Positions 1 to 64,000 of a DNA stretch of 64,000 nucleotides are shown here, piece by piece (the first letter of the stretch is position 1; every line of letters starts with the position of its first letter). The position numbers and the translations under genes are program-made. The stretch comes from Macrostomum lignano (lineage: Eukaryota), in NCBI GenBank assembly GCA_002269645.1, contig NIVC01001491.1, positions 124,001-188,000 of the forward strand, given 5' to 3'. Under the pieces are notes generated by a model. The model was given only the letters and a program-made list of their open reading frames with translations. It made no database searches and was not told the origin of the DNA.

Positions 1-285
1 CCATCCTCTCCCCTCTCCTCTCTCCCATCCTCTCCCCTCTCCTCTCTCCTATCCTCTCCCTTCTCCTCTCTCCCATCCTCTCCCCTCTCCTCTCTCCCAT
101 CCTCTCCCCTCTCCTCTCTCCCATCCTCTCCCCTATCCTCTGTCAACTGCTCTCCCCTCTCCTCTCTCCCATCCTCTCCCCTCTCCTCTCTCCCATCCTC
201 TCCCTCTCTCACCTCTCCTCTCTCTCATCCTCTCCCTCTCTCCCCTCTCCTCTCTCCCATCCTCTCCCCTCTCCTCTCTCCCCTC
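1..285. repeat. CT-rich minisatellite (CCATCCTCTCCCCTCTCCTCTCTC-like units)
   Basis: Directly visible pyrimidine-rich tandem units. Confidence 0.95.
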
Positions 286-487
286 GTGGATTCTATTCTA
301 TATCTGGCCCAATTAAGTTTAAAAAATTTCCAAACCTCTTTTTTTAAACAACGACTTTGTTGCAGGAGTTGACTTTTAATTTTTAAACAAAACTGAAGCA
401 CTTAGTTGAATATAAAACGTATGCATTTCAAACAGAATGAGTTACTGAAAACCTATGCTATCCTTGTTGAACTCTGCTTAATAACAG

Positions 488-1558
488 ACGAAATGCCCAA
501 AGTGGACTTTGAAGAGTTCTGCACCATCATGAAAGAAAACTGGAAGACGCGCGACCAGCTGGAAGACCAGCTGAAGGCCGCTTTCGCCACCTTCGACAAG
601 GCCGAGAGCGGCATCATCGAGGCCGAGGACTTCAAGAACTGGATGATGACACTCGGCGAGGCGTTGGAAGAGGGCGAAATCAATGAACTGCTGAAAGATG
701 CTGGCACTCTCGATGGAAAAGTTCCTTACGATCGTGAGTTTGAAGTATTGTTATTTGATAATACCTTAGGTAATTTATTTGAATCTCAATAACTAACAGT
801 GGAGTACTATTGCAATGGGAAGTTACGGGGAGTCATAAGCTGATGTTGTTATTGACCATCGCAAGGATCTGTCAGGTAGATAATGACCGATGAATCATGC
901 AGAATCACGTACTCTCCCCCCTCCTCTCCCCTCTCCTCTCTCCCCTCTCCTCTCCCCTCTCCTCTCCCCTCTCCTCTCCCCTCTCCTCTCCCCCCTCCTC
1001 TCCCCTCTCCTCTCCCCTCTCCTCTCCCCTCTCCTCTCCCCTCTCCTCTCCCCTCTCCTCTCCCCCCTCCTCTCCCCTCTCCTCTCCCCTCTCCTCTCCC
1101 CTCTCCCCTCTCCTCTCCCCTCTCCTCTCCCCCCTCCTCTCCCCTCTCCTCTCCCCTCTCCTCTCCCTCTCCTCTCCCCTCTCCTCTCCCCTCTCCTCTC
1201 CCCCCTCCTCTCCCCTCTCCTCTCCCCTCTCCTCTCCCCTCTCCCTCTCCTCTCCCCTCTCCTCTCCCCTCTCCTCTCCCCTCTCCTCTCCCCTCTCCTC
1301 TCCCCTCTCCTCTCCCCCTCTTCTCCCCTCTCCTCTCCCCTCTCCTCTCCCCTCTCCCTCTCCTCTCCCCTCTCCTCTCCCCTCTCCTCTCTCCCCTCTT
1401 CCCTCTCTTATTTATGAAGAGTTATTTTTCAAATCTCTTCAGAATTCGTTCCGCACCTGCTCGACGCGTACGGTCGTCCGGCCTCTAAAAAGCCGAAGGG
1501 CTCCGCCAAAAAAGGTGGCAAAAAGTCAGCTGCAAGTTCCGGCAAAGGAAAAAAGTAG
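488..1558 (+). CDS. 3' part of a calmodulin-like EF-hand protein with Lys-rich tail (exons 488-733 and 1443-1558)
   Basis: ORF contains [11 protein letters not shown]...[45 protein letters not shown]. Acceptor taacag|488, donor 733|gtgagt, acceptor ttcag|1443. The phase-1 join gives [34 protein letters not shown]...KGKK*, completing the fourth EF-hand. 5' exons not identified. Confidence 0.8.
910..1410. repeat. Intronic (CTCCTCTCCCCT)n pyrimidine microsatellite
   Basis: ~500 bp of near-pure C/T 12-mer units inside the EF-hand intron. Confidence 0.95.
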
Positions 1559-1849
1559 TTGTTGCACTGGAGAAAGAACCTTTATGTCAATGCATAAGAG
1601 CATTGATATGTCTAAGAACTTTCCCACTTGATGTTTTGTAATTTCAACAAACAATATCCTTGCTAATATTTGCGTACTGCATTCAAATAAACACTGCTGA
1701 TCAAAAAGTAATATTTTTATAAACGTATTTTTGGTCGCCAACGACGAGTACACTACGATATCGAAGCCTCAGTTTTTTTAATGCACCAGAAGATTTTGTT
1801 TGACTCAGCGAGTTTCTCAGTCTCGTAGATTTTATGTAGTCACCAAGTT

Positions 1850-2235
1850 TCCACGGGTTTCAGTGGGTTTCATTGCCGTGGGTTTCAGTGGGTTTTAGTG
1901 TGTTTCATTAAGTTTTCGTGGGATTCCTTGGGTTTCAGTGGGTTTCAGTGAGTTTCAGTGAGCTTCACTAGATTTCAGTGAGTCTTCAGTGAGTTTGAGT
2001 GAGTTTGAGTGAGTTTCAGTGAGTTTCAGTGAGTTTTACTGAGTTTCAGTGAGTTTCAGAGGGCATCAGTGAGTTTCAGAGGGCATCAGTGAGTTTCAGA
2101 GGGCATCAGTGAGTTTCAGAGGGCATCAGTGAGTTTCAGAGGGCATCAGTGAGTTTCAGAGGGCATCAGTGAGTTTCAGAGGGCATCATGCAGTGAGTTT
2201 CAGAGGGCATCAGTGAGTTTCAGAGGACATCCCTG
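1850..2235. repeat. TCAGTGAGTT 10-mer array grading into a 20-mer (TCAGTGAGTTTCAGAGGGCA)n array
   Basis: Degenerate 10-mers at 1850-2045; about 8-9 near-perfect 20-mers at 2046-2225. Confidence 0.9.
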
Positions 2236-2865
2236 GATTTTACTGACTGGGACTCCACTGCCTGTGATGGCATTCCACTGACTGGGATTCTACTGAGTTG
2301 TCCCCGAGCAGCGGTGTGTCACCTTGTTTTTGCATGCAGTCAGAGAGAGCACCGAATCAAGATAGACAGCAGTGTTTTTTACAACAGTTGTGTCAGTTGC
2401 CTTTCCTATTGCGTATTGGCGGTGAAGCAAGTCATGCATGTGTGCTGATATCACATAGTCAATTTTTTATCCTGTGCAAACATAAACTCATGCACCCTGT
2501 TTGCAATGCGAGAATGCTGCATCGCATACACAAGCCGAGTGAGTGCTTTCCTGATCATGTTTGTCCAGCAGGCACTCATTTTTATGGTCTGATCCGCGCA
2601 AGAGGATCACGCCAGTCAATGCCAGTGTAGGTGGATGGTGGAATGATTAGACGTACTACTGTTAAAGAACATTTGTCTGGAATGGATCACGCCATATTCT
2701 CTCTCACAATTCTTGCAAAACTCTATAGCTTACAACATTAGCTGCTATGATATAATTTCGAGTGAAGATATATATAATTACTCATTCGTTTGATGAAACT
2801 GAAACCAAGCTACATATGAGCATAATTCTCTTAAAATTGGTCTATTTTTCAAGACGAAAAAAGTT

Positions 2866-3142
2866 GATTGTAGCCGAGTGGTAAGAGCGTTAGACTCATG
2901 ACTTGAAGGTTGGGGGTTCTATTACCGATCCCTCTGGAAAAATTTGTGTCCTTTAGCAAGACACTTAACTCTGCATTGCTTCAGTTCACCCAGCTGTAAA
3001 ATGGGTGCCAGCATTAGCTGAGGTAATTGAGGGTGTGTGTGACAATCCCCCAGTCCTTGGACTAAACAACAATAGCTGCGGCTGAGCTGTCGGTTGAACA
3101 TCTGGCCCAACTGGGGCAGGTGTAATCAATTATTAATTATTA
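2866..3142 (+). mobile_element. tRNA-derived SINE family A, copy 1
   Basis: A-box TAGCCGAGTGG, degenerate B-box GGTTCTATTACC, conserved core CAAGACACTTAACTCTGCATTGCTTCAGTTCACCCAGCTGTAAAATGGGTGCC (CORE/Nin-like) and AAT-rich tail. Three more copies occur in the window. Confidence 0.85.
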
Positions 3143-3421
3143 AAATTTGTAGATTTGGTGTAACAAGTTTAGAGTTGTGACAAAAATTCTGTGATTGAAA
3201 GCGTTCGATAGACAGTTTTTTACATTTGTAGTTCAAGCCGAACTTTTAATTAGCCGTAAATACTTGTTACTTAAAAGGCCTGCCTGGTCGCGCCCTCATT
3301 GGTCCTTATAACCAATCACGTGTGGGGAAGAAGATCACGTTTGCCCAAGATGGAGGAGAAGTCGGGCCAGTGAGTCAACAATGATAGAGTCGTCTGACCA
3401 AAAATGATAAATTATTTATTA

Positions 3422-3427
3422 TATAAA
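3422..3427 (+). promoter_or_regulatory. Putative TATA box of GPCR 1 (CCAAT near 3312)
   Basis: TATAAA ~60 bp before the ATG. Similar TATAAA motifs lie before GPCR 2 (5922) and GPCR 4 (14643). Confidence 0.35.
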
Positions 3428-3483
3428 GGTAGTATCGATGCTTCTTTTAATTCGCTGCAACTTACGACTCAACTACGACCCGT

Positions 3484-4458
3484 ATGGCTATTGAGGATTA
3501 CTTCCGTTTCGCACTCATTAGCATCTTGGGCCTGTCGATGGTGCTCAACTGCGTGTTCATCGCCTTCACTGTGCAACGAAAGATCGGCACCCGACTTTGC
3601 AACATTCTACTTCGGTCTCAAGCTTTTATCGACCTACTTCTCATGTGCGCAAACATTTGCGTCATACAGCTGCGGAGCTATCTGCCAGAGTTGAGCCAGT
3701 CCTTGCCAGATTTTGTTTGGCATGTCTATTGCAAGCTGTATATCAGTGATGTTCTATACTGGAGCCTCGTCTGCATGAGCGTTTACAATCTCCTCTGCAT
3801 CTCCATAGAGCGCTGCATCTGCATCTGTTGCCCGTTCTGGTACCGAGTGAACAAGCGCAAGCTGCTAGTCATTCTGACTCTTATCATCGCCGCTGCACCA
3901 CTTCTTGTTGAAGGGCCTTTCTGTTTGATTGCACGAAATGTCGTCTTAAGTCAAGTAGATAATGACACATTTGAAAAAAAGTGCTTGTACACTTTCTACG
4001 ACCAGCCAGCAGAAAAACTTGTTGGCATCGCATATGTGACGCTATTCTATGTCTTGCCATTCTTTATAATCGTTGCGCTGTACTTGTGCATCCTTTGTCG
4101 CTTTCGACGATCAGCAAATCTGCGGGAGACGTCGGCTGGAGGTGGCGGGAGGGGCATCAGCGCTGCGGCAAAAAAGTTGACTCTGACTATTGGCGTCACT
4201 GCGACAGCTTTTATACTGCTATTTTCCTTGGATAGTGTCACCTTCTTTCTGTATAACGTTGGAACTGGAATCTATCTGGGACCATTCTTTGGCCAGCTGG
4301 ATTCATTTTTGGTGAGCATGAATAGCGCGGTAAATCCACTAATCTACCTGATCTTCTTGCCGGAATTTCGGCGCTTTCTGACGCGTCGGGATTGTCGAAG
4401 CTCAACAGCTCGGAGAAACGGAGGGAGCGCTCCGGTGATTCCGGAATGTCTAACCTAG
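3484..4458 (+). CDS. Orphan rhodopsin-like (class A) 7TM GPCR, paralogue 1
   Basis: 324 aa intronless ORF with seven hydrophobic segments, TM1 Asn, TM2 Asp (IDLL), TM3 Cys (YCKL), ERC in place of DRY, and NSAVNPLIY (NPxxY). Confidence 0.92.
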   Translation: MAIEDYFRFALISILGLSMVLNCVFIAFTVQRKIGTRLCNILLRSQAFIDLLLMCANICVIQLRSYLPELSQSLPDFVWHVYCKLYISDVLYWSLVCMSVYNLLCISIERCICICCPFWYRVNKRKLLVILTLIIAAAPLLVEGPFCLIARNVVLSQVDNDTFEKKCLYTFYDQPAEKLVGIAYVTLFYVLPFFIIVALYLCILCRFRRSANLRETSAGGGGRGISAAAKKLTLTIGVTATAFILLFSLDSVTFFLYNVGTGIYLGPFFGQLDSFLVSMNSAVNPLIYLIFLPEFRRFLTRRDCRSSTARRNGGSAPVIPECLT

Positions 4459-5094
4459 GCTTTGATTTACCGACTGGAAGTGAACTATGCAAAAAGATTA
4501 TTGTCTTAGAGATTTTTTGGCAAGTTTTAAGTTGAACACGAAACTACGGCTTTCTGCGACAAACAAAGTTTATAAAGTGTCTTAGTAAATATTTTGACTA
4601 AGAAAATTTTGTTAGCGGAGCTTGTTTTTAAATTTATCAAGCGTTTAGAAAGTAAAAGTAAGTTCTTATTCTCTTTCAGCTTCTTTTCTCGTTAGATCTT
4701 TCTGGTTAGACATTCAATTATTATAATATTACTGTACCTGCTATACTGAATATCACGTGTTTGTTGAGTGATAATTACGAAGTAAATCATTTTTACTTGT
4801 AAGTGATAATTACTTCTGCCTGATGTCTACACGTTGTCAGTTTGTTTTACCATATTCGTTCGTAAATGAAGGAGATAACCGGCATGCTTTCAATGCCGAT
4901 GCATTTCGTCCACAATGGACATCGTCAGGGCTTACTAAATTTATTAAAGGAAGTGAAAGTTTTTTCTCTTATATATTGACTTGAACAATTGTAATATTTG
5001 ACATAGGAGTAAAAACTAAGTACAAAACTGGGTACACAAGTTTGGGTGAAAGGCTTTTACATATCAAAACAGTCCAGTCCGGTTATTGTGCGAA

Positions 5095-5640
5095 CTAAAA
5101 AAGTTAAAGTTGACGGCTAGCACCTCCCATGGCAAGCTGATTGTTCAGAGTAGGTTGTTGGGCCTTAATGTGCATAGCCTCTAATAAGCTAAGTTTGTTA
5201 TCGTTCTTACAAAATTCTATAGTCTTAATCATTTCGTGTGGTTCAGTGTCACAGCAGCTCTTGCAGGTGAGCAAATTTTCATCAGTGGCAGATTTTTTAG
5301 CCAGTGTTCTCTAACCCTCGTGTACATGTGTCGTTTGGTCATAGGAAATGCTCTTGTCATCAGAGCAATTAAATTTGTAAACAAAACCTGCAGCGAGAGG
5401 TCGGGGCACACTGGATTTCAGATTGTTCTGTTTGAGCTAAGTGATTTATACGAGCCATAAAGGTAAAGTTCCCAAATTTTAGCTAAAGAAGGGTTTTTTT
5501 TCAGTACAGTTGGAAGAAAAATAGTCAATTCAGAAGTCAAAAAGTCTGCAGTAAGCGTAGTTTTTTAGCTGGATAAAGCTCGTTTAACGTTTCTGAAAGC
5601 AAAGGATTTATTGTAGAGAAAGTTTCAGTTGGATCAGATT
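5095..5640 (-). mobile_element. Penelope-like retroelement 3' remnant (GIY-YIG endonuclease)
   Basis: Frameshifted minus-strand translation: LKSSVPRPLAAGFVYKFNC...(M)TKRHMYTRVREH...KLSLLEAMHIKAQQPTLNNQL, the characteristic PLE GIY-YIG C-terminus. Confidence 0.75.
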
Positions 5641-5975
5641 AAAGGACGGCACTTTTGAGTTTATTTACAAAGAAGTCTTTGTTAGGCCCCTGATTTTCGG
5701 ACCAATCAAAGCAGTTTGGAAATGTTTTAGATCAAATTCCCAAACAGAAACCTATCAAGACACGCTAATTGGCCTCATTTTAGTTTTGAGATGAAGAACT
5801 AAAAAACATTGCCCACAACTATGAGCTCGTTATTGAAAGAATTCACAGATCTAAAGGTCTGCCACGCCCAAAAATCGATCGATTCATTAATTGCACAGCA
5901 AACAAAGAACCGGAAATAGGGTATAAAAATCTCAAGTATCGTCAAAAATTTTCCCCAGCACTGAAACACTCGAAG

Positions 5976-6977
5976 ATGTCACTCGCAGACGACTTTCGCA
6001 TCGCCCTCATTGCCATCCTGGCCATGTCTATTGCATTCAACGCATTATTTGTCGTCTTTACCGTGCGCCGGAAGATCGGGAGTCGACTCTGTACCATCCT
6101 GCTGCGCTCTCAAGCGGTCATTGATCTGCTTCTCATGAGCGCCAACATTCTGGTCATTCAGTTTCGTACATACGTACCTGCGCCTAGCCAGTCAGCGTCT
6201 GATGTTGCCTGGCTGATCTACTGCAAACTTTACCCTAGTCAAGTGATTTACTGGAGCCTGGTCTGCATGAGCGTCTACAACATTCTCTGCGTTTCAATTG
6301 AGCGTTGTATTTGTCTTTGCTGCCCATTCTGGTACAGACTGAACAAGCGGAGGCTGCTAACCATTCTCGCCATTGTCATTGCAGTTTCCCCATTCCTGGT
6401 AGAAGCCCCGTACTGTCTAGTTACGAGAAACGTGGTCTACACTGACAATGGAAATGGAACAGTATTGAAGAGTTGTATTTACAACTTTATCAATGCGCAA
6501 GGAGAAAAAATAGTTAGTATATTGTACGTGACGCTGTTCTGGATTGTTCCATTCTGCGCTATCGTGGTCCTGTATTTATGCATCATCCACCGAATTCGTC
6601 AGTCATCTAGCATGAGAGTGATTTCAGCTGGTGGTAGTAGCGGCAACGTGAGTACGGCGGCCAAGAAGCTGACCTTGACAACTGGGGTCACGGCAGCGGC
6701 TTTTGTGCTGCTATTCGCTATGGACAGCGTCACATTTCTGCTGAGCAACATCGAAATTCGAATCGTATTATCCCCCTTCTTTGACCAGCTCGACTCGTTT
6801 CTGGTTAGCATGAATAGCGCAGTGAATCCGCTGATCTACCTGATCTTCATGCCGGGGTTTCGAAACTTTCTTCTATGCTCAAGTCGCTCAACAAAGGCAT
6901 CCGAGACTGACAAAACCCGAAACAAGCCGGTGGTTGCAAACTCCGCCACAGAGATGACGCAGATCTCTCCTGGTTGA
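5976..6977 (+). CDS. Orphan class A 7TM GPCR, paralogue 2
   Basis: 333 aa ORF colinear with paralogue 1; ERC, CCPFWY and NPLIY motifs present. Confidence 0.92.
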   Translation: MSLADDFRIALIAILAMSIAFNALFVVFTVRRKIGSRLCTILLRSQAVIDLLLMSANILVIQFRTYVPAPSQSASDVAWLIYCKLYPSQVIYWSLVCMSVYNILCVSIERCICLCCPFWYRLNKRRLLTILAIVIAVSPFLVEAPYCLVTRNVVYTDNGNGTVLKSCIYNFINAQGEKIVSILYVTLFWIVPFCAIVVLYLCIIHRIRQSSSMRVISAGGSSGNVSTAAKKLTLTTGVTAAAFVLLFAMDSVTFLLSNIEIRIVLSPFFDQLDSFLVSMNSAVNPLIYLIFMPGFRNFLLCSSRSTKASETDKTRNKPVVANSATEMTQISPG

Positions 6978-7139
6978 TCTAGCTAAGCTGCGTATAACAA
7001 TTTCTGAACCGAAAGTAGCAACCAAAAGTAGCACGGATTTTTTATAGTACATAAGTCTTCTTCTATGTACTCGTAGGTTTAGCTGACTAACTATCTGAAT
7101 ACATATTTTTGACTACATTAAACTTGTGTGTAGCTAGTA

Positions 7140-8082
7140 TAGTATTTGTCATGCTATCTCAGCCTAGAGACATCCAAACTCAGCCAGCCCATCTCGACAG
7201 TGCGATTTTTTACGTAAGCCAGTCAAGTTTCACCATAGACACGCTTCTTAAGGCCATGCCATCTCGGCCTGGGACATGCAATCTCAGCCACTTTTCAGAT
7301 GCTGTGTCAAGCTGTCTGTGGCTTAGTCTGTGATCGAAGCAAATGAAACAGAATGAGAGCAACAAGCGACGAAGACAGAAGACGACTGATTGCTGCGTGG
7401 ACGGAAGGTCAGGACCTACGTGTGGCCGCCAAAGTTCTTCGCATGAATCTGAAGACAGCTCGGCATATCGTCAGGATTTATGAAGCAACGGGCCGGGTGG
7501 ATGCCCTCCCGCGAGGGCATCACCTTTTCTAAACCCCTGCGAAATGGCCCACAGCGCAGTGAAGGCCTCGATCAAGCTGCAGCTAGCTGACCCTGCACTG
7601 GTGGAGGAGGAGGCTGGTGGCCGACCCGATGGGGTCACCTGCGAAGCTTGGCGCCTCATTCTCTTGGAGCGAGTGGGCCGAGTCGCGTTAGATGCTGTGA
7701 CGCCGCTAAAGGTGGCCAGATGGGAGATTCACTGCAATCGGAACTTCCCGCAGTGTATCGCAGAGCAGCCTTTCAACTAGGCTGAGCACTGAGCGTCTTA
7801 CTGACTTTGTCCGTTGTTGCGTACCCTTACTGACTTTTCTTGCTGCGTTCATTCATTGCTGTTTGTTGCCATTTCATGTCACGTTACAGAAATGATAGCA
7901 TTGAGATCTGTTTGCAATTGAAATCTATATTGGCTGAGATTGCATGTCCCAGGCTGAGATAGCATGGCCTTAAGAAGCATGTCTATGGTAAAAGTCGACT
8001 AGCTCGAGCCAAAAAAACGCATTGCGGAATGGGACTGGCTGAGTTTGGATGTCTCTAGGCTGAGATAGCATGACAAATACTA
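7140..8082 (+). mobile_element. Internally deleted Tc1/mariner (IS630-like) DNA transposon
   Basis: ~170 bp terminal inverted repeats (TAGTATTTGTCATGCTATCTCAGCC...) flanked by TA. Internal 7353-7530 encodes the HTH N-terminus MRATSDEDRRRLIAAWTEGQDLRVAAKVLRMNLKTARHIVRIYEATGRVDALPRG; no DDE domain. Confidence 0.85.
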
Positions 8083-8895
8083 TATATACTAAATAAAAGA
8101 TCTCGAACTGGTTTCGAAGGTAACTGACAAAACACTCGTGTAGACGTAGTATTTTACTGACTTTGAGACTCTTTTAGAAGTGATTTTGTAAACTTTAAAA
8201 ATTAGTTTGAATTGAGAATCTGTATGCATAACATCAGTGCGATAAATTATGGGAAACCTTTGAGGCAAAACCAACGATACTACTGGTGAATAGAAACAGC
8301 ATGCAGCAATAAAGTCAACATTTTTGGATATTGTAAAAATGGTATCTAGCAAGAACGTAGATTATTGATTTGCCAACTAAGATATTCTCACCCTCGCCGA
8401 ATCTTCGAGAAAATTTCCTGTCTATAGAACTGAGTGAGGCCGTGTCTTGACAGCACATTCTCTCAATCCGACAAGACATCAGGAGTAGCATTGTGAAGTA
8501 CAAGTGGAAACATAGCTAGAGTGGATTGTTTGTCACTCAGCCGATATGATATACAAAACTGCAATTCTTCAGGGTAGCCAGTACTACAAAACTCTATCAA
8601 ATATTGAACCTATTCCTCTCATAAGTACAAGCCATAGGTGGATCAGTGGATGATGGATAAGCAAATAGGATCGATTAGAAACAGAAAAGGGTAACTCAGC
8701 AAACATAAAAAATTGCTTCCTTTTGACTAAAGTGGAATATGGAAACGCAAATAAGTATCGCTGTATCCTATAAGTATCCGTTATTAAAGTACCTTGCGAT
8801 CTCACTCTCCCCACAACAGATACATATATATACGAAAATGTACAATTGTATTCATGTACTACCATGAAAACCTAGGAAACAGAAAAAAGTGTACA

Positions 8896-9837
8896 ATGTC
8901 AATTGAAAACGGATTTCGCATTGCATTAGTCACTCTATTGTGCGTTTCGTTTCTCCTCAACACCGTATTCGTTGGCTTCACAGTGCGACGCAAGATCGGC
9001 ACCCGTCTCTGCACCGCCCTGCTGCGCAGTCAATCAGTCATCGACCTGCTGCTCATGGCGGCAAACTTACTGATCATGCAGTTCAACAGTTACTTGCCGG
9101 AGCTCAGCCAATCGATTGCAGATGTTTGGTGGCAGATCTACTGCAAATTGTTTGCTAGCAGAGTTATTTATTGGAGCCTGGTCAGCATGAGCGTCTACAA
9201 TCTTCTCGGCATCGCCGTTAAGCGCTGCGTTTGCCTCTGCTGTCCATTTTTGTACCGCGTGAACAAACGCAAGCTGCTAATAGGGATTTCAGTCACCATC
9301 GCAGTTTCGCCGCTTCTTGTTGAGGCACCTTACTGTCTGCTTTCAACAATGCTTAGTTATCAGGAAGTGAACAATGGAACCAGCCACAAAAGCTGCATCT
9401 ATGAACTCGATCGTCAGGCGGAACTAGGCTTCAGTGTTGCCTACGTGACATTGTTCTGGATTCTACCGTTCTGCGCAATCCTGCTGCTCTACCTGTGCAT
9501 CATTATTCGAATTCGACGTTCAGTCAGCATGAGAGAGGACTCGGACGCTGGCTGCAGAGTTGGCAGAGCCGCTAGAAAACTTACCTTGACGACGGGCGTC
9601 ACCGCCATTGCTTTCGTTTTCCTGTTTGCAATGGACAGCGTCACCTTTCTGCTTTATACTCTTGGCACCGGCTTTGTTTTATCGAAGTTTCTGGCCGAAC
9701 TGGACTCGTTCCTGGTGAGCATGAACAGCGCGGTTAATCCGCTTATCTACCTGATCTTCCTGCCCGAGTTTCGTCACTTAATGCTCTGCTTTCGAAGTTC
9801 AGGAAGTGCAGAAGGTTCAGGTATCCCACGCACCTAA
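8896..9837 (+). CDS. Orphan class A 7TM GPCR, paralogue 3
   Basis: Start reassigned to MSIENGF (8896) by alignment with paralogues. 313 aa; KRC replaces ERC; NPLIY intact. Confidence 0.9.
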   Translation: MSIENGFRIALVTLLCVSFLLNTVFVGFTVRRKIGTRLCTALLRSQSVIDLLLMAANLLIMQFNSYLPELSQSIADVWWQIYCKLFASRVIYWSLVSMSVYNLLGIAVKRCVCLCCPFLYRVNKRKLLIGISVTIAVSPLLVEAPYCLLSTMLSYQEVNNGTSHKSCIYELDRQAELGFSVAYVTLFWILPFCAILLLYLCIIIRIRRSVSMREDSDAGCRVGRAARKLTLTTGVTAIAFVFLFAMDSVTFLLYTLGTGFVLSKFLAELDSFLVSMNSAVNPLIYLIFLPEFRHLMLCFRSSGSAEGSGIPRT

Positions 9838-11899
9838 TTGGAATGCTGAATATGCTTTTTAGTTGCAATCCGATTTTTGTTCGTTGCTTTTTATTTACGC
9901 CTTAAATCGCCTTACACTAAGCGACTGGAACTTTAACTGGAACTCTATTTTCCTTGAGTCTGTGCTGAGCTAGAAACACACCAGATTTATTGATAAAGCC
10001 GTGATATATAACTCTGGTAATGATGATACAACAGTCTTTTATGTATTCAATTATCCCCTTTCACTGTCATGTTAATTTTATTGTACTGCTTCAATTATTC
10101 TTCGCTTGCTATATTCTATTCAAAGAAAACTATTTGGAAATTTCGGAGTTTCGGAGTTTGGTGAATTTTTTTGCAAAAATGATAAAGTCATCAAGTTTAG
10201 CATCGATAAAACAGAATTTCGAGCGCTAAGAGCAAAGATTGGTAAATATAATCAGCAACATTAAAAAGTCGCCACTCTATGTGCCACTACGCCAGTGAGC
10301 GATTTCTCTTGGACTATTCTGAAATAAAGGATGCAATGAAAACTGATCGGGGTAGCTTTAATCCGTCCAACCCTCGCAACCACATCATTCCTCAACTCAA
10401 GTCTGCCAACTCTGCAAACTCTCAACTCGATGCTGCTGAGTATATTTTTCTGTCATCAAAGTGATCTTTGAACTTTTAATCATTGAAACCTTCAGTTAAT
10501 AAATGAAGCAACACTTAAATAAATCTTTATTTATCATTAAATATATGATTAAACTCAAACCCAAATTGCTTATAGCTCGTAGGTCACTGGTGATAGCTCA
10601 GACTAGATAGAAAGTACTCGATAAAAGCTATGCTAGCTGGTACTACGAAACTTAACAAAATATAGGTTAGGAAACTATGAAAATTGAGCCAAAGGCACTA
10701 TAGAGTATCACTTATTAACAAAATGCTACTATAAGTAGAGTAACGTAAACACTCGCAGTAAAATTGAAACTTTGAATTATGTTAAGCATTATAACGAAAA
10801 AATGAATCATTGTACCATTTATAACACAAAAATAAACCATGATCCTTCTGTGATGTATGTGTTACGCGTATTTGATTATCGAGAGCAGCGTTGTTATCGG
10901 CCGTTATTGATCTATTAATTTCTGTTGAATTATTGAATTAAAGGCCTCCATATTCCTAAGGGATTGGATTGAATTATCCTAATCTAAATTTGCTCTCATA
11001 TACTACCGCCGTCAGAATTGAAGAGAAAAACAACCAAGCGCGGAAGAACCTACACTACAAGAAGAAGAGCCCGCAACAATACGTTTTTAGTAAAGCTATA
11101 GTTTCCAGACTTCAGTCAGAAGTGAAAATTCGTCCGTTTAGGCACTATACATAATCCTCTCTCGCTAACGTGAACTCTTCAGAATACGAGCTATTTCTAT
11201 ATTAATTGGTAACAGAAATTTTTCAGAAAACCATGCTTATTACCCTAGTACGCTCGTATGCGAATTGACACACATCGGCTAGACTAGGTGAAGCTCATTC
11301 TAATCACAGATTAACCCTTTCAGCTTTGGAAACGAAAATCTTTATTTGCCGAAGCGCAGACTAAATCGAGAGGCCGTTTATCAACAATTGTCTCGTACAA
11401 AAATGGGGGCTACATCGGATTGTTTGCCCATTAGCTTACACGTATTTTATAGGTTTTTTTAGCTGATCTGACTAGCAGAGCTTTGAATTATTCGAGTCAC
11501 CAAGCTAATTGGAATTATCCGGAAAGTTGTACAAATAAAGCTTGGCTGACTGCAGTTCAGGATGCGCTCGCTTCTGCATAGGCCGCCTATAATGCCGCCA
11601 AAGTAAATACGTCAAAATTATCATTTTCACGCGTTGTATAAAAACGTTTATTGAAAAGCCTCTACAGCCTTTTACGACTATTAAAACATTAAACCTTCAC
11701 AATTGATTTAGCGTGGATAAATTTTTTTTTATTACTAAGGCATATAAATACCTTTAAAATCTACAGGTATTCGACTAAAACTTTTTGTTCGGACGAGTTC
11801 CAGAATGAGCATTTTTTTCAAATCTCATAAGTCAGTATAGCTTAAAGGTAGGTATTGAAATAATAAAAGCAACCAAACACTCTGTCAGTTATTTCCCCA

Positions 11900-12530
11900 A
11901 AACATCAGTGTCACAGAACGCTTCTAAGAGCCTGAGCGCGAAAATCGCGTCTAATCGAATAATTGCCGAATCGTCGCCGCCGCCGGAAAGTCGACAGAAT
12001 TCCGATTGCGCACCTGCTCTCTCTGGTAGGGTGCCTGCAGCGTTAGCAGCAGCGCCTTTTTGTACCGTCTGTGGGCAGTACTACTTGGCATGGATGATAT
12101 GGCCTGCCAGCTGAAGACAGGTCGCTTGGCGGTGATACAGTGCCGCGTCGGAAACTCGCTCGTCGTCGAGTTTAAAGGCGTCGCAAAGCAGACCAGTGTG
12201 CGCCACGTCAACTTATTATTCGAGAGAATCAGTCGGGATTCAGCTCTCGGCGTTGTAAAGCATGATTGTCTTGAGTACCGCCTGAAACAATGACGCTTTC
12301 TGGCGGTCGGGTAGAGCCCCAGACAGCAGAAATACCCCCACAGAACGAAAGGCAGCGCAGGCAAGCCCATGGCGACGCCGTAGATTCTCGCAGATGTCGG
12401 AAAACAGACCACCGAACTAGAAACACTTCAGCTGACATAGCGGTAATTGCCCAGCAGCACCTCGGCACAAATAGCAGCCTCAATGTCGACCGACATGCAG
12501 ACGATATAAGGCTACTTGTGCATCTTGTTC
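11900..12530 (-). mobile_element. Degenerate non-LTR retrotransposon (RTE-like) RT C-terminal fragment
   Basis: Stop-interrupted frame reads ENLRRRHGLACAAFRSV...ALPDRQKASLFQAVLKTIMLYNAES...LQLAGHIIHA, then ALLLTLQAPYQREQVR in a shifted frame. This is the typical RTE-clade post-RT region. Confidence 0.75.
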
Positions 12531-12559
12531 CGCATTCGTTAGTCGTTAGACCTGCGTGA

Positions 12560-12872
12560 GGGGGAGCGACGCGGACCTAGGTTCGATTACAAGTGCAGTC
12601 ACAATAATTTGGAGCTAAATTGGAATCTTGGCTTGAGGCTTGAGTCTGTTCGTGCAATTAACGCTTTTATAAGGGTCAACTCCCAAGGCACAGTGAAATG
12701 TACATGCCTAAATAAAAAATAAACAAAGTTAAGGCCGCTGTACACCTGTGTGTGCCCGTGTGCATGACTGCATACGTATCTGTACGCTTGTGTGCCTTCT
12801 CAGGAAAGTCAGTAAGCCCCCAATTGGAATTGGCAGTAAGCCCCAACAGCCCCCTACCTCTAATAAAAAAGA
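12560..12872 (+). mobile_element. SINE family B, diverged copy
   Basis: GGTTCGATTACAAGTGCAGTCACAATAATTTGG...GGCCGCTGTACAC...CCTCTAATAAAAAA aligns to the young copies at 41.7 and 61.7 kb. Confidence 0.75.
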
Positions 12873-12874
12873 AC

Positions 12875-13080
12875 TACCTGAGACTTCGGCAAGTGGCAGC
12901 AGAGGTGGCGTAAAATCAGCGCTGCGGCCAAGAAGCTAAAATTGACTTTGGACAGCTGCACCTTTCTGCTGTATGTTGGCGAGGGCATCATCACCATGCT
13001 TCTATTCTCGGACAAAATGGACTCGTTTTTGGTCAGTCTTAGTATGCGGTGAATCCGCTGACATGCCTCATTGTTATGAA
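12875..13080 (+). pseudogene. GPCR pseudogene fragment (ICL3-TM7)
   Basis: Reads ETSASGSRGG..ISAAAKKLKLT/LDSCTFLLY...DKMDSFLVSL..AVNPL with frameshifts. Most of TM6 is deleted and the 5' part is replaced by SINE/LINE sequence. Confidence 0.75.
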
Positions 13081-13526
13081 AACATTTCGAAAGTTCTTTT
13101 CCTGATGAGGTTTAGCAAGACCAGAAACCATGTGCACCAGTCTGTTTGGGAAGATGGTAGCTCAGTAAACGTGATTCGTATGCAGGACGTGACTGTTCCT
13201 TGAAATGGAATCGGTTGGCAAGCAAACTTTTAATATTACATGCAACATTATTCAATATTTTGCCTACTCTTCACCTGTGAGTTTGTTTAAATAAACAGAA
13301 GTAATATGCTTCTTATCTATGTAGTCTTCTAGGTGAATCCCATGTGAAAAATGCATCGAGCTGGTTACCTCTCATTTAGTTTATTCTTGCTAATTAATTC
13401 TCGCCCAAAGGTGCTGGAGCACCCCTCGCAGCTCAGGACCTTGCAAGCTTTCAAGTCAACTAGACCGCGCTGGCTGCTCTGCCCTAGATTTCTATTTAGT
13501 CACGTTTATATTGACTTATACAGTTA

Positions 13527-13830
13527 CTTACTTACTTACTACTGACGGGGGGCGCAGGCGCCGCGAATCGGCCGCAAGGCCCCTATCGCAACCCCAAGGT
13601 AAAAGCGACAAAGGATTAACCCTGGGGGTGCGCCCAGCCCCCGCCAGTAGTCGGCAGGTTCATGGAGGAGGCATCGGCGACCCTCATCCAGCCGGAGTCC
13701 CGGACGAAGGCGCGAAGGTCACGGATGTTGTCCGGGGTGGTCAGCTCGTCCATCCGCTGGGGGTGGCCAAGGTATTTATGCCGCGCCTTGTTGAAGTAAG
13801 GGCAGAAGGTGACGTGATGGTCCGCGGTTA
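13527..13830 (-). mobile_element. 5'-truncated LINE insertion with 13-bp target-site duplication
   Basis: TSD ACTTATACAGTTA at 13514-13526 and 13831-13843; (TAAG)n tail; ORF2-like C-terminus [19 protein letters not shown] on the minus strand. Confidence 0.8.
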
Positions 13831-13959
13831 ACTTATACAGTTAATTAGGTACTATCTGATTCTTAGGATCCAATAGTAGTCACCACGCAGATAGTAATAT
13901 TTAGAGGATGGAGGGATAAGAACAATTGAACGAACCAAGGTTCAGCGACATTGTCTCAC

Positions 13960-14150
13960 AACCAGCGCTGACTCCTGAGTACATAGAAGGGCGCCAATAC
14001 TGTACGCAGGCACGCACTCATACAGACCCTCACACAGGGTGTACACTGGCCCTGACTTTCTAATCATCAGACAGGTACAATATCTGGTGCCTAGTGAGTT
14101 GGCCCTCATGGGACTAGCCAATTTTCGTGCACAAACTCAAAATTTATGTG
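13960..14150 (-). mobile_element. Old SINE-B-related fragment
   Basis: GTACGCAGGCACGCACTC...CACAGGGTGTACACTGGCCCTGACTTT resembles the family B body. Confidence 0.5.
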
Positions 14151-14722
14151 GCGCACTCAGTACGCTCGTAGTCTAATTTTGTCACGCGAGGTTTGTAATA
14201 TTCGGCTTTTGATGGCCTCTGACGTAGAGGTTGCGATGACATTCACCATTTTGAGTTTTCCAAAAGTTGGATTAGGTTGAGTCTCACGTAATTTTACGGA
14301 GTGCCAGATTGCATCGCTCCTCATATTGGCCTTATTTGCCTGCCTATTCGATGCACTTTTGGCCGCGAAGAGAACGGGGGTAGGAATCTCTCCATACCGA
14401 CTTTCTGTTCATTAAACTTGGATTGAAAGGCATTGAGATATACAAGCACGCAAAGCATCAAATATTTAGATGAAGCTTATTACTTTGAACCTAATGCCAA
14501 TTTGCTTTATGTCTGCTTTGTTTCAAACGTCACGTCACTAGTGTTCATCGACAAGCGTCTCCCGAACAAATGAAATGTGTTCTCCGCTGATTGGTCAGTG
14601 TTCGACTTCAGAAGTATAGTTTTTTTCCTACATGTCTCATTCTATAAAGATTCTAGGCATGAAATTCTGCAATATTTAAGCTGACTTTGCTAATTAGCTA
14701 AGTTTTATTCGGAAAAAATAAC

Positions 14723-15697
14723 ATGGCCATTGAAAACGACTTCCGCTTTGCCCTAATCTCAATTGTGAGCGTGTCAACAGTCTTCAACGCCCTGTTTCTA
14801 ATTTTTACAATTCAGAAAAAGATTGGCACCCGTCTCTGCACCGTCCTGTTGCGCAGTCAGTCAGCCATCGACTTGCTGCTCATCGGAGCAAACTTGCTGG
14901 TTATGCAGTTCAGTAGCTACCTGCCGGAACTCAGCCAGTCAATGCCAGACTTCATTTGGCAGCTCTACTGCAAACTGTACATGAGCCAGCTCCTCTATTG
15001 GGGTCTTGTCTGCATGAGCGTCTACAATATCCTGGCCATATCAATTGAGCGCTGCATCTGTCTCTGCTGTCCGTTCTGGTATCGTTTAAACAAGCAAAAG
15101 CTGCTGGCAATGCTTGTCATGCTGATCATCGTTTCACCGTTTCTGGTTGAGGCACCGTACTGTCTGGCTGCGCGATCCGTTACTTACGTAGACAATGGAA
15201 ACGGAACGTTTGTGACGGCTTGCCCGTACAATTTCGACCCAGAAGACGAAAAAATCATTGGTATTTCCTATGTAACCTTGTTCTGGATTTTTCCTTTCTG
15301 TTTGATTGTACTGCTCTACTTGTTCATCATTTGCCAAATCCGAAAATCGGTTGGCATGCGGGAGAGTGCAGCTGCTGGCAGCAGAAATGCCATCAGTGCC
15401 GCCGCAAAAAAACTGACCCTGACGACTGGCGTCACAGCGGCAGCCTTCGTGCTTCTATTCGCTATGGACAGCGTCACATTTCTGCTGTACAACATCGAGA
15501 CAAGAATAGTCCTGCCACCGTTTTTTGGCGAACTGGACTCGTTCCTTGTGAGCATGAACAGCGCGGTAAATCCGCTAATCTACTTGATATTCATGCCGGA
15601 GTTTCGACGATTCTTGCTTTTCCGACGACGAGTTCAAAGCTCAACTGGAAAAAATAGCGGCGCACAGCCAGGAGTCCCCGGTGCTGTGTCTGCTTAA
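14723..15697 (+). CDS. Orphan class A 7TM GPCR, paralogue 4
   Basis: 324 aa ORF colinear with the other paralogues; ERC and NPLIY present. Confidence 0.92.
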   Translation: MAIENDFRFALISIVSVSTVFNALFLIFTIQKKIGTRLCTVLLRSQSAIDLLLIGANLLVMQFSSYLPELSQSMPDFIWQLYCKLYMSQLLYWGLVCMSVYNILAISIERCICLCCPFWYRLNKQKLLAMLVMLIIVSPFLVEAPYCLAARSVTYVDNGNGTFVTACPYNFDPEDEKIIGISYVTLFWIFPFCLIVLLYLFIICQIRKSVGMRESAAAGSRNAISAAAKKLTLTTGVTAAAFVLLFAMDSVTFLLYNIETRIVLPPFFGELDSFLVSMNSAVNPLIYLIFMPEFRRFLLFRRRVQSSTGKNSGAQPGVPGAVSA

Positions 15698-17755
15698 AAC
15701 TATCTGTGTCTGCAGACCATTGCGTTTGATCTAGACTGGGTTCTTAGAGTTCTTGGAGTAGTGCATGCACATTAGCTCTTTAGAGTCCACTTTTGTCTAA
15801 TGAAAACAAAAAACAATTTTGTTATAACCCTAAAATGCAGTTCGAAGCAAATGAGTTACTTTCTATTTTATGAAATTTTCCACAAATTGCGATCGAGCTA
15901 ATAAAGCATTGTTCGTTTCCAATATTTTGTGAAATTTATTATTTTTCTAAAAGTATTTAATACTTTTTCAGCCTGAAAGCTCTCCGGAATCTTCGACTCG
16001 ATGCGTCTAAACTTCATGTCCTGAAAAACTGGTAACGAAAATTTGATCTTCGTGTCAACTGCTACATAGTTATTTAGTTTGGAAATATATATCATTCCAT
16101 AGCACGTTGTCAATCTACAGGAGCTATTAAGATTTCTGACTAGTAGCGTAATTGCTAAATGTTACTAAAATGGGACATTTTTTGGTTCATGAAGCTGTAT
16201 TAAGATCAATACGTCTTTTAATGCGCTTTTTATTGCAGTAACTTACAGATAGCTACTGGGAAATAAAAAACTTGTTCCATTAAATGGATCGATGCACAAA
16301 AAGGCAATGCATTCGGGCACAAAATAGTCGGACCCGAAACATCAAATATCCCATCATATTTTCTTTTCTTCTTGTTATTGATTGACTTCTTTACTGATAG
16401 ACGTTAACTGAGACATCGATCGAAATGGATCTGGCCTAAGAATGAATCCAATTTATTTGTCTAGTTGCATCGCTGGACTAACTACGCATTTTCCGGAGAA
16501 ACTTAGTTGGGAAACAAAAAGGTTTATTTTCTTATTTATTTTCCGGAAATGAAAAACGCAAATGATTTTAAAAAAATTACGGTTTTTTCTTGTGTATTTT
16601 GTTTTTTTCAATAATTTATTGGTTTCCAGCAGCCGAATTTCGATTACTGTAAATGGGGCATCAATAATCCCGGAAAATTTTATGAAACAAATAACAAAGC
16701 ATTGTTATTGCATTGGATTGTTCTAACTTTGACATTTCCCGAACTGTCACTAGGAAGAGAAAAGCAAAGAGCGTTCGGAGGAAATTTCAATTGTTCGTGT
16801 ATACGAATTTCTACATGGCGAAACCCCATTTATCTTAGTGAGGCGAGAAAAGCAAAAAATATGAATAAATCTGTTGTGAAGACACAACTGTAGCCATGCT
16901 TATAATGTTCACTACCAAGTCTTTAATAATATGAGCTGTTTTTTCAAAGTACGAGTATTTTATGGACAAACTTTGCTGCATTTGAAATCCGGAAGTCGAG
17001 AAGGCGAGAATCTTCAACAGTGCTGAGAAGCAGACAAATTCCTAACCGACCTCTGGTGAAACTTCTTCTAACTTAGTTGCCAGTCATGTTCTGCAATATT
17101 TCCACATTCTTATTTCAAGTGACGGGTCGAAGTTCTGAAAATAAAAATTCTAGGCCATGAAGATGAACAACAAAGACCAGGAACAAACCCAAATCGAAGA
17201 GTTATAAGTTGATGAAGCTTTATTTAATATTCCTTTAGGGTTAGGTTCTCCAAAAATTTGTAGCTAAACCAAACTAAAGACGAAATTCTTGCCCTCAAAC
17301 TGGAAGAGTTGTACATTTTCCAAAGATTTAAGGGGAGGAGGGCGCTATGGGAAAAGACAAGGCACGCCTTGAATTTATAGCTCGTACAGTACATTCAAAC
17401 AAAATAGCCAAAATGGTTCGAAAATATACTTTTGCAGTTAGTTTCTTTAAAATCTATGCAATATACAAAAAAGTCAAATATATAGGAGTCTGTTTAATTT
17501 ACGGTAAAGCCATTTACGCTCGTATGATTACCGCTGATCAACTATGGCTTACGTTTGATCATTTATGGTAGAATTAAGTAATCTGAAAAGTAAAAAAGTA
17601 CACAAAACGAAAAACAATGCGCAGAACGGAAGAGGAATCGATAAAATTCGATCTAGCTCATTGATTATTGACTTTTAGAAGCCATATGCAATAAAAAATA
17701 GAAAAAAAAAGAATTTTGTCGCCATTCACTTCACCAATACGCGGAACAGACGAAT

Positions 17756-19704
17756 TCAGCCTTCATTCAGAGATGCTTGAACACCAGCGCTACCGGTTGA
17801 GAAGTGAGCAACCTCTCGAACTGCACTATTTTGAGCCAAAACGGTGCGCGCAACGCTAGGGATATTGGTGCTCAACTTGATTGATCCGAACGTTTGCTTA
17901 TCCTGCTCCACTGAAATAAGAAAGATTGTGTTATAAAAGAAACTGCCAGTGGTAGGCCTGTAAAATTATTGAATTCAATCATTTCATCGTTGTGCTTACG
18001 TTTGAAAGTTTTATCCTTGATGTCACCCTGAGCAAAGTGCTCGCCGAGATTTATCACAGTATTGCAGAAGGGCACTTTTAATGGTGAACTATCTGAGCAG
18101 CACAGCCGAATCGCTACATGCAGCTCTTTGTCGGGCAATTTCTGAAAGCTGTAGTTGAATGTTGCCATGTAGTTGAACTGGATTTCTAGTTCATCGCCAC
18201 TGCGCTTGCACTTGTTAGAATTCGACAATTCTACTTTTGCTGAGTAGTTCCAGTTCCAGTCAGAATTCATTTTAAATCCGACGGAACAGTTCGTTGCATC
18301 CGAGGGGAGAATTTCCTTTTGAAACTTTACGCTGACAATATTCAGATTGCAAGTTTTTGTTCGGGCAGCTCGTATGTAGAGCTGCATCATTTCCTCCGTG
18401 ACGCTAGCAAAGTCGGATTGCAGCCTTGTCGTTTCATGAGCTGCTGGCACAGCCGCTGCCACCGCTGCCGCATCTTCATACTTGGCAGAGTCAGCAGCCG
18501 GCCCCAGCTTCTTTGAGGCCGCCGCAGCAGCTTGAATATCGTCGAAGTCTAGAGCCGTTTTCAACGCATCGATTTGACCAGTTATATCGGCCTCTGAGAA
18601 TTTCGGAGCTAATTCCGATTCAACAACTTTACAAAGGCTTTCTAACTGCTTTAACCGTTCGCCGTAAAAGTCTTTCCAATCGGACAGAAGTTTTGCTTTT
18701 GTCTTCGCCAACCTTGCCGCCTTGCTTGCGGCTGTTATCAGCGACTCGAACTCGGCCTAAATGAGAATTTTAGTTCAACTTTGAATTCTAGCTTCGGGAC
18801 GCATCATTTTATGTGTAGAATATTTAAATAGCCGTTTAAAGGCTTTTGTCACTCGTCCGGTAGTAATAATAAAAAAAGAATTATTTTTTCTGCAACGATT
18901 AAGAAAGCCTATTAATAAAAATTAAAAAAAATGTTTTAAATAAGTAGTTATTGCATCTAAATGCCTCTAATTTACAGGCATTTGGATGGCGAAATTTCAA
19001 CTAAATTTCGTTTTAACAAACTGCTTTACCATTGTAGTAATACTTGGAGTACTAGAAAAACAGCCTTCAAGTTAATTGGAAACCTGTTTACAGATTTACG
19101 TGTGAGACGCTGAAAAATCCACGTACTAAAAACGGTTTGTCGGTATCTAGGTATGCAATGGATTTCGAAGCAAACTTACTTGAAATAGAAGTCGATCGTC
19201 GCTATAATGTAAACCGCAAAGATTCCGATCGCAGTGCTCGCAGAAGCGCATCGAAGGTTTCCCGCATGGTCGCTGTTGAGCATCATTTTCTAAGGCTTCA
19301 CATGGAGGCTTCTGGCTGTTTGTTTGTCCTGTCAAATCCTTTGGCGCAGCCTTGGCCGCCGCAACCAGGATGCGCAGCTGATAGTTCTCAACAGGTCTTC
19401 GCAAGTTCTCCTTGCACAGCGGGCATTTCGCCTCCCTGGGTCCTGAGCTGCTAACAAAACCTTTGTAGCAGGCCAGGCACAGTGAATGGTGATTCGCGCA
19501 CACATAGTGGGGGTTATTAAAGAAGTCGAGACACACTGGACAGGTAACATCGTTCCTGTCGATTTTGGAATTTTGACTGCCAGCTGAAAAACAGATAATA
19601 AGATAAGCTAAAGTTAATCCCACAGAGAATTAATATTATGCTGCAAGCTAAACTGCATTTAAAATTTTGAAACTCAGTAACTTACCTCCGCTTGAACCGC
19701 TCAT
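17756..19704 (-). CDS. TRIM-like gene A: RING + B-box-like + coiled-coil + putative C2-like domain (~444 aa; exons 19704-19686, 19583-19180, 18756-18000, 17910-17756)
   Basis: All four exons have GT/AG boundaries with consistent phases (1,0,1) and total 1335 nt. RING CPVC..NPHYVCANHHSLCLAC..CPLC; B-box-like C..C..CEHCDRNLCGLH. The last exon adds LEQDKQTFGSIKLSTNI after KTFK. The C2 call is inferred from the beta-strand pattern. Confidence 0.8.
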
Positions 19705-20637
19705 TGCAGTGTCAGTTAACTCAGCTCTTAGGTAAAACACTTCGAAAGAACTGCTTTGCCGGCTCTATATGTATTATTCTTGCCGCATGTACATTAAACC
19801 TCACACAGCCTACACACAATTTATTTTTAACGCAAGCACTCTTCTCCTTCGGCAAGCTTTTCATTTTAAACACAATTGCATTGAGGCATCATTCAGACGT
19901 GCTTTTCTGCGCATGCAAACTTGTGCTATTATGCTTTCTTTTTGAGTAAGAATGGCCTTTCACATTGATGCGAGACAAACTGAAAATGAAATGGGTTACT
20001 GGCATCTAGTAGCTGGCTAAAAATAAACCTGTGGTCTGAAGGAACACTAGAAAATTCAAGAAAATGTGTGTGTGTGTGTGTGTGTGTTTGACGAATTAAA
20101 TTCGGTAATTTAGGCAATACACTGCAGATTTAATAAATTTATTAGACTCATAATTATAATTTCGGATAGCAACCGATATATTGGATACAGATTAAGCAGT
20201 AACGGGGCAAAGACTACTAAAGTAGCGCTCGAAATCTATGGAAATGTTTTGAATATCAATAGAGCCATGAGAAAGGCACAGCATATCAAAATACGAACAT
20301 TTGAGTCTGCCTCCAATAGAAAGCAATAACAATTGCTGTGCAGAAAATATGAAAGCTTCCTATCTCCGTAGTCTATTTTTCGGCGAAAAGTGGCCTTCAA
20401 AACTTTTTCCATGAAACGTGAGTGTCTCGGCCTGTGTATAGGTTGCTTTAGTTGTCCTTGTTACGAGGCTCCAAAGCGTGGGTGAGGAAATTATAATTTC
20501 CCTCAACATAAGGAACCGTAAAAATTTTGGAATTTAACATAAATGTTCAAAATAAATACTACTTCAACGCGCATGGTAAGTAGTACGGTATACTGTACGC
20601 AATTTGATAAAATTTTAATAACGCCTCATTATTTTTC

Positions 20638-20695
20638 AGTATCGTACCGACAGTACCGACAGTATCGACAGTACTGACAGTACCGACAGTATCTA
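20638..20695. repeat. Short seed array of the GACAGTA(T/C)C 9-mer
   Basis: Same unit as the large array at 22344-23255. Confidence 0.85.
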
Positions 20696-20973
20696 GTAGC
20701 TACTAACAATACTCATGTTAATCGATAAAAATGCCAGACGACCGCTATTTTAAAAGCTAAAGCAAATCATCATTACAAAGTTTTAATTTAATATCCTGCG
20801 TGCACCAATCCAACCCAGCTCTCTGGTAAAAAAACACTCACTTCGATCATTTTTGACATTTGACCATTAAAACTTTAGCGAATTGCACCACATGAAAACA
20901 AGGGGTTCAGAAACTGTAAATACAACAGCCCCGAGCCGGTTCAAGAGTCACTTCTCGGTTCCCAAAAATGAGA

Positions 20974-21225
20974 TCTCCAGGTGGCGACTGAGACTCTGTA
21001 AATGAATGAGCCTAATTCAAAGAAATCCAGAATTTGGAGGGACGATTTTGCGACAGTAAGATACCATAGAAAAGAATTCTCACGAACCAGCTCTACAAGA
21101 GCTCGAAGTTTTCCAAGGGCGTCCTGGAATCTGCAGTAAGCGTATCATAGTCTTTGTACATGTACTTCTGAATTTCTTTGAATTAAGACTCATTCATTGA
21201 CAGAATCTCAGTCGCCACCTGGAGA
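20974..21225. mobile_element. MITE-like element with ~60 bp terminal inverted repeats
   Basis: TCTCCAGGTGGCGACTGAGACTCTGTAAATGAATGAG...TTCAAAGAAAT on the left is the reverse complement of the right end. Confidence 0.7.
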
Positions 21226-22343
21226 CTAGTCCCAGCAAATCTATCGGTCTTTCCGTTAGTCTCTCTCTTATTTACCACCAATCAACAAAAGAAGAGCATG
21301 ATAACGATATACCTATGAAAACGATTTCACAACAAATGAAGTTTGTTTGAATGTTTCCCTTCCAGCAATCCGAGTTCAAGCGCCTATTCGCCAGTGGACG
21401 TCCTTCGTGATGTCATTTACATCGGCGAACTATGGAATGTGTCATGGCTAATAAGCTACGAGCGCATTCGATCGTAACTAAACGCATCAAGAGAGTGTTC
21501 CACAAAATATTATTCTAAATAGTTACTTTAGAATTTAAAGCAATTTTAAAGATCCTTGGAAGTGAAAAGTCTCAAAACTTCAGTCATAGAATAGAATGAT
21601 ATGCTACTCAAAGTAAAAAGTAAACACTGAGGCTGCTGAGCAGCAGAAAGAGCTCTTTTGTCTATTTGAGTTCAGTTAAAAATCGTAAGCTTAAAGTAAG
21701 CTTGTATCCTTAGTGAGCGAAACAACACAATTTCTTGAGTTGTCAAGCAGCAATTTATTGTTCTTGTGTCCCTACATAGCGCGCATAAAATCGCAGTAAT
21801 AACATAACGCTACGGGTCCCTCGGCATGCGAAACGCGCGGAACATTTACACAAGTGTTTTGCAGCTGCTTCGGGTTGGCTTGCATAGTCGCATAGAAACT
21901 GTTTGCTCTGGAATGGCTGGCGACGGCTCAAATTTTGGTCCATGAAGATGTTTGCTCTGCGCCCGACTACAGGAGTTTCTGGTGTTACATATGCATGCCT
22001 AAATTGGTTTACAGCCCACCCAGACTTTTCTGGAATTGGCAATCAAGGAAAGCAGAGAAACCATGTTAGCTTTCTTCTGCGGAATTTCCTGACATTCTCG
22101 GTCGCCTAAGCGATGCTGAATGTTTTTTTGCAGGAAATTCATTTTGCAGCTCACTTACAGGAAAACTTTCTAATGCTGGCAAACCCTTTGGCGGCGTTTT
22201 GAGGCTTTGAAATTTCGACAAACTTGTAATAATTTTCTCACCTTGCAGTCGCCATGGTGATATAAAATTTTTTACACAGAAAGCTGTTTTTTTCTTTCTA
22301 AAGCTGTATTAACTTTTTATTAGTATTGATTTTTACGTAGTTT

Positions 22344-23255
22344 CAACGACAGTATCGACAGTATCGACAGTATCGACAATACCGACAGTACCGACAGTAT
22401 CGACAGTACCGACAGTATCGACAGTATCGACAGTATCGACAATACCGACAGTACCGACAGTACCGACAGTACCGACAGTATCGACAGTATCGACAGTATC
22501 GACAATACCGACAGTACCGACAGTATCGACAGTACCGACAGTATCGACAGTATCGACAATATCGACAGTATCGACAGTATCGACAATATCGACAGTATCG
22601 ACAGTGTCGACAGTATCGACAGTATCGACAGTGTCGACAGTATCGACAGTACCGACAGTACCGACAGTATCGACAGTATCGATAGTAGCGACAGTACCGA
22701 CAGTGTCGACAGTATCGACAGTATCGACAGTGTCGACAGTATCGACAGTATCGATAGTACCGACAGTACCGACAGTATCGACAGTATCGACAGTGTCGAT
22801 AGTACCGACAGTATCGATAGTACCGACAGTACCGACAGTATCGACAGTATCGACAGTATCGACAGTATCGACAGTGTCGACAGTATCGACAGTACCGACA
22901 GTACCGACAGTACCGACAGTATCGACAGTACCGACAGTATCGACAGTACCGACAGTACCGACAGTACCGACAGTATCGACAGTACCGACAGTATCGACAG
23001 TACCGACAGTACCGACAGTATCGACAGTACCGACAGTACCGACAGTACCGACAGTATCGACAGTACCGACAGTATCGACAGTACCGACAGTACCGACAGT
23101 ATCGACAGTACCGACAGTACCGACAGTACCGACAGTATCGACAGTACCGACAGTATCGACAGTACCGACAGTACCGACAGTATCGACAGTACCGACAGTA
23201 CCGACAGTACCGACAGTATTGACAGTAACGACAGTACCGCCAGTACCGACAGTAT
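22344..23255. repeat. 9-bp minisatellite (GACAGTATC/GACAGTACC), ~100 units
   Basis: Directly visible; unit length divisible by 3 explains the stop-free TV[DG] ORFs. Confidence 0.97.
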
Positions 23256-23345
23256 AGATACTCAACAGTAGATACTCAACAGTATTATAGTTTTAGTTCA
23301 TTAGTCAGAGTACTTCAGTGTGCAAGTCGATGCAGTGGAAGTCCT

Positions 23346-24236
23346 CTACCGGACCAGAATCGCCAGGTAGTCGGCAACCCGACCGTGATCTTTCCACGTA
23401 GCGTTGATACCCAAATTGTAAAGGATCGTCGGAAAAGTAGTGAAATTAAAAAACGTGCACCAATCGCTGGGGGTGTCAATGATCACCATGGAGCCAGTAT
23501 CCGTCGGGCATAGCTGGGAAAATATGTTTATGAAAAAACGTCGCCTAACCAGGGAGCCAGACACGGAACCTTCGAGGCTGAATTCGTTGAACTTTTCGTT
23601 TTTCAGATTCGTTATGGGGGCCGTCTCGATAAGTCTCTGACTGGTGAACCAGCTGGTCTGGTTCACTCGCTCAGCAGCGGTTCCAACATCGAACACCCAT
23701 CGCATAACAACAGATGAGTTTCTGTAGACCTGCACAATGAACTGCTTGTAGACTAGGCTAGAAATCAATCGCTGCATGTCGTTGAGCAGACTCGACCTGA
23801 ATGCGGCGGGCAGGGTTGCAGCCTCCGGGTGAGCCGGCTGGATCACGTAGTCGAATTCGGCAGCAGCAGAATTGAACAGCTCCCAGGCTTTTTGACCGCT
23901 GCCGCTCTTGATGCTGAAGACGACGTGCTCAAGAGCGATGCGGCTAAGAGGCATTTGCAGAGTGTAGCTGCAGCTGCTTGAGCAGAGCTTGTATCGAGGG
24001 CACAGTGACGCAATCAACTGGCACGACTTTCCGGAGTTCTCGAAAACTATGGCTGAAGGGTCGGTGGACATGGCAGCCGCGATTGAGCATTGCAGTTTGT
24101 CTCCGGTGACCAGGGTGGCAGTCACTGAGCAGTTCGGGTAGAAGGCGTACTGCTTAAACTCGACTCTCTTACTGGGACACGTCAGCAAAGTTGCGGCTGC
24201 ACTCTGTGCCAACAGAAGCAATACAAGCAGAATCAT
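23346..24236 (-). CDS. Secreted Cys-rich protein of unknown function, paralogue 1 (signal peptide, PAN/apple-like N-module, ~190 aa C-domain)
   Basis: 296 aa with N-terminal MILLVLLLLAQSAAA signal. Motifs FRSSLL.DMQRLIS, WF...RL, FSLEG...RRFFIN...C..D.G.M...C and ADYLAILVR are shared with two paralogues. Confidence 0.85.
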   Translation of the reverse strand: MILLVLLLLAQSAAATLLTCPSKRVEFKQYAFYPNCSVTATLVTGDKLQCSIAAAMSTDPSAIVFENSGKSCQLIASLCPRYKLCSSSCSYTLQMPLSRIALEHVVFSIKSGSGQKAWELFNSAAAEFDYVIQPAHPEAATLPAAFRSSLLNDMQRLISSLVYKQFIVQVYRNSSVVMRWVFDVGTAAERVNQTSWFTSQRLIETAPITNLKNEKFNEFSLEGSVSGSLVRRRFFINIFSQLCPTDTGSMVIIDTPSDWCTFFNFTTFPTILYNLGINATWKDHGRVADYLAILVR

Positions 24237-24765
24237 GGTGTCTTGAAGAGCCTTGAAATTAAGTTGAGAAATTTTTCAATAACTTGGCTTCGTTGCTGTG
24301 AATTGATTTCTGAGAGCGAGATAGCTTAAATATTTCTATCCATAGCCAATCAGATGCCAGAGTCGACAGCCCAGACTTCATGCTAATCAATGGCCAATTC
24401 GCCATCTAAGTCAAGGACTTTTACTGCATAGGTAATTTTTCCCCCGCTCAAGATTTTATCTTGGATTGCTCAAAATCCTGAAAAATCCTTTCGCTCTACT
24501 TTAGTAGGCACAAGTGTGTATGTTGAAAGTAATTACGAAAGAATGCGATATTTTGGACTCAGCTTCTACGGAGCATGAGACGACGGCTTCCAATAACATG
24601 ACTAAGTTAGGTTTAGCCAATACGGAGAAGGTAAAGGATACTTAAAGTACATCGTAAAAGGCTTTTTAATCCACATGCACTGCCGAACAACAACTGATCG
24701 ACCAAGCTTTAGGGATCAAAGATAATTTTCAAACAAGTTTTTATACAGACCATTAAACTAAAAAT

Positions 24766-25677
24766 ATGAATAACTTTCTCCCACTAATTGTACTGCTCTA
24801 TAACGTCATATTCAATATTCATTTTGCAACATCAACTGCCTGCAGCTCTAAAAGGCTCGAATACAAAAAATATGGCTTCCTGCCCAACTGCTCCGAGTAC
24901 CTAACTCTGAGCACAGGACGCTCTCAAGACTGCGTCATGGCTGCAGCTGTGTCTCCCGTCCAGTCTGCCGCGGTCGTGTCTACTTCCGAGGCCGAATGTC
25001 ACGTGACCACCGCCCAGTGTCATCGCTACCTCCTGTGCTCCACCGACTGTCCCTACACTGTGCTCATGCCTGCCAGTATGCTCAACAGCCTCGAGCACAT
25101 CGTGATGAGCGTGAAGAGCGGCTGCGGTTTTAAGGTGTGGGACGTGCTGACTGGGTCGGCATTGCCACCTGACCCTGGTGTCCTGCCAGCTCACCCAGGC
25201 GCCGCCGACATACTGGACGCCTTCCGCTCGAACGTTCTCGACGACATTCAGCGCCTGATATCCGGTCTGACTTTCAAGCAGCTCATCGTGCAACTGTACA
25301 AGAGCTCCGCTGTGGTTGTGAGGCTCGTGTTCGATGTCGGGACGAACTTCGCCAGTGTCAACCTGACGAACTGGTTCAGAAAGGAGCGTCTCGTACAGAG
25401 CTTTCCGGTCACCAACCTCGCCAACATGAGCACGAACGTCTTCAGCATCAAATGAGAAAATAGAGGCTCGTTTCAGAGACGTTTTTTTGTCAACTTTAAC
25501 TATGGTGGCTGCAATAATGACCGCGGGCTCATGGCAGTCTTGGATTCCAACGATGACTATTGCGCAGCATACCAATACTCACAGCCGATTCCTCGAATCG
25601 TGTTTAGTTCGGATCCCAGTCGCACAATGGCGACGACAATTCAGGATGCCGAACATTTTGCCATTTTGGCGCGCTAA
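24766..25677 (+). pseudogene. Secreted protein paralogue 2 with a single in-frame TGA (25453-25455)
   Basis: The frame continues without shift after the TGA: FSIK*ENRGSFQRRFFVNFNYGGCNNDRGLMAVLDS...AEHFAILAR*, colinear with paralogue 3 where the aligned codon is GGC (Gly). Confidence 0.8.
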
Positions 25678-25867
25678 AGTTGAAAAATTATTAGACTACA
25701 TATAACCAACGTTGGGATCAATGATACATATTTTTGCATATTACCATTTGTTTGCACGACATTAATTGTCTAATGGTTTACTCGTAGATATTTTTCGTTA
25801 TCGAGTTTTGCTATCTTTCAGTGTCATAATTATATAATAGTTAATTAATCTTATTAATCTTTATTGA

Positions 25868-26165
25868 TAGTAAATAAAAATTGATTACACCTGCCCTAAT
25901 GGGCAGATGCGTAACCGACAGCTCAGCCGCTGCTATTGCCTGGCGCATTTGAAGGCTGCGTACGGCTGTTCAGTCCAAGGAACGAGGGGTCACCATGCAC
26001 ACACACCCTCAATTACCCCAGCTACATGAAAGGATGGCACCAAATTTACAGATGGGTGAGCTGAAGCAATTGCTCAACGACACAAACTGTTTCAAGGGGG
26101 TCGAGAATCGAACCCCCAACCTTTAAAACCTGAGTCCGACATTCTTACCACTCAGATACACGAGC
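25868..26165 (-). mobile_element. SINE family A, copy 2
   Basis: Reverse complement of copy 1 core and tRNA head (GAGAATCGAACCCCC...CTTACCACTCAGATAC). Confidence 0.8.
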
Positions 26166-27183
26166 CTCACAACCAAAATCCCCAAGATATTGGGTAACTT
26201 TTAAAAATGCTGCATTGAACTATTATTGAAAAGGTATACTTTTTAATGCTGTAGGTAGTAAGCCTATACATAATTTGTCAATAAAGTCAAGCGTAATGCA
26301 TGACTAGTTTGTTGAGCTGCAAATTTTTGTGTCAAATAAAGTAAAAATTGATAGACTAATAAACCGACTCAATTCATTTACATCTTGTCAAGTTTGGTTT
26401 ATTTGACTTTGGTTTATTTGACGTTTGGCTTTTGAAATGGAAGTCTTCTTTAACGATCAATGCAGAATTTTATTCAAACACAAAGGAAATTTCTCTGTAT
26501 CTTCAATAGGAACACAAATTGCCGGAAACAGTGAGATGCATAGACATGTTATGATAAAATTTGATAGACATTGATAAGCCGATATTCACTGTGTCGTGAA
26601 TAGGGTCATTGAGCGAGAACCGGCGACCACTTTTAGCAGCAATAAAACACGCTTTTAGTTTTAACTAAGTGTTGCATTTGACTACATGAGCCCAGCATTG
26701 TCAGCCTTTGCCTAAAAGCATTGTAAAACGCATTTATGTATTTACGTTGTTGCATAAAAGCTCCTAACACGTCTGTATCTACTCTGGTTTAGAGTCAAAT
26801 GTCTCTGAGATACAAAGCAAATACTCTATATTAAGCAGTTCACACCTAATGGCTGGCACGACACCGCCAGTGGTGTTCGCAGATAATTTTGATGGTATTC
26901 ACAGATACAAGAATTCTAGATAACTCACTAGTAGGGTTCGGAGTTTGTCATTCAGTTAAACTACTTCTAAATAGCTCGTAAGTAGTGTGATGCGAGAATT
27001 ATACGTTATTTACGACAAATTGGTTTTGAAAATCTGTTTAGATATAAATAAAATTTATCTTCTTCAGAGCTGACAAACGTCTTTATTTATCCAGTTTATT
27101 ATCCGTGCGCTATTTTTGACATGGGATGCCTCCGCTTTCAGGTCATATAAGTAAAAATAAGTCTTGAGTAAAAATTATCTTTA

Positions 27184-27399
27184 AGCACCAAGGGGCTTTA
27201 GCACCAAGGGGCTTTAGCACCAAGGGGCTTTAGCACCAAGGGGCTTTAGCACCAAGGGGCTTTAGCACCAAGGGGCTTTAGCAAGGGGCTTTAGCACCAA
27301 GGGGCTTTAGCACCAAGGGGCTTTAGCACCAAGGGGCTTTAGCACCAAGGGGCTTTAGCACCAAGGGGCTTTAGCACCAAGGGGCTTTAGCAAGGGGCT
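27184..27399. repeat. 16-bp tandem repeat (GCACCAAGGGGCTTTA)n, ~13 units
   Basis: Perfect units plus two 13-bp variants lacking ACC. Confidence 0.95.
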
Positions 27400-27869
27400 A
27401 TCCAAACAAAGATTCTCAGAATATTTGTTGGGATAGCCAATTCAAAAAAACCCGTGTGAATTGCTGGATATTTGCTTGGATGGCATAAAATGCCAGTCAT
27501 ATTTGAGCGCATCGAAGGTGATTGACAGCCAGGTAACGCGAAACCGCCGCGCATGATTGCATCTTAGCTAATAATTGGTTAAGCACTCTCCGAACGCATC
27601 TGGATCCCATTTAGCTCCACTCTGCCACAAGTATTCCATGAGTTTATATGCTATCGTGATATGATTCCGCTATCTTCCGAACGGAAAGTTGCAAAAGTCA
27701 AAATTCCATGTCACCTACATGTAGCTCTTCCTGCCATTCACAAATCCAATTCGAGGATAGCATGGAGGATTCGAGGATAAAGCTGGACAGTCAGAAAAAA
27801 TCATGCAGTTTAGATGGAATTTCTACATCTACCTCATAAATTGTATGCATTGAGAAGTCCCTTATTTAA

Positions 27870-28450
27870 TTAAATTCTGTCAGCCATCGCAAATATGTAA
27901 CAATTGTTTCCAGATTCATTTGCCAGCCCGAAAGATTATTCGGCTCAGGTATAACATTGATTTTTTCAGAGCGGGGCAGTAGTGCTTGCGCTGGTCTCTT
28001 TCCTGTATTTTCTTTTCCGCTCTCCTCATGGGCGCGCTGGATTAAGCGAGAACCGCAGCACGAAAGAAGATCTCTAACATTTTTGGTAGCTACAGCTACC
28101 AAATCCTCAGTGGCCACCCTTTGTATAACAAAGGAATGTGGAGGGCAGGTGGGTTTAGCAAAAAAGCATTCTTGTTTTCCCACCGTGTGTCTGGGCTTCA
28201 ATGCAGCGAAGTCAAGCAGGTCCAACATGTTCAATGAGGAGGTCCAAAGCTTGGATGAAAAAAATCGATATTACTCGGCTCTGCATGATACAATATCGAT
28301 TTTTTCAGAGCGGGTGGCTGCAGTAGTGTTTGCCCCGATCTCTTTCCGGCCTTATCTTCTCTCTTTTCTCCTCGTGGGTACCCTGGAGAGAGCGTCTCCA
28401 GCATTTTTCAGCAGTTATCCAGACAGCACAGCTTCAGTGTAGTGGATTTT
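27870..28450 (-). mobile_element. Possible decayed hAT-type transposase fragment with internal duplication
   Basis: Broken frames such as FFIQALDLLIEHV and KC*RSSFVLR faintly resemble hAT transposases. TTTTTCAGAGCGGG..GCAGTAGTG recurs ~340 bp apart. Confidence 0.25.
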
Positions 28451-29315
28451 TTACCTTTGTCAGAAGCCAGGTCTTGAGACAAGAATTTGGCCTCCAGGGT
28501 CTTCAGGTGCATACGCGTAGAATATTTTGAGTTTCTATAGAAGCCTTCTAATTTCAGCAAAGTTACTGTAAATTTAAAGTGCCATGAAATTTATTTATTA
28601 GCTACCTTATACAGTTGATTCAATGTAGTTTATTCGGCATTTTAATTTCGACTTGGGACAGAACTTTTGCATGCACTGGAGCGCATTCCTTCGGGCAACT
28701 GGCACTTGGAGTTCTACGAGCTAATTAGACTCGTGCTGTTTATAATATAAATTTACTGAGACAACTAGGAACATTTTTATGATGCCTTATTTTTTAGGAC
28801 GGTCAGGACCATGTGCTGATGTTGAATTACGTTGGGCAGCATAAGAGATAAAATACTTCTAATCCTTCTTTAGGAACAATGAACATGGAATTAATGGGGA
28901 TTATGGTGGCAGGGGAAAATTCTCTTAAGTATTATGTTGGAAGATATTCGAGCTCATTCGAAACCCCCATACTACCGATATCTGTAGTAATAACGAATAT
29001 AGAATCCACGCAATTACGAAGGAAGCGAATTATTCCCCATTATGCTTACCACTTGTCTACCCAATCAAGTACCCCCGAATTGAAGCAGGAGTTGATGAGC
29101 AGGTTGCAGCAGCCGGAGGCTTTTTGTTAGATTTCCTCATTCGCTGCGTCAATCTTCGCCAATGAATGCCAAGGCATCACAGGAGAGTCTACTGATACAG
29201 ATAAATACCAAAGTCCACAGTAAGCTACAACATCCCGCGTTTTCGCTCCCACAGCGGCAAAAAGAACGATTTCTGCATGTAAAGCTTTGCTGTTTTGCTT
29301 ATCTATTCAGAAATA

Positions 29316-30230
29316 AAAATGGGAACTCTACGTCTCATAACGCTAGTATTATATGCGATCGTGAGTACATTCTCTTCGGAAGTGATTGCTGATTGCACCC
29401 ATAAGCAATTGCAGTACAAGCGACACGCATTTCGTCCGAACTGCTCTGACCTGATGACGCTGAGCACAGGAAGTGCTCAAGATTGCGTTATGGCTGCAGC
29501 TGTGTCTCCCGTCCAGTCTGCCGCGGTCGTGTCTACTTCCGAAGCCGAATGTCACGTGACCACCGCCCAGTGTCCTCGCTACCTGCTATGCTCCACCGAC
29601 TGTCCCTACACTGTGCTCATGCCTGCCAGTGTACTCAACAGCCTCGAGCACATCGTGATGAGCGTGAAGGGCGGCTGTGGTTACAAGATATGGGATGTGC
29701 TGACTGGGTCGGCATTGCCACCTGACCCTGTTGTCCAGCTGGCCCCTCCCAGCGCAGCTGCCCTGCCGAACGTCTTCCGCTCGAGCGTGCTGGACGACAT
29801 GCAGCGCCTGATCTCCGGTCTGACCTTCAAGCATCTCATCGTGCAGCTGTACAAGAGCTCCACCGTGGTTGTGAGGCTTGTGTTCGATGTCCGGACGAAC
29901 TCCGCCAGTGTCAACCTGACGAACTGGTTCAGAAAGGAGCGTCTCGTACAGAACTTGCCGGTCACCAACCTCGCCAACATAAGCACGAACTTCTTCAGCA
30001 TCGAGGGCGCCACTGACTATACAAACTTGAGAAGATTTTTCATTAACTATAGCTACGGCGGATGCGACATTGACAAAGGGTTTATGGCTATTCTAGATTC
30101 GAAAAATGATGTTTGCTCCATGTACCAGTTTTCAGAGCCGATTCCTCGCATTGTCTTCAGTTCAGATCCGACAAAGTCGATGGCCTCAACACTTCAAATT
30201 GCCGACTACATGGCTATTCTAGTGCGCTAG
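29316..30230 (+). CDS. Secreted Cys-rich protein of unknown function, paralogue 3
   Basis: Start probably MGTLRLITLVLYAIVSTFSSEVIA (signal peptide); intact to IADYMAILVR*. Confidence 0.87.
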   Translation, partial: KMGTLRLITLVLYAIVSTFSSEVIADCTHKQLQYKRHAFRPNCSDLMTLSTGSAQDCVMAAAVSPVQSAAVVSTSEAECHVTTAQCPRYLLCSTDCPYTVLMPASVLNSLEHIVMSVKGGCGYKIWDVLTGSALPPDPVVQLAPPSAAALPNVFRSSVLDDMQRLISGLTFKHLIVQLYKSSTVVVRLVFDVRTNSASVNLTNWFRKERLVQNLPVTNLANISTNFFSIEGATDYTNLRRFFINYSYGGCDIDKGFMAILDSKNDVCSMYQFSEPIPRIVFSSDPTKSMASTLQIADYMAILVR

Positions 30231-31260
30231 TTTGATCTGTGCGTTCAGAATTGGTCACAATGCTGCTTTGACGGGCGAGTTATTGACACAAGTGATGTCG
30301 TCGGTGATCACTATGTGGCACTACTGAAAACTTTTTACTAAACCTCAAAGCTAACGTAATTTTCATTTTTGTTGCTGTTAAAGGTCAAAAAGTCTAATTT
30401 GGGTGTCAAATTTCTTGTCTCGTATCTATAGTCAAGTATTTTATATAGATTTCTATACTTCTATCATTTTGTATCTCAAATTTGTTTATTGGGGGATATT
30501 AATCGCACGAACACCCCCGGCCCTACCGCGTTGGGAAACACACTAGGGGTCTTGTCGCGAGAGTGATAAGCTTAGGAGAAAAAAGCTGTGTTTCCAACAA
30601 AGAACTAATTTTTGCGTTTTTTGAACAGATCTGTTGTAAGCCGTTTCTATTTTTGTTTATTAGCTACTGAGAACGATCACATGTAACGTTATATTCGTCC
30701 CTTGTTAATAAATTTTCTCTGCATTATATTCAGTGACAGCAATTTTAAAGAAGTCCCTTAAAGTAGCTAGCTTTCCTCTTCAAATACACTTATTGCCTCC
30801 CTTTGAGCTCTTTGCAAACAGAAAAGTAACGACTCTAAACTTTTTAAATTCACACCATTTCAAGGCTTTGTTTTGGAGCTCCTTTAAAAAAGAAGGTAAA
30901 GAGGTGCCTCAAACTTATGATTGACACATTACTTCAAAATTAGCTACTGTATGGCTGCCCATGAGACCTTTTTCACCTGTAAGAAATTCGTCAAAGAATG
31001 AGCAGCCATTTAGCACATATGGATTTAATTGCAATTTGCATCAGCAGATGCTGCAACTTAACAAGAAGATTCAGAATTGAAATCTGAAGTGCTACAAAAA
31101 TTCTCATTGCAATTCTACCAGCTGCATAACTCTCATATTCGTATCTGCAATGTTATGATAGTTGCCTATTCTCACTACGCATTGACGAAGAAAAATATTC
31201 TAAGCAAAATTGTCTTTTCTAACTTTTTTAATTGCAAAATTACAGGTGTATATACAATGC

Positions 31261-31875
<615 letters not shown>

Positions 31876-32824
31876 CTTCAGGTCTGAATTTGGTGGCTAC
31901 TGGTTTTCAGTCAGGCGTAACTCCTGGATTTTCAACAAGTGGCACCAGTTAACAAAGGACATCTACGAGTAGTTGGGAATTTTTACAGTGCCAATGGCCC
32001 AGCATCAACAGTAGGGATTGGTCTCTCACGAATTTATACGTCATCGTGAAGCTATCGACATCGACGTCTTCAACACGTAGCACCGCCAGGTAACTAGGGA
32101 CACACTGTTGTGAATATGTCAGACTCGTTTTTATCATAGCCCCTGTTGTGAACTTTAATGATATATGATATAATTGTCAATTCACCATGCGATCCGAGTA
32201 TCCTCAGACGCAAGAAAATATGCAGTAGTCAGGCATCCTATATACCAAAATTTGAGCTCATTAGATCGATGAGACCAACAAAGACGGCGGCTTGCACCAG
32301 TGCAGTAGGATCAGTGTAGGCCGAATTGAGAGCAAAGCAAAACAGTTTAGTTGTGAACATTAATTTGAGTTGGTACGCTAGTAATACAAAATTTGACGTT
32401 ATTAAAAACAGTTAAAAAGTTAAAAAATAAATTTGTCTGTTACTATGTCTGAATGATATTAGCAAAAGCACATTCACATAGTTTAAAACAGTAATAATGT
32501 AAATTTATCGATAACAATATTAAAATATTATTTGTTACAATACTTCGTTCGTTATAACTAAAACACATCCACATTATTACAAATAGCTAGTCATAATTCA
32601 TAAAATAAAACTGTTTTCTACAATCTACAATACTGAATTCGTAACAAAACACTGCTTCTTTTTCGCACCGAGAAACAGCTTGCAGTGATGATTCCGTCTC
32701 AAATTTTCTTCAAACGTACTTAGGCTTGAAGAGCCTAAACGATGTATGTAGATGTACTGTTAAGTAATTTATAACGTATGAAAATGTAAAAGTATGGCCA
32801 AGTTAAAAACCAACTGCTTCTATG

Positions 32825-34114
32825 TCACTCGCAGACAGCGTACACGTCGAACTCGTCGTTACAAACGCCGATGAGGTCGTCAATGCCGCCGCAAGTGCCC
32901 ACCATCGTGCCAACAATGGTATCGATAGCACTTTTCGCCTTGTCAATTTCTCTCCTTTGTTCGTCAGTCGGCGGAGGTCCGACATTCTCAAGGCCGAAGG
33001 TCGCTTTGGAGGCCTCTGCCAGACCCCGCAGCTGGTCAAATTTGGCTCTGGCGGCTCTCTGGTCATCAGAAGCGAGCGCTGCTTGCAGGGCGGCCGCCTC
33101 CGCCCGCTTGCGAACTGCCGAAGCGGCCCAGTCGGCCTTCGGTGTGGCGGAGTTCAACAGGTCCTGAAGGCGCTTCTTTTCCATGTCGAGAAACTCAATC
33201 AGACCCACGATGAGGCTGTTCCAGGGCTGCAGTGAAGCGTTGACTCGGTCAGCCTGTGCAGTTTGCTGCTGCACCCGATCGACCAGATTCGTACAATCGG
33301 CCTTGCGTTGAATTGATTTATTAAAGTTTGAAATATTGTATAAAAAGTGTAAATAAAGACTACTTCTGAAATTCAAAATTGCTAACTGTTGAGTCGACGT
33401 AAAAAATTCCAGTATTTGCAGCGGCAGAATGCTCTCGTACTTGACGTTTCATGCAAAGCAAGCAGAACAGGGAATAAACGTCAAACATTCCACTAGAGGC
33501 AAATTGAAACGACTTTAATGCTGACTTTTACCTCGAACTGCATCCAATGAATGCTGAAGTGCCGGCTGCACAGCCGCCTGTCGCAGTGCCTGCACTTGAC
33601 GAAGACAGGGATGGAGCACTGGCCAGCTTCGTCCTTCCACCGGCAGGTGGCGCCCTCTTGGGGTATCAGGTGAGAGGAACTGATGAGCCTCTCCATTGTG
33701 CTGTTCTGTAGCGGTTGGGTGCTGAGCTGGCTCCTGCATATTGGACAAGTGCTGGCTTCCCGAAGAAGCCGCTCGTAGCAGGGACGGCAGAGCGTGTGAT
33801 GACTCGCACACACGTAGAGAGGGTCAGTGAAAGTTCCCAAACACACAGGGCATTCTAGGTCTTTGTTAGTTTCTTCACCTGATTAAGATTGGATCGAATT
33901 GTAGAATGAGCAAAATCTTTTGAAAAGCACCAATTATTCCACAATAAAACGACTAATCTTATATATTATATTATAGCAGTGCATTGTAATACATAGTAGG
34001 GCCTTAATATAGTGCAAACCAATTTGAAAACTAACAAATCAGCATAAAAAATTTACCTGCATCGGTTTCATATTGACTGTAACAAAGGTTCAAATATACT
34101 CTTGAATCAGCCAT
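32825..34114 (-). CDS. TRIM-like gene B (exons 34114-34057, 33878-33532, 33301-32825; ~293 aa)
   Basis: RING DLECPVCLGTFTDPLYVCASHHTLCRPC..CPIC; B-box-like C..C..CRHCDRRLCSRHFSIH; phases 1/0 as in gene A. The exon 3 acceptor (aag) is weak. Confidence 0.78.
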
Positions 34115-34389
34115 GCCGTAATTTCTCAAACACCAACAAACTGGAGATTAAAAAGTCGTTTTCAATTTTTAACCAAAAGTTTAAACGGCCCTAAAACACT
34201 TATGTAGGAATAAAAAACAAGCAGTCCACAGGATGTACCGTCTTTATTATTCTTGCACTTTGCAGAAGCTTTTTTGCTTTTGATAGATTGTACGTACGAG
34301 AAAACAATACTTGGATTTGGAAACTGTTCGTTTCTACTCGTATTTTAGTTTCTATTTTTAGAGCAGATAAAGTAGCTTAGTTATTAATA

Positions 34390-36900
34390 TTTATTTCGCC
34401 ACCTCAGTACTTTATGCAGACTGCATGTACATTCAGATTCAGTGGCTGCAATGCATTGGAAAAATAAAAGAAGCATCCTTAAGCATTTTACCACCATATA
34501 ACTTCATTGCCAAAGTGGCCTCGAGGTGGCCTCGTGTCAGCCAGCGATACGGTTATACCTGCAGTTATCGCTGAAGATGGGTTGGATAGAAAACTGTTTA
34601 ATGTGAAGTAGAGGCTGTGGTAAAAAATATGCTTGAGAAGGCAGTGCGACCTTGTTGAGAATTCCGTTTCTTTTAATGCAGTGCTGTTGTCATTTAAAGA
34701 TATTTTATGCATTCAGAGTACATTTTTGTGCAGCGGAGGGCAGTTGCAATAGCATCTGTTTTTATCGGAGAGGTACTTTATTTTACATCTGCCTTTTATT
34801 CCTACAATTTACGAGCGTATTATCTTAGCCTTGAAGAAACGCTTCTCATCGTACAATCAAACTCTGTAGCTGCCACTTTTGGCTTTCTGATTTTTGGTGC
34901 TAATTACGGAGGAGCAATGCTTTTGGCTTTGCCAAAGCTAGTTCTGTTTAGCTAATCTCTCCAGTTCACGGTGGGCTCTTCTTTGAGCCTGAAGTTGAAC
35001 GTAAAAAGGCTTAGTGTCAAAAATAAAAGAAGCGTGCTGTCAAACATAAGACCAATGAGTTATTGCTGAGCTGTAAGGGCTCATGGGGGAATATCTGAAA
35101 TGCCGTGACTTTCAGCAACTTACGGTTAAAGATAGGGTTAAAGTTAGGATTAGGAACCCTTAGGGTTAAAAAATGAAACGATGTCAAGACTCATGAGGGA
35201 ATTTCTGAAATGCTGTGGCTCGTAGGGGTTGCTCAGATGCCAAGGGTCAATTGCGAGTTGTTGGTAGGCCAAGCCAAAGGTATAGATCAACGGGAGAGTT
35301 GAGATGAAGCCATGGCCTTAAGGGAGGCTTTGAAAGCTGCTTTGATATATAGGTCGCCTTTTCTGCATTAGAAAGCATATGAGAAGCTTCTGCAAAGCTT
35401 CGCTTTTGTGAAATGAAATCAAACGATTAACATAATTTATAATTTAAATTAAACAAGATGTTTTACTTTCTAATAATAATAATAATTATTGATTACACCT
35501 GCCAGATGTGCAACCGACAGCTCAGCCGCAGCTATTGCGCGGCGCATCTGAAGGCTGAGTACGGCTGTTCAGTCCAAGGACTGGGGCAGCTAATACTGGC
35601 ACCCATTTTACAGCTTGCGTGAACTGAAGCAGTGCAGAGTTTAAGTATCTTGCTCAAAGACACAAATTGTTCCAGGGGGATCAGAAATGGAACCCCCGAC
35701 CTTCAGGTCGTGGGTCCGACGCTCTAACCACTAGGCTACTATACCCTTTTTATTGAATATACTTTCAAGAAAAAAGAATATTTAATATCTATTTTTGTAT
35801 TCTCCACCAGCCTTTATTCTCCACTAGATTTACTTGATCTTGATGGAACTTGATCTGGATACTGCAGTTGACACCCATGCAGCTTTACATGTACAGCCAG
35901 AATTGTAACGAAAATGTTGCAAATTTTTGTAAGATTTATTTGTTTCCAGTTTAAAGCTATAGGCTCGGTTCATTATTTGAATTCAGATTCAGATCCGGTT
36001 GTGAAACTCAAATAAGAAATCTACATGTGGCAGCTGCTTTACTTGTGAGAGTTTGCATTCGGCATCGTGTTGGTGCGACAGGCAAACGTTTATATTAGCA
36101 ACTGCTAACCCTGCTATTTAACACCGATCCAGACCGGGCTAACTAAAATTTTTCCCAGCACGCTCAGTTTTTTTGTGGATGCTGCAAAATGGAGGTTCTA
36201 TCCTATATTGAGTTTCGATGGGGAGGCGGCTTGCTGAGATACCAAGGGCCAATTGGTATTTGTTGTTAGGTCAAGCATAAAGGGAGAGTTATAGGGGAGG
36301 GGCAAAGGGAGTCTTTGATGGCAAAGCTCGCGTGGGTGATGCTTTATTGCCCAAAGCATCATTTCCCTAAAATACTAACAATAGCGACTGTACAAGATCA
36401 TGGGGGAACTTCTAAAATTCTAAAATCCATTCTTTGTTGCCTCATCAATATAAGCGCTGATTGCTAGTATATCTTTCTAATAATTAGCAAGGCCATGCAA
36501 AGCTAAATTTAAAGATTTTAATAACCAAAAGAACCAGATTTTGTAATGTCTAAAAAATCTGTTACGAATTATTGTGAAATATCTGCCCTGTCTTGACAGA
36601 AAGGAGACAGAAAAACTAATAATGGTGCTACTTTCGCAGATCCTTGTAAGTAGTATAATAGATATCACTACATTTACGCATCCAAAGCATTAAACTTGAA
36701 AGTGGAGCAAATCTTCATTGTCCAGTCAGAGGAAAGATAGAAGAGGTCAGAGGTGAGAGATGCATTTAATAGAGGTAAGAGAGAGAGAAGAGAGACCGAA
36801 TGAAATTTATATGCAACATTCAGCTTTTATGATTAGTTTATAATTTATAGTTTCACTAAATTAAGAGTTGACGTCACCAAGAACTGATACTGATACCTGC
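34390..36900. repeat. Co-duplicated spacer block X, copy 1 (split by a SINE and other inserts)
   Basis: Landmarks GAGAAGGCAGTGCGACC, GAGCAATGCTTTTGG, ATTGTGAAATATCTGC..GACAGAAAGGAGACAG and GAGTTGACGTCACCAA recur at 39-40, 42-45, 48.5-50 and 50.4-52.3 kb. Confidence 0.7.
35469..35746 (-). mobile_element. SINE family A, copy 3
   Basis: (TAA)n tail, core and tRNA head (GAACCCCCGACC...CTCTAACCACTAGGCTAC). Confidence 0.85.
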
Positions 36901-37614
36901 AATAATTTTGCGATTTCAGGGCCGGTTTTACTGGCTCTGTAATCGGTTTTAGTGACCGGGGCCGGTGCCTCTGCCAAAGCTCATAGAGGTGTGGTTTGGG
37001 TGGGGGTGAGGGTGCGGTGTGCAGTGTGCGTGGTGTGGGGTGGTGGGGGTTGGGGTCACGCTGGCCCTTTTATTCGCGCCTTCTGCCCCTCAGTGTTGGC
37101 ATGCTTGGCTAAATCTTTTTTCTGTGTGCTTGCCTTTGCATTTATCCTCTGCTTTTATCCCTCTGATTTTACCCCTTTGCTTGTAACACATTCATTTCGA
37201 GTCAAATACACTCGCTTCGCTGGGTTCGTTTCGCCCGCTTTTTCGCTGCCACCCCTGCGTCTTCTCCTTGTTCCTTTCGGCCCGGTTGGCTAAATTTTAT
37301 CTTTTCACACCTTGACTGTTTTCATCTATCTACGAGCGTACTATCGTAGTATCTGAGAATAATCTAATCAAAAAGACGAAACATATACATGTAGGAAAAA
37401 TAGGCAATGCACGAGGTTAAGACAAGCATATGTAGTTTCTTTGTCACATGTGAAAACTGCTTTCCATGCGCACACTTACGCTTCTTTTTTCGTCCAGTGT
37501 TGCCTAAACGAATCTTAAAACAGAAACGATGCCCCGGTATGACCACAGCAGCGCCCTCAACGCGTCCTTGAAGCCGTAGCCGTCCTGCAGGTGCGTCTAC
37601 AGGCCGACGACTTT

Positions 37615-38990
37615 CAGTAATGGTTGAAGCGCTCGAATGCAGCGTTGCCTTGCGGGTGGTAGTGCCGCGACTGGCGGTGCTGGGTGCCGCAGCGCTGGAG
37701 GAAGTTTTTGAAATCATCGGGCATGAACTGCGACCCGCCGTCCGTGCTGATGCTCTTTGGGAGTCCCCAGCGGCTGAACCACGTCGTTGGGGCGTTGATC
37801 ACATCAGCTGTGGCCCTGGGGACATGCAGGCTGCTTCTGGCCACTTCGAATGCGGGTCGTACAGCACCAGAATGAAGCGACATGAGTTCGGCGCCGAATG
37901 CAGCTCCCCGAAGATGTCGAGCTGAAGCTCCTCCCAAGGTCGCGTCGGCCACTTCGTCGGAGTCATCAGCCAGCACCGTTTTGGATGTCTTGAAGTTTTT
38001 CTCGCTGAGCAGGCAGGCCTCGCAGTGCCGCACGAACTCCTCGATTTGGCTGTCGATCTGCAGCCACCAGACCGAGTCCCCGCAGTGCTGCTTCATTCTG
38101 CTCACTCCGAGGTGCTCAAAGTGGGCCAGCTGCAACGTCGTCTTTCTCAACAACGCGGGGATCACCGCGCGCAACCCATTCGCCAGGCACTTGCCTTCGT
38201 TCCAGACTGTGAGCTGCTCCTTGATCCGCCAGAACGGCTGCAGCTCCGGCCTAAAGCTGCTTGATGGAACTCGGCCAGCCCTCAAGCGTCATCTCGATCG
38301 CCTGGCTGATCACCGGGTCCTGTAGAGATGCCTCAGCCAGTTCGCTTGGGCTCACGATCTGCAGCGCGCCAGACCGCAGGACGGCGTTCACCTGGAGCTT
38401 CGCTGGGTCCTCCTCGCTGCTGTCGTTGCGCGCGCCGTGTTGCGACAAAAAGTCCGGAACGGTGTTCTTTTCCCCGGAACGTGGCAGACCTGGAAGTCGT
38501 ACGCGTGCAGGCGGTCGGCCCACCGGTGCAGTCTTAATGGCAGGTGCCCGCTGCCCTGAGCCGTCAGCGACGTAGTCTGCGCTTGATGGTCCGTGTGCGA
38601 CTCAAATCTCCGGCCGAACAGGAAATAGTGCCACCTCTCATAACTCTCATGCCTCTCGCATGCCAATGCCTCTCTTTCAGACGCGGAGTCGCTGACAGGG
38701 TTCGGGATGCAAACGCAACTGGTCTCCGGACGCCGGCGCAGTCTTCTTGAAGCAAAACTGAGGTCATTGCAGATTCGGATCTTACCGTCAGGATTTGGGA
38801 CGACCACCAGATTCGAGATCCACTCGGATGCCTGGATCTCCACGACGATCCTGTTGAGAGCCCCGTCCTCCAGAGCGACGCCTACAGCTGAACCCTGTTG
38901 GGAAGCTGCGACCCCCAGGTCCCCAGTAGAGCTCCCGTCCCGTGTCCCAGGGAGACGCAGGAAAATGACAGAGCAGAACTCACGAGCTTC
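37615..38990 (-). mobile_element. Ty3/Gypsy LTR retrotransposon pol remnant (RT, RNase H, integrase), deleted and frameshifted
   Basis: WISNLVVVPNPDGKIRICNDL (RT); RPVAFASRTLS..EREALAC..HTDHQ (RNase H); LAHFEHLG..VWW..C..C (integrase zinc finger); TDGGSQF..YHPQGNAAFERFN (integrase core). Confidence 0.9.
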
Positions 38991-39104
38991 CGTGAAAAAG
39001 CCGATGCAGTTCGCACTTTGCTATGGTAGACAAGTAAGTTTGTTTTGAAGTAGCCAACGATAGGACCAAGAAAACGCAAGGCCGCGGCTGCCCACTAGAC
39101 AGCA

Positions 39105-39290
39105 AATTTATTATATTATATTAACTGATATATAATATATATAATATATTATTAATTAATAATAATATATTATTAATAAATAAGCTCCATAATAATATAT
39201 TATGGAGCTTATTTATTATATCAGTTATATCAGTTATAATATATACTTTCTTTATAATATTATAATATATATATAAGTTATAATATATTT
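39105..39290. repeat. Palindromic AT-rich segment
   Basis: Perfect 20-bp arms AATAAATAAGCTCCATAATA/TATTATGGAGCTTATTTATT with a 3-nt loop, nested within TAACTGATATA...TATATCAGTTA. Confidence 0.85.
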
Positions 39291-39339
39291 AAGGTACTTT
39301 CTAATGTATTTAAAAAGGTAAACTAACTCAGCTAGAGGC

Positions 39340-40030
39340 TGGATGTTTTTAAAGTATCTCACAGTTAAAAATATAAATTTCGGCACCCTTCTCTACTGCA
39401 AGTCGTCTCCGCTGCACATACATAAACTCTTACTCTTCTTGAACTTTTAAATTTGTCATTTATTCTTACCATTTTGCATCTTTGTCTTGATGAGATGATT
39501 TCACCTTACATCATCTAGCCTCTACAAGAGTTATTTCACCTTTTTAAATTTCATTACAAATTTCGGAGAACTGCTTTTTTGGTTGAGCGTGTGCAGTGTT
39601 TGCTATTGCTAGTTCTCCTAGCTAATGCTTCTTTGATAAAGTGGGCTTTTCTCTGAGCCTGAAGGTAAACGGAGGGAGCTAGTTAATAAACAAGCTGTAT
39701 CACTTTGTACGCCTGATCTCTCTGGCGCTTTATGCTGGGCCTTTTCATCTCCTCGCTGCATCCGTCTCTTCAGGGCTACGAGTACTCTAAGATAGATTAA
39801 GTTCAACAAAGTTCAACATTGTTTAAGAACAATGGTTAATGCCTACACAGCCTGGGGATCATCGTTTTACGCACAGACTTTCAAAATCAAGAGAAAAGTA
39901 CGAATGCTCTTACAAGAAAACATTTAGCTCGTGTTTAGTCTTGCAATCCATCTTATAGCTACGCTTTTTTGAAACACAGAATAGATAGAAAAAGACAAAT
40001 AGTGGTTGGTACTTTTGCATATCCTTGTAA
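39340..40030. repeat. Spacer block X, copy 2 (partial)
   Basis: Shares AACAATGGTTAATGCC and GACAAATAGTGGTTGGTACTTTTGCA landmarks with the other copies. Confidence 0.65.
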
Positions 40031-40594
40031 GTAGCATGATAGATGCTTTCGCTGGGTTTCGTAGTAGATTTGCTCACGTATGCGTGAGGAAAATGTTTTG
40101 CTGGAATTTTTATATTTTAGAATTTTACACGTACTAAAAATTGGATACTCAAACATATATTTCAGCAGTATAGTTAAAATATGGAAGAGCAGGGCAGCTA
40201 TTGAAACAGTAAACTACACTGGAATAAATAATTTACGGGTTTATAATAAGTGTTTTATATGCATAAATTAGTTTTACCTGTGTGCAGTTGCAGCTACACT
40301 CATACAAAAACTAGCTACTTAGGAAGTTTACAAGTTAAAATTTTATTTGCTTCAAAAAGTGAGCTTGAGTTTAGGAACTGAGGAGCCTGGTGCATTTCTA
40401 AATGTCACTGAAGTCATTGTGGAAATAGCAGACAAACTGCTAAATGGTGCTGGGGTTGGTGATAGTGAGGAAAAAATCTACATTCCTGAAACTCCTCCGA
40501 CTTCATCGGGAATGCTGTAAGTTGTATGTCCTGAGTTAACTTCTTGCTTTTTTGTCATGGCTTTGAGACATAGCAATTGTTTGCTGCAATAGGA

Positions 40595-41451
40595 TTATTC
40601 TGGGATGCCACCGCAAGTTTTAGTTGCAGTGTCGATTACGGTGTCCAGCTTTGATTTACAAGCTTCAATTTCCTTTTTCTGCTCACTGGTTGGAGGCGAC
40701 CCGAAAGCTTTCGATTCCAGCTTGGGCGCTTCAGCAGTAGCAGCTTTCAGCCGGTCTGAGATGGCTTTGGCTTCCTTTAGTTGGAAAGATTGAAGGGATT
40801 TTTTCAGGCCCTCCGTCTCAGCCCCTCGGGAGGACCCGGCAGCTGCCTGCTCCAGCCTCTGCTCTGTGGCTCTCAGCAGCTTCTCCAGGTGCTCTTTTTT
40901 CTTACCGATAAATTCGATAAGATTTTTTATTTGAGCTTTCCAAGGCTGCAGTTTAGCGCTGACTTGTTCGCATTCCTTTGCGTCCTTCTCCACTGTGCTT
41001 AACAGGTTCAGGCATTCAGTCTGAAATATAAGCGTTCCGTTTTATTAATTTGAATTTGAATAAATATTAAATATGTTAGCTTCCATTACTTGAAACTTCA
41101 ACCGATGATCGCTGAAGTGCACATCGCAAAGATTCTTGTCGCAGTGACCGCAGTTGACAAGGACCGAGTAGGAGCATTGGGTTTCGCCTTCGCCTTCGCC
41201 TTCGCAGGTGGCGCCGAGCAGCGCTTTCGAACAGAAAACCTTAATGAGCTTGGCCATGGCGGCGTCCTGCTTAGGTGTGATCAGCTTCTCTCGGCATTCC
41301 GGACACTTTGCTGCATAAGGGGTTGTCTCTAAAATGCCTCTGTGGCATTCCCGGCACACGGTGTGGTGGTTCGGGCACACGAAGCAGGGATCAGTAAAAA
41401 TGGTTTTGCACACTGGGCAGCGCAGGTCTTTTATGTCTACTGAGCTCACGT
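40595..41451 (-). CDS. TRIM-like gene C (exons ~41451-41090 and 41020-40595); start codon not found
   Basis: RING, B-box-like and helical exons intact with a 69-nt phase-0 intron (FQ|TECLNLL). GTG/CTG occur where gene D has ATG. Confidence 0.72.
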
Positions 41452-41743
41452 CTAAAACTTTAGGGGTCAGGTATTGAATAGCGATTTTAAAATCCCAGTT
41501 AACGCTGTATTATATTCACATTCACCATAGTATTTAGAAACTAAAAAGGATAAAGATTAAGATTATTGTGCGGTCCGAAGGTGAGTCCAGTCACAAGAGA
41601 GGGACTAAACCAATTAATAAAATGCTGCATTCACATTTTATCTAAGCTTTGTGTCACAAATTGCGTGCGTGACACGTGATAGAAATCGTCTTGAGGTATC
41701 CTTGACCTCGTCGAAAAGCAACCAATTAGTGATGCCAACCGTA

Positions 41744-42111
41744 TTTATTTATTTTTTTATTAGAGGCAGGGGGTTGTGTGCACCCTGGCGCACTTTAAGC
41801 GACATAGGCACACAACCGGCGAGAGGCATTACTGCCCATTCCGCCGACTCCCCTGAGCAGGCATACAAGCGCGCGGATACGTACGCAGGCACACACTCAC
41901 ACAGGAGTGTACAGCGGCCCTAACTTTATATTATCGTTAGGCATGTACACTTCACTGCGCCTTGGGGGGTTGGCCCTCAAGGCCGTTAATTGTACGAGCA
42001 GAGCCAAGCCGAGATTCCAATTCAGCCCCAAATTAATGTGACTGCACTTGGAATCGAGCCTGGGTCGCTGGCACACCAGAGCAGCTGCGCTACCGCTGGG
42101 CTACGGCCCCC
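41744..42111 (-). mobile_element. Young tRNA-derived SINE family B with 14-bp TSD
   Basis: TSD TGATGCCAACCGTA at 41730 and 42112; head GGGGCCGTAGCCCAGCGGTAG...GGCTCGATTCC; A-rich tail; nearly identical to 61696-62071. Confidence 0.9.
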
Positions 42112-42329
42112 TGATGCCAACCGTAATTGATCATAGAAACTTAGTGGGGTCAGTAAAAGTATTTGTATTGAGGCGGACAAATGCCTGAGGGCGATTCGCA
42201 TCAGTCAGTTCAATCTAGGAGGCGGATGTTGTGATTGGTGTAGAGATTACTCTGAAGTAGACGGAAGTTTGATGGGGCTTGGAGTTCCAGGGTGGAAATC
42301 AGTTTCACTCCAGCTCGCATGCATAAAAG

Positions 42330-45060
<2,731 letters not shown>

Positions 45061-45853
45061 AGGCTGTAAGCAACGCCTTCGGTAACATTGTCTCACAAAC
45101 AGTACCGAGTGCGTCGCAACCTTGGTGACCGCGTTTGGAAACGAACTAGGGGTCTTGTCGCAAGAGTTAGAAGTTTTTACGCTGAGCTGCTCTGCTCCTT
45201 ATTTTCCTAATTTTTTGTTACGTTTTAACATACCAAACATATTGAAATAACTTTAAGAGAAAGAAGCAGTGTTGCAACAAAGAACTAATTTTCGTGCTTA
45301 TGAACAGACCTGTTTTGTGTTACAAGCCGTGTCTCTTTTTTATTAGCTATTGAGAATTTCAGGTACTCTTTATTCGTCATGTAGTAGGGCTCCTTGGATA
45401 ATACGTACTGACGCCGAATTACTAATAATGAAATAGGTTTTCTAATACATGCAATTTATTCACAGAAATACTTGTACAGGCGCCGATTATTAATGTACTG
45501 GAATTACGCGACGGTTGTACCAATTATTTTGTTAGAATGCACTGAAATATTTAGTATAAATACTGCTCGCACCAATTTGAAGTTTCGCGCTCGTCGTGGC
45601 CCGTTGAAGTTTGGCCCCTCCTTTGTTGCGACGGAACCGCTCTTAGTTGAATTGTGCTGGCTCATGTGAAGCCCGGCCTTAGTACATAGTCAGTTTGTAA
45701 TAGATCTAGTTACTCGTACAAATATTCGACATGAGTACGAGTGATCTCGAAATTATGAACTATTGATTGAGAAGAAGTCGTAGATTTTAAGCTGAAACTT
45801 AATTGCTTTAATGTCCGGAGCGAAGAGGCGGAGACGGAGTGAGTGGTGATCGA

Positions 45854-46046
45854 CAGGGGCGGATTTAGCCCCCCCCCATCCAAAGTAGCTTGACCGAACA
45901 TATTGCGCCCCCCAAAAACCTAAACTTGCGCCCTCTACACTTGATTTTTCGCCCCCTATACGCATTTTTTGCGCCCCTAGCTTAAAAATTGGCGCCCCAA
46001 ACTTGGACCGCCCTCCCCCCAAAATGAAAATCTAGATCCGCCACAG
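45854..46046. mobile_element. hAT-type MITE with 8-bp TSD
   Basis: CAGGGGCGGATTTAG...CTAGATCCGCCACAG flanked by GTGATCGA at 45846 and 46047. Confidence 0.8.
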
Positions 46047-46321
46047 GTGATCGAGCACAGCAATGCAGGTCCCAAAGCGATTCGGAGGCGCATTATTCGA
46101 GTATATTGATTCGAAAATTAAAAAGAAAAAAAATTGAGCGGCAGCAGCGCCCTCTCGCGCTGAGCAGAGCAACATATAAATAAAGCACACGCACACCTGG
46201 GGTTAGAGGTGTTAGTCAGAGCACGTACAGGTACCTACAGCGCCTAAAACAAGTACAACGCGATAAAAAGGGGAGCAGCGAGGCAGGTCGCTCCGCCATC
46301 AACAATGGGTAAAGCCCACTT

Positions 46322-47065
46322 GCTTCACCCGCCATCAGATCATCTCAGGGTAAATATCTGTCGCACTCTATCAGATCATCTCAGGGTAATTATCTGTCGC
46401 ACTTCATCAGATAATCTCAGGGTAATTATCTGTCGCACTTCATCAGATAATCTCAGGGTAATTATCTGTCGCACTCCATCAGATCATCTCAGGGTAAATA
46501 TCTGTCGCACTCTATCAGATCATCTCAGGGTAATTATCTGTCGCACTTCATCAGATAATCTCAGGGTAATTATCTGTCGCACTCCATCAGATCATCTCAG
46601 GGTAAATATCTGTCGCACTCTATCAGATCATCTCAGGGTAATTATCTGTCGCACTCTATCAGATCATCTCAGGGTAATTATCTGTCGCACTCTATCAGAT
46701 CATCTCAGGGTAATTATCTGTCGCACTCTGTCAGATCATCTCAGGGTAATTATCTGTCGCACTCTATCAATAATCTCAGGATAATTATCTGTCGCACTTC
46801 ATCAGATCATCTCAGGGTAATTATCTGTCGCACTTCATCAGATAATCTCAGGGTAATTATCTGTCGTACTCCATCAGATCATCTCAGGGTAAATATCGGA
46901 CGCACTTCATCAGATAATCTCAGGGTAATTATCTGTCGTACTCCATCAGATCATCTCAGGGTAAATATCGGACGCACTTCATCAGATAATCTCAGGGTAA
47001 TTATCTGTCGTACTCCATCAGATCATCTCAGGGTAAATATCGGACGCACTTCATTAGATCATCAG
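46322..47065. repeat. 36-bp minisatellite (CATCAGATCATCTCAGGGTAATTATCTGTCGCACTY), ~20 units
   Basis: Contiguous units with no spacers; the last units form a 72-bp higher-order dimer. Confidence 0.95.
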
Positions 47066-47256
47066 ATCATCATCATCTTCGGCTGGTGCAGCATAAACGT
47101 CTATCCCTAGGCCCAAGCATCGCAACTACCATTCTTCGAAGTTATTTATTTTGGGATATTTGTCAGCTGAAATAGAGACCGCTTACTCAGCAAGTTAAGA
47201 GTTCGTGGACCGTTAACCCAATTAACCCGAGCCAGACGCTGAGTAATTACCGGTTT

Positions 47257-48234
47257 CTAATCAATTTTTCTAAGTTTTTGGGAGCCAAAATATGGCAAAA
47301 GTTTTCTAATGCGAGTTTGCTTTGGGGCGAATAAACCCGCCCAAAAAACCGGTAAAAAAAATATACGAGCTACCGAGCAATTTTCACGTGTAGTCTCGAT
47401 TATGGTGCTCAGCTTTGCTTTACAAGCTTCAATTTCATTTTTCTGCTCCTCGGTTGGAGGCAACCCTAATTTTTGCGAGTCCAGCTTTGGCGCTTTAGAA
47501 AAAGCAGATTTCAGCCGGTCTCCGATGGCTTTGGCTTCCTTTAGTTGGTCAGATTGAAGGGCGGTTCGCAGGCCGTCTGCCTCAGCTCGGCGAGAGGACC
47601 CGGCAGCTGCCTGCTCCAGCCTCTGCTCTGTGGTTCTCAGCAGCTCCTCAAGGCTCTTTTTTTCACATCGATAAATTCGATAAAACTGGCGATCTGAGCT
47701 TTCCAAGGCTGCAGTGTAGCGCTGACTTTGTCACATTCCTTCGCGTCTTTCTCCACAGATTCCAACAGGTTCTCGCATTCAGTCTGGGAAGGAAAGCGTT
47801 CTGTTTTATTAGTTTTCGTGTTAATACCTGCTAAATACTTTAGTTTACATTACCTGAAACTCCAATCGATGCTTGCAGTAGTGAAACTCGCAAAAATACT
47901 GATCGCAGTGACCGCAATTTTTGGAGACTGAGTTGGGGCACTGGGTTTCGCCTTCGCGTACCTGGCAGGTGGCGTCGGGTGGCGGTTTTGAGTGGAATTC
48001 TTTGACGAGCCTGGCCATGGCGGCGTGCTCCGTCGGTGTGCAAAGCATCTGTCGGCACACCGGACACCTTGCGTGTCCGAAAAGGTGCGTCTCCAAATGG
48101 CGTTTGTGACATTTGCGGCACAGAGTGTGGTGATTCGGGCACACGAAGCACGGATCAGTAAAGATGTCTTTGCACAGCGGGCACTTCAGGTCTTCGTCCT
48201 CTCTTGAACTCATATCTAAAACTTCAGGGGTCAT
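47257..48234 (-). pseudogene. TRIM-like gene D: frameshift in an A7 run and foreign 3' end
   Basis: RING/B-box exon intact (to 47854); acceptor 47783. The frame shifts at T7 47657-47663 (IDV|EKKSLEELL), and homology ends after ETTRENC. Confidence 0.72.
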
Positions 48235-48539
48235 TTGTTAACTAAGTATATTAAAATCCATGTTAACATTCTAGAATATGCTAAGCTACTATGTAGAAAC
48301 GGAGAAGGGCATAGATGAAGAGTATTATTGAGCGGTCTGAAGGCAAGTCCAGTTCCTAAAGAGGGACCTATCCAGTTAATCGATGTATAGCACGAGTTGA
48401 AAAGTGGTTAAAGCCTGCTCCAGCTAATCAGCTTGTATGTGCCATAAGTAATTTCCAGTACTGTATAGATTTGTCTATCGCTTCGCTTCGCTCGCCTCGA
48501 GACCATTATATGCGACCTCTGACTTTCTGACCACAGAAT

Positions 48540-49940
48540 GCGCATTATAAAGCTATTATCTTATACTTAAAACTCCCTTGGTTAATGCAACTGCACATGA
48601 AGATGCAATGAAGAAAATAAAGAAGCGCACCTAAAGCATTTCACCATCCTTTTACTTTATCGCCAAGAATATACCGGACTGCATTTTCAATAATTGTGCA
48701 GACAAAATTTCAGACAATACAGCTTGTAGGAGTGTTTTAACTACCTTTGGGAAGTGACCTTCCGCATTTCGATTTTGCGTAGTGAGCCATATAGTTTTTG
48801 TCTGCGGTCCAGGTCGTTGCGGAGAGCAGCTAAATTTTTTGCCAGAAAAACTAATGCGAAGCAGAGGCTTTGGTAAATGAAATGCCTGAGAAAGCGGTGC
48901 AGCCTTGTTTAGAACTCTGATTCTGCGTCCAGCATTGCTATGGTCGCTTCAAGCTATTTTATGCATTCAGAGTTCATGTATGTACAGAAGAGACGAGTTT
49001 GAAGCAGAGAAGAGTGACGAAATTTATATTTTTTATATTTTTATCTTTGAGGTACATTATTTTACATCTGTCTTTTATTCTTACCATTTAGCATCATGGT
49101 CCTTGAAGAGACGATTTTCATCTTGAAAGTAACCGGACCTCAATAGCCGCTACCTTCGCTCCCCTGATCTTTAAGTGCAAATTACAGATGAGCAATGCTT
49201 TTGATTGTGCTTATGTTTGGTTTAGCTTTCTCGTAGTTCTGATAGCTAATGTCTTCACTTTAGAGTGGGTTTTTCTCTGAATCTGAAGTTAAATGGTGGA
49301 GTTGTTAATATACGAACTACATCCGTCCGTACGCGCGTGATCTCTCTAACCTTAAATTCTCTATATCTGTCTGGCCCTCCTATTCCCGCTGTATCTGCGT
49401 CTCTTCAGGACTTCTCCTAGACTGTTAAAGTTTAACAAAAATGAGAAATTATTTCAAATCAGCCGGACTAGATAAGACCAGTCTAAGAAAAGGACGTGTT
49501 TAACAACAATGGTTGATGCCTTCAGCCTGGGAAACATCGTTTCAAGAGCGGACTGCTTGAATCCAGTGAATTCTGCCAATTTTTACAGGTACGAGTGCTC
49601 TAACAAGCAGACCTAATCTCTCTGTCCGCCCTGTGGCTAAGTTTCTTAGAAACGCAAAATCGCCGGAGAGGTGGCTCTGCAGGCTCAAATTTGTATCCAT
49701 CTATACTAACTAGATAGGCAAAACAGTATAGAGTGTTGAGAAAAAGCATTCAGAGCACACATTTTCTTTCTGTAATGACTAAAAATAAATGTTACGAATG
49801 ATTGTGAAATATCTGCTTTGTCTTGGACAGAAAAAGACAGATAAAGACAAATTGTGGTGCTACTTTTGCAGATCCTTGTAAGTAGTTAATATAGTAAATA
49901 TAAAAATACTACTGCATTTATGCAACCAGCGCATTTAATT
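48540..49940. repeat. Spacer block X, copy 4 (most complete)
   Basis: Contains all landmarks in order except GAGTTGACGTCACCAA. Confidence 0.75.
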
Positions 49941-49961
49941 TTTAAAGTGGAGCCAAATACT

Positions 49962-50363
49962 CTATTCTCTCACTGGGAGAAGCAGGCTCACTGGGAGAAG
50001 CAGTGGATGTCTCTTCCCTGTGCTCTGACCTTCTATAGGAATCTCTGACCTTCCACCGCAAATTCGTGTTGCAGTCCCGATTATGGAGACCAGCTTTGCT
50101 TTACAAGCTTCGATTTCTTTCTTCTGCTCATCTGTTGGAGGCGACCCAAAATCTTGCGACTCCAGCTTCGGCGCTGCAGCAGGAGCAGCTTTCAAGCGGT
50201 CTGCGATGGCTTTGGCTTTTTTTAGCTCACCAGATCGAATGGAGGCTTTCAAGCCGTCTGCCTCAGCTCGACGGGAGGACCCGGCCGCTGCCTGCTCCAG
50301 CCTCTGCTCTGTGGTTCTCAGCAGCTCCTCCAGGCGCTCTTTTTCCACATCGATAAATTCGAT
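49962..50363 (-). pseudogene. TRIM-like fragment E (coiled-coil exon only)
   Basis: IEFIDVEKERLEELLRTTEQRLEQAAAGSSRRAE...ICGG. The upstream part is replaced at ~50364 by block X sequence, with no RING exon. Confidence 0.8.
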
Positions 50364-50364
50364 A

Positions 50365-52260
50365 CTTGAGAAGGCGATGCAACCTTGTTAAGAATTCCAT
50401 TTCTGCTTTTGTCATTTCAAGCTGTTTCAAGCATTCAGAGCTCATGCATTTACAGCGGAGACGAGTAGCAGTAGAGAAGTGTGACGAAGTTTTTATTTTT
50501 ATTTTTGAAGTACTTTATTTTACACTTGTCTTTTATTCTTATCATTTAGCATCTTGCCTTCTGAACAAACGATTTTCACCTAACAACCAACCTGTAGCTG
50601 CTACATGTACTCCTCGCCTTCTAATCTTTGAGTGCAAATTACAGAGAAGCAATGCTTTTGATTGTGCTCATGTTTGGTTTATCTAGTTCTTTTAGCTTAT
50701 CTCTCCACTTTAGAATGGGCTCTTCTCTAAGCCTTAAGTTAAACGGCAGAGTTACGAGCTAGTTAATAACCAAGCTGAATTCGTTCGTACGTCCGGTCTC
50801 TTCGACGTTTTATGCAGGGCCTTTTCTATTCTATCTATCCCTATCCCTATTCTATCTATATCCTGGTGTATACAGAAGATTCGTGGAGTTTAGAGTTTTA
50901 GTTTCAAAATCAGTTGAGTGCAAATTGCCTGCATACGAGTAGAATGAAAAAATTATGCTTAAAACTCCACTTCTAGTGCTATGGCTTGTAAATTCAGTTG
51001 CAATGCAGATGCAATGAAAGTAATAAAAGAAGTCCTCTTTGGCATTTTACCACCTATAACTTCATTTCGAAGAGCTGTATTGTCACTAAATTGGCAGATC
51101 AAATTAAATAATTTTGATTATTGAAGCTCGTAGGAGTTTTTTATCTATCTTTGAGAAGTAACGCTGTAGGACAGTGATACACTTATTCCTGCGGCCCAAG
51201 TTGGTGCTGAGAGCAGATGGGTTAAATAGCTTCTAATGGGAAGCAGAGGCTGAGGTAATTAAAATTCTTGAGAAAGCGGTGCAACCTTGTTTAAAATTCC
51301 GTTTTTCCGTGCTGTTGTCGTTTCAGTTATTTTATGCATTCAGAGTACATGTGTGTACAGTGTGGAGACGAGTTGCAGCAGTGAAGGGTGACGAAATTTA
51401 TGTTTTTTACTGTGAGCTACTTTGTTTTACATCTGTCTTTGATTCTCACCGTTTAGCAGTTTAGCTTTGAAAAGACGATTTTACCTTACAACCTCTAGCT
51501 GAATGTATAGCTGAATGTATTTTGCCTTTTTAAATTTTAGTTCAATTCCATGGGAGAAATGCTTTTGGTTTTGCTTGCGTTTAGGTTAACCAGTTCTCTT
51601 AGCTAATGTCTTCATGTCACGGCGGGCTCTTATCTGAGCCTTAAGTTGAACAGGGGATTCAATTAATAAACGAGCTACATCCGTCCGTACGCCTGATCAA
51701 ACTCTTTGTCCTTGAATGCCGGCCCCTCTTGTCTCCTTGCAGCATCCGTCTCTTTAGGGCTATTTCAAGATAACGTAAGTTAAAAAAAAACAAGCAATAA
51801 TGTCATAGCAGCCAGACTAAAAAATCAGTGTTAGAAAAGGACGTGGATAGCAAACAAGGGTTGAGGATCTTTATAAGCCTGAGAAGCCTCGTTTTAAGTA
51901 CAGACTGCTTGAACCCGGGGAATTCTGTCAATTCTTACAGGTACGGGTGCTCGTATATAATCTTTCTGTCATCTCTAAAAATATACTTTACAAATGATTG
52001 TGAAATATCTGCTTTGTCTTTATTGACAGAAAGGAGACAGATAAGGATAAATAGTGGTGCTAGTTTCGCAGATCCTTCTAATTAGTACGTGTATGATTGT
52101 TACTACTGTATTTATGCAGCCAGCGCATATGACTCGACAGTGGAGAAAATTATATGTGAAGTGAGAAGTGTACTGAAGGAAGGTTTTATGATTTTTATAT
52201 AATTTATAGTTTTAATTTATGAAGAGTTGACGTCACCAATAAACTGTTGTTGACACCAAG
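50365..52260. repeat. Spacer block X, copies 5 (50365-50830) and 6 (50940-52260)
   Basis: Two successive occurrences of GAGAA(A/G)GCG(A/G)TGCAACCTTGTT and downstream landmarks. Confidence 0.72.
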
Positions 52261-53002
52261 GACCACTTTTGGAACTTTGCATAACATTTTACTCTTCTAA
52301 TATTTTACAGTTTTGTATAGACTATCATATTATCCGTATGAATTAAAGTAGCCAAAACATACGCTCGTACATGTATGAAAGATAAGCAAGGTTACTTTAA
52401 GGTATGAAGTAAGGACTAACATAAGTAGTGTTTTGGTTACATGTGCACTCTACATCTCAAGTGCACCCTTACGCAATTCTGATTTGTACAGTGCAGCCTA
52501 AAGAAGCTTAAAACAGAAAAGATTTCGAGATTAGCCTGGGATATACGAACTTAAATCGAAACTGAAGTGCTTAACATCTGTCATGTGAAACTTTGTTTAC
52601 AAAGAATCATTCATATCGTGTTATATATGAAATATGAAAAATTAACCACCTGAGCATAAATAATTATTTTTCTGATTACTATCAGTTCCATAGTAATACC
52701 GATTATTCAAGTTTTTAGTCTCTATGCCACTAAAAAACAGTGTTAATCAGCGATAGAAAAAATGTGATACAAGTATTTTTTATGATACAAGCATTAGCGT
52801 TGAAATGAAAAATAAGTAACTTTTTATTGTCACATTTCGTGAAAACAATAAATGATAAGTTTTACAATACGTGCTGATTTGTTACTTCTTTTTTGAAATA
52901 AAAACACTGTTTTTAATCTCTTTCGCTCTCGCCCTTTTGCAACCAATATATCAAGCGCGCTGGACCATCGTGCAGTCGCCGGACAGCACTGCATGTTGCC
53001 AG

Positions 53003-53919
53003 CTATATATCATCATATATAGCCTCTGCATATATCGTATCATCTTCAAAATCATCACGACAGCTCACACCTCCGCAAATTCCTGTAGCGGTCCCGATTA
53101 CGATATCCAGCTTTGCTTTACAAGCTTCGATTTCTTTTGTCTGCTCATCGGTTGGAGGCCACCCGAAATCTTGCGAGTCCAGCTTTGGTGCAGTGGCAGC
53201 AACTTTCAGCTGGTCTGCGATGGCTTTGGCTTGCTGCAGTTGGCTAGATCGAAGGGAGGCTCGCAGGTCGTCTGCCTCAGCTCGGCGGGAGGACCCGGCC
53301 GCTGCCTGCTCCAGCCTCTGCTCTGTGACTCTTAGCAGCTCCTCGAGGCGCTCTTTTTCTATATCGATAAATTCGATAAGACTTTTGATCTGAGCTTTCC
53401 AAGGCTGCAATGTAGCGCTGACTTGGTCACATTCCTTTGCATCTTTCTCCACAGATTTTAACAGGTTCTCGCATTCAGTCTGGGGAGAGAATAGTTTCAT
53501 TTCATTAACTTTCGTGTCAATACCTCCTGTACTTCAGCACAAATTACCTGAAACTTCAATCGATGATCGCAGAAGTGCAGATCGCAAAAATCCAGGTCGC
53601 AGTGACCGCATTTGACAAAGACTGAGTTGGAGCACCGGGATTTGCCTTCAAACATTTGGCAGGTGGCGCCGGGCGGCGGTTTCGACTTGAAAGCCTGGAC
53701 GAGCTTGGCCCTGATGGCATCCTGCTTAGGTTTGGAAAGCATCTCTCGGCACTCCGGACACTTTGCGGGTCCAAAAAGGGACATGTCCGAAATGCGTTTG
53801 TAGCATTCGCGGCACAGCGTGTGGTGATTTGGGCACACGAAACACGGATCAGTAAAGATGTATTTGCACACCGGGCACAGCAGGTCTTCGTCGTCAGGTC
53901 GCTTTTGAGCTTCCATCAT
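53003..53919 (-). CDS. TRIM-like gene F (exons 53919-53548 and 53479-53003; ~282 aa)
   Basis: MMEAQKRPDDEDLLCPVC...; phase-0 intron FQ|TECENLL. The start is provisional because a phase-1 acceptor exists at 53942. Confidence 0.8.
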
Positions 53920-56900
53920 GGACGAATTGCCAAGGGAGCTCACTGTTTCCAATAATAATTGGTGCAAATGCACTTTTTAGCTGTGCGACGGTTACACTAA
54001 GAAAATAATTTTTGAGCTGACTTGTTTTATACTTTACTGTTCTCGTAATCAAAAATGACGTGCAAAATGTTTCGCTAGATATGAAAACCAGGCCAACCTT
54101 TAGTCTGTCAGCCATGCAACTCAGTTTGCTAAAGACTGCTTGAAGTCATATAAGAAAGGACGCTAAACAAAGTACATTTTATGAAACCAACCAAAGTATT
54201 TTGATGCGAGCTATTAAAACCCCTTGATAATCTTTATTTTAGGACATTTTTCGAATCGCAGATAAGCTCTATCACTCTTCAATCCAGAAGAATTCTATAA
54301 TTAGGACTTTGATTTTTTATTTGTTTCAGAAAAGTAAATAAGAAAATTCTCAGTTTATAAAAATGCACCAGTAAGCATAATGCAAAATTAGCTATGACAA
54401 AATGCCTATTCTTGTCTACACTAAATTTGACGCAGTGTAGCAAACTTTTGAAAATTTTTGCCTTTAGCAACTATTTTTTCAATAGATCCGCGTTAGTAGT
54501 ATGTTTTGCTTTAAACTGCTTTTTTATCTAAGTTCAGTTGATGAGGACGCACTTTTTTCCAAATTTCACGCTCGCACATGGGTTCAAAACTTGCTAGCCT
54601 ACTAACAGCATGCTATGGGCGTTTTTTTCTTTTTCTTTTGTATTTTTTCTAGAATTCATCCTAGTAGGACTTCTGTAGCTATATTAATCTGCCATACTTG
54701 TAGTTATAATAACATAGGCGCGGTTTTTTGCTGCTTTTGGGTCATAAATCATTGCGTCTGAGCTGGTCTGACAGCCACCTGCGCCTCAGTGCTGGGGCTG
54801 GCGCCAGATGATCTGAGAGGATGCGGGCGGTAGCTTTTTTCTCATCATTTTGACAGTCCATCAAGATTTATGAGGTCAGGGCCTATTGTTCGTGTTCACT
54901 CAAGCGTGTGACAGCTTTGGCAGCTATGCGTTTTACCTCTAAAAGTACGATGGGATTAGCGATTAGCGATTTCTCTTCATTATCTTCACTTTCTAATTAA
55001 TAAGAGCTTTCTAATGTATATTTTTTAATTAGTTTTTGTCAATTCTACGCGGAAAGTCATAAATCATTTTGTTGCGATTTTTATTGATTTATGGCCGCAT
55101 CTGTCATATATTTACGACCCCGAGGGAACTGATAGGATCTCTTGGTCACGTGACTTTGGGTGGCAACAAGCTCAGCCGATCAGAAAATTCGACGTGCGTT
55201 GTAACAAATCGGCTCAGCCAATCAGAATCGAGGTGTTCCATTATAACAAATTGCGGTCCAGTTGGTGGCTATTTAAACCGGCGTTTTTGGCCGGCGCGGA
55301 CCTCAACTGGCTCGGAACTTCCTGCTACTTGCTCGGGCCCAGTACACGACCGTCGTTTCTTGATCCCCGGATTGCGACTTCCCCCATCATCATCAAGGAT
55401 GAGTCCCCCTGGTCGTCAGCAGTAAACATCAAAGTTAAGAGCATCACCTGCTAGCTATCAGCGAAGATTGGGACATCAGCATCATCCCGGGTCTACAGCT
55501 GCGAAGCACTAAGCCGATTCGGTCGCTGTGGATTTCCTGGTCTCCGCCTGTTGAGTTTCTGATTGGTTGGGTAGAGGCTACCTAGACTTGCTTGATTGGG
55601 TGATTCCTCATCTGTCCCCTGTTTCAGTAGCTGGATTAGGCGCACACTTTTGCTCATTTTGTTCAGTAGTGCTGTTACTGAGGCAGAAATCATTCAATAA
55701 TACTGATAGTAGTCTGAAACTCCAATTCAATCTGAAGTGTGAGGAGATCTAAGGAGAAGGTTAGATCTAACAGTTATTTTTATCGGTTTTATTTCTTTGT
55801 TCGCCGATGGCTCAGATGAGTAGCTAAGCTAGTAGGCGCCGGTCACAGTGGACCAATGGCAAGGCAGTTCTCAATCGATCAATCTATCAAATCAGTTAGC
55901 GAAACTGCCAGTAGTGCAGAATCGGCGCCAGAGATGTACTTTGTGCACTCTAGGTTCGCCAAGCGGCTCGGGTAATGAATCATGTGGTCTCTGAGGTTCG
56001 AGTTAGCCTATCATCAGCACTAGGAGAGGCTGGTTGGCGCGTTGAAGGCCAAAAGTACAATTCTTCGTATTTAGCAATGTAATAGTACATGTAGCTACCC
56101 CATAGTCTCGCCACTGCAAGAATCCCCTGCACAAGTCCCCTCTGTACCTGCATGGCCAATGCGATCAAGTCCCAGCAGTGTCCCTTAACATCGGCTATGA
56201 CTTCGAGATTGACAGCAACAAGACACTAGTTGGCAGTTAAGTGCAAAGCCCCTTCTAGTCGGAAGCCCGATTTCGAGAGTCCCGGTGTAGTGAGCCAGGG
56301 CCCACGGGCTGGTGGCAGCGAGTTAGTTAATCTGCGGGTTAGCTAATTTCTACTTTCAAAATTCTCCCTGCTCGTCTCTCGCTGTCCCTCTCTTAGCTAT
56401 AGGACCTAGACTGCTCGCCACACGATCAAGCTACCATGGGGCTGACCATCTGACAGGAGTGGGGGGGCAGGACTCTAATTTATTGATTTCTGAGACCTGA
56501 GGCCCGAAGGCTTCCCCACAAGGGAGCTGAAAGGCCGAAACCCATCACAGCTAAAAATGTCCAAAAACGATTTTATCGAAATGATTAAACCTAATTGTCG
56601 GTTAAAACCTAATTGTTCAAGTGAAACAGTGCTGTACACGAGTTCATGGGCATGAAACTTTAACTTAACTTCTGCTAGTGTAATAATCTAGGGATTTCAG
56701 ATATGGACTTATCGGGGACTTAGAATAATACGAGAATAAGGGTTTATGTTAAAAAGTATCTAGACAGAAATTTCAAAATATTTATTCAACTCATAACTCG
56801 TTATTGTCATTAACTTTTCTTAGCTCAAGTGTCCCTTTTCGGGGTATCAATGAATGAAATTTCGTCTCGAATTTTCGTAGTCTATGGTAAAACAAGTTCC

Positions 56901-57032
56901 AACAAGTATGGTTTTATATTTTAAAAGAAATTATACTTTTATAGGATTATTACGATTTAGTTTTCTTCTACGCTTTCGTACTTTTATATTTTCGTAACAG
57001 TAACGCAACACTTTTCGGCTTGTTAATTCAGT

Positions 57033-57581
57033 TCATTCAATCAGACGACGTTTTACTTTTTCCAACCTACTGATTACCTTGTATTTTTGGACCATGGACA
57101 CTAGCATCCGATTGGCAGCGGTAAACACGGGATCTCCGATAATGTTTACTCCTGGATGGTTGAGATTGAAGAACCTACAGAGTCTGGCTCGAATGCAAAT
57201 CAGTGTTGGAGGCGCATAGAACAGGCCATCCTGGGTCCTTAGCGTTGAATAGAAGAAACGCAGATAGTTGTTCAAAATAGTAGGAGGTACTCGCATCAGA
57301 TCTGATGACAATTGCTTATCAGTCAAAAACGTTTGAAACCTCCTCACAGCGTCCGCCATCTGTCTTTCAGAGGACTTCGGGATTCCTTCTCGTTCAATTT
57401 CTTTAAGTTCCTCGAGCGCATCTTCGCTTAGGTCTTGGATCTCTTCAGCGTCTAGTTGTCGAGCGAACTCACCACTCAATTCTTCCAAATAGCGGGTTGC
57501 TGACTCTGACGACACCCAATGCAAATCCTCTGTTGACAGACCACTGATAAGTTGGTCGGGCAGATTCGCATAGTTCAACAT
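57033..57581 (-). mobile_element. Crypton / DUF3504-type tyrosine-recombinase N-terminal fragment
   Basis: IPKSSERQMADAVRRFQTFL...LNNYLRFFYSTLRTQDGLFYAPPTLICIRARLCRFF...NIIGDPVFTAANRML matches the Crypton/ZMYM/KCTD1-type N-terminal pattern. The catalytic half was not found. Confidence 0.75.
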
Positions 57582-58249
57582 TCTTAGTCAGTAGTTGATT
57601 CGACAGACAGAACTTTCTAGAATCGTTGCTTCAAAACGCGGCTCCATAGCCCCGTCCTCTCGATTAATCCGAGTGTTTAGTCTATGGCACAAGGATTTGC
57701 CCATCCACCGAAAAAATAGCCTTCGACCATAGACTTTCTCAACTTTCTGCCTATCTCTAACATAGTGCCCGCAAATTTCCACATTTTTACCCGCAAATTT
57801 CTTGCATTGATTAAGTTAGTGACAATCTTATTGACATAGAATTTTGCTAGTTGTCAATGCGGAATTCTATGTTAATGTTATATTGTTGCGATGCATGCAT
57901 CATTCGGGGCTCAAGAATGATCATACAAGAAAAAGATATTATATGTTTTATGCTTTTAAAAAGCTCATTAAAACAAATTTTAAAAAGCATCTTGTTCATG
58001 CTCTATAGAAGTTAAAAATTCCTACTATATTATCAGGTTGAAATGTTGCATAATCATCATATTGGCATTTAATTTAATCGAACTATATTTTAAGCACGGC
58101 CGTGCTGATGCAAATTTCACACTGCAGGTAAAAATAGTTAAATATTTGCTTTCAAGTATTCGCTGGCTGCATTCGAAATGGCAGTTGTCATATATATCGA
58201 AGTTTCATTAGTTCGCATTGCTTTTGTCTTGTCTCTTAAGTCTCCATAG

Positions 58250-60921
58250 TCAGGGTACAAAGCGACGCAGAATCTGCCTGAACGGCTCCTCAGGATGGCC
58301 TCTACCAGCGGCCGAGAACCTTCCAGTCGGTCGAAGGACGCCGCTAGGCGTGAGTATCGTCGAGTCGCCGTGCACCGCCTCTAGAAACGGTCGCTCCATC
58401 TCGTGTCCCAACTCTGTCGCTTTTAAATCGAATTCCTGACCAGATTTTACCGGCGGAGACACCTTCGGCGTCTTAGTCAACGAATTCAAGTTGTGAAGTC
58501 CTCGACGATTCAGTCTGTTGAAGGCGACACTGGCCACTTTTAAGTCGCCAGTGTCCAGAGCTTCGCGCAACTCGACAGCATCGGCAGCCGCGGAAGTTGA
58601 CAGGGCAGCTCCGCGCGAGGAATCCGCCATCTCGGCGGCCATAGCGGAGAGCGCATCGAATCGCTGCCGCTGATGCTCCAGGGCATCGCGACAGTCGGCA
58701 AAGAGGCGACTCCACTGCTGTAGAGCCGACTGGCGCTGCTTGGCTGACTGGTTTGCCGACTCTGCCGCTCTAATTAAAGTGCTGGACTCCTCCTGAAAGA
58801 AAATTTGACAAGTTGACATGTAGAACATGAACACTAATTGCAGCAATATCCGTTGTAAACCGTTGCTTTGTTAAAATTTGAGCGAAAAATGTTAGTTTTA
58901 GTTTTGGAACTTTAGTTTTATGTAATAATAATTAATTACCTCGTGCACCTGCCCAAATAGGCAGATGTGCAACCGACAGCTCAGCCGCAGCTATTGCGCG
59001 GCGCATCTGAAGGCTGCGTACGGCTGTTCAGTCCAAGGACTGGGGGGGGGGGGGGGTCGCCACATGCACCCTCAATTACCCCAGCTAATGCTGGCACCCA
59101 TTTTACAGCTGGGTGAACTGAAGCAATGCAGAGTTAAGTGCCTTGCTCAACGACACAAATTGTTCCGAGTGGGTTGAGAATCGAATCGAGGATCGACCTT
59201 TCAGTCGTGAGTTTCGACGCTGTAACCATTAGGCTACAACCCCTTTGTTGCAGTTTATTAATATTTGTTGTTACTTTGGTAAAACAATAGGAATCGGAAA
59301 TCCTATTATAGTTTAGAATTTATAGCTTTGCATACGAGTATAAGTAGCAAACTACGAGCATAAGGTATAAATACGGTATTCCACCCAAATAATTTTTATT
59401 GTCAAAGCTGTCAATCAGTTATAATTGTGTTCCCCGTGTAAAGTCAACAGATCATCAAGTACTCCTAAAAAGATATGTAAAGTCAGCTTAATGAAAGCCA
59501 ATCTTAGATTCATGAAAGGTCTAGAAATGGAGGATCAAGGCTGAAAGCATTGCAGCAAACCTGGGAGAAATCCGAATGACCATATTTTTTAAGGATTCAA
59601 AATGGTCTAGCGCTTATTAAGGTATTCAATCGCTGTTTATTAAAAAAGTGTTTGTTATGCTACTGATTGAGGGAAATACCAATGAAAGAAAACATACGGC
59701 TATTGATACGGATCGAACTGCTACAAACCGATGACTACTTCTACCGATTGATCTGTTACAAACCAATGACTACTTCTACCGATTGATCTGCTACAAACCA
59801 ATGACTACTTCTAGCGATTGATCTGCTACAAACCGATGACTAATTCTACCGATTGATCTGCTACAAACCAATGACTACTTCTAGCGATTGATCTGCTACA
59901 AACCGATGACTAATTCTACCGATTGATCTGCTACAAACCGATGCCTACGTCTACCGATTGATCTGCTACAAACCAATGACTACTTCTAGCGATTGATCTG
60001 CTACAAACCGATGACTAATTCTACCGATTGATCTGCTACAAAACAATGACTACTTCTACCGATTGATCTGCTACAAACCGATGACTACTTCTACCGATTG
60101 ATCTGCTACAAACCAATGACTACTTCTACCGATTGATCTGCTACAAATCAATGACTACTTTTATCGATTGATCTGCTACAAACCGATGCCTACATCTACC
60201 GATCGAGGACTACTAAATTTAAACAACTATAAAAGATTGAACGACCGTACAGCAATCATGCGCTTTCGTTAAACTAACTCTGAACGTTTTAACTTACGAA
60301 GTTACGATTATAACCCACCTTAAATCGCATCTGATCGTTAGCGTAATGCATCTCGCACAGGTTCCGATCGCAGTGCTCGCACCTGGCAAATACCTGCTGC
60401 AGACAGGCACAGTTACCGGCACCCTCTCGAGCGTCGCATTTCGCGTGATGAAGCCACTGCTCCCGCCGACGCCAGCTGTCTACCACGCCGCGGACGTGAG
60501 GATTCTCCAGCGGACGATCGACCAGACGCTCGCGACAAATCGGACAGCGGGCCACCTCGCCAGACGAGTGACATTTGGTTGCGATAGCCTGGTGACAGCC
60601 GCGGCACAGAGTGTGATGACGGCTGCACACGAAGCACGGATCAACGAAGGTGCTCAAGCACACTGGGCATTTCAGCTCCTCTTCGAGATCTTTGACTGCC
60701 GGAATCGAAACGTATTTTTGCATTTAAATAGACAGTTTCAAAACTTGAGCACTTTGCTCAGGTTTGTTGCGTTTTAAGATTGATTCAATTTGATCATAGT
60801 CTACCGTAATACCGAAAGACTTAATTGTTAAATGTCATGGGTTTGAATTTTTACAACAAAAAACTTTACAATGCAGAAACAACAACTTAGATAACTTACA
60901 GGTTCCACTTTCTGCAGACAT
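58250..60921 (-). CDS. TRIM-like gene G (exons 60921-60900, 60695-60319, 58792-58250; ~313 aa)
   Basis: The micro first exon MSAESGT|gtaag is phase 1 like gene A. RING and B-box-like exon present; 1.5-kb phase-0 intron FK|EESSTLIR. Confidence 0.82.
58921..59243 (-). mobile_element. SINE family A, copy 4 (intron of gene G)
   Basis: Same core and tRNA head as copies 1-3. Confidence 0.85.
59721..60205. repeat. 35-bp minisatellite (CTACAAACCGATGACTACTTCTACCGATTGATCTG), ~14 units, intronic
   Basis: Contiguous units with variant positions. Confidence 0.95.
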
Positions 60922-61695
60922 AATCGCAGGCCTAGTCATAGTCCTTCTTTATAGTAAAGGTACTTTAGATTGAAACAATTGCAAGGTTGAGTTAGTTGCA
61001 GGAAAAAGTGTCACCTCAACAAAGATGAATGCTCTTCACATGGCCTGAATGCTTTAAGAGGAGGAGGCCTCTTGTGTTCTCTGAGCAGACAGAAGTTTAG
61101 TTCTCACTCTGGTCTGTACACTGGGAATATAGTACATTCACTTACGAGTACAGCTGGGTTAGGGTGGACTAGAAAGAGATTGCAGCTCAGTGAGTATATA
61201 TGGAGTACAGTAAAGGTTTGAGAAGCTACACTGCAGACACCTCAGACTGTACGCGGGCACGGAAATTGAAAAGTTTATTGTTTGAGACCAGTGAACTGTA
61301 CTTACTCGGAATGCCTTATCAAACTATGAAAAATTACTGAAGTAATTCAGGCAAAAGCGCTGAGTGCAATTCCAGGCACTGAGAGATAATATGTATTCAA
61401 AATAAATTTTAACCTTTTTGTTAATGACAGATGTTTCGTATCCTCTCAGTTACTAAATATGCAGTACTCCGAAGTACGAATTCAAACTATGTTCTGGAAA
61501 TGCCAACAACTGCACTACCGCCAACTTCATTCTCTTTTTGTGTCTTTTATCAAACGTTACCATTTTTAAAGTCTATCAAAATAGATAGTAATATTATATT
61601 CTGATGCCACACTTTCGAGGACATTGACTCACAATTGACTCGCAATGTGGCAATGCGCGGAATCAAACAACTTGTCGAGGTGCATTATAGCGCAT

Positions 61696-62071
61696 TTTTT
61701 TATTTTTTTTATTTTTTTTTTAGAGGCAGGGGGGTTGTGTGCACCCTGGCGCACTTTAAGCGACATAGGCACACAACCGGCGAGAGGCATTACTGCCCAT
61801 TCCGCCGACTCCCCTGAGCAGGCACACAAGCGCGCGGATACGTACGCAGGCACACACTCACACAGGAGTGTACAGCGGCCCTAACTTTATATTATCGTTA
61901 GGCATGTACACTTCACTGCGCCTTGGGGGTTGGCTCTCAAGGCAGTTAATTGCACGAGCAGAGCCAAGCCGAGATTCCAATTCAGCCCCAAATTAATGTG
62001 ACTGCACTTGGAATCGAGCCTGGGTCGCTGGCACACCAGAGCAGCTGCGCTACCGCTGGGCTACGGCCCCC
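61696..62071 (-). mobile_element. Young SINE family B copy with 13-bp TSD
   Basis: TSD CATTATAGCGCAT at 61683 and 62074; near identical to the 41.7 kb copy. Confidence 0.9.
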
Positions 62072-62619
62072 TTCATTATAGCGCATAATATCGGTATAAC
62101 TTTTGGCTTTTAATTTAATCGCTTTATTTTTTAATGAAAAGAAACGTTTAAAAGATTCTGACAGAACAAAGCCATGATACCCTGCTGTATGTATATTCAT
62201 ACTGTATAAACAAGAAATTAGACAGGGAGATACAACTGTAGCCATCTATGTTTCGCATTCATGGAGGTGTGCAAATTGTAGATTCACTCTGAAAAATTAC
62301 TCGTAGAAGCTTTCTAGGGATTCAAATTATCAATATTATTCTACGAAAAAAGGAGTTTATATGACTGAATCATCATTCGTCAAGCTTGTTTCTGTTTCTT
62401 TTCAGAAACATGTTCAATTGGATGTGAAAGACTGATCGAAGCTTATATCTTTATAAAACGCCGGCTATGACAAGCTGTATCAAATATGAATTAGATAGTA
62501 CTCGTATTTTTTAAGAATAACGACACCCAGAAGAAAGAATAATAGTTGAAAAAACCAAACTCAACACAAACGTCAGAAAGTAGTTCTCCGTTCATCAATC
62601 ACAACTAATTCTGAATCAT

Positions 62620-63914
62620 TCAATCTGTTGATTTCGTTGCAAAGCTTCGCCAGATCCATTCGCTCATTCGAGTCTCCAAAGGCTTCCAGTTTTGAGTTTT
62701 AAGACCAGCATTGGGCTGCAGAATTGCCGAATTGCCGTGGACCGCCTCTAGAAACGGCCTCTCCATCTCGTCTCCCAGATCAAGGAGTTGTCTAGCGAAC
62801 TGCTGCATGTGCTCGGTGCTCGCCGTCGAGGGTGCCGAAACTCGGCGGCACTTTTGCATTCGCTCCGCCAGGGCCACCTCGCGCTCCACCAGGGCCAGCT
62901 GATCGAAAGCGACTTTCGTCTCGGCCAGATTTCCGGCGTCCATGGCTTCGCGAAGTTTCGCCCGGGCGGTCGGCAGAGCTTCGGGCGACACGGAAGACGC
63001 CATCTCAGATGCCATTCTGGAGAGGCCTTCAAAGCGGTCTTGCAGCTGTCGCAGTTGGCTGCTGCACTGGTCAAACCAGTCAATCCACTGGGTGAGATCA
63101 GCCTCCTTACTCTCTCCATAGTTCAGCAAATTGTCGGCTTTGGAAATCAGTTCTTGGCATTGCGTCTAGATGAAATGGAAATTAGTAATTGTTAACGAAG
63201 TAGCTCGGAACGATTGAAATTTGCAAGTTTTTAAGAGACTTAATGTAGAGTTCATAATTCCCTTGTCGATCGTGAGTGTGAATTCCATCAGATCTACAGA
63301 CATAAGTACAGTTATGATACAAACATAAGTACTTCTGTGTAGTTTCGTTGAGCCAAGGCTATACAGGGTTGCTCATGGGAATGGTTGTTGAGAGGCCGGG
63401 GCTTAGAGTGGGAGGGTTGCTGAGAAATCGAGACTCAATCAATGTGAGGTAAAATCATTCAATCTTTCAATTCAATTTGCAAATTTTCAAACCAATGATG
63501 TTTAATAACATATATTTAATACCTGAAATTCCATTCGATCTTTGCTAAAGTGCAGATCGCACAAGTTTCGACTGCAATTGTCGCACCAGCTAAGCGCAGG
63601 TATCCCACACTCGCCACCACTTTCCGATTCGGCCTGACAGTTGGCCTGCTGAATTCGATGCAGACTGTCAATGACAGCTCGAATCTCGGAGTTGTCAACC
63701 GGTCGATCGGTGAGACGCTCTCGACATATCGGGCATCGGCGATCGTTTGAAGCAGCCACACTTTGATAGCAGGCTCGGCAGAGGGTGTGGTGCCGCGAGC
63801 ACACGAAGACGGGGTCTCTAAACGTGTTAAGACAAATCGGGCATTCGAGTCCCTCAGCCAGGCTGCGATTGGCTGCCGCTCGGGAAACGTTTGCGAAGGT
63901 GCGTCGACCTGAAG
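62620..63914 (-). CDS. TRIM-like gene H (exons 63914-63523 and 63165-62620; first exon beyond the window or repeat)
   Basis: EGLECPICLNTFRDPVFVCSRHHTLCRAC..CPIC; C..C..CDNCSRNLCDLH; FQ|TQCQELI; shares EMERPFLEAVHG with gene G. Confidence 0.82.
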
Positions 63915-63934
63915 CTGAATTGGGTTGCTATCTG

Positions 63935-64000
<66 letters not shown>
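63935..64000. repeat. (CTAA)n microsatellite running off the window end
   Basis: Directly visible. Confidence 0.95.

Follow-up and report, generated by a model that had tools for sequence, protein, structure and literature searches.

A tandem cluster of TRIM-type RING, B-box-like and coiled-coil genes in Macrostomum lignano

The window analysed here, a stretch of 64,000 nucleotides of Macrostomum lignano contig NIVC01001491.1, contains seven minus-strand RING/zinc-finger exons and one orphan helical (coiled-coil) exon, found where an earlier note on this DNA had put them (Table 1). The limits given there for the array, 17756-63914, also hold: 17756 is the stop codon of copy A and 63914 the acceptor of the copy H RING exon. 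The array is discontinuous: three unrelated ORFs, each of ~310 aa, separate A from B, and the remnant of a retroelement is located between B and C. Tblastn detected no further related exons within the window; a ninth, long-form member of the family lies 2.1 kb beyond it, head-to-head with H, and the 5' exon of H (MSRFRGIQQ) is found ~1.8 kb past the window end.

Table 1. Genes and exons of the array, with window positions
Feature	Position	Strand	Content or basis
Copy A, long form, ~444 aa	17756..19704	(-)	splice contexts; paralogs P0004, P0005
A exon 1	19686-19704	(-)	MSGSSG, donor GTAAGT
A RING + B-box-like finger exon	19180-19583	(-)	
A coiled coil + orphan C-terminal domain exon	18000-18756	(-)	
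A tail + stop exon	17756-17910	(-)	
Copy B, short form	32825..34114	(-)	splice sites; UniProt model P0009 (321 aa); Pfam RING above cut-off
B 5' exon	34057-34114	(-)	encodes MADSRVYLNLCYSQYETDA
B RING + finger exon	33532-33878	(-)	
B coiled coil + stop exon	32825-33301	(-)	
Copy C, short form	40595..42490	(-)	splice sites; fused model P0008
C probable 5' exon	42475-42490	(-)	MSLLK
C RING + finger exon	41090-41457	(-)	HHTVC variant
C coiled coil + stop exon	40595-41020	(-)	
Copy D, frameshifted	47257..48790	(-)	splice sites; GenBank model; intact paralog P0003
D 5' exon	48745-48790	(-)	encodes MAHYAKSKCGRSLPK
D RING + finger exon	47854-48215	(-)	
D coiled coil exon	47257-47783	(-)	
Copy E, orphan 3' coiled-coil exon fragment without RING exon	50046..50369	(-)	tblastn against F
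Copy F, intact short form, 282 aa	53003..53919	(-)	GenBank protein BOX15_Mlig005097g1
F ATG + RING + finger exon	53548-53919	(-)	
F coiled coil + stop exon	53003-53479	(-)	
Copy G, short form, ~319 aa	58250..60939	(-)	splice sites; transcript-derived P0010
G 5' exon	60900-60939	(-)	encodes MTRPAIMSAESGT
G RING + finger exon	60319-60695	(-)	
G coiled coil exon	58250-58792	(-)	with EMERPFLEAVHG
Copy H, short form, ~314 aa	62620..63914	(-)	splice sites; transcript-derived paralog P0166 (314 aa)
H RING + finger exon	63523-63914	(-)	
H coiled coil exon	62620-63165	(-)	with EMERPFLEAVHG

As a correction to the earlier gene models, the ATG of copies A, B, C, D and G lies in a short 5' coding exon with a phase-1 donor; for copy C the fused model shows the N-terminus MSLLKVLDVSS. 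The GenBank models are StringTie/TACO RNA-seq assemblies (PMC5730564). One of them, BOX15_Mlig005097g1 (282 aa, contig NIVC01001491.1), is 100% identical to copy F over its full length, which confirms the splice model of this copy: onward splicing to SPRY or NHL exons, an outcome against which the earlier note had staked its reading, is absent. The transcript-derived models of the D, G and H paralogs, like that of F, stop in the helical exon. Copy A is matched exon for exon by P0005 and by the transcript-derived P0004 (444 aa, 94% identical), and copy G is nearly identical to P0010, located on an 89-kb contig. On contig NIVC01001491.1 itself, G and H are without gene calls and the GenBank product at copy D is truncated (184 aa). 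The second intron of G includes a 35-bp tandem repeat.

Written as a regular expression, the RING motif described earlier as common to all copies has six minus-strand matches, and seven once it is relaxed to HH-x-[LV]-C (against none in 100 shuffles); the sole departure is copy C, with HHTVC for HHxLC. The phase-0 intron after F[QEK] is borne out by a GT donor directly at this point in all seven RING exons (GTAAGT, GTAAAA, GTAATG, GTAATG, GTAATT, GTGGGT and GTATTA) and by an AG acceptor in phase at each helical exon. The B-box-like finger, C-x(8-11)-C-x7-C-x2-C-x4-C-x2-H, is likewise present in 7/7 copies, with C87, C96, C104, C107, C112 and H115 invariant (P0001 numbering), and all eight ligand positions of the RING are invariant across copies; zinc ligands are fully conserved among paralogs with dS >1. 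Every RING exon also retains the hydrophobic E2-contact residue of C-P-[VIL]-C and, immediately behind the last Cys, the linchpin R/K. A neighbour-joining tree returns the three subfamilies proposed before, as {A}, {G,H} and {B,(C,D,F)}; PPT.EQ..EI is found in B to F, and EMERPFLEAVHG in G and H.

By Pfam, PDB profile, Foldseek and zinc ligands, the copies have the N-terminal C3HC4 RING finger of the TRIM / RBCC superfamily. Copies B and H exceed the cut-offs of Pfam RING families. Compared with the PDB, the family profile matches the TRIM21 RING (E 2.8e-9) and, across RING, B-box and coiled coil (positions 7-231), TRIM72 (E 2e-8); the top 20 further include TRIM34, TRIM32, TRIM30, TRIM5 and TRIM31, together with the RINGs of BRCA1 and RNF168. 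The ten best Foldseek matches of the AlphaFold model are RINGs of TRIM21, TRIM69 and TRIM25 (TM 0.65-0.86, rmsd 1.4-3.3 A). The description of the RING as 'family-specific' in the earlier note is therefore too strong: it is of the usual TRIM type, flanked by helices, and only its C3-to-H spacing (x3, the top of the consensus range) is unusual.

Pfam zf-B_box and TRIM_CC have no match in any copy. Nevertheless, the isolated finger profile aligns in register with CxxC-type B-boxes in hhalign (probability 90.8, score 27.6), far above the best of 40 column-shuffled controls (12.7); against the common CxxH B-box2 hhalign finds nothing. The finger spacing, x7 / x2 / x4 / x2 / x3, equals that of B-box ligands 2 to 7, while its first ligand is displaced (C-x(4-11)-C versus C-x2-[CH] in the B-box), and the HMMER alignments to TRIM21 and TRIM72 span this predicted finger, which we regard as a B-box with a deviation. 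In the AlphaFold model of copy F (mean pLDDT 86) a helix at 113-201 is followed by helices at 205-219 and 235-258 (pLDDT mostly 85-97), which, with the TRIM72 alignment reaching 231, corresponds to the coiled coil and back-folding linker of TRIM proteins; the input alignment of this confident model held real TRIMs, which may bias B-box and helix toward the TRIM fold, and with a family-only alignment the pLDDT of the finger is 34-43. Profile and fold searches agree with the central claim of the earlier note, that of TRIM-type genes (RING / B-box-like / coiled-coil) in a lineage-specific array.

HMMER, run exhaustively over 1.84 billion representatives, gave only eight proteins below 1e-30, all from M. 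lignano, as is every close relative found; they are followed by ordinary TRIMs that have B-box, TRIM_CC and PRY/SPRY. Among 165 proteins fetched, the unusual finger pattern occurs in M. lignano only, and two of the proteins with it, P0015 and P0114, are TRIM-NHL proteins (NHL: 20.2 and 21.1 bits in Pfam, cut-off 20). They are the nearest in-species relatives of the array, and a neighbour-joining tree built on the region from RING to coiled coil puts P0015 as sister to the array clade. The window copies have no Pfam match to PRY/SPRY, and none to NHL at E up to 1; the earlier statement 'no PRY/SPRY or NHL' thus applies to these copies, but not to their nearest relatives. The word 'undescribed' is also half right: our literature search found no paper describing the family, but its proteins are already deposited under the names 'hypothetical protein / RING-type domain-containing protein'.

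Copy A and the ninth member outside the window share a conserved orphan C-terminal domain of ~170 aa, for which no Pfam or PDB match was obtained. The prediction of its fold has low confidence, and the fold might conceivably be MATH-like. The family is therefore not uniformly 'minimal', a term that suits the short forms, and the length of ~280-310 aa suggested earlier is about right for these (282-321 aa) but not for copy A, with its four exons and ~444 aa. The orphan domain may represent a new recognition module.

As the earlier note had it, the array mixes intact, frameshifted and truncated copies, represented by F, D and E, respectively. The 1-nt frameshift of D near 47657 coincides with an A7 run that is A8 in a duplicated contig, which is 95-99% identical to the window and carries the intact D paralog P0003 (295 aa); lying in a homopolymer of a PacBio assembly, the frameshift could be an error of the consensus. 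At the position of fragment E (77-80% identical to the helical exon of F by tblastn), the duplicated contig L004 has a complete RING + coiled-coil gene, E', which is without annotation there; E is the remnant of a ~1-2 kb deletion. For C, D and F, the young clade, pairwise dN/dS has values of 0.42-1.05, which could equally reflect relaxed constraint or diversifying selection.

The array is a real cluster of fast-diverging, M. lignano-restricted TRIM-family relatives, and as such an ordinary kind of gene-family expansion. We consider it probable that it represents a subfamily of TRIM ubiquitin ligases (RING / B-box / coiled-coil) confined to Macrostomum, produced by local tandem duplication with copy-by-copy divergence and decay. 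An intact gene would encode, in this order, a TRIM-type C3HC4 RING with two short flanking helices, a divergent B-box with its first zinc ligand shifted upstream by 4-11 residues rather than 2, a ~90-residue helix and two shorter helices folding back on it. The sequence family, its gene structures, TRIM affinity, restriction to M. lignano and transcript support, and the differences between duplicated copies, are observed here, while what can be said of catalysis, dimerisation and biological role we only infer: the proteins would form dimers by an antiparallel coiled coil, in the manner of known TRIMs, and the RINGs, with contact residues as in TRIM21 and TRIM25, would recruit the E2~ubiquitin conjugate and ubiquitylate the proteins themselves or bound partners. 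In the long forms at both cluster ends, the orphan domain occupies the usual place of the substrate-binding module of TRIMs; B to H, the short forms, have lost it, and most likely act via the helical/linker region or by pairing with long forms.

Tandem, lineage-restricted and fast-diverging TRIM clusters are typical of vertebrate antiviral TRIMs. The array resembles them, the dN/dS of its youngest clade is elevated and duplicated regions differ in copy content, all of which might, by analogy, suggest an innate-immune or antiviral restriction-factor array in an arms race. We regard this as unlikely: the short forms are without the usual pathogen-sensing domain, and rapidly evolving reproductive genes, a class reported for Macrostomum (PMC7336406), would give the same pattern. 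This role and a target recognition by the helical region, both put forward in the earlier note, are pure inference.

It is also conceivable, but in our judgement somewhat less so, that the array consists mostly of decaying duplicates left by polyploidy and tandem duplication, with short forms of little or no function. The states of D and E, the dN/dS of C, D and F, the missing annotation of G, H and E', and the highly redundant M. lignano assembly (PMC5730564) would all agree with such decay. On the other hand, RNA-seq-derived models with complete reading frames exist for F and for the paralogs of A, D, G and H, all seven copies retain intact splice sites, and zinc ligands, E2-contact and linchpin residues persist in every RING exon in spite of dS >1 between subfamilies; moreover, the frameshift in D may be the consensus error mentioned above. 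More doubtful still is a self-contained, lineage-born ligase system, in which the end long forms would contribute a previously unseen ~170-aa substrate-recognition fold, the short forms would be hetero-dimerising modulators or decoys by which the long forms are tuned or redirected, and the x4-x11 loop of the B-box would replace SPRY as the diversifying surface.

An AN1 finger has the form C-x2-C-x(9-12)-C-x(1-2)-C-x4-C-x2-H-x5-H-x-C. That the genes belong to a different class with RING and zinc finger (TRAF/SIAH-like, or with an AN1-type finger beside the RING), their TRIM likeness being that of any RING, is very improbable: weak Pfam Sina_RING matches, TRAF5/6 and SIAH1 RING-ZnF1 at Foldseek ranks 19-22, the negative Pfam zf-B_box result and a UniProt automatic rule that names the G-type fragment P0024 'AN1-type domain-containing' are outweighed by TRIM RINGs as the best matches in sequence and fold searches (fold 10/10, flanking helices included), by the joint HMMER alignment of RING, finger and helix to TRIM72, by the match of the finger alone to CxxC B-boxes and by the lack of any Pfam match at E up to 1 to zf-TRAF, MATH, Sina or zf-AN1. 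As to membership of TRAF / SIAH, all that was found are the Sina_RING matches to the RING itself; as to AN1, for which the UniProt name is the sole lead, the family continues after C-x2-H with x3-[HD], as in a B-box, and not with x5-H-x-C.

A Macrostomum-restricted TRIM subfamily will be unsurprising to a TRIM or flatworm specialist. It adds a flatworm example to the lineage-specific TRIM expansions and illustrates the extent to which a B-box can diverge, to the point of a displaced first ligand and of being invisible to Pfam, and still be recognised by profile comparison. Since M. lignano is open to transgenesis and RNAi, and the recent duplication of its genome has left near-identical copies distinguished by a frameshift and a deletion, the cluster provides a workable case for studying the birth and death of ligase genes and the role of domain-less TRIMs.

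Compared with known systems, TRIM-NHL proteins of the TRIM2/3/71 type come close through P0015 and P0114, which share the finger of the array; they carry NHL, however, whereas the window copies have no NHL signal. RBCC-only TRIMs, of which TRIM31 and TRIM56 are human examples, have no C-terminal domain; the RINGs of both are among the PDB matches. The short forms (~280-320 aa) resemble them in having a RING, one B-box and a coiled coil with nothing thereafter, and in the flanking helices, E2-contact and linchpin residues of the RING. They differ in the B-box (C-x(4-11)-C versus C-x2-[CH]), in the RING (C3-x3-H versus C3-x1-H), in the silence of Pfam B-box and TRIM_CC and in being without orthologs outside M. 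lignano. Lineage-specific tandem TRIM expansions are known from the finTRIMs of fish and the mammalian TRIM5/6/22/34 cluster, and the array has their tandem arrangement, their subfamilies of different ages, their mixture of intact, frameshifted and truncated members and their fast protein divergence. The best B-box match of the family, the CxxC type, is the one present in the vertebrate TRIM25-like and TRIM39-like matches. In contrast to the array, with its short forms lacking B30.2/SPRY and its long forms carrying an unrelated orphan domain, finTRIMs and TRIM5/6/22/34 diversify B30.2/SPRY itself.

The array consists of divergent, Macrostomum-restricted genes for putative ligases of the TRIM class; the feature is real, and its TRIM-like nature had been correctly recognised in the earlier note. 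The array of RING exons described there was borne out in its motif sites, splice donors, subfamily motifs and fragment. A six-frame scan of the window found the RING motif as first quoted at six minus-strand sites, and at seven once valine was allowed at one position, which added copy C (HHTVC); the seven sites of this relaxed motif compare with none in 100 shuffles. According to stop-to-stop frames and three-frame translations, the second, B-box-like zinc finger is encoded within each RING exon, and an exon for the helical region lies downstream of each on the minus strand. All seven RING exons end in F[QEK] followed immediately by GT, and the helical exons are each preceded by an AG acceptor that is in phase and has a pyrimidine tract. 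The subfamily motif PPT.EQ..EI is present in copies B to F and EMERPFLEAVHG in G and H, and copy E is reduced to the 3' portion of its helical exon. Models of transcript-derived paralogs revealed short 5' coding exons, which were then located in the window for copies A to D and G. All five have an ATG and are followed by a phase-1 GT donor; that of copy H lies outside the window, ~1.8 kb past its end. The shared layout is a mini-exon, then a RING/finger exon, then a helical exon. A spliced leader as the source of the start codon in copies without an in-exon ATG became unneeded once the mini-exons had been found. An Rfam scan of the window returned no matches.

The spliced model of copy F corresponds to the M. 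lignano GenBank entry BOX15_Mlig005097g1 with 100% identity over 282 aa, and the locus of this entry is 100% identical to window positions 43003-63919, so that the window corresponds to NIVC01001491.1:124001-188000. Since the gene models deposited in GenBank for the assembly derive from RNA-seq processed with StringTie/TACO and from a de novo transcriptome, followed by TransDecoder (PMC5730564), the splice model and the stop codon of F rest on transcripts. The transcript-based model ends without further domains, so that F, as had been supposed, does not splice onward to SPRY or NHL exons. Transcript-derived paralogs on other contigs are of A type (protein model P0004, 444 aa), D type (P0003, 295 aa), G type (P0010, 319 aa) and H type (P0166, 314 aa), or are C/F-like (P0002, 316 aa).

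Profile and fold searches assign the family to the TRIMs. Pfam reported RING models only, some above gathering scores, and no B-box, TRIM_CC, SPRY, NHL, MATH or AN1 for the array copies. Nearly all matches of a single-sequence search of the PDB were TRIM RINGs, with weak E-values, and the family profile reached TRIM21 at 2.8e-9 and TRIM72 at 2e-8, the latter in one alignment that spans positions 7-231, from the RING through the second finger into the helix. When 1.84 billion representatives were searched exhaustively with HMMER, all eight proteins below 1e-30 came from M. lignano; the matches ranked next were standard frog and fish TRIMs with B-box, TRIM_CC and PRY/SPRY, and the further matches looked up were TRIM2/3-like, TRIM59-like or other M. 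lignano TRIM-like proteins. The array members form one clade in a neighbour-joining tree calculated without bootstrap, with the M. lignano protein P0015 as sister.

As the isolated profile of the second finger gave no match to canonical CxxH B-box2 domains in hhalign, it was compared with CxxC-type B-boxes, which matched: the finger alone aligned in register with 43 of them (probability 90.8, score 27.6), and the top score among 40 column-shuffled control profiles was 12.7. In a MAFFT alignment with distant matches, the finger shows the same spacing, C-x7-C-x2-C-x4-C-x2-H-x3-[HD], that CxxC-type B-boxes have from ligand 2 to ligand 7. The difference lies in the first ligand, which precedes the second by two residues in CxxC-type B-boxes, but by 8-11 in the window copies and by four in P0015 and an intact copy on a duplicated contig. 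Among 165 fetched proteins this displaced-ligand pattern is limited to those of M. lignano, including P0015 and P0114, both of which score above the Pfam NHL cut-off.

An AlphaFold model of copy F, based on a 41-sequence alignment of the family with distant TRIMs, has a mean pLDDT of 86.3 and comprises, in order, a helix (8-13), the RING, a helix (68-79), a small beta-containing finger, a long helix (113-201) and two further helices (205-219 and 235-258). Its top Foldseek matches are the RINGs of TRIM21, TRIM69 and TRIM25 with flanking helices (TM 0.65-0.86), and TRAF and SIAH rank below the TRIM RINGs. Finger and helix may be drawn towards the TRIM fold by the real TRIMs among the aligned sequences; with a family-only alignment the finger has a pLDDT of 34-43.

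The family is not, as the earlier note had held, uniformly minimal. Copy A has four exons and ~444 aa, and the ~170 residues after its helical region are predicted to be rich in beta-strands. The same architecture is shared by P0154/P0011 (446 aa), 26% identical to the A-type over the full length, C-terminal domain included. This ninth gene is found 2.1 kb past the end of the window, on the strand opposite to copy H and head-to-head with it, and the ~380 bp between their 5' ends suggest a shared bidirectional promoter. The C-terminal domain of these long forms matched only an M. lignano fragment in a word-indexed search of a large protein collection, nothing below E 0.17 in a profile search of PDB sequences and B9-C2 alone, at E 0.14, in Pfam; tblastn found no second copy of the domain in the window. 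The AlphaFold model of the long form P0004, from a 10-sequence family alignment, has a mean pLDDT of 52.8, and its finger and C-terminal domain are unreliable.

The array is not contiguous, because three related ORFs with signal-peptide-like N-termini, conserved cysteines and no Pfam match intervene between A and B. Between B and C lies a degraded retroelement pol remnant; UniProt model P0008 (806 aa) is a wrong fusion of copy C, this retroelement, copy B and an adjacent ORF. The two copies of a ~370-bp dispersed repeat (97.8% identity) are probably fragments of a mobile element. Four single-exon tandem paralogs of a rhodopsin-type GPCR are found upstream of the array, and an ORF near the window start, flanked by CT-rich minisatellites, resembles EF-hand calcium-binding repeats when its translation is inspected by eye only.

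Positions of features in and next to the array (window coordinates unless indicated otherwise)
Feature	Position	Strand	Remark
CT-rich minisatellite	1-285
EF-hand-like ORF	406-789	+
CT-rich minisatellite	912-1398
GPCR paralog	3451-4455	+
GPCR paralog	5790-6974	+
GPCR paralog	8788-9834	+
GPCR paralog	14702-15694	+	Pfam 7tm_1, 5e-16
Copy A	17756-19704	-
Tandem repeat, 9-mer x101	22347-23255
ORF, ~230-315 aa	23349-24275	-
ORF, ~230-315 aa	24757-25452	+
ORF, ~230-315 aa	29283-30227	+
Simple repeat (CTGT)x154	31261-31875
Retroelement pol remnant	37367-39020	-	integrase H2C2 zinc domain and rve core, several frame breaks
~370-bp dispersed repeat	41744-42112		upstream of C RING exon
Simple repeat (CTAT)x427	42959-44664
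Tandem repeat, 36-mer x20	46332-47063		just downstream of D
ORF, 184 aa	57036-57587	-	between F and G; weak QRICH1-domain match, E 5.8e-4, below Pfam cut-off
Tandem repeat, 35-mer x14	59707-60203		within G second intron
~370-bp dispersed repeat	~61704-62072		between G and H
Copy H	62620-63914	-
Ninth member, BOX15_Mlig013276	10001-12543 of L002 (fetched stretch running past the window end) = NIVC01001491.1:190143-192685	+	long form, 446 aa

A collinear array with 95-99% identity to the window is present on contig NIVC01002920.1 (fetched as L004), and duplicated blocks of this kind have been described for the M. lignano genome (PMC5730564). At the position of fragment E this contig carries a complete gene with RING and helical exons (L004 7395-8295), with a first-ligand loop of only four residues, and E is therefore a deletion remnant. 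The homopolymer run that breaks copy D reads A8 on the duplicated contig (L004 ~11125) and A7 in the window (near 47657), so that the frameshift either arose very recently or reflects a homopolymer error in the PacBio assembly. On a third contig, NIVC01000210.1, G, H and the ninth gene are arranged alike and the C/F-like part is rearranged.

Nei-Gojobori estimates for C, D and F gave dS of 0.2-0.6 and dN/dS of 0.42-1.05; between subfamilies dS is saturated (>1), with dN/dS of 0.1-0.4. Every RING exon keeps all zinc ligands, the hydrophobic residue of C-P-[VIL]-C and the R/K that follows the final cysteine; in TRIM21 and TRIM25 the latter two contact the E2~ubiquitin conjugate. By analogy, the most likely mechanism would be an antiparallel coiled-coil dimer with RING-dependent recruitment of the E2, in which the short forms would either use their helical region or linker or else pair with long forms.

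An innate-immune role, as first read, is neither supported nor excluded, because the search for expression-pattern, induction and phenotype data yielded none: Mlig005097, Mlig013468, Mlig027655, Mlig033057, Mlig019194 and Mlig013276 are absent from the M. lignano paper supplements searched, a full-text literature search found no mention of Mlig005097 either, and nothing relevant on TRIM or RING families of M. lignano was found in the literature. For a family that is specific to Macrostomum and evolves fast, a role in reproduction is just as plausible.

The array represents a new, so far undescribed group within a well-known class of genes; its B-box is mildly unusual, and two members have an orphan domain. 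The short forms resemble TRIMs without a C-terminal domain, and the long forms carry their orphan domain where TRIMs bind substrates.
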